This document shows, piece by piece, positions 1 to 64,000 of a DNA stretch of 64,000 nt. Below the pieces are notes generated by a model. That model was not told the DNA's origin. It worked only from the letters and a program-made list of their open reading frames with translations, and made no database searches. How positions within the stretch are numbered: position 1 is the first letter of the stretch; each line of letters begins with the position of its first letter. Position numbers and translations under genes: made by a program. Source of the DNA: Amoebophrya sp. A120 (lineage: Eukaryota; Protista; Dinoflagellata); contig CAJINV010000001.1 of assembly GCA_905178155.1 (NCBI GenBank), forward strand, positions 7,905,599 through 7,969,598. Direction: 5' to 3'.

Positions 1-1
1 C

Positions 2-739
2 GGGTACACCAGCAATAACCTACGCGAGGTGGGCGGCACTTCGTTGCGGCTGGGCCTGGACGTGCCACCTTCGGCGGGCGCGGGGGTAAAAGAAAGACAG
101 AATCATGACAGAAGGTTCCGACCGGGTATCTATATCGTGGTACTTCAGGCACAGCAGAATAAAATCTCCACCACGTCAACGTCAGCAGAAACACCGACCG
201 GAGGGGTGGTGGGGCTGGGCGCAATACCACCGCCGGAGGATGTGGGAGAGAACCGCATTGAAGTCATACCCTTTCAAAGGCACAGCACGACGACGGCGAA
301 AACAACGGGATTAGAGGACGAACGGTGCAGGTTCTGGACGGAGGAGGAGATTGGACATTGGCTCCCGGATCACGCGAAAACGCCCGGGGCTGTATTTGGT
401 TCTCCGGCAGAAAAAGATGGACAAAAGGCGGGCGTCAGCGTTTATTTTCTGCGGCGGATAGCAGATTTCTCGCACCTAGGCGTTGGGCCGTGGCTGCGGG
501 ACCAAATCCTGCGACACCAAGATAATGTCAATGAGGCTTTTCTGAAGCAGGCACCCGGGGGTTCTGCAGCCTCCGTGGGAGTAGACCTCACACCGGGCGA
601 TGAACTACCTTTCTTTCTGGAAAAGATCGCGAGGAGTCGGCACAGCTGCTTGGCAACTGATGTGGTGGACCCGACGCGCGAGATGGAACCAAATCAGAAA
701 GAGATGGCTGCCTACTGGACAAGACACGGAGGGGTGTGA
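2..739 (+). CDS. 3' part of an uncharacterised protein (5' end outside window)
   Basis: Frame is open from position 2 to TGA at 737-739, with coding-like composition and no recognisable motif. Confidence 0.55.
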   Translation, partial: GYTSNNLREVGGTSLRLGLDVPPSAGAGVKERQNHDRRFRPGIYIVVLQAQQNKISTTSTSAETPTGGVVGLGAIPPPEDVGENRIEVIPFQRHSTTTAKTTGLEDERCRFWTEEEIGHWLPDHAKTPGAVFGSPAEKDGQKAGVSVYFLRRIADFSHLGVGPWLRDQILRHQDNVNEAFLKQAPGGSAASVGVDLTPGDELPFFLEKIARSRHSCLATDVVDPTREMEPNQKEMAAYWTRHGGV

Positions 740-979
740 GCCTTATTCGAGTGCTATGGCCTTGTTCCCCGGACCCTCTTCAACGCGGTCCTTATCCTAT
801 TAAAACCGTGTTCGCATTTGCCACTTTCGTTGCAGGTGTTTCTGCGACACAGATCAGCTTTCAGACGATGTTTTTTCTTGACTCTGATCCAGAATTGTGA
901 GCGAGTGGAAGCTTACGCTTCGTCGGATCAAAAATATCCACCTTGCGACAAGCTTTTCGTCCAGGCATTTTAAATCGAC

Positions 980-2176
980 ATGAACGTGCAATTATGGCCA
1001 CCGCAAGTTCTACGGCGCTCCTGCCGCCGCACCCCGCGGATCGCAGGGTCCTGCCAAAGCCGAAACATCCGGATCCTGCCGGCGAAACTTTCCTACGACA
1101 GCATGCAGGAGGCGGGACTGCTTACCGTGCCCAAAAGTGGACGACAACTGCAGAAGAGTAGGGACCAAAGCGCGGCGAAGATACCCCACACGGCGGCTGC
1201 CCGTGAGAAGGCGCGAAAAAGACTGCACTGGCAGATTTGGCACTGCATGGCGAGCACGAAAAACTGGAACCGGTGGCAGCAATTGTTCGGCGAATTTAAG
1301 GAGCGGAGGCTCGCGTATTGCGAAGTGACCTACACGCTGCTGCTGTGGGGGTACGTGCTGTCCCACCGCCACCGGTCGGAATCGGCTTTCCTGGTACTCG
1401 AGGCCATGAAGAACAGTGGGTTTGTGCACGGCGCCCTGATCCGGGCGAACGAGGGCATGCTGAACTCCTTTTTCGAGCTCCAGGAACTCCACCACCGCCC
1501 CGTCTGCGCGAATTCGTGGCAAAATATTTTCCGCCTGTTGCTGCACTGCGCCCAGCGATACCAGAAGCGAAGATGGAAGACAGCGAAGCAAGATTTGCTC
1601 GCACTGCCGCCGAACACCATGCTGGCCTTGGACCCCGCGGACGTGAAAAATGTCTTGTTGCAGGAGGTACAGGACAGTCAGTCGCCGCTGCTGGGTACAA
1701 GTAGTTGCGGCGAAGATGGAAGTGCGCTGTTACCTGCCCCCGCGGTGGGGAGCGGCAGCAGGGCGGATGAATTGCAAGAAACTACAACTCAACCGAACGG
1801 TAGTTTGTCGTACTCCTGCCCAACTACGCGGCACTACGAACAGCATATAACGATCCCGAGCTACGGTGATGTGACCGCCGTGGCCGACCGAGAATTGAAA
1901 AATTACTGCGGAGCGTACGAACGCAGTGACTACTTGCGTGCGCTTGAAGTTGAAGAAGCCATGGATACCGAACTGACGGAGCTGCTGACAGAAGATCACA
2001 CTGTAGTTAACGATGAAAAGTGGAATGGTGAAGCAGGAGCGCCGGATAGTACAATGATACAGATGGATATGCCGCAACAAAAAAGCAATAGTGGTCTGCT
2101 ATTTTCTTCGTCGGTCAATCCAAAGTCTCAAAAGTGGTCCTCTCGTCGTGGCGGTGGTGTTCGGTGCGGTGGTTAA
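980..2176 (+). CDS. PPR-motif protein, probably mitochondrial RNA-binding
   Basis: 398-aa intronless ORF. EFKERRLAYCEVTYTLLLWGY...SESAFLVLEAMKNSG fits the PPR consensus (xTYxxLLxGY...A..l..eM...G). Arg-rich N-terminus resembles a transit peptide. Confidence 0.55.
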   Translation: MNVQLWPPQVLRRSCRRTPRIAGSCQSRNIRILPAKLSYDSMQEAGLLTVPKSGRQLQKSRDQSAAKIPHTAAAREKARKRLHWQIWHCMASTKNWNRWQQLFGEFKERRLAYCEVTYTLLLWGYVLSHRHRSESAFLVLEAMKNSGFVHGALIRANEGMLNSFFELQELHHRPVCANSWQNIFRLLLHCAQRYQKRRWKTAKQDLLALPPNTMLALDPADVKNVLLQEVQDSQSPLLGTSSCGEDGSALLPAPAVGSGSRADELQETTTQPNGSLSYSCPTTRHYEQHITIPSYGDVTAVADRELKNYCGAYERSDYLRALEVEEAMDTELTELLTEDHTVVNDEKWNGEAGAPDSTMIQMDMPQQKSNSGLLFSSSVNPKSQKWSSRRGGGVRCGG

Positions 2177-2439
2177 GAAAATTATTTGTGAGCGGAAAGT
2201 AGTGGTCACCACAGATCGTTTTGCACTAGCTAAACGAGTGAGATAAAAAGCTCATCGCGAAGATTCTTCAGCGCTTGGAGTGAGTGTAGAAGTTTTTTGA
2301 AAGTGCATACAATGTTCATCTTGATGGACAGGTCGTAAAGACGAACAGAAATTATATGGCCACGGTCGCCACTCACGGCGTGCGCTAAGGAGGCGCTCTC
2401 CTTCGGCAAACAAGACGGCGTTGCAAAGCTTCGTCGAAA

Positions 2440-5400
2440 ATGCCCGTCAATAACAGTCAAGAGGAGCAGCTTCGGCGGCTGCACGCTGAGATCGAGCAGA
2501 CGACCCGGAAACTAGAGCTGGCGAAGCGGCGAAGCTTAAAACTGAAAGAGGATTTATCCAAAGCCAAGCGCGAGTATGAGGCGAGCTACCTCAGCCGCCG
2601 TCCGCCGGACCAAAAAGCGTTGTATGCGGCAAAGCAACTGCAGGAGAACAAACAGGCAAAAGCGCTGCTCAGGTTTTTTTTTTCTGTGCCCGCGAAGAAG
2701 ATGTTGATAGATAGATAGATGATCTTTATTGAAGATGTCGCTGAGTACCATGATCGTGCGAGCCATCTGCATAATTTCTTCGTGTTGAGTATGTCCAACA
2801 ACAGCCCACAACAGACTCGACGCGTTGAACCACGAGAACAATTCGCTTCGCCTGACAATCGAGGGCGTTCGCCGCGATCGGCTGCAGTGCAACGCGGTGA
2901 TGAAGAAGGTGAAAGACGCGCTGCGCGAAAAGGAGCGGAATATTCAAGCGATCGACCAAGCGGCGCGCGATGCGCGAGGCATGCTGCAAGAGATCGTGCA
3001 GAGCCAGTCGAAAGCCAAAACCGACCGGGAAAAACAGCAGCGCGACTGGAAACTGAAGTTGAGAAAAGTGCAGGAGGATCTTCGTCTGGAGCGCGCGCGG
3101 GATCTGGGCTCCTTGGCGCGGGGCGGCAGTGGCGCTGGCGGAGGTGAGGAGAACCAGAACAGAGGCGGAGGAACAAATAATCCAGCGCCCCCACCTTCAA
3201 GGAGCGCAAACCCCCGTCCTCCGGTGCTCCCGTCAAGTCGCGGGGCCGCGGGAGATCAACATGGCACTTCCAACCATCACTCTTTGCATCCGCAGCAAGC
3301 GCGGGAGCTGAATGAAAATCGGTTACCGGCGCTAGAAAGCAATAACGAGCAAAGCTCGGGCAGTTCGTCGCGGCCGAACGCGGCGACAAGTTCAAAACCG
3401 AAGACTAAACAGCTGACCATCAGCACGGCGCCTCCCGAGGAAATGCGCGTGGCCGCATCTGGGTCCACAAGCAGCCCCTCGTCACCGAGGAAGCACCCGC
3501 TCGGGGGGTACGTCAATTGCACGCCAAAAAATCTACCGAAAACCCCCGCCTCCGTGGCAAACAAGGACGGAGCAGGTGCATCAACGTCGCCAACAAGCGC
3601 CGGAGGTGGACAGCTGCACACTGCGCAGAAGAATCGCGGGGAGCTGCTCTCGCGTGCCACGAAGCCGACGACCCCGCGGCCGCCCTCAAGTGACAAGGTG
3701 AAGACTAACGTGGAACACGCGAAAAACGCGATGCGAAGACAGATGGCGGGCGGGGCAAAGACCCCTTCTAAAACGAAAGAGGGCGAAGAGGGGAACAAGG
3801 GTTCAGATATTAACCACGCAAGCGGCGGACAAAGTCCTAGTGAAAAAGCGAAAAATGGCAAAGCCACACCGAAACCAAAAAGGGCATCTTCTGCGGGCGG
3901 TCGAGGGGGAAGACGACTCGTAACACCCGCAACAAACAAGGAGCCCGAGCCAAATCTTGAAGCAAACCAGTTTTCAGAGCATCGTTTCATGCGATTTATC
4001 TTCAAAGCGGCTTTCTGCAACGCGATTCAGCGGAGGCACATCAAGCAGCACCAAAAAAGCATTCAGGTAGGGAGTTGATATAGAGGTAGTTCTTTCAATA
4101 TGCTTTTAATGCCAGGTCTGTAGACCACGGAGAACCAGTTTTGCTTTTTCTTCGTGTTCAAAGAAGCATTGAAGCAACGAAAGAACCACGCGTGAACATG
4201 AAAAATGCAATGCAGATCTACGAGCAGGCGTTTTCCACGATTCGCAGCAGCACCGGCATCAGTGACATCGAGGAGATTGTGAAGATCTTCACGAAATTGG
4301 AAGAGCGGAATTACAGTCTGCTGGTCTACGTGAATCTCCTGTCCCGTGACATTGAGTCCCTGTCACGGAAACGAGCCGAGTTGCTGCAAACCCGGCGGAC
4401 CGAAATCGAGAAACGCCGCGAAGACGGCAAACTCCGGCGGCAGATGGTGCAGCAGGTGCAGCAGAAAATCGACCGGTTCCGCCGAATGACGGAAGAGAAC
4501 AACGCGCAAATGAAGGCGGCTCACATCCCCACCGAGGTCGAGACGCTGATCAAAAACGTAGCGGCAATCTTGCGGGACGAGCACCGGAACCTCCTGCTCC
4601 ACAACCGCAGCCTCGCCGGAAACCCCCTCAGCCCGGGGGTCGGCGATCACTTGCACAGTTTGAGTCTGGGTGCGGGTGGTCCTCTGTCGAGCGGATTTGC
4701 GAGTAGTGGTCCCAGCAGTGCTGGGATGAACAACGTCACCGGGGCCCTCGGAGGTTTCGGCACCCAACTGATCGGCGTGCCCGCGGCGTATCAGACAAAT
4801 GACCAGGGATCCACAGCGGGGGTGATGCTGAACCAGAGTTACTTGGAGCAGGTCGCGCTGGATGAAGAAGACGTTTCCCTGGTCGACCACCTTACGTGGA
4901 TCGAACGGTGCCTCACGCAGTGGCGCGAATTCCTCCCCGCAACCGTGTCGGAGTCGATTTCTTACCGAAACATGATGCCGAAGCCGTTCCCCTACACGGT
5001 TGCGCACGAGGTGAAAGCGGCCCTCAGTCCGAAGAAACAGCTCCCGACGTTGTTGAAGGCGGCAGACTTGCCGCATTCGGGCGCCGCAGTGCTGGCGCCA
5101 CCGGGCGGAGTTGTTACGTCGGCGGCTGGAGGTATTTTTGTACCGTGGAAATCATCTATGTATGATGCGGTCTGGACGAGGTTTTTTATCCGAAAACATA
5201 ATTAGATAAAGCATGGAACAACAATAAGCTCTTCCCGACCCGTTGTGCTGCGCGATTGCGAGTACGTTTCTGTTAATGTTTCAATTTTTGTTCTTCGTGC
5301 TATCTTCAATTCACAAGTGTTGAAAAAAAAATCGTCAGATCGCGACAAGGCACGCGGCAAAGAGGACGATGATTCGGACGAGGATGACGATCACGCACTG

Positions 5401-6303
5401 ACCCGGGAGGAGCTCCAGAGCAAGGTGAATTCGCTGCTGGCAAAGCGAAAGAAGAAATTCGCGAACGTACGACTGACCACGCAAAGACGAGGTGAGTTCA
5501 TTTTCAGCTTTTGGAATGTGCGCAGAGGCAGACGGAATCTAGAATTAAAATTCTATGTATAGTTTTTATTGACCTCATGTGAGGTGCTGTTGCGTGCAGA
5601 GCCCCATTTTCATGTTGCCACTCGCTTTTTGCTCTTTTCCAACCCAGGTTCGCAAGGCGAGGATGTCCTCGCCAAGATTACTGCGGGCGCTGGCGAACTC
5701 AAGCCAGATTCCGATGACAGTTCGTCGCTCTCCGACAGCGAGAGCAGTAGCAGCGGCTTCTCGAGCTCCAATGATTCAGCGAACCCCACGGACGAGCAAA
5801 TCAACGAAATCTTTTTGAAACGGTAAATGAGGCAGGATCTGCTTCTTGGAATGAATATCTAGTCCAGACTCATTCTGCTCCACGACCTTTCGTCATATCA
5901 ATCTCAAACAAGCTAGCATAATGGACGATAAAAGGGTACTAAAATTAGAACTCTGACTCACGCACGTGCTATTTCTGGTTTTCCTTACACGACTTTTGCT
6001 TCTAAGAAGCGAAAAAATCTGCTATCAATCAGGTACAAGATGTCCAAAGCGGAGCTGGTCGCGATGGCGGAGAAGATGGGAATTGCGCTGAGCAACTTGT
6101 GCTACCTGAAGCAGGAATTTGACATGTACGACGAGGACAGCAGCGGGTTCATCGATTTGGACGAACTCCGGGAGTTGCTGCAAAAGCTCGGGGAAGACCT
6201 CAGCGAGGAGGAGCTACACCAAGCGTTCAAGGAGCTGGATCAAGACTGCAGCGGGGAGATCGAATTCTTCGAGTTCGTGGAATGGTTCACGACGGAGGAG
6301 TAG
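2440..6303 (+). CDS. Outer dynein arm docking-complex coiled-coil protein (ODAD1/CCDC114/DC2-like) with C-terminal EF-hand pair; 6 exons
   Basis: Frame-consistent GT-AG introns at 2673-2814, 4067-4215, 5132-5317, 5492-5647 and 5823-6032. IYEQAFSTIRSSTGISDIEEIVKIFTKLEERNYSLLVYVN matches the ODA-DC family. EF-hand loops DEDSSGFIDLDE and DQDCSGEIEFFE. Confidence 0.75.
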
Positions 6304-7113
6304 AAATGTATGGCGGGCTGGGCATGATACGCGTAATTTGTATACCAGATAATTAGTGAAAAAAAGTTGAAGTTTTTGCAGCAAATTTGCACAGAAAAAA
6401 ATCCAATGATAACGCAAAGTGAAGAGAGTTTAGAATAGAGGACCGATCGACGACGGTGACAAGAGTGCTTTCCATTTCAGTCAAAGATGCGAAGATAGTA
6501 GAGGTACTACAACGTTTTAGGTTTCTGTAATCGCGAGCTGCTAGTGGCCGCCGTGACAGTTGTTTTCCAGAAATGTTGAAATAAATGCGAAATATCTAGA
6601 AGAAGACAAAAATCGTCTGTCGTGAAAAACGACTCTCTTGAGCTTCTCCCTCCCCGGTTTCATTGTAATGAACGTTTCATCCCCTTGTGGTCATCTCTGC
6701 CGTGAGAACTGTACGATGTTGCTAGAAACAAGAACGGGATTTGGTGTGTCTGCAGATACGATCGCTGCAAAAGTGCTGCTGTGGCATTGTGAGCAGCGTT
6801 TTGTTGTTCGCTGGGTGTAGTCTCGATGTGCGAAGAAAGACAAAGCTGATGTCAAAAAACATGAAGGAGAGCGGCAACCGATTCTGTTCTAGAGGAGTTG
6901 ATTTCCTTTCTTTCCCAAACCGGCGACTAGGTGGATTGACATCCGAAATTATAACGCAAAAGGGTAGTGCGGTCCTAGTAAAACAGCAAAATATAAATAT
7001 TATTAGACACTCGAAGTTGACGGTCGCGAAGACAAAGATGATAAGTACTTCAGTAGCGTAGTTGCAGAGCCACCCTATCAGTTTTCATAGGCTGAGTAGG
7101 CGACCCATCCAAG

Positions 7114-11447
<4,334 letters not shown>

Positions 11448-12654
11448 TTGCTTTGCTCGCTCGAAAAAAAATGATGTCTTCAGTCTTTTTACAACAGAAC
11501 TACTTATCCATTGGAAAGGATTTACTTTTTAGCAATTGCAACGCCCATGATGACGTGACGTTACTCGTGGCCTGTAGTGTTGCAGTCGAGTTTTAATATT
11601 GTCGCGTTTCATAATGCAAAGGACAAGCAGCTAAGCAACGGATCTAGTGATTTTTACACAGCGGTCGGCAATGCATTCTGTTGACCGAAGCGAGTCGAGA
11701 TCAGATTCCGAGTTTATTTTTGTCAGATCCTCCGCGCGCGCAACTGATGCGCCATGCATTATGATAGTATTTTGTCAGATGTCGAATGATGTTTTTGTTA
11801 AAGCTGCGACTTTCCGTGACTATACTTCCTAACGGTCACAGTTTTTTGCGACTCCGCGCGACGTGTTGAATTCTTGAATTTAGAAACTCAGCAGCAGCAC
11901 CAGGCACGCGAAGGTGAAAACAAGCGACATAAAGGTAGCATCACGACATTGAGACGCAGTGTTTCCTGTTCTTGTTGAAGTGGTCTTATTTAGTAGACAA
12001 GTAGGGTTCATCAGATTTCAGTACTCTCTGTTTGTGACACAGCCTCAGTCCACGTGATAGCATGTCGATAACGTTTTTATCGCAGCAAGATTACGCTAAG
12101 CAGAAAAGGAATTCCGCGCGCAGAATTCGCTTGCCGAATTTTTCATTTGGACAATTATGCTAGGACGTCGTCGTTTTTCTTTTTCCCGCTCTACTGCCTG
12201 TCAATCTCATTTGTAGCTAGAAATTTCACAAGTAGAGTACCGTTGTGTCTGCAGTGACTTTTTTTGATAAAAATTAGAGCAAGCTTTTCTTGTTTCGCAC
12301 ATTCAATAATATTGTGACACTTCTGAGGACTTCTATGAAGAGAGCAATTTTTCTACTCATCGAGGTTGCCTAAACCTCTTATTCTTGCACTATTATGGAC
12401 TTGTACTATTCAAATGGTTTTGCCTTTCTCTATCAAATTTCCCCTGCCTGTATTATTCGCGTGCCGGTTTATCAATACCGTCAAACAACACAACTACATT
12501 CGTTGATGAAATACACTGAATACAAGAAGAAATAGAATGACTTTTGTGCTACAAGTGTGGAACAAAATCTTTGAAGAAGCGTCTTCTGAAAAATCTACAT
12601 CAACCGCGAAATAAAAGTTTCAAAAGATCTGAACACCCAGCGAAACATAGAAAA

Positions 12655-15600
12655 ATGTCTACGTCAAACCACAATCGGCCCTACGGAGGAGGAAGCTCCC
12701 CTCCCATTCGCCGGCAGCAGAACAACCACCGAAGCAAAAACAATGGCGTGATCAACGTAAAGTTTCAGAGGTCGGGAAAAACCACGGTTTGGGGAGCAGG
12801 TGGTCAACAGCAACACTACGCAGACGGGGCAGGAGGAGAGCATGGTGGCAACGATATCAACAATATGGAGCAGCAGCTGAGTCCATCCGGAAAAAATTCT
12901 AGTAGCAATAACGGAAGCACAAACAGTGTCAACAACATTGCGAACAGCAACCAAGGTGGAAGTACTTCCAATTCATCCGCTGCTGGTAATAATATCACAG
13001 TCTACAGGGGTCAGCAGGGAAAGGGACAGCAGGGCGGTAGCGGTATGGTTCACTATGGCAATGGAATCAATGTTTCATCTATCAAATGTAAAAATGTCTG
13101 GGTCTGGAAGATTCTGAGACTTGTCATGCATGTTTTGCATTGGCCATGATGTCTGTGATGCATGCCCTAGCATCACAGATTTTTTGAGGGCTTCGCGATG
13201 CCTATTCCGCATGACAAATTCCCTCTCCGCGTAGCAAAAATTGCATTCCCTTTGCTGCTCATGCAATACAGATTTTTTTGGAATCCAAATTCAGCATCAC
13301 AAGTCGCAATCTTCCAGACCCAGACATTTTTACTTTTGATATCATCCACGACCTCGGGCGGCTACAACAACTCGCATGGACAGCAGCACGGCCCCTATCA
13401 AATGTAAAAATGTCTGGGTCTGGAAACTTGTAATGCTGGGTGGCGTCTCATGATGAGGCTACAAATGCTGGCTCAGCATGACAAGTTTCTGAGCTCCTAG
13501 GTGTTGCCTCTTCTGCATGACAAACTGCGCTCCTGCATCACAGAAACGCGTAGCTCTTGGGTAACGTGCATGACAGATTTAAGAGTCATGCCAGACAAGC
13601 ATGACAAACATGAAGTCTTCCAGACCCAGACATTTTTACACTTGATAGCCCCCGCGGAGGTACAACGAATCTCGCTGCGCAGGGCCAGCAACAGGTGTCT
13701 TACAAAAGTAACAACTCCAACGCAGGTGGGCAGCAGCAGCACCAGCAGTACGGTGCCAGCACCAACACCTCTCGCGGAGGCGGAGTTCAGCACCAGAACA
13801 TGACCCCGAGTGTGGGAAACGTGCCGCACATCCATCAACGGTCGAAAAACGGAACCAACATGCACGGCCAGCAACAGCACCAGCACGGCTCGTCGTATCA
13901 TGCGACCGGTGGAAATAACGTCGCGACCGGCAATTATCGTGGTAACAACGACCACGAGAATTATCGTATGTCCAACGCGAGTAGCCGAGGAGGCGGCGGG
14001 AACAATCATGTACGCAACGCTGGTCCGCGGAACAACGGTGGAAATAGCAACAATCCGATGAACATGAACCACGCAGCCAATGGTGGGCAACACCAGAACG
14101 CCAGCGGCATATCAAACCAAAACGCCTTCGGAGGACAGCAACAGCATCAGAACCAGCAGCACCAGCCGTTCGTGAACCCCCTGGAGCAGATGTTCAATGC
14201 GAGCAATCTTTTTTCCCATGAACATATGATGAACCAGGTCAATATTCAGACCGGCGGGCCAAACAGTCAGACAGCTCCCGGCCAGCACCACCAACCCGGC
14301 ACCCTGACCGCCAACAACGGGCTCGTCAGCTTCACGCCGGGGGCCCCGGTGGCGGCCGCCGGGGGTGGAGTGGGGAACTCGGCATCGAAATCCGGAATGA
14401 GTGGCGGGGGAACTACAAACCACAACAGCACGTCCGGCGTGACCAACGGAAATAACACTGGTGCAGCGAATGCGAACAGCAACAATCCGAAGACGATGCA
14501 GCAGATGTTGAGCCAGATGCAAAACCAGATGCAAAAGACGGGGTTTCAGTTTCCTTGCAACCTAATGACCCTGATGAACATGAACATTCAGCAGCCCAAC
14601 TCGGGTCAGCAGCAGCCGCAGCAAGTGGGGCCCCAGATAGTAAGCAACAATGCCGCCAACAACAACGCCCACCAGATGACGGCGAATGCCATGCAGAGTC
14701 AGCAGTGGCACTTGCTGTTGAAGGGGATCGAAACGCACTTAGTGGAGCTGTCCTCGAAGTGCAGCATTTGCCCGGACCGCAAACGTATGATGGATCATTT
14801 GTTCCGGCATGCCGTGCGGGCCGAAGTTCAAAACCAACTGCGCTCGCAGCGAACCCAGGAGCCCGCGTTCGTCAGGTGACAAAAGTTGTTTTTGTTTTTT
14901 GATTCTATGTTTTTATTTTCGGGCATTAATTATTGTTTTATTCCCGGAACAGCATGTGCATGCGGGAGGTTCGAGAACCTCTACTTGCGTTCTTCAGTAG
15001 GGTCATCGCATGAGATGAACAACAAGTCGAATCATTGCAGGTTGTTTGGTAGTTGCGTGAATGGGTCCGCTACCAACGACAGCGACTACGATTGTGGGAT
15101 TCGTCTCCCGATCGAGTTGCGGGAGGAGCTCGAGGACGCGGTGGAGCACAGCACTTTCCCCATGCGGGCGAAAACCCACAATTTTCCGTTGATCCTCGCG
15201 TTGCGCCGCTTGATTTCCGGCATGAAGCACCGGGGGTTCAGCTGCCAGTGCATCGAGGAGGCCCGGGTGCCAATCCTGCGCTGCAAGCTTGTGGATAGCA
15301 CGGAGGACAAGGAAGGCGAGGACCCCAAGGACAAGGCGTTGCCGATCTGGACCACACTCCAGCCACCCCCGTTTTCCCCGCCGCCCCCCGCAAAGGTTGA
15401 GGAGGTGGAGGTGGAGGTGGAAGACGATGATAGAGTGGACGTCGACAGCTGCACCAGCAGCGCGTCCAAAGAACAAGGAGGGGCTACGGCATGCAGCGAA
15501 CCTGCGGGAGGTGATGTAATGGAAGTTGAACATCAAAATAGCACGACCGTCACGGTCGCGGACGGGGCTTCTACGGTAGCTGCCCAAATTGGTGTCGCCC

Positions 15601-18600
15601 AGACCGCCGAAATCCAGTTAGATAAAAAGACGATTTCCATCCAACTGTGCCCGCCGGACCTGCTCCCGCCGCCCCCGAGGATGGACCCGCCCGGCATGCT
15701 GGAGCCGCCGGGCCTGGAGCCGCCCGGCATGGACCCGCCGCCGTCGCAGGCGGGCATGGAAATAAGCAGCAGCACTCTCGCCCCGCAGAATGTGATCCGC
15801 GGCAAAGAGCGTCCGCAATCACCGCCACCGCAGCCGCCGCCTGGACTGGAAGGGCTGGAAAACAAGCAGCCGCAGCATACGTTTAATAACGACCAGGTCG
15901 TAGTACACCGCACCAACCAGCAGCCACAGCCTTTTCAACAACAGCGGCCGCCGCCGGCGATTTTGCACACTTCGGCCGGTTTGCCAGTCCTGTCGATCGG
16001 GAATAAGAAAAAGCCCTTGCCACACACAATCCCGATCCCCAGCTCCCCGCCCCCGCCGATGCCCCCGCCACCGCCGGGGCTGCCCCAGCAGTTGCTCGCG
16101 CAACACCACCAGGAACAGCACCAGCAAACGGAGATCGAAATGGTGGTCGAGGAGCATAACGTCACTATCATCGATCCACCGGCCAAGACGGCTGCGTCGA
16201 ACATGCCCCGTAGTACCAGCACCGCGGATCAACATCGCCGAGTCACGTCGGAGGACCTGTTTCTGTCCCTCCCGACGAGTCCCCCGCCGACCATGCCGCC
16301 CCCAAGTGTGCATCAGATGGCTTTGTTACCGCGCAGCACCAGCAGAACCTCGACTGCGGGGGGCGGGAAGTCGTGTAATGGGACGACCACTAGCAAGAAC
16401 CAGAACGGCGGTTGTAACTCCTCCGCGACGAGCAACGTGACCGCTGGTGCGCAGCAAACGTCCACGACCTCGGTTGGCGTGACCACTACCACAACAACCG
16501 TGTCTTCGTCGTCCCAAAAAGAAAGTACAGCAGTAGTTGCAAACAACAGTCTGCTTCCCCCAACTGCGCCGCCGACCGGGCCTCCGGCGCTTCCGACGAT
16601 TTTGCCTCCGCCCTCGCTGCCGTCGACCTTGCCGCCGATGCTGCCGCCGTCGCTGTCCCCACGGCGCAGTCTGTCGATCTGCACTAGCCAAACGGGGGAT
16701 CTTCACGTGCGGTCGCGGAAGTGCACAGAAGCTGGCACTGTTGTTGGAGGCGGGTCCTCGTGTGGAGCTAGTAATGCGGGCGTTCAACCCGCCCTTGAAC
16801 AGAAGCAGCAACCTGAGCCGCCGCCGTTGATGCCGCTGCTGAATATGAGCAGCTTGACTGACCAGACCGGCATGAACAACACGTCCCTGAACATCAGTTG
16901 CGATACGACTGTGGTTGAGAAAGAAAGCAGTTGTAACGAAGACAGTTCATCCGGTGTTGTTGACAAAGCCGCAGACCACATCGGTTCTGGGGCGACGAGC
17001 GCGCAAGTAGTCACCGAGGGCAGCGGTGGAGGTTCTTACCAGCAAAGCAAAACTACGGGTACCACTACCACGTCCGGTGCCGCCGCAACCCTGCCCGAGG
17101 ACATCACGATTCGCGGAAACTACAATTTAGCTACGTTCGACATCAGTGTGGCCACGGAGGATTTTGTCTTTGAGAATTCCCGTTTGCTCCAGCTGTACAC
17201 CGACCTGCAACACCCGTACTTCGGGCAGCTGACGATTCTGATCAAACGGTACTTCAAGCTCGCGGGCTTGTGCGACGCGCACAGCGGGTTCTTATCCTCT
17301 TACAGTCATCAGTTGCTGTTGATCCACTTCCTGCAGCGCCGGCGATTGTTGCCCTACTTGCAGGACCCGGATCTCGTTGCGAAGTGGGAGAATGAGCGCA
17401 AAGACGCCAGGGAGGAGCTGGAGCGGCTGGAAGAGGAGGCCGCGGCCGCTGAGGCGGGAGAAGACAACGACGACGAAGAAGAGGATAGCGATCATAGCAT
17501 CGGGAATAACGGCGCTCCCCACTCGACCTGCGACTCTCCGAAAAAGAAGTCATCCTCCACGAACTTAGAAGTTGTAGTCCTTGGGCAACAGCAGGACAAA
17601 TCCACCTCTGGTGCCGACGACCAACGTGGAATGACTAGTAAAAAGGACCACGACGACCAGAAGAGGATGAACACTTCCGCGAAAAAGAAGCAGGATACGA
17701 CCCCGGACACCGCGTCGACGACGACGAGTCCGGATCAGGTGACTTTGAAGGAGAAAAAACATCACCTACTAGCGCCCTCCTCCCACCACACGACGACGAC
17801 CGCCAGCGGCGCGATTATTTCCGGGGAGCGCGGAGACTGGATGCGGAAAGAGTGGGTGGAGGAGGCGAAATTTGTGGACTGGAAGCTGTTCTGTCCCTGC
17901 GAGGACCCGTTGGACTACTTCCCGGATGTGCAAAAACTGCCCTACGAGGCTGGCGCGGACAAAGGTGGAAACAAGTTCGTGATGCCGGTGTTATACCAGC
18001 TGTTCTGGGACTTTTTGTGCTACTGGGCGCATTTCAAGCCCTTCAAGTTCATGGTCAGCATTCGTCGTCGCATCATGTTCTCGGACTGTACGTATCAGAA
18101 AGAGGAGTGGCACTGCGTGGAGACGGGGAACGTAGTGGGACCAGAAGTACTTCTTGCGGAGAAGAAAAACGCGTTTACTGGGGGCGGGGAGCAGCACAAC
18201 AATAATACCTCCATCTTCGACCAAATTGGCAACAGCACCCTGTACGGTGTGGGACTTTTTCTTTCTCCTGAATTTCAAAAGGTCAAATTTTGTGTTGAAC
18301 GGAAATGTTGAACTTTGCATGGGTAATATTAAAGAGTAGGGAACAAACTCTTGTTCATTCATTTCGACGCATTTCCTTCTCAGCCTGCGACACTGGACTT
18401 GCAGCGAAGTTTTGTAAAGTCGTGCATATAATGCAAATGCGCATAGCTCTGTTGACCTGAATATCTCAGGAGGATTTATTCACTTTCTGCCAGCATACAT
18501 GAAACGAGTCGTCGTCCTTTTTCGACAATGTCTGCGAGTCGAGCCAAGACGATGAGAATTGCAACTCCAGCGTATCCTCCAGTTCTTTTGGCTTGAAGGA

Positions 18601-20359
18601 GGAGCAGCAGGAGAACTTGCAAACCTTCGACATCGCAGGCACGAGTACCACAAGCGACCACACTAAAAACGTGCTGACTGCGTCGAAGCCTCCTGTTAAC
18701 AAACCGGTGAAGAAAAAACTTGTCAAGGCCTTTCGGTGTCTCGTGTCCGAGGAAAAGTCGAAGTTCTACTTCAAGATTGAAGATCCCTGCGAGCCCGGGC
18801 GCATTCTGGGCATGGTGGACTACAAGTTCCAGCAATGGCACGCGCACATCAAGCGCGACCAGGAGCTACTCGCGATTCATCCGTCGTTCATTTTCCAGGT
18901 GCTCAAAATGGAGCCCAGTCCGGAATTCGCGCCGAGCTTGGGGAGTACCACAACGACCAACATGCTGGGGACGAGTACTGGTGCTGGTGCAGGATTACCT
19001 TCATCCGCAGCCGGGAATAATCTTCACCATCAAGCTTCTGCAGGAACTACGAGTAATAACACAAACACGAATTCGACTTATGACCAGACCGCGCCGACGC
19101 TATTCGTACCGTTCCCCGCAAACCTTCCTAACAGCACGACTGCGAACAACGGCAATACGACTGGCGCTGCGAATTTCTCGATGAACCCGATGCACTTGCA
19201 GCCCTTCGCGAGCAGTTTTGCACAGTTAGGAACAACTGCAACTGGCACCACGAACAACACCTCCACCGCCGGTTCTGCTGCAACTGGGGTCACTACTACA
19301 TCTTCTGGTGGCGTCAACAATGCTGTCGATACCCAGAATGCTTTGCTTGGACGTACGATCTCGGCCACGTCGAACGGTTCCGTGGCGAGCTCGAATGCGA
19401 CGGCGAATGCGACGAACCAGGCTGCGGCCAACGCCATGGCCGCGATGATGGGAATGCAACAACTGCAGCAGATGAACGGTTTCAACATGTTTGCCCCACA
19501 ACCTCCCCAACAACAAGCTCCGGCAGCAACTAGCGGAACGTCGACCACGGGGGCTGCTGCGTCTACTGCTGCGAACGGAAATAACGGCAAAAATCAGCAG
19601 CAGCAAAGTGCCGGTGGTCAACAACAGGAGCAGAACAAAATGTCCTCGCAGCAGCAAATGCAGAACGCTTTCCACCAGCAATTCGCCCAGATGATGCAAA
19701 AGTCGTCGGTTTCCGCGCAGCAAACGGCGAACAGCAACAATTTCATGATGAGCCTGATGGCCCAACAGGCCAGCATGTTGATGAATAACTCGATGATGCT
19801 GAACCCGATGATGAACCCGTTGTTTAACCCCGCGGCTGCCCTCAGCGGTTTGAATAACCGGAATGGACCGATGAATTTCCCACTGCCCGCGGCGCCCATG
19901 CTGAACCCCTTTCTGGCCCCGGGCGCGATGCCGCCGTTCCCGCCAAACATGCCGCTCCCAAACATGGCCGCGCTGCCGAACCCCAATCTGGCTGCCATGA
20001 TGGCGGCGGCGAACTACTTCGCCAACGGAGGTGCTGCAGGAGGTGCAAATAATAATCCGAGTGCTGCTGGTGGTGTTCCCACGCACACCACTGCAGTTGG
20101 TGGACCTGGTTCCGGGATGATGGGTGCTGCGGGCAGTGCTGCGCCGCAGGGAGGTGGAGCTGCGCAAACTTCGTTTGGAGGTCCGACCAGTTTAGGCGGA
20201 CAGGTGGCAGGCAGCCAGGGTAGTTCGGCAGCGCAGGGAGGGGGCTTTGGTCCTAATACTCGCGGTATATCGTCGGCTGGGCCAAGCGCCATGGAAAGCG
20301 GCTACCATTCGACCAGCGGCGGTGGCAAGGCCAATGCCTGGTCGCCGCAGTACCAGTAG
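12655..20359 (+). CDS. Cid1/TUTase/non-canonical poly(A) polymerase family nucleotidyltransferase with long N/Q/G- and P-rich low-complexity regions
   Basis: LFGSCVNGSATNDSDYD (GS...DxD), ARVPILRC, FDISV (third Asp), GFLSSYSHQLLLIHFLQ and KIEDP (PAP-associated). Introns: introners at 13080, 13396 and 18243; GT-AG intron 14876-15040. Confidence 0.85.
13080..13341. mobile_element. Introner/MITE, family A1 (262 bp)
   Basis: ~30-bp TIR TATCAAATGTAAAAATGTCTGGGTCTGGAA; TSD TCATC. Excision +5 gives NVSSTTSGG. Confidence 0.95.
13396..13647. mobile_element. Introner/MITE, family A2 (252 bp)
   Basis: Same TIR as A1; TSD GCCCC. Excision +5 gives QHGPRGGTTN, in frame with ORF 13695. Confidence 0.95.
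18243..18497. mobile_element. Highly degenerate introner in the TUTase gene
   Basis: Left TACGGTG..CTCCTGA..AGGTCAA mirrors right TTGACCT..TCAGGAG..CAGCATA. Excision +5 (260 nt) joins the frames as GNSTLNESSSFFD. The TSD is no longer recognisable. Confidence 0.45.
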
Positions 20360-22003
20360 TGCGGTAATGCGGTTAATTTTTATCGGGGACAAAAAAGTTG
20401 TACAACAGGTCGTGGTGTTAGTGTTTCTTTTCTGAGAAGAATATTGAAAGAACAATATGTTGTACTGCCGAGCTTTATGCGAATACAGAAGAGAATCACA
20501 AGAGGAATGAAAAATTCGATGCAGTTTATCATTGATTGGTCCAATTTGAACTGCATTTGAGTTTGATCGAGATGTGCCTGGAGGTGCATTTCAGATTTAT
20601 AAGTTTCTAGAAGATGTTGATATTTCTCTCCTCTACTGCAGGACGAACACATTTTACACTAGCAGCTGCAACCGCACTATAGGCTCAACTTGGGACGTCT
20701 TCGAAATAACGGGAACAAAGGGCTATATTCGTTTCGCTTCAGTGATTGAAGTGCTGTGGATAGAGCTTTTTTTCAACGGTAATTATACAGACTTTTTCGC
20801 TAGGTGGAGTTTGCAACGACTCTCCTGGTGCCTCCAATAATTGATTTTTTGGCCGCTGTCCGCCTCTTTGCTTGGACGTTCTTACTGAATCAAATTTGCC
20901 TAAATTTCTTATTCTGCCGCCGGCTGCTGGAGCGATGCTACGTAGCGATGAGGATGACTATGTGCCGATTTTTGTCCGATGGAGCAGTGGTCTGGTGGGG
21001 AGAAATATAGAGCTTTTCTTTTTTCGTTCTCCACGGATCATGGCTCTATTTTGACGATTATTTGGTAAGGGCAATTAGAACATGTAGGCCTAGGCCTCCT
21101 GTAGTTCCTAGCTGGCGACTCTAAAAAAATTGTCGACGTGATAAAATGATGATGAGGTTTTGTTCAAGATAGAATGTATTTACTGTGGTGTCGGATTTTT
21201 GATGTAAAAATATTATTTCTCTTGTATACAGTAAATTCATCAAAACGAATTTTGGAAACCCATCATTTAGAGTTTCTGATCAGCAACTCCATTGATCGGA
21301 ATTCAAATTTATAAATTTTTTCTTGCTCGAATAATGGATTGAAAAAAGTAGAAAAGATATTCACAGAAACAGGCTGCATTGCGGTCCCAGTGGCCGCTTG
21401 TGCAGGCAGACACTCACTCACGATAGTGCCTGTGCTGGTGGCATGAAAATTTTCGCTCCACGCTTTTCTGAAGATTCGGTTCTGCAGATGCTAACAATTC
21501 GTAATCCTAATCGGTTCTATGTGTCATCATGCCATCTATTCATTCTGTGTATTTTCGCATGTGAATGATTTCGGTCGAAATAGAAAATATCTCTAATCGG
21601 TGCATCAGGACGGATGTCGCGCGAATGTTTGTTGTAGTCGGAGATTCGGTGCAAACAGTAGTTCTTGTTGATGTTTGTCGGTTCGTAGGCGTCTGTGAAG
21701 CGTCGGTCGAGAATAAAATTTCATTAATGCAGTTTTTTCGTGGAAAATGAAATCAGTTTATGTTTGTATGGATCATCTTCATCATGTCAATGTCTTCGAA
21801 AACTCGAACAGTGTCTCTGCTCGCATCCGTCGTGTATTCCTTTATTCGAGGTGAAACGGATGTAGACACGACTTGAAATCAAAGTTGCATTTGTTTCTTT
21901 TCACTCCTGGTTAATGTTGCATTTTCACCAGCATTTCCAAGTGAAGCCACCTATTGTCGTAGTGGTGTAATTCGTGCTTAGAACTACATAAGAATTATCC
22001 AAG

Positions 22004-24987
22004 ATGTTGCAGCAGCTCTTCATAGGCGCTGCGAATTTTGTGGCGTCCGGAAAGCGAGGCGGCCGGGGAGATGACCTCTATGATTTCTACAACAGCGTGA
22101 ATCTTCTGATGGGTATCATGCTTCTGCTCTACGGCCTGAAGGGCGCCATCCGGGCGTGGCGCGCATGTTTGAAGTGCCGGATTCTGATGCGCGCCTTCGG
22201 ATTTTTCGCGCTGAAAGACCGGCAGTTGGAGTGGGATAAGAAATCGAAGGAAGAGAAAGCGGCCGCAACCAAAAATTCGGGGTCGTTTTCATCTTCTGCC
22301 GGCGATCTGAATAAAATGGCGGAAACCATCCGGCCGAGCGGCTACGGAGCAACCGGAACAACTACCACCGCGATGAACAGCAACAATTCTACGCGGCGCC
22401 GGGGTAGCACCACGCCGCCGGAGGACCAAATAACACAACAACAAAAAAGCGTAAACACGACCTCCGGCAGAGAAAGTTCCTTCCTGCGCCCCCGTTTGAG
22501 CCAAACGGGCCCGCCGACCGCTGAGGAGAAGGGGCAGTGCCTCCGGTCCATCTTGTCGTACGGCGAACTGCACGTGTCGGAGATGATGGCCGATTTGGAA
22601 GAGGCACCGAGCCACATCTGGCGCGGCTTTTGGCTGTCCGCCTGCGTGCTGTTTGTGTTAGTAAGGTGGCAGGACATGAACTATCTCTCCCGGGAGCTGC
22701 TGGACTTGTCTGCGGGGAGCGCTTTCGGCGCGGTGTTCCTGCCCAGCGTGGTCCTGTTTCGCTACCTGCTGGACGTGTTTCGCGGCTTTCTGCTCGTTTC
22801 CGGCCTCCTGTTTGCGGTGTTCATCCCGCGGGCCCGCAGGAAGGACTACTGGGTGTACGATCTGCCCGAAGACATCACCGACGAGGAGATCGATATTTTG
22901 CTGAAGTCCCGGAACGTGGGCTGGATTTCCGCGGACATCTGGCACGGGTGGGCGGCGGGCATCGCGGTGGCCAACGGCGGGATCAGCATCATCTGCTGGA
23001 TCTTCGATCTGTGGGCTCGCGCGACGATCGGCCTGGAGCCGTACGGGTGGATCGAGAAAAGGCGGGAGGCGTTGAACCTGACCGGCGCACCAGTCACGAC
23101 CGCGTCACTACCGGACGGGCAGATGATATGCAAGAAAAAAACAGTGTAAGTGTAAATTTGTGTTGCAGAACACGCAACAGAGTAGTTACACCTGTCATGC
23201 CAGACAGCCATGAAGCCCTCTTTTCATCTGTGTTGTGCTTTACATGACAGGTTTTCTCTGTCATGTGGGGCAAATGTGTGATGCTGTTCCTCAAAGAAAG
23301 TTACACCTACACACTTTTTTTTCTGGATAGATGACCCCGTTCCAGCAGTACAACCCGGCCACGCAGTGCGCGGGCAAGGTATCAACTGTAAAAATGTCTG
23401 GGTCTGGAAGATTCTGACACTTGTCATGCACGTTTTGCATGAGCCATGATGTCTGTGATGCATACCCTAGCAATACAGATTTTCTAAGGGCTTCGTGATG
23501 CCTATTCCGCATGACAAATGCCTTCTCAGCGTAGCAAAAATTGCATTCCCTTTGCTACTCATGCAATACAGATTTTTTTGGAATCCAAATGCAGCATCAC
23601 AAGTTGCATTCTTCCAGACCCAGACACTTTTGCAATCCATACAAGGCCTGGAAAAGCGATTTCTCCCAGTTCATGAAGTGCGCGCCCTACATGCCGGGGG
23701 AGCGGTTGTACTATTTGTTTCTAGCGGTCCGCGGGGTTCTGTGCGGGATGTTCGTGTGGGCGGTGGTGACGACGAACGCGAAGTTTATGCGGGTGGAGAT
23801 TGGCCAGACGCGGTTCTACCGCGGGCTGCGGGCCGAGGTGGCGATTATTAAGATTATCGCCTGGGAGTCCGCGTTCGTGGCGGTCGGGGCGTGGTACGTG
23901 CCCCAGGGGCTGTACGACTACCTGAACTGGGGCGGCATGGCGCCGCTGCAGATCTTACTCATCCTCTTCACCGCCTGGTACACGGTCTACATGGGGTACT
24001 TCTGCACGTGGTGCCTGCTCGACCTGTTTGTGGACTTCGAGTACATATCCTGTGCAAAAGTATCGTACTCGTAGTAATTGCTATCATGCATGACAAATAT
24101 CCCTTTTTAGGTGAATCAGCATTACAAATTCCATTTTTCTTCCTGAAAAAATTTGTGATGCAATTTATACAACTAATACGATACTTTTGCAATGCATAGT
24201 ACACCGACCGGCGGCTCGCCCAGAAGTTCGACCAGAGCTGGGTCCCCCACGAGAAGGAGTTGGCGGAGGCGCTGCGCTATCAAATGCAAAAATGTCTGGG
24301 TCTGGAAACTTGTAATGCTAAAAGTGAATGATAAACGTACTGCAATACGCAGCTATGCATAACAAATTTTTTTGGCTGCCATGTCTTACGTATTCCGCAT
24401 GGTAAGCTGCGTTTTTGCATGACAGGTCAGAGGGCCTTTCCGTGCCTATGCAACACAGATTCTCGACTCATGCCAGACAAGCATGACAAACTTGCATCCT
24501 TCCAGACCCAGACACTTTTGCATTTGATATGCGCGCGGTGCACGAGACACGCACCGTGCACCCGGAGCGCGGGCAGGCGTTGACAGACTTGTTGGAGCTG
24601 CCGCCGGACGAACTGGAGGTGAACCAGGTGTTGCTGTACAAAAACCGACCGAGCACGATGCCGGCACACGTGTTTCGCACGTCGAACTATGCAAATCTCA
24701 CGGCAGGTGGGTCGTCACCGAACGACACCATGCAACCACCTCTACCCGGGGACGGTACCACAGATGGTGCCGCCGTCGTCAGAGTCTCGTCGCACAAGGC
24801 TAATCGCAACAGATCTGTCGCCTCGACCGCGGCAGGCCCTCCGGGGTCGGTACCCTCGTTCGGCGGGATCGACAGCAGGACAAAGCGGCGGATGCACAAG
24901 GAAAATCCCTGGCTCGACGCTCCACTGATGCACGCGCTCACGCGGGGCGGCATCGATGGATACTCAGCAAGTGAGGAGGAAACGTAG
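22004..24987 (+). CDS. Polytopic membrane protein of unknown function; 5 exons, all 4 introns introner-type
   Basis: Many hydrophobic helices. ORFs 22004, 23541 and 24529 and two short intervening exons join in frame when each element plus one TSD is removed. Confidence 0.75.
23127..23329. mobile_element. Introner/MITE, A-tract TIR family D
   Basis: TATGCAAGAAAAAAACAGTGTAAGTGTAA ... TTACACCTACACACTTTTTTTTCTGGATA; TSD GATGA. Excision gives GQMTPFQQ. Confidence 0.88.
23380..23641. mobile_element. Introner/MITE, family A1 (262 bp)
   Basis: Closely similar to 13080-13341; TSD CAAGG. Excision gives AGKAWKSD. The TSD happens to allow a GT-AG reading. Confidence 0.95.
24046..24198. mobile_element. 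Introner/MITE, family B (153 bp)
   Basis: TATCCTGTGCAAAAGTATCGTA ... TACGATACTTTTGCAATGCATA; TSD GTACA. Excision gives FEYTDRRL. Confidence 0.9.
24278..24529. mobile_element. Introner/MITE, family A2-like (252 bp)
   Basis: Family A TIR; TSD TGCGC. Excision gives EALRAVHE. Confidence 0.93.
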
Positions 24988-25807
24988 TGCTTTTTGTAGA
25001 ACGATTTTTTCGTAGTCGCTGAGCTCATCTTTTACTGTGTTTGTGTATGTAAGATCTTCTGATGTTCATGTTCCTGATTTCAATAATCAAATTGATGAAC
25101 ACGGCTTTTTAACATTGACTACTACATTCTTTTTCTTTCTGACATATGACAGGCTGTTCGATCAGCTTTTCTGAATATCACATATGCTACCTAGCAGGTA
25201 AGCCAGATCGTGGTGCTCTAGCGGAAACTGCGATGAATGTGCTGGTCCTTGCTCTTGGAAAATCTCTATAGAGGCACAGTACTAAGTTTACAACTCAGGA
25301 AGAGATCCACTAGTTACACGATTTTGTTAAAGTGTAGAATTTTTGCACGATTTTGCTGTATTGAGACAAAGAACAAGACACGGCGCAGGGACACGAATTC
25401 ACAGCACTCCCAGGCTGGCTGTCCATTAAATTTGTCGTGTGGAAGTGGTACTTTTCGGAAAGGATGCAAATGCTTCACTCGGTCTCTTATTGAAATCAAA
25501 TGAAGTGCTCCTTGACGCCTAAAAGAAAATCGGCATTTGTGGTGTAACTTCAGTCCTTAAGAAGAAAAATCACATGGTTCAAAATTCGGTGTGCAGAGGC
25601 TGTATCTGTATGATAAACTGAAGATGAGATCGCCTTCAAACAACCAGAAACCAGGTTGGTACCCGCCCCCGTAGTGTAAATGTTTGAGGATCGATTCCCG
25701 CAAATTGTCGCGACAACAAACTAGTTGCGATAAACAGTACAGAGCAAACAGACACTTCCGCACTTAGGAATTCACGGACAGTTGCCGTCCCGTAGAGAAC
25801 AACTACA

Positions 25808-28121
25808 ATGGCGCATCAGGTGATCGTCGACGTGGCGAATTTCGTCGAGACGCCGACGTTTCGGAATGCCGGCAATAGCCAAAAGCAGCTCCTCGCGCGG
25901 AACTTTTACCGGGCTGTGCAAGCCCGATGGGGCGAAAGCGCGCACGTTACGCTCGTGTGCGGCTCTCAGCGCCGGGAGGGGATCGAGAAGTTGTTTCTGA
26001 ATGTCCCCAACTGCGGCCCCACTGCCCGGCAGACCAACGTGGTCCCGGTGCCCGTGGCGGTCGCGGGGCAGAGCCACCAGCACGGCGGCGAGCGAGTGGA
26101 CGAGTTGGTTGTGAAGCGGGCGCTGAAGGCGATGATGCTGGACCCGGAAAACGCGCACAGGGTGGCGATCGTGAGCAATGACCAGTTCCGGGACATGTTT
26201 GCGCGCCCCGCCCTGTCGACCGACACGCGTCTGTACCACATTTTTCAGGAGGCGAAGAGCGAAGCCTCCGCCAGGCGCACCGCGCAGACGTGGCTGGCGA
26301 CCAACGCAGAACTGGAGGTGCTGCTGTTCGACCTCCGGCACGAGTTTGAGATCGACCGGTTTGGGGAGGTCGAGTTTTCCCAAATCAATCCCAGCGGGAA
26401 CAATTTGCTGAAGTTCTTCTGGAGCCAGAGACACGTGGAGCAGGTCAAAGTAGCCACGGATCGGAAGAAGTCGGACCGAATCCTCGAGCTGGAAACGCTG
26501 TTGAAGTACGCCAAGCAGGAAGAGGAGGCCGCGAAGATGGCTCGGCAGCGGATTGTATCAAATGTAAAAATGTCGGGGTCTGCAAGATTGCCAGGTTTGT
26601 CATGCATATTTTGAATGATCCATGATCATGATGTCTGTGATGCATGCCCTAGCATCACAGAATTTTAGAGGACTCTGTGATGCCTCTACCGCATGAGAAA
26701 TACCCTTTCCGCGTAGCAAAAACTGGAGTCCTCTTGCTGGTCACGCAATACAATTTTTTTTAGAATCCAGAGACAGCATTACAAGTTTAGAATCTTCCAG
26801 ACCCAGACATTTTTGCAATCCATAGATTGTGGACGTGTTGCGTCACGAAGTGCGCCGGTACGACAAGCAAAACGGAGGATCTTTGGCAGAAGAGGACGGG
26901 GGCATGCTGAGCGCCGGAAGTGCCGCCGCAGCGGCGCAGCCGAGGCAGGTCGTGATGTCGGCCTCTGTTGACGCAGACAGGAGAGAAAATGATAGCAGCG
27001 CCCGCCTAGGCAGTAAAGACACGACGTCGACGAAAAGCTTAGGCTTACAACTCCCGCCTTTTGTACCGACAACGCGGCTTCTGTCCCACGAGTCGGTATC
27101 GCCAGTCGTAGACGCCGGCTCCAACTCGCCTGGCCCACGAGCAGCGTCCTCCACTCATCAACCTGGTGGCCTTACGCCGCCAAACGGAGTTTTCATTCAG
27201 CCCCCCGCGCAAGGAAGCCGAAGCGCTTTCACGTTGTCTGCCGGTCCGGGTTCGGCAAAAGGCTCGTACGGCGCAAAGCTTTCAGCGCCGGCTAGTGTTG
27301 GGGTTGGAACATCATCGAGCGCCGTTGCTCAATCCGCAGCATCAAGTGCTACTTCCGCAAGGGCGCCAGTGGTAGTTCTTCCAGACGGCGCTGCTGCAAA
27401 GGGTAGTGCCAGTAGCTCAACATCTTCTACTGCGAAAGTGAATTACAATATTTTTTCCACTCCCGCCGGGCCAGGTGCTCCGCGCGTGCTTTCCACCACT
27501 TCCTCCCTGGTGCCGCTAAGTGCGGCCAGGCCCAAGAATTCCGCTACCTCCTCCCTGGTGCCGCTAAGTGCGGCCAGGCCCAAGAAGGGCGTCGGTAAAC
27601 AGGAACTGGATGAGGAGGAGAGAAGAAGAGCTCAGGAGCTGGCTCCTGGCACCAACGGGGCAGGGCCTAGCGCTTCGTCCAGTTCCTCAGCTTCTGATAG
27701 TGATGACGACGATGATGTTCCTCGGCGACCCCGGCCAAAGAACGGGCTTTCCGATTTGCGGCCGGCTTCTCGCGGCCTGCACCCGCGGAGCAGTAGCTCC
27801 GGGAACTCGAGCATCAGCAGTCTCGGCGACGGGCCAGGCGATGACGACCCGAGGCCGCCCCGCGGCGGGGAACGAGCGAGAGTTTTGTCGAACCAAACCC
27901 CGGCCGAGGCAAATACGTGTCTGGTGGCGGGGGAGGTCATGACAGCAAAGCAAATGAAGAAAAAAATGAAAAAGCAAGGAACAGACGAAAGAGGGCGCAG
28001 GCTTGGTCCAGCAGGCGAAACGTGGGATGACGAAGTCTGTTGGGACTGGAAGCACACGGGACGGTGTAAGAGAGGCACGAAGTGTAAATATGCGCACCCT
28101 GATCTGCCGGGGCGGGCGTGA
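25808..28121 (+). CDS. Regnase/MCPIP-like protein: N-terminal PIN-like (Zc3h12a/NYN-type) RNase domain plus C-terminal CCCH zinc finger
   Basis: VIVDVANF ... VDELVV ... AIVSNDQFRD match the Zc3h12a/PRORP-type acidic motifs. C-terminal CWDWKHTGRCKRGTKCKYAH is C-x8-C-x5-C-x3-H. One introner intron. Confidence 0.7.
26556..26824. mobile_element. Introner/MITE, family A1 (269 bp)
   Basis: Family A TIR; TSD GATTG. Excision gives RQRIVDVLRH. Confidence 0.93.
27491..27586 (+). repeat. 48-bp in-frame tandem duplication (SSLVPLSAARPK x2)
   Basis: TCCTCCCTGGTGCCGCTAAGTGCGGCCAGGCCCAAGAA occurs twice with a 48-nt period. Confidence 0.9.
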
Positions 28122-28695
28122 AGTGATAAGGGGTGTGTGTGGATTTTATGAATCTCAAAAAATCACTTGCTGATCTATCCCTTTCCCGCAGGAGGACCTC
28201 TCTGCGTCATCAGCGAATAGGTATCATCTTCACTGCACAGCGAATGAACGACTGTAACACGTTGAGACCACGTGGAGCAGGACGAAATTGGTAGCCGTGT
28301 TCAACTTCAACTGGTATCTCTGTCAACAGGTTCGCGTTTTTTCTATCGCGAGTCCAGGTAGTCGGTGAAGTGCTTCATGCTAAGGAAGAGCACAGAGCAG
28401 CACGAGAGCAGACGTCAGGTTCGCCACTGAAAGGCTGTGCCTGATCCAACCTGATCAAGACCTGCATAAATGTGAATCATGTTGACTCGTGCACTTGATC
28501 TGGTCCCCGCAGCTCAACCCCTCTCGTATCGTACTAAGGCACTAATAAGAACAAGTTGGATTTGATTGATCTTTCCCAGTTGCTGTACCATTTACTTCGA
28601 AGTTTCACAAAAAACATAGAAATTTTCCTTTTTGTTATGGCGTAACGATTAAGAGTACCTCCGTCTTCAATTTTTGCAACCACGATACCAAAATC

Positions 28696-29208
28696 ATGTT
28701 CGCAGTTCGGCGGATGTTCCCTGCCGCAACGGCGCTTCTTATCAGCACAGCTTTCCTGTCGTGTGCGCGTGCCGGCGACGTGCAAATTTGTGCGGGGGAA
28801 GGTCCGCGGTACGGCGATTTCAAGTGCAACCACGACGGCACGCACCGCGTCTGTGCCACCCTGGTTGCGAACCACACGTCGAGTTGCGACGAGCTGAAAT
28901 GGGGCAGCCACGGCACCTTTTGGCAAATCACCGGCCAGCAGGCATTCAACTGGAAGGACCGCGTATGCGCGGCGCCGAATCCGGGCACCAACTGGTGCAT
29001 TTGCATGTGGGCCTTCGCCAGTCTGATCAAGAAGGTCGGCTGCGACAACACGCACGTGGATTGTGCGGGGACGGATCTGAAATTTGTATTGTCGCGGTAC
29101 AACGACGGAGGGTACGATTTGAAGGAGGCGCATGCGTGCCTCCAAAGAAAATGCACGGACCCTTCCGCGAAACGCGTCCGGCCATCGGGGGTTGACGACG
29201 AGTTGTGA
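28696..29208 (+). CDS. Secreted Cys-rich protein, DUF2237-like
   Basis: Signal peptide; GTHRVCA...FW..TG...PGTNWCICMWA...VDCAGT resembles the DUF2237 pattern (G.H.VCA...GDRWCLCA.RW...AT). Intronless. Confidence 0.55.
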   Translation: MFAVRRMFPAATALLISTAFLSCARAGDVQICAGEGPRYGDFKCNHDGTHRVCATLVANHTSSCDELKWGSHGTFWQITGQQAFNWKDRVCAAPNPGTNWCICMWAFASLIKKVGCDNTHVDCAGTDLKFVLSRYNDGGYDLKEAHACLQRKCTDPSAKRVRPSGVDDEL

Positions 29209-30114
29209 TCGTGGATAGCTAAGCACCGCAGTAGAAGAATGAGTTTATTGATTGTAGTGTCTTACTTTACCCTATCAGTTGTACCACCAGGCAGTTTCAA
29301 AAACGTATACACGCTCAGAACAGAAGCAATGTTGAAAAGCACGTGCTGCGACTACTTTATGGCGTAGAGCACGGTCGTGATTGAAAAAACGGCCATAGGC
29401 TCGAGTGTGCAGAGTACAGACAATTTGTTTGTATGAAGAACAAAGCAAGTGCGGCGCGCAACGAACCGCAAGGAACCGTGACATAAGTTTTGCTAATCTC
29501 ATTCTCGATAGATAAGATGCATCGACATCCTTTGACTTGCAAAGCGATCCTTGGTGTATAATGGCCTTGAATTGCAGTGCCAAATGGCAAATCGGTTTTA
29601 TTTAGCCTGCACATCATCTTAGTCTCTCTCTCTCTCTGACTTCGGTAAAAAAAGCGATCGAAGAATGATTTGTCTGAGTCGGTTTTCGCTGCCAAGAAAA
29701 AGCACAATATCGGTTTTCTCGCAAATGCTTACTGAATTCTCGGTTCGTGCTGTCATGAAATAATTAGCTGGATCTTCGGTGCGTACAAAAACTCATCGTG
29801 CGACGGTTGTAGCTTTTTCGTCCTCTCGTCTGTGTCGTTCTTTTCGTTCCAGCAACGTCCTGTGTATCCAGATATGTAATTTTCCTTTATTCGACTAAAC
29901 CAGGAACGCAACCTTTCCCCCTCTTTTTTGCTGGGGCCTTTACGGCCACCCAGTTTTATTTGCCCCCAAAATTAATCTCTATTTCTCTTTCTCAACGAAT
30001 ACCAATACATTTCATTCGTTTATTTTCCAACCCCAGATACATATACGAGTCATCTGAAGTCCAATTTTCCCGCACCGAAAATCCGTAATAGAACCCTGAA
30101 AACAAGTAGAAGCA

Positions 30115-31681
30115 ATGGCACAGCCAATCGGCGGCGGCCCGGTGGAAGCCGAGGTCCGCGAGCAGAAGTCGGAGGGGTTTTGTTTCGGGCTGTGTTTTCA
30201 GGATTTCGAGACCATCACTCGGTCCTTTCAAGCTACGGACAAGGACACGTACATTGACGTGACGGCACTGTACCCCCCGGAGTACTGGGAAGCGAAGCGG
30301 CAGGGGCGGCAAATAGAGGCCGCCGAGGACCACGATGGGGACGAGTTCGACAAGCTGGGCGACAAGTACGCGCGCGGGAAGCAAGCCCGGACGGACGCGC
30401 GAAAACCGATAAAGCTGCACTCCGAAGAGGCCACAGAAAACTTGAACTTCCTGACCACGGCGCAGAAGCACTTGAAGGACAAGTTCTCCACCGAGGAAGA
30501 AGTGTTTGAAACCATGGTCCACATGGCCTCGGTCACGCAGGGCTACATGCTCAAGGAGAGGTTTCCCCAGAGCCACTTCCTCGCCATGTTCCAGGCGTTC
30601 GCGCCGCAGTTACGGTATTGTTATTTCTTGATTGATTGGATTATATATGATGAATATATATTCACGGCGCTCGTCAACTTTAGGTTTAGTGGCGTCGTTG
30701 TTTTCTTTTTGGAGTAGGAAGGTTCGAGAACTTGCAGCTCTATTTCTGTTTCTGTTTCTGTAACTGCTCAAGAAGAATCTTGATAGTAACTACGAACATT
30801 TTCCCAATGAAATTTTCCCCCTCCTCTGTGCAGGTATTTCGATGCGAACCGAAAGAAGGACGAGTGGGTTCTGGACTACTACATCGACAAGGAGTACCGG
30901 GAGGAGCTGCGCGCCACGCAGCAGTACACTGTGAACGACGACCGGGGCACGATTCTCTTCCGCCTGATCAAAAAGGTCTGGAAGGGACAGCACGACTACC
31001 GTCACCAGATCATGATCCTGTTTCACGAGTACGACCCGCGTACCAACGCGGCCAGGAACGAGAAGGACGTCAAGAAGATGGAGCTCACGTGCCAAGGCGA
31101 GCGCGACTGCGGGATCTGGTGCCGCATTTTGAAAATGTTTGTCACGGTGTCCAAACAGGAACACCTGGCCAACTCGAAGGCCGCCGCTGCGAGGAAAGCC
31201 CAGAACGACCGGGGGGCAGCGATGGGTACTACTTTTTGATAGTGTTCTTTGTTTTGGTACGACTTCGAACGATTTTAGCTCCTCGACACTTGTTTTCAAG
31301 TTGCTCTGTATGAGCGGGTCGTCCATCTCTATTGCCATTGTTTTGCAGTCGACATGTGCTTCCAGAAGAAAAAATATGATTTTCGGATCAGTCTAGATAT
31401 ACCGAAAGAAGAAGTCACAGCTGTTGGCTGCAAGACTTCTCGATCTGCGATTTATTGACAGTCCGTGCACAACATTTATTTTCTTTTCCTGCATGTTTTC
31501 AGATGGTGCGGACGCGATGGAAGCGGCAGCCGCCGCGGTGGAGGCGCCCCAACAGGCTGGAGACGAGATGGGGTTCTGGAACGACGACGGCGATTGGGTG
31601 GATGCAACGACCGGGGAAGTGACCAAGGCGGAGGACCTGAACGGAGAATGGGACGAGAACGGGCAATGGGTGCAGTACTGA
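30115..31681 (+). CDS. PH-like domain protein (paralog 1); 3 exons
   Basis: GT-AG introns 30615-30833 and 31226-31502. LRYFDANRKKDEWVLDYY...DDRGTI...MELTCQGERDCGIWCRIL gives a PH-type C-terminal Trp helix. Confidence 0.7.
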
Positions 31682-32575
31682 GTTGGAGAAATATTTGAGG
31701 AAGACGAGGAGCTGCTCACAAAGGAGATGTCGCAGCTGGCCTTCCTTGTTCATGACACTCGTCAACTGCATATAAGAATCAATAAACAAATTAAATTTCG
31801 GGAAGTTGTTGTAGCTGTTTTGGCTCGCAGTTTGTTATTTCTTTTGTGTACACTTATGCTATCTATCCGACTGCGCATCTGATTACTTTGTGTCGGCGGA
31901 ATTATGTGTATCTTGAACATTTTTTCACGCTCTGACCTGTGCTAGGCACAGAATTTCGAGAACTGCAATTTAGAGCCTTTATCTTCTGTTAAAGTTGAAA
32001 TTTTTTAGCTTGCGTCACGTTTTTTTCTGGGCGTTCCGAGATAGCAACTTGCGATTTGGACTGCATAATTCTTGGTGCGTCTAGTATGTGCGAGCAATTT
32101 GTAAACTGCGTACTCGGAATAAATGCTTTTGCTGCGAAATTTTCGCGCTTTTTGGGGTAAGAAAAGAAACACTCGTTGTTCGTGGAGCAGCGGGAAAACG
32201 CAGTGAAATCTGAACATCGCTAGAAGGATCAAAAACAAATGTCGTAAGTGTCAAAACCGTCGTCCAGCCTTTCTCTTTGAAATTATAATCAATCGTGGCG
32301 GGGTACTATTCATCGTCTTCGTTAGTTTATTCGTGGCATTGTCGTGTACTCGTGTACTCACTTCACAGGCTACTTGAATACTTCGCCAATTGTGTGAAGC
32401 CCTTTATTGGGTGACATCATCATCTATCATGATCCAAGTAGTAAGGAAACAAGGTCGGAAAGTTCACGGCTGGTTATCGAAGTCCAGATGGGCAGACTGA
32501 TCGTTTTACTTTTGCGTTGCTCGATGAACAGAGTATAATAAACACTGGCGCCAAGAAAACAAAGTTGACCATCTC

Positions 32576-35500
32576 ATGGCCGATCCAGAGGTCGTGCAAC
32601 AGCGTGTGTCTGCCGCGACCGCGGCCGATGAATTGGCGGAGGCAGAACTTGCAGCACAGCTGGGCACACTCTCCTCGCCCGCTCCGGCGCTGCCCGCGGA
32701 GGAGGAGATTATTGGGTTTGGCGTCGCCGCGATGCCCCCCCTGCCGGACGAGGAGGACAACGATAACACCGTGAATTTGCTCGAGTCTTCGTACGAATTT
32801 GAGTACGATTCGCAGAAGCAAACGCCCCAGGTTTCTCCGATAATACGCGACCACGATTTGATGTTACAACCCGAAGAGGACCGCATGATAGAACCTTCCG
32901 GCGCTGCGTGGGAGGATGAAATTTACGAAGCACAAGAACTCAGTGACGAGGGGGCAACCAATACAAAAAGGGTAACAGGTCTTGCGACCAAAGGGGACGA
33001 GCAAGCAAGTACTACACCAGGTCGTGGGACGACACGGGCGTCAAGGGCGGCTGGAGGTGCAAGTAGGAGAAGTCAGAACAATTTTGCTGCTGGTGCAAAC
33101 AATGAAATATCAACGCGGAGTAGTAAAAATAGCGGGCGCAGGAGTACGAAAACTAGGTTGAAGTCCTACTACAGTGCGGGTACAGCAGCTACAGCCTCAG
33201 AGAGGGACTCCACGGAGAGTGGGATTGTAATGCTGCAACCGGAGAGGGCCTCCACCGCGATAGCGGAAGTGCTGCACAGCAGTGACGCGGAGAGCGACAC
33301 TGTCCAGCGAATGACGGTCACGCAAGGAAAGGTGGTTCGCATCGCGGAGGCCTACGCTCCGAGCGAGCTCAGTAGCAGTCCCGCGCGGTCCTCGAATGCA
33401 GGAGAGCGGCTGCCGGTGCCGCAGTGGTCGCCGCAAGTGGTAGAGGACGATCAGCAGGAACCGGCAGAAGTTGTATCCCCCCCCTCCCGAAGATTTTCGT
33501 CGCGAAAAGAAACCAGCGTGGCGGTGCCCCTGCCCCTGCCCGCCCCGGTTCCGGATTACCGGGCTTACGAGAAAGCCCGTAAGAGCAGTTACTCATATCA
33601 GGTGGCGTCGCGCATGTCAGCGGAGGAAAAGGTGAGCGTGAGACTCGATAGAGAGGAACCTATGTTCCAGCAAGTGCCTGACGTGCAAACAGCGCACACT
33701 CTGGCCGACCGCGTGTCGCGCTTGTCGCAGAAGGTCCTGTCGCCCGTCGAGAAAAAGGTGCAGCGGCAACTGAAGTCGACGTACGAGGAGACTGTGAAAG
33801 CCGAGAAAGCCGTGCGGAAAAGCGAGGAACTGCGCAAAAGCGAAATGGACCAGCACTTATCAATTGCAAAAATGTCTGGGTCTGGAAGAGTTCATGTTTG
33901 TCATGCTTGTCTGGCATGACTCTTAAATCTGTCATGCACGGCGCCCAAGAGCTCCGTTTTTCTGTGATGCAGAAGCGCAGTTTGTCATGCAGAATAGGCA
34001 ACACCCAGGAACTCAGAAACTTGTCATGCTGAGCCAGCATCTGTAGCCTCATCATGAGACGCCACCTAGCATCACAAGTTTCCAGACCCAGACACTTTTA
34101 CTTTTGATAGCACTACCGGGATTACGACTCGCACGTCAGTGTGTACGACGATCGGGTGAGCGTCGTGGGAGTTTTTCCTGCAGGGAAGGATAACTTCACG
34201 CGCGAAAGCATTTCTCATCAAAATCAAAACGCGACAAGTTCATCCTGCTGCGACATGCTGGCCAGTTGCATCGGCGGCAATGCTGACCACCTTGCGGCAA
34301 GACATAGCCTCGGCGGGGCGAAGCCGAAGAGGCGCGTGTACGTGGATCTGCTTGGGAACGAATCGAAGAAGGAGCCAGGAACCTCGGATGTGTGGATGGA
34401 CCTGACGATGCTGCAGCAAGATACCGGCACTTTTGCTAGTGAAGTGCACGATCTGGATATCGTGGGAAAAAAGTGTTACAGTTACACACTCTGATGGGAG
34501 ACAAGCAAGACAGACAAGCTCTGTCATGCAGGAAATGCTTGCCAACCTGATTTCATTCGTGTTTTCCCTTATAGTCTGCGCATCACAGGTTTTCTTTGCC
34601 ATGTCGAGCAACTTTGTGATGCAGAAACTCCAACAAATGTGTTACTGTAATACTTTTTTCTTGTGATACTGGACGAGCAGGCGAAGCTGCGGAAAGAGCA
34701 GAAGTTGAAAGCGGGGAAAGTGAAGCGGCTGGAGTACGAGCGGCGGGTGGACGAGACGGACATGATGCAGCAAAAGGCCTATCAACTGCAAGTATGTCTG
34801 GGTCTGGAAGGTTGCAACTTGTCATGCAAAATCTTAATCATGCAGAAATCTGTGTTGCATGAGTGCCAAAACCTGTCCACTTTCGAACCAGTCGGGAGGG
34901 AGTTTCTCATGCAGGATAGGCATGACAGGGACGTCGCAGAGTCTGTCATGCTACGTCCCGCATTCCAGGCCTCATGGGTCACGGAAAATCTGCATGAGAA
35001 GTTTACAGGCTTCCAGACACAGACATATTTGCGTTTGATAAGGCCATCCAGAGCCTGACCGGGATAACGGATACCAGCAGCCAGGAGGACGCCATGCACG
35101 CTCTGATGACCATCGCGACCAAAACCAAGGGCCTGCTGCAAAAACAATCCACGCACCACTACGAGGGCTTCGACTACTTCTTCAGGCTCGACCCGCCAGT
35201 GTTGAGGTACTTTTGTATAAAGAAATATACTTACTTGCGATGCTGTATCTGTACTACTTGTTTCATGGATCGAATTACTCAGATTCCACATGCCAACAAA
35301 GTTGTTTCTACATCATGATCCTACATCGTGTTCCCCGCCCCTCGCAGGTACTTCCACGTTTCCCGCAAGCGGGACGAGTGGGTTCTCGATTGGTACCGGG
35401 ACAGAAACGCCGCCGAGGCAGAGCGTGCCGAGGTTTCCGCGACGTTGACGGACGACCGGGGGACGTTGCCATTCGCGATGATGAAGCGGATCAGGAAGGG

Positions 35501-36638
35501 GGTGGCGGACTACCCGAACCAGCTGCTGATCGTGTACCAGCGGCACATATGCATTGCAAACACGGCTGGGCGGTCTGGAAGAATGCAAATTTGTATTTTT
35601 GCACGACATTTCGGATCAAAACAAAATCTGTCAATGCATGGAGCGGATCACGACCAGCACCACTTATGTCTGTCATGCGGAGTCCTGATTCCTCATGCTA
35701 CTATACGCGTCATGTATCCTGCAAAAAACTTGTGATGCGTGGTTGATTACTTCTGAAGGTCGTTTCTCATGGAGGGACCAGCAGTACAAGTTTCCAGATT
35801 CCGCCATATTTGCGACCCATAGCGCACCCGCGACGGCGCTATCGAGGCGGAACAACAGATGGAGCTCTACGCGCGCACCGCGAAGGACGCCGCGGTGTGG
35901 CACAAGGCGATGAAAATTTTTCTCCAAGCCTCGCAGCAAGAAGCCTACCGGAAGAGTGACGAGTATGCGGAAATGCTGGAGCGCGAACGACGGGAGATTC
36001 TGCAGCGGGACGTGGCCATTAACCGAAAAACAGACGAACAACAGCACGAATTGGAGGCCATGCTGCAGGAGAGAAAAGGAAATCCACAGCCATCGAAAAC
36101 AAATACCGGTAGCACAGGTCGACGAGGGACAAGCTACGGACAGGTGCGGCAAGTATACGAACGAAATCGCTTTTTCTTTTGTTGTGTTATGCGACAGTTC
36201 TTCATGAAATATGAATCTACTGATGGTTGTTCAAGATTGTGAGGTATCATTGTCGCTGAAGCAGGTAGAGATGTATGATGCTGATCCCGCTGCGTGCGCT
36301 GTAATTGGGATAGTTTGTGGAAAATATTGAAACGGATTACGTAACACGCCACGACTCCTGTTCCCGTTGTCGGCTCTTGCAAGATGTTAACAGTGAGCTT
36401 GTAAAATGAGTAACGACATGCCCAGGTTTCTTCATCTGCAACTGCAAGTGCAGCTGCAGTGCGAAAGTCTCGTGGGAGCAAGGAGGACGATGTCGCGGAC
36501 GGATTGACCTTTGGGAAAGTGATGAAAGGCGTGACCGCGAATGCGCCCCCTGGGCCAAACAGCAAGCCGCCAGTTGTGCGTCCAGATGAAGAGAGTCCCG
36601 CCGATGGCGGGACCAGCGACGATGTTGCGGTGACGTGA
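32576..36638 (+). CDS. PH-like domain protein (paralog 2) with long low-complexity N-terminus; 7 exons
   Basis: Four introner introns (33858, 34458, 34780, 35548) and GT-AG introns 35207-35347 and 36144-36425. LRYFHVSRKRDEWVLDWY...DDRGTL...MELYARTAKDAAVWHKAM aligns with the 30115 gene. Confidence 0.72.
33858..34109. mobile_element. Introner/MITE, family A2, opposite orientation (252 bp)
   Basis: Internal sequence is the reverse complement of 13396-13647 and 63359-63610. TSD GCACT. Excision gives MDQHYRDYD. Confidence 0.95.
34458..34668. mobile_element. Introner/MITE, family D
   Basis: TATCGTGGGAAAAAAGTGTTACAGTTACACA ... TGTGTTACTGTAATACTTTTTTCTTGTGATA; TSD CTGGA. Excision gives HDLDEQAK. 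Confidence 0.88.
34780..35040. mobile_element. Introner/MITE, A1-like, opposite orientation (261 bp)
   Basis: Family A TIR; TSD AGGCC. Excision gives QQKAIQSL. Confidence 0.9.
35548..35821. mobile_element. Diverged family A introner
   Basis: TATGCATTGCAAACACGGCTGGGCGGTCTGGAA ... TTCCAGATTCCGCCATATTTGCGACCCATA; TSD GCACA/GCGCA. Excision gives YQRHTRDG..QQMELY. Confidence 0.8.
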
Positions 36639-37865
36639 AAGCTTTTGGTTTTTTATTCAATAGTTGTCTTATGCAAATATGTTTTTCATCTTTCTGACAT
36701 TGATTTCCTAGTAATCTCCCACATATGAATATGTTGGTGGTCGTGGTGCGCTTGTTGTACTAGGAGGCTCAAAGTATTTGCAATATTGTTTACAAGGTAG
36801 CGAAAATTAAAGGGCTAGTTCAGGAGTGCCTCCTTGTACTGATTCGCAGGATCATGATGTCGATCACATTCATTGTCCCCCAGCCTTCCTGGACAGCTAC
36901 ATAGTTTTGTAGTAGAACTCCGTAGTTCAGTAAACCGACCTACCTAGCACCAGTTGTGAAGTTTTGGAGCATATGACCATCATGACCACAGTAATGATTG
37001 TTTTGTACAAAAGTTTTTTGACAGAAAGTTACATACTCGATGATTGAAGTGCAGCGAACTAAAGACACAGTTTCTTGTAACGTTCCGGTTCGTAGTACAG
37101 CGGGTTTGCGTTTGTGTCGAGTGATTGATGTCCGAAATTAATGCATCAATGAGTGGTAGAGGAGGCTTTCACAGAGTCGTAACAGCACAGGCGCCGAGAG
37201 GTTGTGGCTGCTATCGGTCTCCCTTCCAACGCTCCGTAGTATAAAAGACCCACTCATGATTGCCAGGGCGGGAATGAAGGTGAAGTCTTCTGTTGAGGGA
37301 TGAAGGTGCGGTAGGACGAGCGGTAGCCGTTTTCAAAATAAAGTGAACACTGATACAAGTAAAATATCCCGAGGACCGCAGCTGCCTCGATTGCAAAGGC
37401 GGCGAAGAGCGTATCTGTTGGTGGCTAGTAAAGGGCACACTATTTTTACTTAATGAGTTAAAGTGATTCCACCACCGGACATGATTTTGATATGAGAACT
37501 GCGCCGCGCATTATTTGGAGGACTGCAGTTGCCGGCCCAAGCCCAACAAGGCGCTACAGGCGGCGTATAATTTGCTTACGCGAGGAGTGTGCAAAAACGC
37601 TGCATAGCTCTTGAGCAAGGGATGGGCAGGAAGAAAAAGAAGAAAGCACCAGCAGGACGCCGACGTCGTCCTCGAGACGAGGAATCCTCGTCCGGGACCG
37701 CTCGGTCGAGGAGGCGCGGTTGCGGAGGGGGAGTAAGTGGAGAACAGTTTTAGAAGGAATAAGCTGTGCAAGGATAAGAATATCAACATGTCATTTGCTT
37801 CATCTTGTTCTCTTGCTGCTTCGACGCCGTCCCGGTCCAGCTAGGGGTTCTTCGTCGTGAAGAGG

Positions 37866-40800
37866 ATGTTCGCGCAGCGCTATAGTGGCACACGACGCGA
37901 ATCATGCCGCGGCAGCAGCCGGCGGGGGTCGTGTTGCCTGGTTTCGGCCGGCAAGAGCGGCAAAGAGTTTTCGCTGGTCAGATTTCTTGTTGTACTCCAC
38001 CAGCTCCTTCTTTCACAACTTACCCCAATAGACGCAGGGTCTGCACCAGCGCCGCCTGGCGAGGTTTCCCCTCCTTCCTTCGAAGGTGCGGCCGCGGAGG
38101 CGAGTCCGAGCTTCGTCATGGAATGGAATCCACGGGGTCGGGATGCAGTGGCCAACGCCCCCTTATTATCCTCAGTAAAATGAACGTGGTCCCCTTCACA
38201 TGCATAATCAAGATGTTGGGAATCAATTGTGCACACACAAACACAAACCCACTAGTTTTGGAACTTCCGCACGACAATGTAGTCGTGTCAGTTTAGCTAA
38301 TGCAGCAGCCGCACCCTATCCTGATTACTTACATATACAGACAGCATGACAAGTTCATCTTTCCCGTGAGAATGAGAAAATGGCTTCCATGGGGAGCTGC
38401 AGCTGTGTGAGAGCTCGAGATCTTATGGGCGTTCTGATTTGCATGAAAAATGCGGGGTGGGACGTTTTTACTGAGGAGAATTGTACGAGCGGCTCCGGGG
38501 CGGCTACTACGCGGAGCTACCAAACATGGCCGGGATGCAAGTGCGAGTCTTACCCGGCCCGGTTCCCAATGTGGTCACAGACTCAATGCAAATGAGCTGC
38601 GATACCCGCGAACAGACGTTGCTGCATTCGCGCGTGGGTCTCCGCTACGCAGGCCGGTCGCAGACGGGCCCGGAGGGTGCTCGGGGGAGAGCCATACGCC
38701 TCGTTTGTCTGCTCATGCGGCTCCCGGTACGCATAGTGCAATCAAAAGTGTGGTCTTTGGCGTAGAGCGGAAGGGCATAGTAACAAGAAACTGCTTTTGA
38801 TATACTTTGGAGCACAATATGTATGAGCGTCGCTCCGCTGTGCGACGCAAGGTGGTGGGTCGTGCATCAATCGATTCGAAAGAGAAATACTATTTCTATA
38901 TGCTCCAGTACCAGTACTGCCGCGACAATAATCTCTACGGCACGCAGTCCGACGCTTGTTTTGCAGTGGATACCTGGGAGAGGACGAGGACGGCAGCGAA
39001 TCCACTACCTGGGATGTGATTGAGTTTGAAATGGACCGCAAAGGCAGCACTTTGTACGACCAGGCGAGCAACGTCTACCTGGATCAGAAAGCCGCGGACC
39101 CGGAAAGGATGCGCAACGACGATTATGATAACGACGGCGCGAAAGCGTCAGGCTCAGGCAGTCAGGAGGACTTGGAGGAAGAAGATCCCCTTGCGCGGCC
39201 GCGGCCCCGGGGGCCCACGAGTACGACAACGGGCATTGTGGCGCCGACCGCTTACGGGTTCCGCGGACAGGAAGTGGGCGAGCAGCAGCAGAAGGAGGCT
39301 GTTGATCGCGTAATCGCGAAGAAGTGGTCCCTCGGCGAAAAGAATCCCTATTTCTGCTCCTTCGGCAACGCAGACCTGGTGCGGGCGAACCACGTGGACG
39401 ACCTGTCGCGCATCAACATCCGGTATCAAACGCAGTTATTTCATCTGGGTGTGGAAGAAAGCGGGCGCTAGTCATGCAGTTTTTGCATGTGCCCGCCGAC
39501 GCCGAGCATGTTGTTCAATGTCCAGCGCATTCAAGGTGAAAGCCTTGTACTCATATCCAAGGTGCAGTATTTGCATCTGCGCGAAAGTCTGGACTGCTCG
39601 CCGAGCGTGACAAAAAATTCTGCGGAGGCCTCTCCATGCCTAGTCTCCATGACAAATGTTGCCCTCTCGTCGTCCTGGAGACAAAAATCACACGGCCTTT
39701 GCTGACTAGGCGACACAGAATTTTGGACCTCTTCCAGAATCCGCATCAGAAGTTTGCATCCTTTCAGTAGACCTCCCAGAACTATAATTTGCAATGCATA
39801 TGCGTTGGATCTGCATCGGGTCCGAGCGCCTGATCCGGAAGAACACGTTGGGCGAAATCAACACGCGAGAGCAGTGCCGGGTTCCTCACATGACCTGGTA
39901 CTCTGGTCTGGCGCGGCTCCGGAACATGGCGCCCTTCACCGGGCTGCAGGTGCCCCCCGAGACGGGGTCGGAGCGCCAACGCGCCTATCCGGGCTTCGCT
40001 TTCACTGAGTCATTGCGGATTTCGATGCGGCCGGTGCGGATGACCACAACGGGGGGCGAAGTAATCGTCGATCCTAGGGAACAAGGTGTGGCGGATGTTG
40101 ACACCTTCTTGAGCATGGAAGGCAAGAGTGGCACTAGCATATCGGCCACGAAAGAGCTCTACGATATCGTACCGACTAAACTAGAAGCGGAGGATTGCAC
40201 CTACGTGATAAGGCCCGGCATGTGCATGCCGATCAAACCGTGGCCCGAGACCGGCGTCCCCGTGCGGTGCGTCGAGGTGCCGCCGGAGGGGCTTCGCGAC
40301 GCCGGGATGGTGACCGTGAATGGAGCCGTGTGCACAAAGGTGTGCAACGCGAGCGACCGGTGCGTGGCCTTCGAAGTCCTGGAGCCCCGTCATTGCTGCC
40401 TCTTTCGGAACCCCGTCTACTCCCAAGACGATGCGGCCGGCGCGCGGGTGCCCGCGGGGTTTAAGGCAAAGGCAGCTGACGCCGGTGGTCTTTCTCCCTC
40501 CGCCACGTCGCAGCGTCGCTGTTATTTTCGGCGATGTGGCCTGGTTTCTGCCGGTTCGCTGCCCGGAGCGTACGCACTATATTACCACGAGCTGTCGGGG
40601 ATGATGTTCGTCTGGATCTCGAACCTGCTGCAGCAGAGATACGGCTTGGGGCGGCGCAGCCGGTGGTACCCCCTCTTCAAGAGTCACGGGATAATCGGCG
40701 TCAAGGGCTACGAGAGGGAGCTCGTTTGGCTGCAGCGCATATCCATGGCAGATTTGCTCGGGTCTCGAGCAGATAAGTGAACAAGATGGCTGGAGGTGTT

Positions 40801-43800
40801 ATTACGTTGTTTTTGCCTCCCACCGAGACTTTTGTCGACAAGGTTTCGCGACGACAAATCAGGGTGTCGTTAATTGAGTCACCCGCCTTGGTCGTGCTGA
40901 GTAGAGACACCAGAAGAAAAAAACGCGAATTTTCTGCGCATTTTGCTTGAGGAACACCTTAGAATGAAAGAAGGTCTCCACTTCTCTGCTAAACCTGATG
41001 CATTTGGAATGAATGATGGAACGGAGGCCTGTTTCGAATGGACTGGAATGACGCGGTGCGGAGAAAGACGTTACTGGGGAAGTGCGGCTATCCTGTGCAA
41101 ACACTTCCACACTACAAAGCATCATAAAGTACTTAGTTTCATCTCGTAGTTTTTGGTTTTCGTAAGTGTACTTCTCGTGCGGAGGCACTGCTGAGCCTTG
41201 GATATAGTATATGTCTGTTGAAGCAGGGCCATCAACTCTCCTACGCAATAAAAAACTGCGACGCGCAATCAGAGTTTCAATTTCTTGACCTGCCCTTCAA
41301 AAGAAATTCTAATCCGTCGAATACATTGTCCTTCAAAAGAAATTCTAATCACCATGGGGGCGGGTCGTTTTTCTCAGGATGACCAGTCGAGCTTCTTCGC
41401 TCGCCACTGCTTTCGGACGCTTGCGCAGGAACGCGCGGGACGTGGTTTTGTGCCGATATCCACTGCTGCAAATACCTTGATATGGGCCGGACAGCGCAGT
41501 TTGTGATTGCTTGTTTGTATTTTCACGAAGGCCCCAGAGACCACGTCGGGAGCGAAGCTTGTGCATGATGAAGTTTTATTGAGATAGTAGGCAGCAGCGC
41601 CTGTTGCGCGCGACCGTTTTTTTTCCCGCTCAACAAACAGGTAGCACTACCTTCCAACAGGCATCTTCGCAGGGTGTGGACGGATGATGCGTCAACCCGA
41701 GAATGACAATGAAGTTTCCTTGCAATTTTGAGTTGAGATGACCGAAACTTAAGGGAGTATTTGCGATGGATGACTGGACGTGGTGAACAACGTTCCAGAG
41801 ATCGGTAGATGTTGCCAACAGTACCTAGAGGCCAACGGCGGTCTCCTGCTCACTCGCGCCACGGATATCCCAGTACACACCGCCCTAGATGAGCAGGGAC
41901 TTTCTTCGTCGGCGAACAGCGGAGGCAGTTCGAGCTCCGGGGCCAGCGCAGCTGCTGCTGCTTCGCAGGAGTCCAACTTGCTTGGCGGCTCGGAGCTGGA
42001 GCGAGCGTCCGCCCCGGGGGGTGTCACGTGCGAGTCGGTGTTGCAACGCGTCGGACCTTTGTGGAGGGAGATGCAGGAGGGGGTCCCGCTCCACTTGTTG
42101 AAGGCCTTATTTCTCTCGATCACGGAAGACGCTGTGACCGTCCTCGGAGCCTATCTTTACATGACTCAGCCGCAGAATATGAATAACTCCCCCGTTGGTG
42201 GTAGTGCAGTTGTTCCACCTGCTGAGACCACCACGACCGGAGGTGGCGCCTCCTTCGGAGCCCCTGCTATCGCGGCCGCCACACGAGAATGGAAGGGGCC
42301 CCTCGATTACGGTTTCTTCGAGCACGCACGACGGCTAATGCTTTCCATGAAAGCGTACGTGGTCTCCGACAAACCGGCTTCGTCCTCGGAAGGCTCCAGA
42401 GACGCGCAGGCTTTCGGGGATGACTCTCTGACGCTGCGCCGGATGGCGGCGACCCGCGTCTGGCCCCTGCTGCAGCAGCTGCTGCGCGGGTATCTAGTGC
42501 TGATCATCTTGCGCGCCCCGGCCATCTGGTCTCCAAGTGAGCAAGACCATTGGGCGTTCACGCAGAGGGTCGAGCTGGTGCGGTGCAAGGGCTCGGGACG
42601 CTTCGCGGCGGCCGACGGGATTTATGGGAGGCTGAAGGAACACCATGTGGACGAGGAGGTACACCGGTGAAAATTTACGCCCCCACGCCTGCTGTCCTCT
42701 TGCAAAGCCTCTGCGTCGTGTCGAACCAGCGTTCTTACCGGCGCTGGCCTTCCGTGGGCAGGTAGAATGTCCTGCATGAGGATCTTTCTTCTAGCAGTGC
42801 TGGCGCTTCTGCTATGATTTTGCCACGGGCTCCATGAATATGCTGCCAGATGAGTAGTGCTAAGTATGTAATCATGATTAATATGCGGCGGACCTGCCAG
42901 AGCATTTCTGCCACTGCCGGAACTGCCAGAAATAACGTTTGCGCAGAAGTTGCATCTTGTTTTGCAACACAAGGCGACTACAATTTTGTCCCCTCCAGCA
43001 TTCAAAAGAAAGCTCTACGTACATTGCGTCTTGTTCTGTGCTGAGGGGTGGGGACGTTTATTTTGCACCGGATAGGATGGTGCGCCGCACTACCCGTCCT
43101 ACGACGATCTGCCCTGGGCCGCCGCGCTGCTGCAGAAAATGAAGCAGGATAAGCGGCCGGGGAATCCGGCGGAGGCCTACTATCGCATGGACGTTGAGCG
43201 TCTGTCCGCGGAGGATCTCGATGCGGCCGCTTTGATGACAGACGAAGAGGCAGGTGCGGCGTCGGCGCCCGGTGACGGACGCAATAGGCCGCCTAGTCAC
43301 TCGTCTTCTTCATTCGTGGAGCCTGATTTCGGCCAGCGCAGAGGAAGACGGGGACGGGAGAGGGACTCCACTCGGCCTGCTCGCGTGCTGTTCACGCCGG
43401 GGCAGCGTTGGGAGATTCAGATGGAGAAAATGACTTTGCGGGAGAACACCGGGGCAGCGTCCACTTCGAGACTGGAAGACATTTGGAACTGGCGGGACAT
43501 CAAGTGTACCACCACGAGCGATGGCGGCGCGAGCAGCGCTGCGAGAACGGAATGTCGGGAGGAGGAGGGTGGGGAAGCTGAATCTACGAAGCCTGTACAC
43601 TCTTCCACTTTCCTGCACCAACTCAACACAAGGACGACGCAGGTGCGGTGCCACCCTCTTACTGGACGAGGCCGAGTAGACGCGGAGCAAGGGGCGCGGT
43701 TGGACCTCTTGCGCGAGCGGTCGGACCTTCTGCGGCACGTGATGGCAGTGTTGAAGGCCGGTCGGTGGTACATCGGACGCATCCTACGAAACAGCGCGTC

Positions 43801-46800
43801 TTCAAAACGGAGTACTTCTAGGCCGAAGGCGAGCCGCGTCGACGCGGCGGGGGCTGGCGGAAACCAACCGGTGTCCTCCGTGCAGGGCAAGGGGGTAGCA
43901 GCAGACATCGATTTGAACAATCTAGCACAAGGCAGCGCGCTCCGGGCGGATATGGAACAGGAAGCGGCGCGCAGACGGTACCTCGAGCCTCTTCTGCACG
44001 AGGAGCAGACTGCCGTCGAGGAAAAGGAGCGGAGACTGGGGTAAAGTCATTTTATTTTTCAATCATATGAGATTTTTGTTTGTTGCCTGCGAAGGAACAC
44101 ACATGCTGTTTTTTGCCTGCGCCGTTGCTCAGCTCGTCTCCGTTGCTGAGACAGAAGTAGCTCAGGAGAGCAAGAAAGGTAGTAAGCGAAATGCCTTTTG
44201 TTCAAAATAATCTCGATGCACTACATCTACAACTACACCAGGGAATTACTGGGGTCCGAGTTCGCGCGCAGCTTCTTTGGTTTCGATGCGCCGAGTGTGC
44301 GGGAACTTTCTGCCGTTGCGGTGCGGCGATATTTGACGTTCGTGGACTGCATGCAAAGGGAGTTGGTGGCTAGCTGCCAAATTGAAGAAGAAAGTCCGCC
44401 TAGCGTTGAGTACCTATGCAATGCAGAAAGTGTTGTAGCGGAAATATTCTTTACTAGACGCAAGTAACCACAGCACCGGTCGGTGCATGACGCGTCTGTC
44501 TGCGTTTGTGATTTCTTTGCGCAAAGATCAGATGGTTTCAGTAGATCTCGTACCACCAATGTCTAATAGACAAGGTGCACGAATAAACTTCGTTTCGGAA
44601 AAATAAACATCAAGGGTGGAGGAAGAATCGATGCACTCAAAAACTTTTGCAGGGCATAGATTTCTTCTTACAGCCGGAATCCGGGTGCTAGAGGGCAGCC
44701 GCGGGCCCGGCCCCTGTTGGTGCAAGACGCGATCGCTCCGACCGGCGCGGCTAAGGGAGATCCGGCGTCAGGCTGGCTAGAGAGCGAGGCACACGATCGC
44801 GTGCAATACGCGTCGCTTGATCCGTTTCAAGCGCGGGCGGACTTCGAGCGTCTCGTGGCGGCGGAATGGGCGTCTCTGGGCGACGCCGGCGACTTGCTGA
44901 AGCATCTTCCCGCGCAGTGCTATGTCGAGCCGGGTCTCTCTGCCTCGCCGGACGATCTACGTGAGAATTTTTTGAAGGTGAGGAGAAAGACGTCCTACGG
45001 ATTAGTCAACCGGGCCGACCGTGTCAACGAGGTATCCACTGCAAAAGTATCGTACTCGTATAAATGCAAGTCTTGCAACATTACAAATCTTGTTCCCAAG
45101 GCAAATCAGTATGACAAATTCGTTTTCTCATGCTGAGAAAATGCGATTTATACTAGTGCGTTGCTTTTGCAGTTCATACGAGGCACAGGAGACGAATTTC
45201 GTACTGATCCGGGTTCGGATGCAGTTCCAAATCTGCCCGTCGTGGTTGGCGCAGGACCCGGTGCGACGATTCTGGTGGTTTGGGTCCGTTCCCCTGCTGC
45301 CCGAGGTGCAGGGCGTACTTTCACTGGCGTTGCTGGGTCGCGAGATGGTGCCCAATGGGCTGGTCTTGCTTGCGCGCTACTTCCGATACCTGCCCCTCTC
45401 GGAGATGTATCACCGGGTGGCAAAGTTGGTACAGAGGGACCGAAAGATGTACCCCAAGTATGGGCTTCCGGCCGTGACCGGCCGAGAGGAGTGGGTACAG
45501 GAAGCCGGTGCGGTGGCGGTGCGCCTTGCGCGGCTGGGAAAGCGTCTCGAGGATAAGGGGGGCCTTTTTTTGGCCGACGAGCTGGCGCTGCAGTCGGCAA
45601 TCACTCTGGTGGACTACAATAAAGTGTGTACCGAGGCGGGGGCCGCCGGTTTTCCTGTCACCGATGAGTCAGGAAACAATTATGCGGCTGCGGACCCTAC
45701 TGCGACCTCAGGCAGGACCAGGTACAGCAGCGACACTAATGTGAGAGACGATGCGATGAACAGTGCCGCGGCTTCTTCCCCGTCACAGGAGCGTCGTGTG
45801 CCAGTAGAGGAAGGAGATGCGGACGACCTTCTGGCCAAGTGTTCGACAGTGTACTCCGAATGGATCCGGACCATTTTCTATGAGAGTGCAAAACTCGTTC
45901 TCCCCGTCATCAGCGCTGTTTGCCTGACCACAGTCTGAGGGCCGCCCGCCCAAATAGCACTTCTTCACTCCGCGGGTGGATATGCCATGCAGAAGCAGCA
46001 CAGTCTGTTTATGTCATGCGGAAGCTGTGTGATTCAATCGTTTTTGTTGCTGCTGCTTTTGTTGCTGTAGCAGATAGAACCTACCATGCAATTATAAATG
46101 AAAGGCAGGGGTGGAAATTGTGATCTCTCATACTTTATCAACTGCAAATATGTCTGGGTCTGGAGACTTGTGATGATGAATTGTGGAGGACTGAAATACT
46201 TCCCAATGCAGCCAAGCATGACGAGTTTGCCGCACACTTTCTCATGCGCAGTCGGCATGAGAAACTGCGCTTTTGTCTAATGACATCAAAAGATAAAGAG
46301 GGCGTCTTTTTGCTAGTCATGCAACACAGATTTTACAAGAATGCAGGACTACTAGCATTACAAGTTCCATGCTTCTAGACGTATTTGCAATGCATATATT
46401 TTGGGCAAGAACTTTCCGCGGATTCACAACGCAAACCTGGTTCCCATCCCAGGCACCATGGACCTCCAGATCGTCCTGCAAGTGCAGACGCGAACGCAGG
46501 CCATGGTCACCACCATGGGCTGGAAAGAGGCGTTCGTACGGTTTGCAGATGTGCTGGTTTCCCAACCGGATGCGGATTTTCAGCGGGGTACGGTTTTATC
46601 CGTGGAGCCATCGGGAGAGCGGCTAGCGGTCAGCGGCTCCTGCGACGATGGTGAGGAGGGCGGAGTCCTGCTTGTTGCTCTGCCGTCATTATCGCACAGA
46701 GAATTTTTTTGATTCTTGGACCGCAATACCTACCCCTTTCCGGGACACAGTCTGTTCCCCAGATTTTGTTCTTTTGTACGGAAATTATAGAAGATCGGGT

Positions 46801-49800
46801 AGCTCTTTGCACGTACATTCTGTTTTACTACAAAAACGTGCATTCCGGTGCTGGAATTGAAAGTATGTTCTGATTAGCATTAATAAAAATTCTCTGTGTG
46901 ACATTGCTTCGTTGCGCAAGGCGGTCGGCAGGAAGCGTCCAAAAGGATTGTGCGGATGCGATCGCCCTGCGTGCGGTCACTGCATTGGGAGGCTACCGGT
47001 CTGTTGGTGGAGGATCTCTCAGGCGGGCTTCGAAGTCTGACCCCTCCGGCCGAGAATCCCACGTGCGGGGCGGCAAGTGGCGACCCGTCGGGCGACAGTC
47101 CGCTTTCTGGAAGGCTGGACCAAACAGGGATTTGTTCTGCAGAGCCTGTGCGGTTTCCGGGGGTAGGTCGCCCGCTAGCGGAAGAGGAGGCAGAGGTGAA
47201 TCCGGGCTTGCGGCCCTACCACCGCATTTGGGAGCAGACAGCGACCGCTACGTTTCGCTGCGCTCGTGATTCTAAGTTTACCTGCATCTCCGCCGGAGCT
47301 CGGGTTGCGCAGTTGTATTATCGCATCACGCACTTGAATGACGTTTCCTTTCCCAGCTGGGGCACGGTGCGGATACGGGTGCAAGTTAACGACTGGGCCG
47401 AGATGCAGTGCAACGTTGAGAAACGCGTTTACTGCGATCGCAGTGGGGATGCCAAGAACTTATGCACACGTGTAGAAGAGAGGGCGGAAATGTCGTTTGG
47501 GGACGTGTACGAAACCGGCGTTGGTACTATTACTTCAAATACGAACTCTGATATGTTGAATTTTGTTTAAGTATCGCCCGGAGCTACGCTCAGCAGCTAC
47601 TTTCTGAAACTGAGTCACTCGCACTTGCGTCTGCGCGAGTGGAAAAACCGGGCACGAGCACTGATGTTGGGCAGCACAGGATGAGGTGAATTATATTCCG
47701 ACCCGAGCCAGTCATTTTGCTGGCCATCCATTTCCGTTTGACCGTGCTGCCAGGGCAAGATCGATTGTTTGAGTACTCACAGATTACGAACTATCTCAAC
47801 TTCAGATCTCGACTCGAAAGGCCGATCGTTCGCGTGGCGCGGTCTTCGCGGGGGCTTGATGAGTCGGGTCGACGGGCGGCCGTCCATGCGGCAGCTGAAG
47901 GTGTTCTGGCAGGTGTTTTCGATGCTGGACGCGTGTGGCATGAGGGAGGTGTGCACGGGCGGGTTTGGGCCCGAATGCCCTATGTGGATGTCCCGAGCGT
48001 TGACGGAAACGACGGCGCATCCGCAAGAGCGCGACACGGTGTTCGTCGAGTCGCCGGTGCAGCAGTGCGCCCACCTCGCGGACGTTCGCTCCACGAAGGT
48101 GGTGGATCAACTGGTTGTTGTACCCGGGGACCTCCTGCATATCAGCTGCTACCCCCGTGTATCCACGGCAGATATGTCTGGGTGGGGAATAAGGTTGCGA
48201 AGCAAAAAAATTGCGAATGGTGTGCGCACTGCGATACGCAGCCAAGCGTGACAAGTTTTTGAGCTGCTATGTCTTTTAGTATCGGCATGGAACTACAAAT
48301 TAATAAATTGCGGCTTTGCATGACGGACAAGAGGCGCCTTTCCTGCTCATGCGTCACAGAGTTAAGTAGAGAAAGAGTCTCCTGATGACAGACAAGTAGG
48401 ATGACAAACTTTCACTCTTCCAGACGCAGACAGATTTGCAATGCATACCGTGGCGGCTCCCCGGACGAGAGCAGCGGCAGCACCATAGTGGAGATTCCCG
48501 AAGTCGACTTCGTTCCCGTCGCGGGCGCCGGCGAGGACAGCAAACTCGCCTTCATGTACGAGTATCAAACTTCTACCACAGATAAGCGCACGACCTCGTT
48601 GAAGTCTTCCGCCACGCTGACACTGCAAGGAAAGACGACGACGTTCGCAAAGGCCGCGTCGGACCCGAATGGACTTGGCTTTTGCGAAGAGCAGCCTCCG
48701 GCGTTTGGGGCGCGGGGGCAAGGAAACTACAATCGCGGGACGTCCCGAGAAGGTGCAAGCACCTTCGTACCGCGGCCACGGTGGTCGTCGTACCAGCCCC
48801 GCGATTCCGCGGCCACGGAAATTTCGAACACCGGCGCAGTTCTCGCACAGAAGGAACTTTCACCGGCGTCGGGCGGTGGATTTTCCGCCAGGACAAAGGA
48901 CGACGGGGGCAGCGTATCCTCGTCTTCGTCCCAGGGCCAGAGCCGGCCATCGCGCCTGGTTTTTTTGCGCCCCAGCGAGCAGCCCGCGTGGCGCGAGAAG
49001 CAGCGACCACAAGACCGCATGCACCTGCGAGTGCAGTGCAGCGTACTGGACACCAGCGAGCAGCGCGCGCCACTGCGGCGCATGCTCTCCCAGTCACTGC
49101 TCACCTTTCTCACCATGAAAGACCGCTGCATTCGTCGCCCACCTGCAGAGGAACCTCCCGACCTGCATCGCGGACCCGCTATTCGTATCCCACGCAAAAG
49201 CGTTCTCAGTTGCAGTCGTTTTTTGATGTAAGAGTAGGCAGGGCGAAGGACTTAGCAATCCGAATATAGTACATTCATCGAGACAATAAGAGCCGCAAAG
49301 TGCCAATTTTTGCCATGCATTCGGGCCGTCGTTAGTAGTACATCATGCCTGCGACTGCAGAACTTTTGCAATGTACAAGGTCCTACGTGCAGGCAGCAGA
49401 TACCGGGGAGTACGTGCCCCTTTCTGAGCTGCTGACGGGACAGGGATTGGGGCTAAAGGTCGCCGAGGACCTGATTCGTGCGGACTCCACGCTACTGGAT
49501 TCGAGCGGGGGCAGTCGGGAACGACCCGAGGGAGGACTACTGGATTCCGCCGGCGACGACTCCGGGCTTCCCCCGTTCGGGGGCGGGTTGAAAAGCGTGT
49601 CGCTGTTGCGGCACTACCGACAACAGAAAACCGCGGCGGTGCGCAAGTCGACGTTGCACGGGGTCTTTTCCTTCGCGTTCGAGCAACCGCTGCACGAGCA
49701 GCTGGAGCCCGGGCAGCGGTACACGCTTTCCTGCGAACTCGGTACCCTGCTCCGCAGCACCTTTTCCACAAGGAGCGCGCCGTCGAGCGAGAACGAGGAC

Positions 49801-51843
49801 CTGCGAGACACCGCTTCAGACGCTTACTTCTTCGCGTTTCGCCGGGCGCAGAAGGACTTTCTGATGCCGACGCCGTTCTTCGCGAAGCGGCCTGAGTTCC
49901 AAGTGAGCAAGAGTAGCAGACGCACGGGGCCCGCGGTCGCGGTGCTGCGCGCGAAGAGCGCACTCAGCGAGGACAGCGACACCTTCGTGAACTCGGTTGC
50001 CGGGGGGAAGTGCTTGCTGAGGGGCGTGAGCCACATGCACTGGCTGCGAGTGCTTAGTTTGCTGCCCGAGCCCACCGCGTGGAAGGATCACGACGAGATT
50101 CTGCACGAGGAGACCTTCCGCGGCGAGGACGGCGTGACCTACTTGGCGGACTGCTACCCGGTGGCGCCGAACGGGGTGACGGGATCTTCCGTCTCCGTGG
50201 AAGTCACGTTCCCAGCGGACTTCGGGCCGCTGGTGTGCGCCGCGCCGCCTCCGTTCTTTCTGTACGCAGTGCTTGTCTCGTTGTTCTTTTGGCTGACTGT
50301 GAGAGACACCGTGAAAGTGTTCGGTAAGGAGCAGCTACACTTCCTGCGATCGCGCGTCGTGGCCGGTCTGAAGCTGGCGGTCGCCGCGAGCGCCATGGGT
50401 GCGTTTATTTTTTTGGTCTTTGCGGTGTTTCTGGCCGCCGAGTGTACCGGGGTCGGGGTGATCCTCTCCCTGATCTTGCTAGTGGTCGGCCCGGGGTGCA
50501 CCCAGGTGGTGTTTCCAGAGCTGTACCGTTGGTTCGTGCTGGGGCGTGCCGTGAAACGGCTCGCCGCCCTGCGTGACTCGATCGACAACGTGGTACAGCG
50601 CAAAGCGATCGCCGAGCTCCACGCCAGCCTGGTGCAGCGGTACTTTGTGTTGTGCAGCACAAACACCTTGCCTATGTCCGTGGACGCCGACGGAAACTTC
50701 CAGGCGCGCCTGCCCGCCCCCCGGCTCAGCGCGGCGGTCGTCGGGAGCAACAGCAAAAATAAAGCCGGGGGTGGTCAAGGTCAACAACAAGAGCAACGGC
50801 CGCTGGAGCGCGAGGGGATGCTGCAGCTGCTCGAGGAGCTGGAGAGCGGGTTTTCGCTGCTGAAGCAGGCGGCGGCCGCCGAGTCCGACCGGCTGAAGCG
50901 GTTGCTGCAGGTGGCGTACGACAACTACAGCCAGCAGGTCGGGTGGGAGTCCCTGGTGCGGATTCCCAACTACACGTGGCCGGGGAACCCAACGGCCGCG
51001 CAGCCGGACGGGCCGGTGTGGTGGCAGCAGGACGCCGAGTGGATCCAGATGTTCCACGACCGCACCAACGGCGCGAAGACCGGGTTCGCGGCCCGCTTGT
51101 CGTGGTACAAAGCGCAGGCGGCCTGGGCGCGCGCCTACTTCGTCACGAAACTGTCCGAGGCCGTCACGAACTTCTCGCTCGCCAACACCCCCGGCAAGCT
51201 GCAGATGAGCGCCAGCTTCTGCCAGTCCTCCTGGAACGCGCGGTTCGCGCGGGAGGGTGGCGACGTGCTCGAGCGGGAGCCCTTCAACAACGACCGCAGC
51301 TGGACGCAAACGGAGCTCTCCGACAACGTGAAAATGATCAGCGACACGCTGTTCACCAGTGTCGCGGCCCTGGGCGTGGGCCCGCCGAAGGACGCCGCGC
51401 GCGCGGGGGCCAAGATCGAGGAGATTTTGTCCGAAAAGGACGCGGAAAAGTTCCCGGACCGCGACTGGTGCCCGGAGCGGTACATGAGCGACTACCTGCG
51501 CGCGCGGGTGGTGTTTGCCACACCCGCGGCGGTCACGGGGTTCTTCTGGTACCTGCTGCTGTACTTCCCCGGGCTGGACGTGATTCGGGTGAAAAACAAA
51601 ATGAAAAAGCGCGACATGGTCACGGCGGCGGACATCCACCTCAACCTGAGGATCCCGGTCCCACCCTTCACGGGCGAGAAGCTGTACCACATTGCCGAGC
51701 TGCAGCTCCTCCTAGAAAACTTCGTGCTGGTGCGGGACCTCGAACACAGGTATTACGAGATCAAGCGCGCGAACAAGTTCGTGGAGCTGCTGGCGCCCGT
51801 CTTTCCGGAGGAACGTGAATCTGCGTCGGAAGGACCAGGGTGA
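37866..51843 (+). CDS. Giant (~3,250 aa) receptor-like membrane protein: signal-like N-terminus, Cys-rich/PAN-like ectodomain, ~3 TM helices, C-terminal RelA/SpoT-like synthetase domain
   Basis: About 17 exons joined in frame by GT-AG introns (41129-41377, 44041-44241, 45933-46104, 46651-46920, 47524-47805) and 10 introner introns. One junction (~40740-40920) is unresolved. TMs at ~50250-50500. C-terminal motifs PPK..ARAGAK, SDYLRARVV, VIRVKN, DIHLNL, HIAELQL and EHRYYEIKR. Confidence 0.6.
38167..38479. mobile_element. Degenerate introner, family C
   Basis: TATCCTCAGTAAAA ... GGGACGTTTTTACTGAGGAGA; TSD CTTAT/ATTGT. Excision +5 gives NAPLYERLRG. Confidence 0.7.
38728..38972. mobile_element. 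Degenerate introner
   Basis: TACGCATAGTGCAA ... TTTTGCAGTGGATA; TSD CCCGG/CCTGG. Excision gives MRLPGEDEDG. Confidence 0.7.
39424..39800. mobile_element. Degenerate family A introner
   Basis: TATCAAACGCAGTTAT..TCTGGGTGTGGAAG ... ATAATTTGCAATGCATA; TSD TCCGG/TGCGT. Excision gives RINIRWICIG. Confidence 0.7.
41457..41772. mobile_element. Degenerate introner
   Basis: TATCCACTGCTGCAAATAC ... GTATTTGCGATGGATG. Excision +5 (321) removes stops and gives GFVP(N/D)VVNN. Confidence 0.55.
42660..43074. mobile_element. Diverged introner (415 bp)
   Basis: TACACCGGTGAAAATTTACGCCCCCAC mirrors GTGGGGACGTTTATTTTGCACCGGATA; TSD GGAGG/GGATG. Excision gives VDEEGAPHYP. Confidence 0.8.
44415..44658. mobile_element. 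Degenerate introner
   Basis: TATGCAATGCAGAAAGTGTTG ... CAAAACTTTTGCAGGGCATA; TSD decayed (GTACC/GATTT). Excision +5 gives VEYPSYSRN. Confidence 0.6.
45033..45178. mobile_element. Introner/MITE, family B (146 bp)
   Basis: TATCCACTGCAAAAGTATCGTACTCGTA is shared with the 24046 element; TSD CGAGG. Excision gives RVNEAQETNF. Confidence 0.88.
46136..46396. mobile_element. Family A introner (261 bp)
   Basis: TATCAACTGCAAATATGTCTGGGTCTGGA ... GACGTATTTGCAATGCATA; TSD TACTT/TATTT. Excision gives VISHTLGKNF. Confidence 0.82.
48160..48447. mobile_element. Family A introner (288 bp)
   Basis: TATCCACGGCAGATATGTCTGGG ... TTCCAGACGCAGACAGATTTGCAATGCATA; TSD CCGTG. Excision gives CYPRGGSPD. Confidence 0.88.
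49186..49377. mobile_element. Degenerate introner
   Basis: TATCCCACGCAAAAGCGTTCT..GCAGTC mirrors GACTGCAGAACTTTTGCAATGTACA. Removing element +5 (197) is frame-consistent. TSD lost. Confidence 0.5.
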
Positions 51844-52677
51844 GGTGCTGAAACCAGATGGAGAAGAATTAGAATTAGAATTAGAAAGAAGAAGTGCTTT
51901 TTACTAAACCAAACGCAAACAAATAAGCGAAAAAATGTTCAGAAATGTTTTGGCTGCTCCTGTCAGGCCGTCAGAGCAGTGAGAGATGTAAGTAACTGTA
52001 ACTAACCTAGGTTGGCAAGAAAAGCAAGGCTCCCTCTTTCGCTCTGCCTAAGCCTGTCGATGGCGGAGTGAAGATGTATGTGGTCTCGGAAATAAGACAG
52101 GGAGGGTGAAAAAAAGCACCCGTAGCTATACTGATTCCTTCTGATGTGTTGAAGTGGTATGGAAAAGAGAAAATGAATGCGTGTCGCGCAGTGTGGCTGG
52201 CGCCTTCTAGAGTCTCTCAATCGAAAGGTGAGATGTGCTTGCTGCGTTCTTGATGTTCGCTATTCGAGGATTGTCAGATATTCAAAAGATCCGGGAGACC
52301 GCGCACCGATCTATCACCGTTCCCCGATCATTTTTGCCATAGGTTTTGTGTTATTCGATCTCATTTCGGCAGATCGAGTTCTGTACAGTAGTGTATGATG
52401 TTCAACTTGAACCACGATCTGTGCTGCTTTCCAGGCTTTTTCTGTCTTTAGTGATGGGTGAAGCAAGCGCTAATTTTATCTCGATGAATGAAGCAAACGA
52501 TCTCAGGCTCGGGTCCGGCACATTTCTTTTTCTCGGACATTGCGCAAAGTTCTGTAGAATTTTTGCATCGAGAATTTTGAAGATCTTTCCGATCGTCTTG
52601 ATTTTACCAAGCCTCGTACTTCCATTGCACAAGATCTTCTGGAACAAAAAAAGACGCGTATATACAAGTCTGCGACG

Positions 52678-54510
52678 ATGTCATCTCGTGGACGAAAGGT
52701 ATCTCCCTGCGCACTTCCGCTGCTGCTGTTCGTTCTCACTCAGACCCGAAACTTCATCGTCGAGGGGTCTTACTCCAGTTCATTTTTTCACCGCCTCGGG
52801 AGTCTCGGGAGGCGGCTACGGGTGACGGAAGACACACGCGAGCCCTTGGTGCTGGGGGAGAGCACGCCGAGCAACCAGCGCCTGTCCTTGTTTCTGGCTC
52901 GTCGCGCACCGGATTCTACTTCGGCTGTTCTCCCCGAAACGGAGGGCGGGGAGGACGATGCGAGAGTTGGCAGTAGCGGGGACCTTCAGCAGCAGCAGGC
53001 TCGTGCCGTACAGGGGACTACACGCAGAGAAGATGTCGAAATGGGACGAGACAACCAGTACTCCTACACCGCGCCGGTAGAGTGGGAAGGTTACAGCTAC
53101 TACGCTCCTCCCGAGGTCGTGGTTGCCAGCGGGCCACGACCTGCCGTGCCGGCGGAGCTCCAGGTGAACGCCCCTCCCGGCCTTGAAGAAAATGAACGTC
53201 ACGAGGCGTTTCTGCCAAGGCACGACGGAGGCCCGGCACCCCAGCTGGGCATGCGACCGATAATACAGCCGGGGCAGGAGGACCAAGACCAACGGCTGCT
53301 TCTCCCTGATAACGCGGCACAAGAACCCGCCCTTGAAAGCGGCGAAGCAGTACCGCGGCAAGAACTAGGACAACAATTTCCCGTGCTTTTGGGTTCGACG
53401 AAGGTTCTGCGCGAAAGTGGTTCGCCCGGGGAAGAAAGTGAGGATAGTCTGTTTTTGGAGCAACTTTTCCGTGTCCGTGGCAGTGCTTCCAAAGTGACCG
53501 CAAGATGTGCGGCGCTACTAACGGTGCTGGCGTGTGTGAGCGCGGGGGCGTGCGGCAGCGCAGTCGTGCTGTCTGCAACAACGGCTCTGCGACGCCCGGC
53601 TTCCTCTCCCACGGCACGGCCCGACGACTCAACTGCCGCGGTCTGGGACTTCGATTTCAGCAGCGGCGACGGCCAGCAACAACACGAGGATTCCAGCCAC
53701 CGGTTCGCGTCGTTCGATCAGGAAGATCACGACGCGCATTGTGCGGCTTTTGCTCGGCATGGCCGGTTTCAGTATGACAGTACCAGCCGCGACGCAGTCG
53801 AGGATCAGTTCGACCAATATGCGTTTTGGTTGGACATCGGGGAGCGGCTCTCGCAGTGTTTGCAACGGGAGCAAAGATCGGCTGTAGAGCAAGTGACTAT
53901 GCGCCGAGAAGAAGACCATGCCCACCTTCCGTCGTCCTCGTTAACACGACCAACAAAGGAACAAGATAACGGCGAGGGAAGTGCAGTCTCTCGTGCAAGT
54001 AATCGGACAAATGTTTCGGACGCAGACCTCGACTTGCGGCAGACTCTTCTTGGCAGACCGCATGCAGCCAAGCATGCGGTGCGCGATGAGTCACCGCCCC
54101 CCTTCGGATATGCGCGCGGAGAATTAAGACGAAAGCAGGATGAGAAGGAGACCAACCACAGTACCATTCCAAAAGGAACACGGACTCTGTCCGAAGCAGC
54201 GGTCACCGTCGTTCCCAACCCTTTTCTCTTCCGCACACAGACCGCAAGTAGCTGTCTCAGCGTGCCGCTTCACAATACCGACGCGCATGTTCACTTTGGG
54301 CCGCGGTGCGCCGTGTGCGTCACGGATTTACACGAGTGTGTCGCCAGGACCAGCAGGAGAGCAGTCTGCGACGCCGCGTGCATGGGTCTTGGTTTCGGAC
54401 TTCCCGTGCGCGATCTGAGATTGCAGAAATTCAGGCCCTGTCTAGAATGCAGCACGCAAAGCACGGCATGTTGGGACAGGTTTCAGCAGTGCCTGCTCTT
54501 TGTTCGATAA
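52678..54510 (+). CDS. Uncharacterised protein with signal/TM segments and Cys-rich C-terminus
   Basis: 610-aa intronless ORF. Hydrophobic ALPLLLFVL and CAALLTVLACVSAGACGSAVVL; about 9 Cys near the C-terminus. Confidence 0.6.
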   Translation: MSSRGRKVSPCALPLLLFVLTQTRNFIVEGSYSSSFFHRLGSLGRRLRVTEDTREPLVLGESTPSNQRLSLFLARRAPDSTSAVLPETEGGEDDARVGSSGDLQQQQARAVQGTTRREDVEMGRDNQYSYTAPVEWEGYSYYAPPEVVVASGPRPAVPAELQVNAPPGLEENERHEAFLPRHDGGPAPQLGMRPIIQPGQEDQDQRLLLPDNAAQEPALESGEAVPRQELGQQFPVLLGSTKVLRESGSPGEESEDSLFLEQLFRVRGSASKVTARCAALLTVLACVSAGACGSAVVLSATTALRRPASSPTARPDDSTAAVWDFDFSSGDGQQQHEDSSHRFASFDQEDHDAHCAAFARHGRFQYDSTSRDAVEDQFDQYAFWLDIGERLSQCLQREQRSAVEQVTMRREEDHAHLPSSSLTRPTKEQDNGEGSAVSRASNRTNVSDADLDLRQTLLGRPHAAKHAVRDESPPPFGYARGELRRKQDEKETNHSTIPKGTRTLSEAAVTVVPNPFLFRTQTASSCLSVPLHNTDAHVHFGPRCAVCVTDLHECVARTSRRAVCDAACMGLGFGLPVRDLRLQKFRPCLECSTQSTACWDRFQQCLLFVR

Positions 54511-55044
54511 GTAAAAACGAACCGATCGATGAACATTTTTGAAATTTGGTGTAAATTCCTCCAGGGGCAGCTGCCACGCAAGCAAAACGTTCGACGGTCC
54601 TGGACTATGGCGAATTGCAATTTCCGTAGGTACATCGGCGGCATCATGAATGTAGTGGCCCAATGGCTGTCGGAAGGAAGAATGTGTCGGGCACGATGAG
54701 TATGACTTTTTTACTTGTTGTTCGCTCGAATTCCACAGATTCATTCGAAAGTGCGTTTTTTCCCCGTTTGAAACACTCGCGGCAACTGCGCCTGAGAGCT
54801 TTGAGAGGATTTTTTTGAAGCTGTTGTGGTTTACAGATTTATGAGGAGCGACAGCGACAGCACAGCTGCAATTATGCCACTGCAAGAGTCCTGATACAAC
54901 GTGTCGCATGATGTACTGACTTGCTCAACATGCAGACTTGCAGGCCCCTTCCCCGCCGGCGGCCTTGTGCGTCGGCGCCCCTTTTTTTTCTCTGTACCCA
55001 AAGAGTGACTTTGGGTGAAGCTCCCCACCCTAGCGATTAGCGGC

Positions 55045-56265
55045 ATGGGTTGTGGCGCTTCCATACATCGGTCTTCGGGTTTCGACCCCTCGTTTCACGG
55101 CGGTCCGTGGGAACGCTTTGTGGACCAGAAGCTCTGCTCTTTTCCCGCGAACACCGGTCCGGACAAGCAGGTGGAAACGTTCCACTTTCGCCGCGTGCCG
55201 CAGGGTTACGCGACGTGTGGTTCGCGCTCGGGGCGGAACGATTATTCCTTTCACAAAGAAACAAACGCGCTGGTGCACCGGAGGGACCCGAATGTGGTGT
55301 GCACCGTGGGTGCTTCCATTAATATAGGAGGCTTTGGCGATTTCCACTGGAGCCACGGGTACGCGAGCCGGGCCGTAGCAGATTTTTCCGCGAAAGGGAG
55401 CCATCTGATGGGCCGCCCTGGCGGCACGTGGAGTGAGCACCTAAACATCGACATGTGCTTTCAGGGGGACGTGGAAATGGTGAAAGACTGGACCAAGACG
55501 CACACCATCGACGATCTCCGGAAAATTGTCGAACAAAAGGGCTACTCCGCCTTCACGGTGAGCAACGGACAGCCGGCAGCCTTCTCTCACGCCGCGCTGA
55601 AGAAGTTTCCTTTCCAGCTGACGCCGGAGCACTGCAAGCCCACCACTTACGGGTGCGCGCTGCACATTTACACGCCCCCAATGGAAGATCAGGAGAACGG
55701 GGGTTTCTTGACGAAAGAAGGCGCAAAATCAACATCTCCGCCGGTGACCGAGTTTCCGGAATCGCCGCTGATCTTGGTGTCCCCGGCAGTTTACGCGAAC
55801 AAGCGGATCGTGGGGAAGCAGGCGTCCCCGCAGCGGTTCCAGAAGTGGCGGTACGTGAATTTGGAAATCGGGGACGCGCACCAGCCGGCCGTGCGGGTCC
55901 GCTTCGACGGCACTTTTCTCGAGCAACCGAATCTGCAGGGAAAAGAGGGTCCGTTTGTCTTCGACGTCACGTTTTGGAAGTACCACGTGAACAACACGGT
56001 TGCATTGGTGCAGGAGGAGAGCGCGAATGTCGCCGAGTCCACCAGGAAACGGCACGGTGGCCGAGATTTCCAGGTCAACGCCGACGGGACGGTATCGCCC
56101 AAGCTGGCGCCCCATCTGGTGCTAGGCGCGGTCGCTGGCCAGGTGAGGTTGGTGGAGAAGGGAGACGCTATGCAGTGCGTTTTTGAGGGACTAAGTTCCG
56201 TGGACTCGTTCGGTGCTCAAGGGCAGCTGGACCCTGCTGCTATGCCGTTCCACATGGTTGAGTGA
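55045..56265 (+). CDS. Dually acylated (MGCGAS) protein with PAN-like and ricin-B/beta-trefoil-like segments
   Basis: ATG at 55045 gives MGCGAS, an N-myristoylation plus palmitoylation motif. NIDMCFQGD...GYSAF..ALKK is PAN-like; RDFQVNADGTVSPKLAPHLVLG is beta-trefoil-like. Confidence 0.6.
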   Translation: MGCGASIHRSSGFDPSFHGGPWERFVDQKLCSFPANTGPDKQVETFHFRRVPQGYATCGSRSGRNDYSFHKETNALVHRRDPNVVCTVGASINIGGFGDFHWSHGYASRAVADFSAKGSHLMGRPGGTWSEHLNIDMCFQGDVEMVKDWTKTHTIDDLRKIVEQKGYSAFTVSNGQPAAFSHAALKKFPFQLTPEHCKPTTYGCALHIYTPPMEDQENGGFLTKEGAKSTSPPVTEFPESPLILVSPAVYANKRIVGKQASPQRFQKWRYVNLEIGDAHQPAVRVRFDGTFLEQPNLQGKEGPFVFDVTFWKYHVNNTVALVQEESANVAESTRKRHGGRDFQVNADGTVSPKLAPHLVLGAVAGQVRLVEKGDAMQCVFEGLSSVDSFGAQGQLDPAAMPFHMVE

Positions 56266-57233
56266 GGTAAAGTAAGAAGTGTGGAGGACGCCAAAACTTA
56301 CTGAGTCGGCCTGAAGTGAGAAAATAAAAGACAAGCACAAGGTAGAAGCGAAGTGAGACGTTCTTTTTGGATAAAAAAATTTAAACTTGAACAATTTGCA
56401 CTACAAGTAGGAGTTTTCTTTCATCAAGCGCGCCCTATAGACACGCCACAGAAACTTCGTATTCGTGCTCGAGTAACGTTCTTGTGTAAAAAATCGTACA
56501 GTGCGGACTCGTGCTTTTGGGAAAATCGTACAGTAACTTTCTTTTGTAAAAAATCAACGTGCAGAGTCGTGCTCGTCGCAACTATCGTGTGTTCGAAACT
56601 AAAGAACCTTAGAAGATTAAGTGACTCGAGGGATAATTTCTGACATTGACTGATCATCGAGGTAATGGATGCTGGGGTAGTTTGTAAGGCTGAGGAGCAT
56701 GCAGTAAAACGGTACAAAAGCTGCAAAACAGAATAAACTCAGACGTCGGTGGGTTCTTTTCCTTATAGCCGTGCACGTGGCGGAAACATGATCTCTGGTC
56801 CTCTAAGGGATCCCATTCCATTCGTTCAAAACAATCCAACAGGTCTCCAACAGAACCTTCTACTTCCAAGAAGCAAGTAGCAATTTGTTTCTTTAGAATA
56901 GACAAGCATCCAAGCCTCCTTTCCTGGCGAAATCGGAGGTTTTGGTCCACAGCAGTAGCGTTTTTTTGATTCGTGCGGATTTTTTTGGCTAGAAAGTCCT
57001 ATTAAATATTGTTGGCTTTTTCGACGCCTCCGTCGCTTATTCAAGCCATTTCTTTGCACGCGAATCCGAATTCATCTTGATCCACTTTGCGTGCACGACG
57101 GAAATAAAAGCTTGACTGCTACAACATTTGCATTGCTTTATACGTATATTATCGGCATCAACTTTATATCAATCATCGCATATCGCCTCCTGTTACTCAG
57201 CTCGATCTTTTTTTCAAAAGATCATCTTGTAAA

Positions 57234-59883
57234 ATGATAAACACGTGGGAGGCGATCCACGGGAAGGCGACGAAGAAGATCCCGAAGTCTCATTCCGTCC
57301 AGTTCCTAAAGCTCAGCAATGGTGGACAGGGACCCACGGTCGGCCTCACGCGCATGTCGCGGGGTAGGCAGAAGGAGACGATTTTCAGCCCCGCGCAGAC
57401 CGAAACTGGGTTCCGAAAATCCCGACACCGTAGCCCGAGCCCGCCCGGCTCTCCCACTGCGAAGAAGCACAAGAAGCCCGAGTTTTACCTGCAAGAGTGC
57501 GAGGTGCCGCACAAGAAAAAGCAATCGCTTTTCCAGATAGTCGGAAACGAGATTGGGGTAGAACGGATCGCAAAAGTCTGTCTAAAGGTGTCAGAGGAAG
57601 ACCCGCTCCTGCAGCCTCTCAAAAAGGAAATCAACATGCCGCTCGCAAAAACGTATTTTGGTTTTTTAAGTAGTACCTCTGTGCAGTTTTATTTGTGCTC
57701 GCAATATATAAGAAAACTGATGAGTGAATTCAGAACTTAGCCCAGTGCAATACAACCTTGGATGATTATTTTCGGCGGGAGGACTGCGGGCTAAACCTAA
57801 AAGAGATGATTTTTTTGACACACGACACGAACTACTAAACAGGTTAATGGCCTATCTGCTTGGCCAGAACCTGCCGGAGTTCGCGTCCAATCTTCCGGAG
57901 TTCAAGCGGGAACTGATACGCGCGCGGGACCACTACAAGCTGACAGGGGAGCACTTCGACAAGATGCAAGCGATGTTCCAGAAGGCGGTGCACGGCCTGT
58001 GCCACAATAACGCCACCCGGCTCGAGTGGGACACGGTCTCGGCGTGTTTTCGCCGCGAAATCGAGCACGGCGACCTCCACGCGGTTACCGATAAAAGGAT
58101 ATGCGCCTTCGAGATAGTGCTCCGAGGACTTAAGTTCGTGCCACACGACGGCGACGCGAAGAAAATTATTGTGGACATAATCATGATAGCAAAGCAGCTG
58201 CCGGATCCGGATATCAAGAGTATCTAATGTTGTAGTGGATTATTTCTCTTTTGGTGCATACTGACAAATGAAAATTGCATTGATTTCTTTTGCAAGTAAA
58301 CAATAACCACGATGTAGCAAGCACGGACAGTAGATTCCTTGAGCAATTTCCATAGTCCAACTCATCCCTAAAAATTAACCACAGGAGCTGTGATGCGGAG
58401 TTTCTATCCGGAGGCTTTGACACTAACGGAGTGTGCGGTAAAGGGAAACGGGTTGCTGATAAGATTCCAGCTCCTTCCGGAGCTCTACGACGACAGAATC
58501 ACCCTGAAGCAGACTGATTTCGGCCACACCAAGCAGTTTCTGGACCAACTGCACCGACAGTTCGATCCGGACGCAGACCTGGAGGCGGCAGCAGAGATGG
58601 TGGATGTTAGCGAGGAGGAGCAAGATCCCAGGATATTAGCGTACTTTTTTGAAAACTTTTGATTTGACTTTTTTCAGAATGAATTGGAAATCAGAGCAGA
58701 AAAAATAGGCGCAGGCACTATAATTTCACTATAGGGCCACAATGTGGCGCCACGGCCGCCATAATCGTTTATCATGCATATGCATAACCTACGACCGCGA
58801 AAAGATTTTACCGAAAAGCATACACGCACGACAAACGAACAGCGCCAAGCAAGAGTGGCAAGACAAGGCCGCGGCGATAACACAGCCAATGGATAGCCTG
58901 ATTCCAGTGGAGGAACCGGATTACGATGGGATGCAGCTCGAAACCCAGCTTGCCGAGACGCTGCACCCAGGACCGAGCATTTTGGAGCTTTACCCGAGTC
59001 TCCCAAGCTTCGAAGGGGACCAAAAGTACTATAACAGATTTGAATCTGCTTTTCTTTTGAATTCAAAAAAAAAAGAATCAACTCAAAAGTTGCAAAACAG
59101 GGACGATTTCCGAACATTCTTTTCATCTTTTGAAAAATTTTCTGACCTACCACAGGATCGTATTCGAAGAGCAGAACCGTAGAATACAACTTTTGGAGCA
59201 GCAGCTGCACAAACTCTCGCAAGTCCACGCGAAGGAGCTCACGCGAACGAGAAAAATGCTGATGCTGGCACAGGTACTGACAATAAATTCTTCGGTTGTG
59301 GTGCTGAAAATGTTGGATTACGTTTCGTTGCGGACGATAGATGTCAGGAATGCCATACATGCAGTCAACCCCGACTTGCGTCTAGAGACTCAATTGAAAA
59401 ATTCGATGTTAAGAAGATTATGATTTGAGACTCTCCTTTCTACCAATTTCCCAGGATCGCATTGGTGAATTGGAGGAAATGACCACGCTACTGCCGACGG
59501 AGGCGGCGCAGGCCCAGAATCTCGTCTTTCGCATCACGCAGGATAGCATCCGGCGCAGTTTGCGACAAGGCGACGACGACTTGGACAGCGAGGCAGCGTC
59601 TCTTCAGATGCTGGAGTCCTGCCCGACACCGTCGCTACTCCCAACTACCTCCGCGGCCGGGTTTCACCAGGCGGCGGCGCGGACGGATAGCGGCAGCGCC
59701 AACACCACGCAGTCACGCCTGATGCCGGGCGAGAGCATCGACACCAAGCTGAAGGAGTGGATCGAGGTGTCGAACCGGTTTGCGGACGCGCAGAAGTCGC
59801 CCAGAGCCTTTGACCGGCCGAGCAGCGGCGGGAAATCACCCGGCAGATCGCCCAAATCAGGCTCGAAGAGGATGCTGGGTTGA
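57234..59883 (+). CDS. Uncharacterised coiled-coil protein; 6 exons
   Basis: Frame-consistent GT-AG introns at 57653-57842, 58220-58384, 58641-58734, 59026-59155 and 59274-59454. Confidence 0.6.
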
Positions 59884-60772
59884 GAGAATTGGCAGCGGAT
59901 TTTGCTTGTGATACCTAGCAAACCACCATGCGAATCTTTTTGAAAAGTAGAACCACTTCTATACTACTACTGGTACAAAAGAAACGAGAAATCATGTTTG
60001 TAACACTCGTCTTGTAGCTGGTATGATGATGTGTTTGTACAATTTTTTCTGTACAAATGAGTAGAGTACCAGGCACAAAGCTACAACTGGTCGTTTCCAA
60101 ATTTCCATTTATCAAACAAGAATGTTTTTGTGTTGAGGCGCGGCCTGTCTTTCGCGCTGACCGCGCCCTCGTCACAGAAATACTGGAAGTACTCACTTTC
60201 GTTTTCGCGTGTTGTCATATGCACAAAATGCTTTAAAAGGTTTCGCGGACGAGCTTGTAATTCATTGTACGATCACATGTATCCTATTGATGTTTTCGCA
60301 AACGCCCTGTATAGTGGTTTTGTTTCGATAACTCGTATGCCTGCTCCATAGTGCTGTTGTAAGGGCTTCCGCTCCTTGCATGATTTGATGTGGACACTGA
60401 TGTTGTGTTCTTCATGCGGACTGGAGAAGAGAGAAGATGAAAGTTTGAGCGAAGAGATTAGCAAGCAACGTCGGAGGGCGGTTGTGAAATTGAAATTGAA
60501 ACGAGAAATTTTTTTTCAGCCACTTGTACTCTGAATGCACGTACTCAGTTTAATGCTGCACCAATGTCATTCACCCAAAATGAATCTTCGCACTGCAGGG
60601 CCCCATTAAAGTCTCCGTTATAGTCGGTCGCATTCCATATCATCTCGTATTCCAATTGAAGAAGCCGCAAGGTTCTTCTTATTTGTACTGAAAATTGAAT
60701 ATTATTTGTGAACTACAGGTTCTTCTTCCACTTCCATTTCCTTTCGCTACTTCTATTTAACTCTTTTCGCTC

Positions 60773-61744
60773 ATGTCGTGCTTGGACGGTAATAACTGGT
60801 GCGCCTGGTGCCTGGAAGACGACCGCCGCCGGCGTCTTGGGCGTAACAAGCAGAACGTGAGGTACCGCAACATGCTGATTGCCGCCACCGGCACCTACTT
60901 GTTTATTTGCATCTTGCTGACGACGGTCCTGTATGCAGCCCGCCGATCCATGACCGTGCTGCTCTTTAACGGCATCCAGGGATTTTTCGTGGGCTTGGCC
61001 GGCGTAACGACATGTCGGGCGTGGTTCGTCGGTATGCTCGCCGCGTTTGGCGGGTACGCGAGTGTAACCGGGATAATATTGCTCTACGCACTGCTGATCA
61101 CAGCCTTGCAAGGGGACGGCGCGTTTCTGCTTCTTCACGGCTCGATGATTGTTGCTATGGACGGTCCATACCTGCTGATCTACTCGAAAACCGTCTACGT
61201 TTTGTACAAAGAGTACTACAAGCAGCCAGCCGTCGGCCCGCACCAGATCGCGGACAACAGCAACGTCGTGATTGTGTATCTGGATAGCCCAAGTGCTGGG
61301 AACCACCGGACCAGTAATTATAACTCGCAAGGACAGCAGCAGCAGGAGATAGCATCCTCGGGAACAGCACCTTCTGCTCCGATCGGGACGGGGAATAATC
61401 CTGCGACCCTACAGAACACCGTAGTTGGACAGCCAGCAGGGAATTTTCATGACCCCGCGGTGGCAGGGGCGGTCGCCGCCATCGGTCCAAGGAGCACCAG
61501 TCCGCAAGGCGGTGGAAATCAGGTCGCCGTTTTAAGACAGCAAAACAGCAACAGCAGCCCCGTGGTGATACCGGAGGGGGAGTATCCGTGTCCAATTTGT
61601 TTGATCAACAGGCGAAACGTGGCCATGGTGCCCTGCGGTCACCTGTGTTGTAGTTCCTGCCAACCACAAATTCACAGTGCACCAAGGGTCGAATGTCCGC
61701 TGTGCCGGACGCCCATACGAGGCTTTCAGAAGCTGTTTCTTTGA
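60773..61744 (+). CDS. Membrane-anchored C3HC4 RING E3 ubiquitin ligase
   Basis: About 4 N-terminal TM helices; C-terminal CPICLINRRNVAMVPCGHLCCSSC...CPLCRTPI. Confidence 0.85.
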   Translation: MSCLDGNNWCAWCLEDDRRRRLGRNKQNVRYRNMLIAATGTYLFICILLTTVLYAARRSMTVLLFNGIQGFFVGLAGVTTCRAWFVGMLAAFGGYASVTGIILLYALLITALQGDGAFLLLHGSMIVAMDGPYLLIYSKTVYVLYKEYYKQPAVGPHQIADNSNVVIVYLDSPSAGNHRTSNYNSQGQQQQEIASSGTAPSAPIGTGNNPATLQNTVVGQPAGNFHDPAVAGAVAAIGPRSTSPQGGGNQVAVLRQQNSNSSPVVIPEGEYPCPICLINRRNVAMVPCGHLCCSSCQPQIHSAPRVECPLCRTPIRGFQKLFL

Positions 61745-62267
61745 TACGTGTTTCCCTTATTTCTTCTTCTCGCTTTTCGTTTACCCACTGACCCTACCCG
61801 AGTCTCTCGAATTGTAAATGAAGTATGAAGATTTTAGAAGATTCTTTCTCTTTTGGAAAGATGTACATGCTTACCCAACTCCCTTGTACGATTCTGACCT
61901 CGCCGTTTCCGTGAAGTTTTCAGAGAGTTTTGGATGAGCCCTTGACCGCACGATGGTTCCTCGAGTAATTTGCACTTTAGTGCTACGGATTATGTTCTTC
62001 CAGAAATCGTGTCACCTTCGCCTTTGCAAATTTCTATTGAGGGGAGAGCGCACGCGAGAGACAATCGTCGCTGAGTGCCTGTCGACAACGACAACTAGTG
62101 TTGCTAGTCAGTGTCGCCTCGTTATTTTTTGGAACACTCGTGAAGCGCTGACGGCATAAGGCTCGTGAGATCCTTATCGTCGTTTGATTTTCCGTCGGGC
62201 AAAATGACAATGATTTTTTAGTAAGAGAGAAACCCGTCTGTTTTGAATCAATAAACGCGAGTAAACT

Positions 62268-63868
62268 ATGGCAGACGCGGAGGAGCAGCCTCCGGAGGCT
62301 GCCGCTGCTGAGGAGGCTGCGCCTGCCCCGGAAGGCGGTGATGCCCCGCCAGCAGAAGGGGAGGCACCGCCGGCTGAAGGAGAGGCCGCTCCGGCGGCTG
62401 AAGGTGAGACCGCTCCGGCGGCTCCGGCCGAAGGCGATGCGGATGCCGCACCCGCAGAGGGCGCTGCACCGCCGGAGGAAGGAGCTGCCGCACCCGCGGA
62501 GGGCGAGGCCGGTCCCCCAGCTGAGGAAGGTGCAGCCGTTCCGGCAGAGCCGCCAGCAGAAGAAACCGCACCCGCTCCGGCGGCCGAAGCGGTCCCACCA
62601 CCCGTGGTTGAGGAGACCGCGGCACCCGCCGAAGCTGCGCCGGAGCCAGCAGAGGGGGAATCACCCGTGGCGGACGCACAGCTCGCGGTGCCAGAGGAGG
62701 AGGAATATGTGGAGCCAGAAATCGATCTCACACCAGATCTCGAAGCGGCGCTTGCAGACTACCAGGAGCGAATTGAGGGTGAGTGTATCCGCAGTGCCGT
62801 AAAGTTTCGCTCCGGATTTCGCCTTTCAAGAGTTTTCACGATGATTGATCAGGATCATAGTTTGATGTTAGCAGAGAGGACTCTGTGACTTCCCTCTCCC
62901 TCAATGGAGGAGAAGTATGATATGACTGTCTGCATACACGTGTTTCGTACTTCACAGGACTCCACCAGGATAACCTTGCGTTGCAGAAGCGCGTGATCCA
63001 ATTCAAACACGCAACCCAGAAGGGCACGCAGAACGCCGCCGATTTGGAGACGCAGCAGCGAGTTACCGAACACAAATATTTGAACGTCTTGAGTCACGTG
63101 CATCAGGTAAGTTATTTGGAGGAGTCATTCTGCTATTCATTGCTTTCCATTGATTCACAAGAAATAAACAGATGAAGTGCCTCTTCACTCGGAACAGAGT
63201 TCTTACACCGCTCCCCCTACTCCATACCAGATCCGCGTGAAGCTGCGTACGCAGCAAGTGCGCGCCGCCCGGATTTCCGAGGAGCTGCGAGGGCAGCTGG
63301 AGGACAAGCGAGCGAAGGCGATCGAGTGCCGAGAGAGTTTTCGCGACTTCAAGCGACATATCAAATGTAAAAATGTCTGGGTCTGGAAACTTGTGATGCT
63401 GTGTGGCGTATCATGAGGAGGCGACAATTGCTGGCTCAGCATGACAAGTTTCTGAGCTTCTAGGTGTTGCCTATTCTGCATGACAAACTACGTTTCTGCA
63501 TGACAGAAAAGTGGGGCTCTTTGGTAATGTGCATGACAGATTTAAGAGCCATGCCAGACAAGCATGACAAACTTGCATTCTTCCAGACCCAGACATTTTT
63601 ACATTTGATACGACAAGTGGCGAAGAACGCGGAGTATTCCAGGACGGGGAAAAACATACCCGGGAAAATCATAACGGAAATCGAGAAGTTTGAACAAGAG
63701 AAGGAGGGGGAGGTCGAGGAGGTCCGCGGCGCCAACATTAGTCTGAAGAACCGACTGGCGAAACTCGAGCTGCAGCTGAGGAAAAAGGACGAGCTCGCCG
63801 AAAATCTCCACGTCATCGACTTTGAACAGCTCAAAATCGAGAATCAGACGCTCAACGAGAAAATCGAG
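62268..63868 (+). CDS. CCDC96: Ciliary coiled-coil protein CCDC96/CFAP184 (DUF4201); continues beyond window
   Basis: A/E/P-rich N-terminus; KKDELAENLHVIDFEQLKIENQTLNEKIE is the CCDC96 signature. Contains GT-AG introns and one introner. Confidence 0.8.
63359..63610. mobile_element. Introner/MITE, family A2 (252 bp)
   Basis: Perfect 30-bp TIR TATCAAATGTAAAAATGTCTGGGTCTGGAA; TSD CGACA. Excision gives DFKRQVAKNA. Confidence 0.96.
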
Positions 63869-64000
63869 GTGGAGTTTTTTTCGCAATTTTTTTGTCAGAT
63901 TTGTATACTTATGCATGGACGCAACAATGACGGAGACTGACTTCTCATACATTCTCTGTTCACAAGTGCAAATTTTCACCGACCCACTCACCACAGGAGC

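What the first reader, a model, noticed from the sequence alone, without database searches (positions are those of the whole stretch)
13396..63610. The same introner is removed in either orientation
Seen: 33858-34109 is the reverse complement of the 252-bp element at 13396-13647 and 63359-63610. Likewise 34780 and 35548 are inverted relative to 13080, 23380 and 26556. All host genes are on the + strand and all junctions restore frame. Inference: no strand-specific donor, branch point or polypyrimidine tract is needed. Only the symmetric TIR, a ~30-bp RNA stem that juxtaposes the two TSD copies, or a protein bound to it can define the cut. Spliceosomal introners normally need one orientation.
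Basis: partly seen in the sequence, partly recalled or inferred. Interest (0 to 1): 0.8.

Follow-up and report, generated by a model that had tools for sequence, protein, structure and literature searches.

The report
Two-way introners with fixed cut
These match the already published mini-transposon introns of the marine parasite Amoebophrya; transcript assemblies show copies cut out cleanly whichever way round they sit, likely because their mirror-image ends offer the same short, directional splice cues both ways, not because no such cues are needed.

Summary
Observation largely confirmed. 33858-34109 is the reverse complement of 13396 (234/252) and 63359 (223/252); 34780 is inverted against the 13080 subfamily, 35548 only weakly. 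One RNA contig skips all three inverted copies as element plus 5 bases; same-orientation relatives 46136 and 48160 are skipped too. The closest forward copies have no listed RNA joint. In 102 further copies with an inferred host strand, orientation is 51:51.

The inference is only partly right. Interior signals are dispensable, but a terminal inverted repeat reads the same both ways, so cues inside it survive inversion. Either-orientation introners are already published (Polarella, Aureococcus). Decayed copies fix an asymmetric cut, 1 base before and 4 after the element, giving a donor-like N-U-A-Y start; one such intron has no predicted stem. Copies with unequal arms put one arm first 32 of 44 times (post hoc, weak).

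The elements fit Amoebophrya A120 introners (Farhat 2021). This scan noted the same cut register before on other DNA of this genome. Most likely a loosened spliceosome; a Euglena-like second system is not excluded.

The parts
33858..34109 (.). Introner, 252 bp, inverted relative to 13396/63359; host gene on +; predicted intron 33857-34113
   Evidence: RNA skip of 257 in X1 and X3
34780..35040 (.). Introner, 261 bp, inverted relative to the 13080 subfamily; same host gene
   Evidence: RNA skip of 266 in X1 and X3
35548..35821 (.). Diverged introner, 274 bp, weakly inverted; one mismatch in its 5-bp repeat limits the cut to registers 3-5
   Evidence: RNA skip of 279 in X1 only
13396..13647 (.). 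Introner, 252 bp, reference (forward) orientation
   Evidence: removal opens a 604-aa + ORF; no RNA joint listed
63359..63610 (.). Introner, 252 bp, forward, in a CCDC96-like gene
13080..13341 (.). Introner, 262 bp, forward
   Evidence: no RNA joint listed
23380..23641 (.). Introner, 262 bp, forward, unequal arms (TATC arm first)
   Evidence: no RNA joint listed
24278..24529 (.). Introner, 252 bp, forward
   Evidence: no RNA joint listed
26556..26824 (.). Introner, 269 bp, forward, unequal arms
   Evidence: RNA contig piece starting at 26825 fits a skip, other side not shown
48160..48447 (.). Diverged introner, 288 bp, forward
   Evidence: RNA skip of 293 in X1 and X3
46136..46396 (.). Introner, forward, sitting 3 bases behind another element whose last two bases form part of its target repeat
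   Evidence: part of the 525-base RNA skip
45879..46132 (.). Decayed introner of another family, 8-bp terminal repeat; with 46136 needs two removals; limits the register to 4 or less
34458..34668 (.). Introner of another family between the inverted copies
   Evidence: RNA skip of 216; relatives in L026, L027
46690..46903 (.). Decayed introner of another family; limits the register to 4-6
   Evidence: RNA skip of 219 in X1
49185..49381 (+). Non-canonical intron with an unambiguous junction: 1 base + decayed element (49186-49377) + 4 bases
   Evidence: X1, X3
18242..18501 (+). GT-TG intron with an unambiguous junction, a normal-looking donor, an introner-like end (ATA then 4 bases) and no predicted end stem; possible hybrid
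   Evidence: (X1, X2, X4); no relative found

Best explanation
These are non-autonomous DNA-transposon-like introners whose copies are cut out of the RNA in both orientations, at a fixed cut 1 base before and 4 bases after the element, most likely by a loosened spliceosome that reads short directional cues inside the terminal repeats. Steps: (1) shown: TAT...ATA ends, about 30-bp inverted repeats and 5-bp target repeats, with copies in both orientations; transposase-type insertion is inferred from that anatomy. (2) Shown on DNA with an inferred host strand: about 50:50 orientation. (3) Shown in RNA contigs: removal of element plus one repeat, without GT-AG. (4) Deduced from five informative junctions: one register, -1/+4. 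(5) Inferred: because the ends are mirror images, either orientation offers U-A-U at intron positions +2 to +4, like this genome's ordinary donors, and A-U-A at -7 to -5, which would act as a ruler or branch-like site for an AG-free 3' cut. (6) Inferred: the hairpin helps bring the ends together in young copies, perhaps in place of the undetected U1, but would not be the sole signal.
For: Both orientations skipped in RNA. Register intersection is 4 over eight single-element junctions, and the tandem pair allows 4 or less; 46690 (4-6) and 45879 (4 or less) give 4 even without the two unambiguous introns. The inverted 35548 excludes the mirror register 1, so the cut follows the transcript, not the element. 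The five ordinary donors read GTAT, GTAC, GTAC, GTGC, GTAC, so +2 to +4 match the repeat's start. Introns obeying the register have as few as 0, 6 and 10 of 30 predicted end pairs. No excess of G-U over A-C in the transcribed strand (34:40, 30:32; 55:68, 64:55). Unequal-arm copies put the TATC arm first in 32 of 44, following the arm and not the interior (25:10 and 7:2), while equal-arm copies are 28:32. The first T was changed in the 5' arm alone in 0 and in the 3' arm alone in 4 of 136 copies (p 0.125). U2, U4, U5, U6 and 83 of 89 spliceosomal proteins were found in A120 and U1 was not (PMC7789003 section 10). Fritillaria offers a spliceosomal precedent (review PMC11282704 section 6).
Against: Intron positions +1, -1 and -2 look like ordinary exon sequence (+1: A 49, G 48, C 36, T 23), unlike spliceosomal introns as I recall them. 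A near-perfect 30-pair stem would hide both proposed cues in young copies (28-30 of 30 pairs). The arm bias is post hoc (1 of 16 positions) and falls to 29:12 (p 0.012), 29:16, 22:11 and 16:7 (p 0.07-0.09) without the window's copies; biased insertion could also cause it. The A at -7 is not invariant and a branch-like YTRAY lies in the last ten bases of only 56 of 89 copies. The ends of the 18242 intron were chosen after seeing its junction and it has no relative, so it may not be an introner. The register was not shown within one family in both orientations. No lariat, circle or efficiency data. Euglena has a directional code around a stem that is thought to be non-spliceosomal.
Confidence: 0.5

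Rival explanations
1. A second, non-spliceosomal system like that of Euglena: a protein recognises the paired ends plus a short directional motif, cuts 1 base above and 4 bases beyond the stem, ligates the exons and releases a circle or linear hairpin.
For: No constraint at +1, -1, -2; fixed offset from the paired ends; young copies fold into near-perfect in-register stems in both orientations; several decayed copies keep a short in-register stem. Euglena code N3CDG...CH'GN5-6|R with circles (PMC12501133 abstract and discussion; review).
Against: The 18242 intron joins a normal-looking donor to an introner-like end without a stem, whereas hybrids are described as rare in Euglena (one case). 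The repeat start matches the ordinary donor at +2 to +4. No G-U over A-C excess.
Confidence: 0.3
2. One reading: only the symmetric long stem, or a protein on it, defines the cut; no directional sequence cue is read.
For: 51:51 orientation; interior flips without effect on presence; stems form both ways.
Against: Asymmetric cut in transcript direction; stems of 0-10 pairs suffice in three RNA-shown cases; arm bias (weak); no RNA-level pairing signature.
Confidence: 0.12
3. Each strand carries its own ordinary GT/GC/GA-AG signals, as in Polarella and Aureococcus introners.
For: 23380 can be read as GT-AG at register 4 and 34780 as GC-AG at register 2; 17 of 89 copies have some such register.
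Against: 72 of 89 have none; 33858 and 35548 have none yet are removed exactly; the two unambiguous junctions end in TG and GT.
Confidence: 0.05
4. The copies are not spliced: the RNA runs come from cells whose DNA lacks them (strain polymorphism or DNA excision).
Against: The contig that skips the inverted copies also skips a GT-AG intron; listed exon pieces show 0 other letters; X1's share of words (0.64) equals the exon share (0.644) while X5 holds 0.91; X5 contigs run from flank into repeat at the five forward copies; old decayed elements are skipped too.
Confidence: 0.03

Closest known systems
Amoebophrya sp. A120 introner elements (Farhat et al. 2021, PMC7789003; read: abstract, passages, sections 10, 11, 12, 16, supplement passages; figures not seen)
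   Same: Non-canonical introns with terminal inverted repeats starting TAT, seven variable bases, then A's; 3-5-base direct repeats (5 bp in Fig. S19 legend); about 240-base length; predicted hairpin.
   Different: That paper calls splice sites variable relative to the hairpin and, in the text I could search, gives no orientation analysis ('orientation' passages shown concern gene order; 'strand' 0 hits). Here: both orientations, one -1/+4 register, repeats up to 30 bp rather than 8-20.
Either-orientation introners of Polarella glacialis and Aureococcus anophagefferens (bioRxiv 10.1101/2020.10.14.339549, passages; Huff et al. 2016 not held, known only through that preprint and the review)
   Same: TIR/TSD elements that create introns in both orientations, with a bias towards one in some classes.
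   Different: Those recruit GT/GC/GA and AG sites from the element or a biased target repeat; here the target repeat looks unbiased and no terminal dinucleotide is shared.
Euglena nonconventional introns (PMC12501133, abstract and discussion; review PMC11282704 section 6)
   Same: Non-GT-AG introns of probable MITE origin with complementary end motifs at fixed, unequal distances from the two cuts.
   Different: Motif CAG/CTG at +4/-8 with a purine after the 3' cut, shown by mutagenesis, circles reported; here TAT/ATA at +2/-7, no purine rule seen, products unknown.
Fritillaria borealis non-canonical introns (through review PMC11282704 section 6; PMC13326754 listing and passages only)
   Same: MITE-derived, TIR- and TSD-bearing introns escaping GT-AG.
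   Different: They keep preferred ends (AG-AC, AG-AT) and are attributed to an adapted U2 spliceosome; no preferred ends here.

Membership tests
Amoebophrya A120 introner elements | Inverted repeat starting TAT, seven less conserved bases, then at least three A | tested here: met
   Consensus of both arms in 89 copies against section 11
Amoebophrya A120 introner elements | 3-5-base direct repeat at the boundaries | tested here: met
   128 of 152 perfect 5-bp repeats; 4 of 152 at 4 bp, 0 of 152 at 6 bp
Amoebophrya A120 introner elements | Removed from transcripts with non-GT-AG ends | tested here: met
   (contigs of runs guessed to be RNA)
Amoebophrya A120 introner elements | Repeated across the genome | tested here: met
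   Ten or more copies in the window; 145 further full copies in the 151 loci, up to 98.8% identical to a window copy
Amoebophrya A120 introner elements | Host organism is A120 and the family is among the published ones | tested here: inconclusive
   No genome held; rests on the motif match and on earlier AI notes; family lists not seen
Either-orientation spliceosomal introners (Polarella/Aureococcus type) | Creates introns in both orientations | tested here: met
Either-orientation spliceosomal introners (Polarella/Aureococcus type) | GT/GC/GA donor and AG acceptor from element or target repeat | tested here: not met
   17 of 89 in any register, 5 of 89 at register 4
U2-type spliceosomal introns | Lariat with a 2'-5' branch; U2/U6 dependence | not testable with these tools
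   Contigs only; raw-read runs X7 and X9 held 2 reads each
Euglenid-type nonconventional introns | N3CDG...CH'GN5-6|R code | tested here: not met
   Ends are N-TAT...ATA-N4, read against the published code
Euglenid-type nonconventional introns | Excision as circles without lariat | not testable with these tools
   No raw reads of this organism were found among those laid
Non-autonomous TIR DNA transposon (MITE-like) | Cognate transposase with the same ends | not tested
   No genome held; Farhat reports none in A120, Gozashti 2025 reports TIR families there (passages)

The most novel reading that the evidence does not exclude
Amoebophrya A120 runs a second, dinucleotide-free splicing route that reads a three-base mirror motif and a ruler (-1/+4), so any transposon with TAT...ATA ends and a 5-bp target repeat becomes a clean intron at any site and in either orientation; it is a non-spliceosomal machine convergent with that of Euglena.
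Probability: 0.3. Interest if true: 0.85.

Novelty: new variant of a known kind. Interest (0 to 1): 0.5.

Why it matters
How Amoebophrya removes the more than 60% of its introns that lack GT-AG is an open question. Showing that both orientations are removed confines every required signal to the mirror-image ends; the fixed register then names the few bases to mutate and the two adenosines to test as branch sites. It also explains how these elements could spread widely: site and orientation would be nearly free. The orientation point alone is expected from the symmetry and has published precedents, and the register was already noted by this scan elsewhere in the genome, which caps the score.

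Tried and rejected
The second lay was swamped by DNA-run joints and gave no listed joint for five forward copies. G-U versus A-C test: null. The loose element finder had 9 hits in a shuffled window against 27 real ones, so its 'other family' set is contaminated; the stricter finder had 0 false hits in 328,351 bases. A +1/-1 association (p 0.004) vanished against background dinucleotides (p 0.21). Pfam named only 1 of 7 exons above cut-off; the exon upstream of 63359 found no CCDC96 chain alone. The two viral matches are a 19-base coincidence without a second arm. Huff et al. 2016 was not held. snRNA alignments in Farhat's supplement are figures and could not be read; they bear on whether U6 fits these donors. 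Searches for a published orientation or mechanism result; none seen for Amoebophrya; subscription journals are mostly missing from the library.
Full report
1. Observation. The repeat search and alignments confirm the core claim. 33858-34109 matches the reverse complement of 13396-13647 at 234 of 252 bases and of 63359-63610 at 223 of 252. After trimming 32 bases from each end the interiors still align only as reverse complements (93% and 87%, z about 30; same direction z about 2). 34780-35040 is inverted against 13080, 23380 and 26556 (z 12-14 against 4-8). 35548-35821 is a distant member: z 4-7 against those three, 9.3 against 63359. All begin TAT and end ATA, with inverted repeats of about 30 bases; nine of these ten elements have a perfect 5-base direct repeat.

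2. Are they removed? Laying contigs of runs guessed to be RNA on 30000-49500 gave skips of 257, 266 and 279 bases at the three inverted copies, each the element plus five, all at the depth of one X1 contig that also skips a GT-AG intron at 35204. X3, the same sample, shows the first two. The forward relatives 48160 (skip 293) and 46136 (within a skip of 525) are removed too. Five GT-AG introns on + and ORFs of 889 and 921 aa put the hosts on +. That table showed 15 of 30 joints. On 12500-27500 no joint was listed for the five forward copies; 14 of the 15 joints shown came from the DNA run and 119 were hidden. One X2 piece begins exactly at 26825 with 133 more letters, as a skip of 26556 would give. 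So the near-identical pair 13396/33858 is shown spliced only in the inverted copy; for 13396 and 63359 the support is an opened 604-aa frame and gap-free colinearity with a CCDC96-family chain (8tek_P 544-572, read by eye). DNA run X5 runs from flank into repeat at all five forward copies and holds 0.91 of the words of 32000-37000, while X1 holds 0.64, the exon share.

3. Orientation count. I called host strand from the flanks alone with a codon model from four RNA-joined window genes. Leaving one gene out, 368 of 368 calls with margin 5 or more were right (of 400 exonic sites), 287 of 287 with short flanks, and 15 of 16 same-locus pairs agreed; the check covers exonic sites only. After dropping copies with more than two mismatches in the direct repeat, unclear orientation or a small margin, the count is 51:51 (102 of 145) and 41:38 at a stricter margin (79 of 145). 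Removing element plus five was the best frame in 73 of 75 informative copies (43 and 30), though the strand call itself assumed plus five. One result leans the other way: both flanks scored as coding in 44 of 48 forward but 31 of 41 inverted copies (p 0.046); flank lengths differ among loci, so I treat it as weak.

4. What orientation independence does and does not show. The interior is asymmetric and flips (motif 136:53 against 49:127), so interior donors, branch sites or pyrimidine tracts are not needed. The ends do not flip: the first 30 consensus bases are the same at both arms in both groups. Any directional cue inside them is present both ways. Either-orientation introners are in print for Polarella (seven of 15 classes) and Aureococcus (bioRxiv 10.1101/2020.10.14.339549, passages). 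What differs here is the lack of GT/GC/GA-AG: 17 of 89 copies have such a register at all.

5. The cut register. Perfect direct repeats hide the cut, decayed ones show it. Counting how many of the five repeat bases stay in the upstream exon: 49186 allows only 4, 18243 only 4, 46690 allows 4-6, 35548 allows 3-5, and the tandem pair 45879/46136 allows 4 or less and needs two removals (a single cut would skip 523, not 525). The intron is therefore one base, the element, and four bases. The ends of 49186, 46690, 35548 and 45879 are fixed independently by their repeats; those of 18243 were chosen after the junction and it has no relative. The inverted 35548 excludes the mirror register 1, so the cut follows the transcript. 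I noted this register before consulting the scan's notes, which report it on other DNA of this genome; those notes are not independent evidence.

6. Stem or sequence? Young copies are predicted to pair 25-30 of their 30 end positions both ways, but RNA-shown introns at 18242, 49185 and 45879 have 0, 6 and 10. G-U pairs, which only RNA of the transcribed strand can use, are not more common than their A-C mirror (34:40, 30:32; 55:68). At register 4 the intron starts N-U-A-U, and the five ordinary donors have U at +2 (5 of 5), A at +3 (4 of 5) and a pyrimidine at +4 (5 of 5). Among 111 host-oriented copies, 44 have one TATC arm and one TATG arm; the TATC arm comes first in 32 (p 0.004), whichever way the interior lies (25:10, 7:2), while equal-arm copies are 28:32. 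This was picked from 16 positions and weakens without the window's three copies (29:12, p 0.012; p 0.07-0.09 at three other margins). It is a lead, and biased insertion could explain it. Against a spliceosome, positions +1, -1 and -2 are as free as exon sequence.

7. Mechanism. Best reading (0.5): a loosened spliceosome takes U-A-U at +2 to +4 as a donor remnant and sets the 3' cut four bases behind the terminal A-U-A, with the hairpin as a helper; A120 keeps U2, U4, U5 and U6 and has no detected U1. Main rival (0.3): a separate stem-and-motif nuclease and ligase as proposed for Euglena. The strict symmetric-stem reading gets 0.12. Removal and register are shown or deduced; the machine is inferred, and no lariat or circle was observed.

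8. Relation to the known. The ends match the A120 motif in Farhat et al. 2021 (section 11), so I file these as that class; the host's identity was not tested directly. That paper describes splice sites as variable relative to the hairpin, and I saw no orientation analysis in its text or supplement passages; its figures were not visible. Seven searches showed no later paper on orientation or mechanism in Amoebophrya, within a library that lacks most subscription journals. Papers seen only as passages: PMC12130899, PMC9860276, PMC12005148, PMC13326754, PMC13149111, bioRxiv 10.1101/2022.06.08.495308.

9. Verdict. A real feature of a published class. The two-orientation result holds, is expected from symmetry and has precedents; its value is to confine the code to the ends, where a fixed asymmetric register and a possible arm preference give direct tests. 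New variant of a known kind; interest 0.5.

Noticed in passing
window 45879-46396: Two introners three bases apart; the second inserted into the last bases of the first, so two removals are needed, like a nested twin intron. Either order gives the observed product.
   Followed up: yes
window 18242-18501: GT-TG intron with an ordinary-looking donor, an introner-like 3' end and no predicted stem; a possible hybrid between the two intron classes.
   Followed up: partly
window 9868-10146: Introner of another TAT...ATA family with a perfect 5-bp repeat inside an ORF that looks MCM-like (recalled motif, not searched); relatives in L028, L053, L064, L074, L075.
   Followed up: partly
window 23127-23329, 24046-24198, 42660-43074, 20381-20781: Further TAT-type candidates from the loose finder; removing the first two with 23380 and 24278 opens a 598-aa frame. 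The last two are uncertain.
   Followed up: partly
element interiors, window and L001-L151: A short internal motif (GCAT-S-A-S-A) recurs about four times per copy on both strands, unevenly; possibly a transposase binding site (inference).
   Followed up: partly
window 34458-34668: Five of the six mismatches between its arms are G-U in the transcribed strand (29 of 30 pairs against 24 of 30 on the other strand), the one case that looks like selection for an RNA stem; the pooled test was null.
   Followed up: partly
window 33890-34067, 34845-34983: RNA-run contigs hold many other copies of the elements with their own flanks, so element sequence is present in those runs as unspliced RNA, excised RNA or DNA; contigs cannot tell which.
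   Followed up: no
window 16608-21359: A transcript with a 1163-aa + ORF and a long tail, interrupted only by the 18242 intron.
   Followed up: no
window 27491-27586: 48-base tandem duplication, two copies at 94%.
   Followed up: no
L039: One repeat match on a contig of a different accession series (AUXO01) without a full element.
   Followed up: no

Follow-up and report, generated by a model that had tools for sequence, protein, structure and literature searches.

Genes and inserted elements

The window, a 64,000-nt stretch of genomic DNA, comes from Amoebophrya sp. A120, a marine parasite, and transcripts and elements were compared on its sequence. An MCM7 exon was 100% identical to P0001, a protein named Amoebophrya sp. 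A120. Three genes with inserted elements were delimited (Table 1); for the large gene, no Pfam hit was obtained in the seven exons tested. The elements are the introner elements, or non-canonical introns, already published for A120 (PMC7789003). About two thirds of A120 introns are non-canonical, and the literature has yet to settle how they are removed (PMC7789003, PMC11282704).

Table 1. Genes, elements and introns of the window (TSD, target site duplication; ORF, open reading frame).
Feature	Positions	Strand	Details
MCM7 gene	7114..11447	+	7 canonical GT-AG introns, 2 element introns; spliced ORF includes whole 860-aa A120 protein P0001
Intron in MCM7, element 7637-7828, TSD 2/5	7636..7832	+	joint 7635/7833; 197 nt; slide 2; 4/4 runs
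Intron in MCM7, element 9868-10146, TSD 5/5	9867..10150	+	284 nt skipped
Gene with poly(A)-polymerase/nucleotidyltransferase-like domain	12655..20359	+	hosts elements 13080, 13396, 18243; one canonical intron (14876-15040)
Non-canonical intron, element 13080-13341, TSD 5/5	13079..13345	+	267 nt skipped
Non-canonical intron, element 13396-13647, TSD 5/5	13395..13651	+	257 nt skipped
Non-canonical intron, element 18243-18497, TSD CCCTG/CATGA (1/5)	18242..18501	+	ends GTAC...ATA CATG; joint 18241/18502; no slide; 4/4 runs
Five perfect-TSD elements: 23127-23329, 23380-23641, 24046-24198, 24278-24529, 26556-26824	23127..26824	+	from sequence
Three perfect-TSD elements: 33858-34109, 34458-34668, 34780-35040	33858..35040	+	from sequence
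Predicted intron, element 35548-35821, TSD 4/5	35547..35825	+	from sequence; open coding-like frame after +5 join
Large gene	37845..51843	+	3203 codons between stops after splicing; 13 element introns, 2 canonical introns (44041-44241, 47524-47805)
Non-canonical intron, element 38167-38479, TSD 3/5	38166..38483	+	right end AGA; joint 38165/38484; run X1
Non-canonical intron, element 38728-38972, TSD 4/5	38727..38976	+	stem core shifted 2 nt; joint 38725/38976
Non-canonical intron, element 39424-39800, TSD 3/5	39423..39804	+	weak arms; joint 39420/39803; allowed starts -3..-1
Non-canonical intron, element 40740-41015, TSD 2/5	40739..41019	+	right end ATG; joint 40738/41020
Non-canonical intron, element 41089-41381, TSD 1/5	41088..41385	+	no slide; joint deduced from the record coordinates and the lengths of its two sides (68/69); restores open frame
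Non-canonical intron, element 41457-41772, TSD 2/5	41456..41776	+	stem core shifted 3 nt; joint 41454/41776
Non-canonical intron, element 42660-43074, TSD 4/5	42659..43078	+	stem core shifted 1 nt; joint 42658/43079
Non-canonical intron CT...TT, element 44415-44658, TSD 1/5	44414..44662	+	no slide; joint 44413/44663; 3/3 contig runs
Intron, element 45033-45178, TSD 5/5 (CGAGG)	45032..45182	+	joint 45026/45178; slide 6
Composite intron, elements 45879-46132 and 46136-46396	45878..46402	+	joint 45872/46398; 525 nt
Non-canonical intron, element 46690-46903, TSD 2/5	46689..46907	+	right end ACA; arms 14/16 paired; joint 46688/46908
Non-canonical intron, element 48160-48447, TSD 5/5	48159..48451	+	joint 48154/48448; slide 5
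Non-canonical intron GT...GT, element 49186-49377, TSD 1/5	49185..49381	+	right end ACA; no slide; joint 49184/49382; 3/3 contig runs
Perfect-TSD element	63359..63610	+	30-nt perfect TIRs; from sequence

The elements have an inverted repeat of 8–20 nt that starts with TAT and continues with seven looser bases and an A run, as described for introner elements (PMC7789003). In the window, 29 elements were scored for TSD and arm pairing; the direct repeat at the boundaries was perfect (5/5) in 14 and decayed in 15, in keeping with the published repeat length of 3–5 nt. With terminal inverted repeats (TIRs), TSDs of fixed length, no coding capacity and multiple copies, they fit MITEs (non-autonomous TIR DNA transposons); a cognate transposase was not found in A120 according to the sections of PMC7789003 consulted. 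In a related assembly, copies lay in either orientation with respect to the gene strand that was inferred (28 vs 41 of 69 matched copies; 98 of 206 were stranded). Element 33858-34109 was 92.7% identical to 13396, in the opposite orientation.

The copies had originally been predicted to form an age series in which TSDs decay. The 14 perfect TSDs and the scores of all 11 degenerate copies named then were reproduced on recounting; the degenerate list was incomplete, with 40740 (2/5), 41089 (1/5), 46690 (2/5) and the outer element 45879 overlooked. Among 151 loci of the related assembly, enriched for the main family because they were picked with that family's TIR, relatives covering at least half the length were found for 14/14 perfect-TSD copies vs 1/15 copies with a TSD below 5/5 (46136), which supports the series independently. 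Apart from 46136, the old copies were singletons among these loci.

Position of the cuts in transcripts

Joints were read from transcript-like contigs (runs X1–X4), all from one sample whose RNA nature was guessed; the raw-read run X7 gave 0 reads on the window. Eighteen element joints were collected (17 listed, and 41089 inferred). The removed length was element + 5 nt in all 18, and a start at -1 was admitted by every joint, was the only value common to all and was the sole possibility at four. The register is thus -1/+4, with one cut 1 nt before the left TIR and the other 4 nt past the right TIR. Offsets of +2 and +8, which reading frame alone had left open, are excluded. No GT-AG fit was found at any slide in 17 of the 18 joints, and element 45033 reads GT-AG at the -1/+4 cut and only there. 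At the TSD mismatch of 38728, the left copy stays in the mRNA. The joints of 18243 and 7637 were predicted before the second transcript comparison, and both matched to the base.

The fixed offset expected at old copies was read from the contigs themselves, with no variable offsets among the joints listed. Of the 11 degenerate copies for which removal of element + 5 nt had been claimed, nine had exactly this removed length (7637, 18243, 38167, 38728, 39424, 41457, 42660, 44415, 49186). The claim did not hold for 46136, which is not an intron of its own and forms half of a 525-nt nested intron: it was inserted 3 nt behind 45879-46132, and the contigs skip both elements. The product fits stepwise -1/+4 removal and also removal in one step; the exon frame before 46134 carries three stops. 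In the related assembly, the clear best join was +5 (mod 3) in 17 of the 19 decided old candidates (123 in total) and in 45 of the 49 decided young copies (212 in total).

Since the elements are hairpins between direct repeats, and runs X1–X4 are one sample whose RNA nature was guessed, the joined forms could be ascribed to a reverse transcriptase that switches template across the hairpins, at the direct repeats, or to homology-driven DNA excision. Junction microhomology proved dispensable, as originally predicted, because four joints have zero slide (18243, 44415, 49186 and the inferred 41089) and the 7637 joint disregards a direct repeat of 6 nt, displaced by 1 nt, whose use would remove 199 nt. 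Recombination and template switching, already doubted on this ground, are therefore largely refuted, and this origin was considered very improbable. The same contigs also lacked 10 canonical GT-AG introns, the element joints restored ORFs of 866, 2289 and 3203 codons, residue spacing across the MCM7 join agreed with the homologue P0005 (GGVLTNTMRY), and 0.97–0.98 of the unspliced words were present in two other runs.

Terminal motifs and hairpin pairing

At the 5' end, T+2, A+3 and Y+4 were present in all 18 element introns and +1 was free (G9 C5 A2 T2; G+1 9/18). The canonical introns of the same genes had T+2 in 10/10, A+3 in 8/10 and Y+4 in 8/10, and the element 5' end N-UAY matches the canonical GUAY donor. 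An AG 3' end was found in 1/18 element introns (45033), and +1, -2 and -1 were all free. All 17 simple introns had A at -7 (background A 0.26, p about 1e-10), including three in which its partner at +4 is C; canonical introns had A at -7 in 5/10. The branch-point motif near the 3' end of canonical U2-type introns is YURAY. The full YURAY context surrounded A-7 in 4/17 element introns, and U stood two bases before it in 5/17; judged from sequence, A-7 may be a candidate branch point.

In old copies, 0/36 changes were seen at +2, +3 and -7 vs 9/36 at +4, -6 and -5 (Fisher p=0.002, with the grouping chosen post hoc), and six of these nine changes break pairing. A-7 was present in 62/62 cases from the related assembly. 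The 97 young stranded copies of that assembly carried only seven terminal changes and are a weak out-of-sample test of the motif; two of the seven fell at the 'invariant' sites (L029 at +3, L063 at -7, both known from sequence alone), and one doubtful old candidate had C+2. In Table S4 of PMC7789003, T is at +2 in all nine predominant A120 and all nine predominant A25 site pairs, on which the consulted text of that paper does not comment.

Hairpin ends had been predicted to persist in old copies. Arm pairing dropped with TSD identity (Spearman 0.59, p=0.0007, 29 elements), and what stood of the prediction is that positions 1–14 retain more pairing than under neutrality. With neutral decay at the TSD rate, 39.7 mismatches were expected at positions 4–8 and 42.0 at positions 9–14, vs 26 and 21 observed (p<=0.0005 each), and positions 17–30 fitted this rate; the signal was weaker and not significant when lower divergence was assumed. 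An arm paired better with its own partner (7.67 of 13) than with shuffled ones (5.93 of 13; p=0.0005). Old copies compared in register had 14 G·U vs 6 A·C at positions 4–16 (p=0.12), and 6 vs 7 when gapped. Structure thus matters, since constraint on the outer arms extends past the three motif bases and true partners pair better than shuffled ones. In spliced old copies, the right end was the best or nearly the best partner of the left arm in 8/12, and the left arm paired with the right arm no better than with interior 20-mers in 4/12.

The slow decay of the outer 14 nt relative to TSDs and distal arms, the persisting own-partner complementarity and those eight copies would suit measurement from the terminal helix by a spliceosome or by a helper protein. 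That factor would dock on the paired TIR ends, tolerate mismatches and bulges, and cut 1 and 4 nt outside U+2:A-5; the invariant bases would be helix contacts and not a branch point, in line with the lack of a canonical branch context at -7. Wherever the terminal bases align, its geometry is that of the motif rule. However, the +2:-5 pair had a predicted probability >0.5 in 1/12 spliced old copies vs 12/14 young copies, and the cut was unchanged in 38728, 41457 and 42660 despite stem cores shifted by 1–3 nt. The closing stem was absent in 4–6/12 spliced old copies and never at (1,4), in a noisy test, as predicted folds of long pre-mRNA are unreliable and the stem base rarely falls at (1,4) even in young copies (1–2/5). 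Mismatches in the terminal triplet were A·C in five cases, G·U in three and other in one, and the first eight pairs contained 14 G·U vs 17 A·C in the window and 17 vs 25 in the related-assembly loci. Measurement from a terminal helix was judged rather unlikely. The earlier idea of a cut measured from the stem base finds no support in the same data in its original form, with the cut tracking N-UAY and A-7. Of the stem-guided spliceosome, a helper role for the hairpin survives, because the arms seem to be under constraint over their outer 14 nt, but the stem probably does not set the cut position.

The tRNA-type or IRE1-type cleavage-ligation also proposed at the outset found no support. In IRE1-type (HAC1/XBP1) splicing, CNG precedes the cut in the loops of two separate hairpins, and bulge-helix-bulge introns are cut in 3-nt bulges, one on each side of a 4-bp helix, and have paired exon flanks. 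Here, CNG preceded both cuts in 2/17 introns, and the cuts lie outside one long-range stem. An exon-side helix for a bulge-helix-bulge would not be expected, because the flanks are direct, not inverted, repeats; predicted outer pairs varied freely between copies. More generally, a spliceosome-independent nuclease (tRNA-endonuclease-, IRE1- or RNase III-like) with a ligase might read the hairpin ends and free a circular or linear intron, a route that has been suggested for the nonconventional introns of euglenids and diplonemids. Such a pathway would need neither G+1 nor AG and is listed among the options for diplonemids; U1 was reported undetected in A120, and the TIR-bounded introns of Euglena use motifs at fixed spacing from the cuts, give circles and are suggested to depend on other factors (PMC12501133). 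It was nevertheless considered unlikely: the 5' motif is the canonical donor from +2 on, element 45033 reads GT-AG by chance and is still cut at -1/+4, and the TIR-derived non-canonical introns of Fritillaria are attributed to an adapted U2 spliceosome (PMC11282704, PMC13326754).

Proposed removal and known systems

The element introns are removed at -1/+4, and the odds slightly favor a loosened U2-type spliceosome that reads the TIR-end motifs, with the hairpin helping but not positioning. Nearly all spliceosomal proteins are present in A120 (PMC7789003). A U2-type spliceosome with relaxed G+1 and AG requirements would remove element + 5 nt, reading the left end N-U-A-Y as the canonical donor G-U-A-Y and placing the 3' cut at a constant distance of 7 nt from the invariant A, which may serve as the branch nucleophile or be recognised by a protein. 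Base pairing over the outer ~14 nt would join the two ends at an early stage, perhaps as a substitute for U1, and would then be unwound; the TSD and distal arms would be free to decay after insertion. Since both TIR ends contain the motif and the TSD measures 5 bp, a fresh copy would leave no scar on removal, whichever way round it had inserted.

A bolder version, held only tentatively, is that the A120 spliceosome has been rewired to dispense with G+1 and the 3' AG, and that the TIR acts as a two-way cassette. Its left copy would provide the N-UAY donor; its right copy would provide a branch adenosine exactly 7 nt from the acceptor and take over the part of U1 by pairing in cis with the donor. 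Every TAT...ATA element flanked by a 5-bp TSD would then be a scarless intron in either orientation and any target, even inside the acceptor of another intron.

The single register fixes intron borders genome-wide in A120 and explains how these transposons could invade any coding sequence harmlessly; together with the three invariant bases, it turns the question of intron removal in A120 into a directly testable form. If the spliceosome is responsible, a living cell can dispense with the contacts of G+1/G-1 and AG that are taken to be universal in the second step.

The closest system is the introner elements of the same organism (Farhat et al. 2021, PMC7789003), with inverted repeats starting in TAT, direct repeats of 3–5 nt, a length of about 240 nt, families, a proposed hairpin and undetected U1. 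In the consulted sections of that paper, no clear splice signature is given, sites vary relative to the hairpin and the border position is left undetermined, whereas one register was found here. The single -1/+4 register, the donor-like N-UAY and the invariant A-7 are resolved here from copies with decayed TSDs.

The nonconventional introns of Euglena (Nomura et al. 2025, PMC12501133) are likewise MITE-like and TIR-bounded, with abundant direct repeats, free terminal dinucleotides and short complementary motifs at a fixed distance from each of the two cuts. Their code, 5'-N3CDG-/-CH'GN5-6|R, differs in motif and spacing from A120, which has UAY at +2..+4 and A-7/ATA ending at -5; C..G at +4/+6 occurred in 1/17 A120 introns, and the next exon follows no purine rule, with a purine as its first base in 10/17. 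In A120, unlike in Euglena, the 5' motif is that of the canonical donor. In Fritillaria borealis (PMC11282704, PMC13326754), introns derived from TIRs and TSDs replace GT-AG, and their removal is ascribed to a U2-type spliceosome that has adapted; Fritillaria retains U1 and preferred ends (AG-AC, AG-AT), whereas +1, -2 and -1 are free in A120. A 3' cut whose spacing from an adenosine is nearly constant (about -8) is also found in Entamoeba invadens, diplomonads, parabasalids and some yeasts (bioRxiv 10.1101/2022.06.08.495308), whose introns keep GT-AG and AYURAY, unlike those of A120, which lack AG and seldom have U two bases before A. The TIR introners of Aureococcus, Symbiodinium and Florenciella (Gozashti et al. 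2022, PMC9860276) are also DNA-transposon insertions turned into introns with one TSD copy discarded, but they carry canonical splice sites or co-opt them from the TSD, whereas A120 accepts any TSD sequence.

Elements and their ages

The window has 53% G+C, and its genes, on the + strand, are broken up by elements of 146-415 nt that start with TA(T/C), end in (A/G)TA-like sequence and carry 5-bp direct repeats (TSDs) on either side. An MCM7 exon matched, at 100% identity, an 860-aa protein whose record is named Amoebophrya sp. A120 (74% for the second strain, A25), and this protein lies whole inside the spliced MCM7 ORF. In the text consulted of the paper describing A120 introner elements (PMC7789003), the inverted repeats (IR, here TIR) begin with TAT, followed by seven looser bases and an A run, with direct repeats (DR) of 3-5 nt. 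The window elements match these. As the A120 elements are already described, the question is where the cut falls. According to the same text, more than 60% of A120 introns are non-canonical and without a clear splice signature, splice sites are variable in relation to the hairpin, and U1 was undetected.

In the window, 29 elements (named by left-end start) were counted, 14 with a TSD of 5/5 (young) and 15 with less (old). The TSD scores originally given for 11 degenerate copies were correct on recount. The proposed age series held against 151 loci of a related assembly (406 kb, with the main family over-represented): 14/14 perfect-TSD copies had relatives there spanning half their length or more, against 1/15 of the others. 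Among the old copies, the 12 that are spliced had differing TSD pairs at 34/60 sites. TSD identity can fail as a clock: one locus copy with perfect TIRs, L070:3899-4180, has a TSD of 2/5, which may reflect an imperfect insertion, a local deletion or an assembly error. Active families have two different TIR variants, one per end; arm positions 4-8 were mismatched at 27/70 sites in the 14 young copies, and 23380, 24046 and 26556, all young, already carry mismatches there.

Features of the window and of one related locus (L070), in nucleotide positions
Feature	Position	Observation
Exon	6040-6303	EF-hand-like, C-terminal (read by eye)
Canonical introns	7281-47805	158-282 nt; start GTAY; CAG end in 9/10, often with AAC a few bases upstream; little pyrimidine tract
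Gene	12655-20359	Large low-complexity protein with MTPAP-like/nucleotidyltransferase domain; from sequence, possibly a TUTase or non-canonical poly(A) polymerase
Neighbouring genes	30590-31230; 35170-35950	Similar domain by eye (…YF…KKDEWVLD.Y…); canonical intron at similar place; element 35548 interrupts the second only
Gene	37845-51843	3203 codons, 15 introns; no Pfam hits in 7 exons tested
Young element	45032-45182	TSD CGAGG makes the -1/+4 intron GT-AG
Nested elements	45878-46402	One element inside the 4-nt acceptor overhang of another; stwintron-like, non-canonical
Gene	60761-61741	Membrane protein with C3HC4 RING finger
Locus copy	L070:3899-4180	TIRs 16/16 perfect, family of element 9868, TSD 2/5

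Position of the cut

Transcript-like contig runs from one sample, presumed to be RNA, were compared with 30500-50400 (X1, X2 and X4) and 7000-18800 (X1-X4); a raw-read run, X7, contributed 0 reads to the first of these stretches. The contigs lacked the elements as well as 10 canonical GT-AG introns and therefore behave as spliced transcripts; their long pieces contain no other letters. That the joints are an artefact is extremely improbable. Among the 28 joints listed, 17 were element joints, 10 were canonical and one was discarded as an intra-element match to another family copy (33889/34069, side 26, within element 33858). Of 12 further joints outside this listing, one, 41087/41386 (element 41089), was deduced from record coordinates. 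No joint of 35548 was among those listed.

The element plus 5 nt was removed at 17/17 simple element joints. A start 1 nt before TAY was permitted at 18/18 element joints and is the sole value common to all slide ranges, so that the cuts lie 1 nt outside the left TIR and 4 nt outside the right (-1/+4), and the mRNA retains TSD positions 1-4 of the left copy and position 5 of the right. This start was forced alone at 18243, 44415, 49186 and 41089; it marked the upper limit of the slide at 39424, 41457 and the composite discussed below, and its lower limit at 7637, 38167, 40740, 42660 and 46690. Three degenerate copies missed originally (40740, 41089 and 46690) all fit the rule. It was learnt on the 30500-50400 joints; those of 7637 and 18243, predicted before the 7000-18800 comparison, both matched to the base. 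At 7637, 197 nt were removed, and a 6-nt direct repeat one base off (199 nt, frame shift) was unused.

The joints exclude the +2 and +8 offsets that the original prediction had left open. Its claim that junction microhomology is dispensable is upheld by the four joints at which the -1 start is forced alone and by 7637, which bypasses its 6-nt repeat; the joints also exclude template switching and homology-driven excision. Element 46136, taken earlier for a stand-alone intron, had landed 3 nt behind another element, 45879-46132, and 525 nt covering both are missing from the contigs. Because the junction recreates ATA-N4, this composite product fits both inner-then-outer -1/+4 removal and removal in one step. 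Cases like 45032-45182 may explain why 15% of the canonical introns of A120 are reported, in the text consulted, with IR and DR.

A coding model was trained on the window's three genes, and the best join was then scored in the related-assembly loci. It was +5 (mod 3) in 17/19 decided old candidates (123 examined) and 45/49 decided young ones (212 examined); reversed-sequence candidates passed in 0/15 cases. Candidates of TSD 4 picked by core score alone were excluded for contamination, with 44 null hits vs 288. Strand was assigned to 97/205 perfect-TSD copies, the caller being correct for 22/27 window elements and 18/18 at the margin used. Relative to the inferred gene strand, copies occurred either way round (28 vs 41), as do 13396 and 33858 in the window, so all signals would sit in the TIRs.

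Motifs and hairpin

In the -1/+4 register the element donor reads N-T-A-Y (T+2, A+3 and Y+4 each 18/18, +1 free); ten canonical donors of the same genes read G-T-A-Y (A+3 and Y+4 each 8/10). The element acceptor was without dinucleotide preference, and an A stood seven bases from the intron end (A-7) in 17/17 simple element introns (p about 1e-10), with the usual U two bases upstream in only 5/17. The loci had A-7 in 62/62 copies and T+2 and A+3 in 61/62, under a filter demanding 5 of 6 terminal matches; in the 97 unfiltered young copies, terminal changes numbered just 7, of which two fell at positions taken to be invariant. Old copies showed no drift toward GT-AG (AG 0/12, G-1 7/12, G+1 6/12). 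In Table S4 of PMC7789003, the predominant site pairs, nine for A120 and nine for A25 (IR beginning TTA), have T at +2 without exception; we infer an N-U-A donor common to both strains. A fixed A-7 in canonical introns was rejected (5/10, AAC-like motifs at varying distances); their sequence suggests that the branch point lies very near the acceptor.

Across the 12 old copies that are spliced, changes numbered 0/36 at +2, +3 and -7 vs 9/36 at the partners +4, -6 and -5 (p=0.002, post hoc); pairing was broken by 6 of these 9 changes. The +2:-5 pair was predicted in 12/14 young vs 1/12 old spliced copies. Hairpin ends had been said to persist while TSDs decay; arm pairing in fact falls together with TSD identity (Spearman coefficients of 0.59 for Watson-Crick pairs in 16 and of 0.80 for the first three by predicted pairing), so hairpins decay too, and the persistence stands for the excess pairing at arm positions 1-14. 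Old-copy mismatches, observed vs neutral, were 9 vs 20.5 (positions 1-3), 26 vs 39.7 (4-8), 21 vs 42.0 (9-14) and, fitting neutrality, 102 vs 99 (17-30), in a simulation scaled to TSD decay that ignores indels, gives a smaller effect at lower assumed divergence and is open to shorter ancestral TIRs in old families.

Covariation between left and right arms was rejected as a proof of selection on the RNA, since TIR families are complementary from birth, and was replaced by this simulation and by counting G·U against A·C. Selection for RNA pairing predicts G·U outnumbering A·C. Such an excess was absent from the first 8 pairs of the 29 elements (14 vs 17) and from 62 locus copies (17 vs 25); positions 4-16 of old copies gave 14 vs 6 in register (p=0.12) and 6 vs 7 after gapped alignment. 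Pairing in old copies exceeded that with shuffled partners (p=0.0005), partly through ancestry. In 18243, 38728, 39424 and 40740 the left arm duplexes with the right end no better than with interior sequence.

The constrained outer arms favour a cut measured along the helix by a mismatch-tolerant ruler. Against such a ruler, the stem core is out of register with the ends in 38728 (2 nt), 41457 (3 nt) and 42660 (1 nt), and the cut stays with the motifs; it is unlikely. The proposed measurement from the stem base is thus not supported as stated, and the stem-guided spliceosome proposed with it survives in a helper role. The stem base was placed by folding, which is noisy, young copies included. 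We read the hairpin as bringing the ends together, yet not as the ruler.

Mechanism and known systems

The preferred reading, held with modest confidence, is a relaxed U2-type spliceosome that would read the donor as N-UAY and place the 3' cut 7 nt from the invariant A, with the hairpin assisting by drawing the ends together; the branch point is its weak step. A cleavage-ligation pathway independent of the spliceosome, of the kind considered for Euglena and diplonemids in the literature consulted, is improbable, and the IRE1-type cleavage proposed originally is not supported, CNG preceding both cuts in just 2/17 cases. An Rfam scan of the window gave 0 hits.

A120 elements, hairpins and direct repeats are already in print. 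The -1/+4 register, donor-like N-UAY and A-7 were not found in literature searches or in the text consulted of PMC7789003, PMC12130899, PMC11282704, PMC12005148, PMC11453091, PMC9860276, PMC13326754 and PMC12621601; the figures of PMC7789003 may already show part of the register. The window's contribution is the age-series test, by which microhomology is dispensable, the stem decays with its outer part constrained, and the cut follows the motifs where the stem is shifted.

The A120 elements differ from what the Euglena intron code requires. Entamoeba and others, according to the part consulted of bioRxiv 10.1101/2022.06.08.495308, have a fixed branch spacing, near -8; the invariant A of the A120 elements, a candidate branch point, stands at -7.

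Follow-up and report, generated by a model that had tools for sequence, protein, structure and literature searches.

The question raised by positions 37866 to 51843 of the DNA analyzed here is whether one very long, receptor-like protein ending in a RelA/SpoT-type (RSH) synthetase domain is encoded there, as a preliminary description of the sequence had proposed. The DNA is a stretch of 64,000 nucleotides from Amoebophrya sp. A120 (the window), and all features given below lie on its forward (+) strand. In bacteria, stress signaling centers on RSH enzymes. To our knowledge, eukaryotic RSH proteins are known almost only from plastids, where they act as synthetases, and as the hydrolase Mesh1.

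The gene model was built around a spliced contig from the public run X1 (10,360 nt; depth 22.6), which maps to 44000-49999 as nine pieces linked by eight joints (44039>44241, 44413>44663, 45026>45178, 45872>46398, 46688>46908, 47522>47805, 48154>48448, and 49184>49382). Run X1 was taken as RNA by guess; since the contig lacks the eight introns, its source is hardly DNA. From three raw RNA runs (X7-X9), no read mapped here. When the pieces are joined, 1,908 codons are open from 44000 to the stop codon at 51841-51843, and the other two frames contain 28 and 57 stops. The joints define the borders of exons 7-9 (44241-44413, 44663-45026, and 45178-45872) and exons 10-13 (46398-46688, 46908-47522, 47805-48154, and 48448-49184), all of them open in frame. 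For exon 6 (43080..44039), the 3' end comes from the reads (joint 44039>44241) and the 5' end is inferred. Exon 14 (49382..51843; GC3 0.84) encodes the end of the putative outer region, three transmembrane (TM) helices, the cytosolic module, and the stop codon.

The last joint decides how exon 14 is to be read. ORF finders call an 832-aa ORF here because an ATG at 49345 lies within intron 13 (49185..49381; 197 nt), an introner-like element with in-frame stops inside and the ends TATCCCACGCAAAAG ... CTTTTGCAATGTA. Joint 49184>49382 places the terminal ORF in frame with the upstream exons, and on this ground a gene of its own for the 832-aa ORF was rejected. That the last exon nevertheless belongs to a second gene, with the contig merging neighboring transcripts, is highly improbable. 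Such an arrangement would fit the higher GC3 of the last exon (0.84 compared with 0.53-0.75 upstream) and the gene model of Amoebophrya A25, which begins at this exon, and a contig spanning two genes does not prove one transcript. However, the joint takes out ATG 49345 along with the stops and thereby leaves a single open frame of 1,908 codons; introner ends border the excised piece, and the A25 entry is flagged "partial." The spliced cDNA fuses the C-terminal exon with the upstream exons in frame, and the locus is a single expressed gene of Amoebophrya sp. A120, hidden by transposon-like introns (introners). The expectation that standard gene finders would fragment it is borne out by the public A25 orthologue, a partial piece that starts at the boundary of the last exon and an example of how introner-rich genes defeat gene callers.

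Exons 6-14 were taken from the cDNA contig, and exons 1-5 and the start codon were inferred. Read support begins downstream of the five upstream introns (38166-38483, 38727-38976, 39423-39804, 40739-41776, and 42660-43079), which all keep the frame and have inverted ends of the TAT/TAC...ATA-like type, the geometry of introners. The predicted exon 1 (37866..38165) has a weak GC3 signal; with the 318-nt introner at 38166..38483 removed, frame 0 is open from 37845. The ends of this first intron, TATCCTCAGTAAAA and TTTTACTGAGGAGA, complement each other at 13 of 14 positions, and its length is a multiple of 3. Putative exon 2 (38484..38726) lies in an open frame at 38475-38762 with a coding-like GC content by codon position (0.67/0.48/0.69). 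It is followed by the weakest call of the model, intron 2 (38727-38976), with a good 3' end (TTTTGCAGTGGATA) and a poor 5' end; a canonical GT-AG intron at 38727-38966 was rejected because it breaks the frame. Exon 3 (38977..39422; GC3 0.75) probably continues in frame to intron 3 (39423-39804), a likely introner that begins with TATCAAACGCAG after a G and ends with TTTGCAATGCATA plus TGCG. Exon 4 (39805..40738) is predicted to contain the PAN/apple-like cysteine module (40196-40405). The junction that had been flagged near 40740 fits an introner of 1,038 nt (intron 4, 40739..41776) with the ends TATCCATGGCAGAT and TTTGCGATGGATG, the length of which is again a multiple of 3 and which would link two frame-2 ORFs. 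Its coding score is low throughout, and exons within it were set aside for this reason. Putative exon 5 (41777..42659) precedes an introner of 420 nt (42660-43079), with the frame kept.

The full model covers 37866..51843, starts with the first in-frame ATG (37866), and contains 14 exons, 13 introns, and 3,150 codons plus stop, as followed from the frame check of the joined exons. One joined frame had been anticipated from about 17 fragments with a length of ~3,250 aa; the single frame holds, and the count and length come near the values of the model but do not equal them. Approximately 612 nt of the X1 contig extend upstream of 37866 and are not explained by the model. The joined sequence of 3,150 aa was used for the frame check and for hydropathy (local script), and single-exon sequences were used for searches and folding.

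The N-terminal region offers few recognizable features. A signal- or anchor-like segment, FSLVRFLVVLHQLLLSQL, is located at 37968-38021, 35 residues past the first in-frame ATG. The signal-like stretch of the preliminary description therefore exists as a hydrophobic segment, but with a Kyte-Doolittle (KD) peak of 1.51 it is borderline, and the contig continues upstream of the modeled start. Similarly, the proposed Cys-rich region comes down to one cluster of 10 Cys in model residues 451-600, with an overall Cys content of ~2%. In Pfam, no match was obtained for the PAN/apple-like module. Its region (40190-40432) had a sole match among PDB sequences, the apple domain of Toxoplasma MIC4 (TgMIC4), which is weak (E 0.9), and PAN clusters of the Atlas scored 0.78 for the Cys module, below the lead threshold. 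A PAN/apple module is possible on this weak similarity. Apart from it, the N-terminal region of ~2,600 residues is fast-evolving and has no recognizable domain.

Three hydrophobic helices, the number expected from the first reading, are found at 50245-50301 (TM1), 50368-50439 (TM2), and 50449-50514 (TM3), corresponding to model residues 2619-2637, 2660-2683, and 2687-2708, with KD peaks of 1.96-2.49. The A25 orthologue (P0010) likewise has three TM-like segments. As read from the sequence, the loops that follow TM1 and TM3 are basic, and the segments ahead of TM1 and separating TM2 from TM3 are acidic. This charge distribution points to an N-out/C-in orientation, so that the ~2,600 N-terminal residues are predicted, by the positive-inside rule alone, to lie outside the cytosol.

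Behind the last TM helix, the predicted cytosolic module (model residues ~2723-3150) consists of a helical region (50554..51294) and a C-terminal domain (51295..51840). For the helical region, the AF2 model (mb18d44fc1fcb; pLDDT 87.7, pTM 0.85) shows long helices (its residues 13-35, 83-126, and 178-210) and a disordered loop at 36-82. The region is conserved: P0002, P0004, P0013, and other relatives align from 50554 on. In the C-terminal domain, all motifs of the order first noted (K..R..K / DYLRAR / RVKN / DIH / ELQ / EH.YY) were found within 51379-51768, namely GPPK..R...K (51379-51414), DYLRAR (51490-51507), RVKNK (51586-51600), DIHLN (51631-51645), AELQL (51694-51708), and EHRYYEIKR (51742-51768).

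Database searches with the sequence of the domain itself gave little. Pfam returned nothing, PF04607 included, for any large ORF or in-frame exon (cutoffs of E<=1 for the exon and E<=10 for pieces), and NCBIfam gave nothing meaningful for the cytosolic module. A phmmer search of the PDB with the single domain yielded noise only, which is why a family profile was needed. The profile A1 of the 69-member family had three matches among 177,635 PDB sequences, and all three are RSH synthetases (BsRelP/YwaC, SaSAS, and Tas1). The best of them, BsRelP/YwaC (E 0.0067; profile positions 51-173), is weak but specific. With the longer profile A3, the RSH link was not reproduced in the PDB, where coiled-coil matches swamped it. 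Within the family, 2 of 26 members match PF04607 (E 4e-4), P0067 matches the NCBIfam entry YjbM/RelQ (0.0034), and an Atlas cluster carrying PF04607 scores 0.93. The sequence-level tie of the domain to RSH proteins is weak.

The structural match is strong. The AF2 model of the domain (pLDDT 86.5) gave at least 35 Foldseek matches at E<=1e-3; the best among the matches listed were all RelP, RelQ, Rel, CapRel, or FaRel2, with a best E value of 3.9e-6, TM scores of 0.53-0.57, and prob 1.0. VIA-align of the model against 48,161 chains placed RSH proteins in the top 12 positions (Z 10.6-5.8), followed by RsfS/iojap as the next fold (Z 5.5). Together with the profile match and the family conservation, the modeled structure assigns the RelA/SpoT synthetase fold to the C-terminal domain, in agreement with the preliminary description.

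The best structural matches and the best profile match are RelP and RelQ (SAS2/SAS1; 6ewz, 6fgk, 5dec, and 5ded; VIA Z 10.5-10.6, Foldseek E ~4e-6). They share with the modeled domain the order of strands and helices, the two lysines for the phosphates, the Asp and Glu for Mg2+, the Gln, and the His-x-x-Tyr. In contrast to these soluble bacterial homotetramers of ~200 aa, the present domain forms the C-terminal end of a eukaryotic membrane protein of 3,150 aa, has a helical extension of ~290 aa, and lacks the G-loop Tyr151, Arg78, the Asp of VKD, and a PF04607 match. The same fold is found in Tas1 (6ox6), exported SaSAS (8vx3), CapRel (7ztb), and FaRel/FaRel2 (8pu1 and 8pu4), with Z scores of 9.3, 8.0, 8.0, and 6.2, respectively. 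The E-x-Q ... H-K-x-Y-E..R end of the family aligns with SaSAS.

Active-site residues were compared with SaRelP, in which Asp107 and Glu174 bind Mg2+ and R78, K80, K88, R91, R112, and H190 bind ATP; Arg78 stacks on the adenine, and the G-loop Tyr151 (Y116 in BsRelQ) stacks on the guanine of GDP/GTP (PMC5794853). In the A1 alignment, K3000 (Lys80), K3008 (Lys88), D3034 (Asp107), R3039 (Arg112), E3103 (Glu174), Q3105, and H3119 (His190; 32/35 family members) are kept. D3034 and E3103 align with the DIAGVR and AEIQ motifs of BsRelP. Pro stands in place of Arg78, Arg in place of Ser84, Asn in place of the Asp of VKD, and Ala in place of the G-loop Tyr151. The beta3-beta4 loop reads KMKKRDMVTAAD, with Ala at the position of the G-loop Tyr, where the family consensus is Ser/Thr/Arg. 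Half of the family carries Thr at the position equivalent to R112, and a new invariant Arg appears two residues earlier. Judged from these alignments, the domain retains the residues for the ATP phosphates and Mg2+ in an otherwise remodeled active site.

The substitutions bear on whether the domain is an enzyme at all. As a pseudoenzyme it would merely bind nucleotide or act as a scaffold, and the changed canonical positions (Arg78>Pro, VKD>VKN, and no G-loop Tyr), as well as the AT5 relative P0003, whose last motifs have lost their Gln and His, would agree with this. However, D3034 is conserved in 36/36 family members, E3103 in 35/35, and the phosphate-binding lysines in 34/36; metal and catalytic acids that are invariant in 35-36 of 36 sequences despite strong divergence form a pattern typical of active enzymes. 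We regard a pseudoenzyme as improbable.

If the domain is active, its product is the next question. Because the G-loop tyrosine is missing, the acceptor is probably bound otherwise than GDP/GTP in RelP/RelQ, and the change in the acceptor loop suggests that the product differs from (p)ppGpp. A true alarmone synthetase, which would supply the parasite cytosol with (p)ppGpp or (p)ppApp as a stringent-type second messenger, would be in keeping with the nearest structures, the (p)ppGpp synthetases RelP/RelQ, with the kept donor-site and Mg residues, and with the motif P-x-K-x-x-x-R-A-x-x-K, which the family has in common with the (p)ppApp synthetase Tas1 and which aligns best with that protein. 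It is nevertheless unlikely: in searches of the genome, neither a canonical RSH protein nor an HD_4/Mesh1-type hydrolase was found (PF13328 absent in six frames), and the plastid, the known site of eukaryotic (p)ppGpp action, is gone (PMC7789003).

Somewhat less likely still is a toxSAS-like activity, in which the domain would pyrophosphorylate a macromolecule (a tRNA 3' end, another RNA, or a protein) at the membrane. The structural matches include CapRel (Z 8.0) and FaRel (Z 6.2), in Foldseek also FaRel2, and the acceptor loop is remodeled and basic (KMKKRDM). However, small alarmone synthetases are better matches than toxSAS enzymes, and the locus is a single conserved gene for a membrane-anchored protein, expressed at ordinary depth. 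Tas1, SaSAS, CapRel, and FaRel/FaRel2 are bacterial effectors or toxins of toxin-antitoxin systems with immunity or antitoxin partners; here, no antitoxin-like partner and no conflict-system context was seen, and the domain would be tethered inside the producer's own membrane.

In a phmmer search of 1.84e9 representatives, the domain matched 69 proteins at E<=1e-3, of which 7 reached E<=1e-30. Their sources are Amoebophrya AT5.2 and A25, Dinoflagellata sp. MGD, Symbiodinium natans, and transcript or metagenome contigs, and all of the proteins are unnamed or "hypothetical." The A120 and A25 proteins share ~34% identity overall and are near-identical around the motifs. Among the long proteins of the closer relatives, 11 carry 2-6 TM-like segments, placed 300-400 residues ahead of the catalytic Asp. 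By sequence comparison, these proteins constitute an unannotated family of predicted RSH fold across dinoflagellates, mostly membrane-anchored. No A120 protein with the present domain was found in the protein libraries searched. A homologue search with the last exon returned nothing, a blank of little weight: its words were drawn from the first 500 residues, which are poorly conserved, and its length window excluded a protein of 3,150 aa. EF-hands were noted on one family member, and the Atlas contains look-alike clusters in diatoms.

The eukaryotic RSH proteins described so far are of several kinds. Plastid RSH1-4, including the Ca2+-activated CRSH, and Mesh1 contrast with the present protein, for which Pfam searches of the exons gave no HD, TGS, or ACT/RRM domain beside the synthetase domain and which belongs to an organism with no plastid. 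With no PF04607 match either, the protein is unlike plastid RSH and has no hydrolase domain, as had been proposed. The system had also been called undescribed, which stands in part. Divergent single-domain synthetases ("divRel") have been known since 2011 to occur sporadically in eukaryotes (diatoms, fungi, and Dictyostelium), sometimes without an RSH hydrolase (PMC3153485), so that the domain class is not wholly undescribed; alveolates and transmembrane forms go unmentioned in that study (Atkinson et al. 2011, PMC3153485).

Taken as a whole, the locus probably encodes one introner-hidden membrane protein of ~3,150 residues that ends in a diverged RSH synthetase module, with its function inferred. 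An outer part of ~2,600 residues with a weak signal or anchor would lead through three TM helices into a cytosolic module of ~430 residues, in which long helices are predicted to pack against the RSH synthetase domain. The domain would act as an ATP-dependent pyrophosphotransferase at the inner face of the membrane, and the TM and outer parts may control its activity via the helical region. Receptor-type guanylate and adenylate cyclases have a comparable layout of outer region, TM, helical linker, and cytosolic nucleotide-converting domain; their catalytic fold is unrelated, and the likeness would be one of analogy, not homology. The analysis shows the fold, the residues for ATP phosphates and Mg2+, the conservation of the module, and the membrane anchoring of the dinoflagellate relatives. 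Only tentatively do we extend this to dinoflagellate receptor-type RelA/SpoT-fold pyrophosphokinases, in which a membrane or outer sensor would control how a hyperphosphorylated nucleotide, or a product related to it, is made in the cytosol. If true, dinoflagellates would possess a eukaryotic, non-organellar "alarmone-like" signaling pathway. A membrane-anchored RSH-fold family in a plastid-less parasite would point to a cytosolic use of RSH chemistry in a major protist lineage, and the module of ~430 residues is a concrete, expressible test object.

Inverted ends, short direct repeats, and the lack of GT-AG characterize the introns of the gene, which are precisely excised in the cDNA. In these respects they match the introner elements described for Amoebophrya, with inverted terminal repeats, short direct repeats at the borders, and precise excision from the mRNA that does not use GT-AG (Farhat et al. 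2021, PMC7789003), and they are not of a new kind. A strict scan for terminal inverted repeats (TIR) with 5-bp direct repeats recovered two introners only (45033-45178 and 48160-48447). As most introns here have degenerate ends, read evidence or a relaxed geometry is needed to call them. One intron of 525 nt consists of two adjoining elements that are removed as one.

On the + strand between 37.9 and 51.8 kb, numerous stop-free stretches succeed one another with the frame shifting between them. The preliminary description had joined such fragments into one hidden gene, and the continuity of this gene was assessed with the public sequencing run X1, labelled 'RNA?', whose contigs contain 72% of the sequence words in 42000-51900, a share in line with the loss of introns. 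An X1 contig of 10,360 nt (depth 22.6) aligned to 44000-49999 as nine pieces with eight joints. When the nine pieces were joined and extended to 51843, one open frame of 1,908 codons was obtained, ending at the stop codon proposed earlier; the remaining two frames contained 28 and 57 stops. Because eight introns are absent from it and a 5.7-kb frame is restored, the contig can hardly represent genomic DNA or a chimeric assembly. The nine pieces, and with them the C-terminal exon, thus belong to a single transcript. A simple ORF finder reported an 832-aa ORF here. However, the joint 49184>49382 excises 197 nt with introner-like ends, and the ATG at 49345 and flanking stops lie within the excised segment, so this ORF was rejected as a separate gene. 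The contig extends 4,338 nt upstream of 44000 and ~2,139 nt past 49999, which places its end near 52138. Three 2026 RNA-seq runs with the same species label (X7-X9) yielded no reads at all over 6 kb of the expressed gene; they may derive from another strain or stage, or mainly from host.

More than 60% of the introns of Amoebophrya A120 are non-canonical, and many are introner elements, marked by inverted ends and by direct repeats of 3-5 nt (PMC7789003). Upstream introns were placed using the geometry of the read-supported ones, with the cut a single base ahead of TAT/TAC and four bases past an ATA-like end. This yielded five candidate introns on the + strand, 38166-38483, 38727-38976, 39423-39804, 40739-41776 and 42660-43079, of which the second is the weakest. 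All five preserve the frame (chance ~(1/3)^5). The fourth, of 1,038 nt, would settle a junction that had previously been left open. With small corrections to the earlier proposal, the joined model runs without an internal stop from the earliest in-frame ATG, at 37866, to 51843 and comprises 14 exons and 3,150 codons, exons 1-5 being placed by geometry. It explains 3,726 of the 4,338 contig nt upstream of 44000. The ~612 nt left over fall before 37866 (region 36900-37865), where frame 0 of the gene is not open; this implies a 5' UTR that is long or that holds additional introns or exons, with ATG 37866 as candidate start. Pairs of inverted ends at 36972-37492 and 37760-38022 may mark additional introns. 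If the latter is real, the proposed start codon would be lost together with the signal-like segment; that segment has borderline hydropathy (KD 1.51).

Within 45873-46397, two neighbouring introner-like elements (~45879-46132 and ~46136-46396), each bounded by a separate pair of inverted ends, were spliced from the cDNA jointly as one 525-nt intron. X1 contig depth rises to 114 at 46000-46199, compared with 22.6 for the contig of the gene, which fits the same introner family in other transcripts or pre-mRNAs. Short contigs with loose ends are found at 45040 and 46310.

The C-terminal domain gave no match in Pfam, and a PDB search with the single sequence returned only noise. A full HMMER scan of the last 233 residues against 1.84 billion representatives identified 69 proteins at E≤1e-3. 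The profile A1, built from 26 of these, had three matches in the PDB, all of them RelA/SpoT-type synthetases: Bacillus subtilis RelP/YwaC (best, E 0.0067, alignment covering all motifs), an exported Streptomyces SAS and the type VI effector Tas1. PF04607 was touched by two family members and the NCBIfam RelQ model by one. An AlphaFold2 model from 40 family sequences had a mean pLDDT of 86.5, and the best Foldseek matches listed were all RelA/SpoT homologue (RSH) enzymes (35 at E≤1e-3, best E 3.9e-6, TM 0.53-0.57). In VIA-align, which is independent of Foldseek, RSH structures occupied the first twelve ranks among 48,161 chains, with Z values of 10.6 for RelP and RelQ, 9.3 for SaSAS, 9.0 for RelA, 8.6 for Rel, 8.0 for Tas1 and CapRel and 7.5 for SpoT; generic nucleotidyltransferase folds followed at 5.5 and below. 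A profile or structural match to RelA/SpoT, whose absence would have counted against the preliminary description, was thus found.

Residues were mapped through the A1 alignment to BsRelP, with roles taken from SaRelP (PMC5794853). Lys80 and Lys88 correspond to K3000 and K3008 (each kept in 34/36 family members), Asp107 to D3034 (36/36), Glu174 to E3103 (35/35) and His190 to H3119 (32/35); the Gln after Glu174 is kept in 32/35. Arg112 (R3039) is present in half the family, and an additional Arg two residues earlier in 35/36. Arg78 is changed to Pro, Ser84 to Arg, the VKD-strand Asp to an Asn that is invariant, and the G-loop Tyr151 to Ala, with no aromatic residue at this position in the family. 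From this pattern we infer that the donor half of the site (ATP-Mg) would be intact and the acceptor half remodelled.

Hydropathy agreed with the proposal of about three TM helices, locating them at model residues 2619-2708. Acidic charge marks the segment ahead of TM1 and the turn joining TM2 to TM3, and the TM1-TM2 loop and the stretch past TM3 are strongly basic. By the positive-inside rule, the N-terminal ~2,600 residues are predicted to be external and the enzyme internal, in keeping with its ATP requirement. Relatives align from 50554 on, directly after the third TM helix and beyond the enzyme domain alone. A second AlphaFold2 model, of 429 residues (pLDDT 87.7, pTM 0.85), has three long helices (residues 13-35, 83-126 and 178-210) packed with the enzyme domain and one disordered loop; structural relatives of this module were found for the enzyme part only. 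The closest relatives are Amoebophrya A25 and AT5 proteins. The A25 orthologue CAD7952939.1, annotated 'partial', begins at a position matching the start of the last exon and is ~34% identical overall but almost identical around the motifs. Among longer close relatives, 11 carry 2-6 TM-like segments 300-400 residues upstream of the catalytic Asp, including Symbiodinium natans CAE7208487.1 and two Dinoflagellata sp. MGD proteins; distant family members are soluble. The conserved unit is thus apparently the TM bundle, helical region and RSH-fold domain, and the giant N-terminal region lineage-specific.

No Pfam domain was found in the outer-region exons. This region had been described as Cys-rich with a PAN/apple-like module, but its overall Cys content is ~2%; what stands is one cluster at 40196-40405 with apple-domain Cys spacing. 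The sole PDB sequence match of the cluster was the apple domain of Toxoplasma MIC4 (weak, E 0.9), and PAN clusters in the Atlas cluster database scored only 0.78 against it. Together, these observations suggest a possible PAN/apple module.

The 115.5-Mb assembly was searched exon by exon in six frames, so that results are lower bounds. With the family profile, PF04607, PF13328 (HD_4) and P0042, a 329-aa family member from JGI/IMG, only the present locus matched. The PF13328 search and Pfam on the exons are in line with the proposed lack of a hydrolase domain. The long open frames that flank the gene on its own strand (52678-54510, 32528-33916 and 35042-35743, +) had no Pfam match at E≤0.01 and hence add no clue to its function. 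Atkinson et al. 2011 (PMC3153485) record divergent single-domain synthetases ('divRel') scattered through diatoms, fungi and Dictyostelium, in some cases with no RSH hydrolase alongside; alveolates and transmembrane forms go unmentioned there. Full-text searches found no literature on RSH or ppGpp in dinoflagellates. The architecture of one transcript, TM anchoring, RSH fold and no hydrolase is supported; sensing, activity and product are proposed, unproven functions. We read the protein as a new form of member in a known enzyme superfamily.

In P0059, an ENA protein of 2,142 aa from a 3.1-Mb contig, the RSH-like domain was matched in five separate stretches; another eukaryote may thus possess a protein with several such domains in tandem. 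The family member P0042 has EF-hands at its C-terminus (Pfam E 9.5e-9), reminiscent of the Ca2+-activated CRSH of plants.
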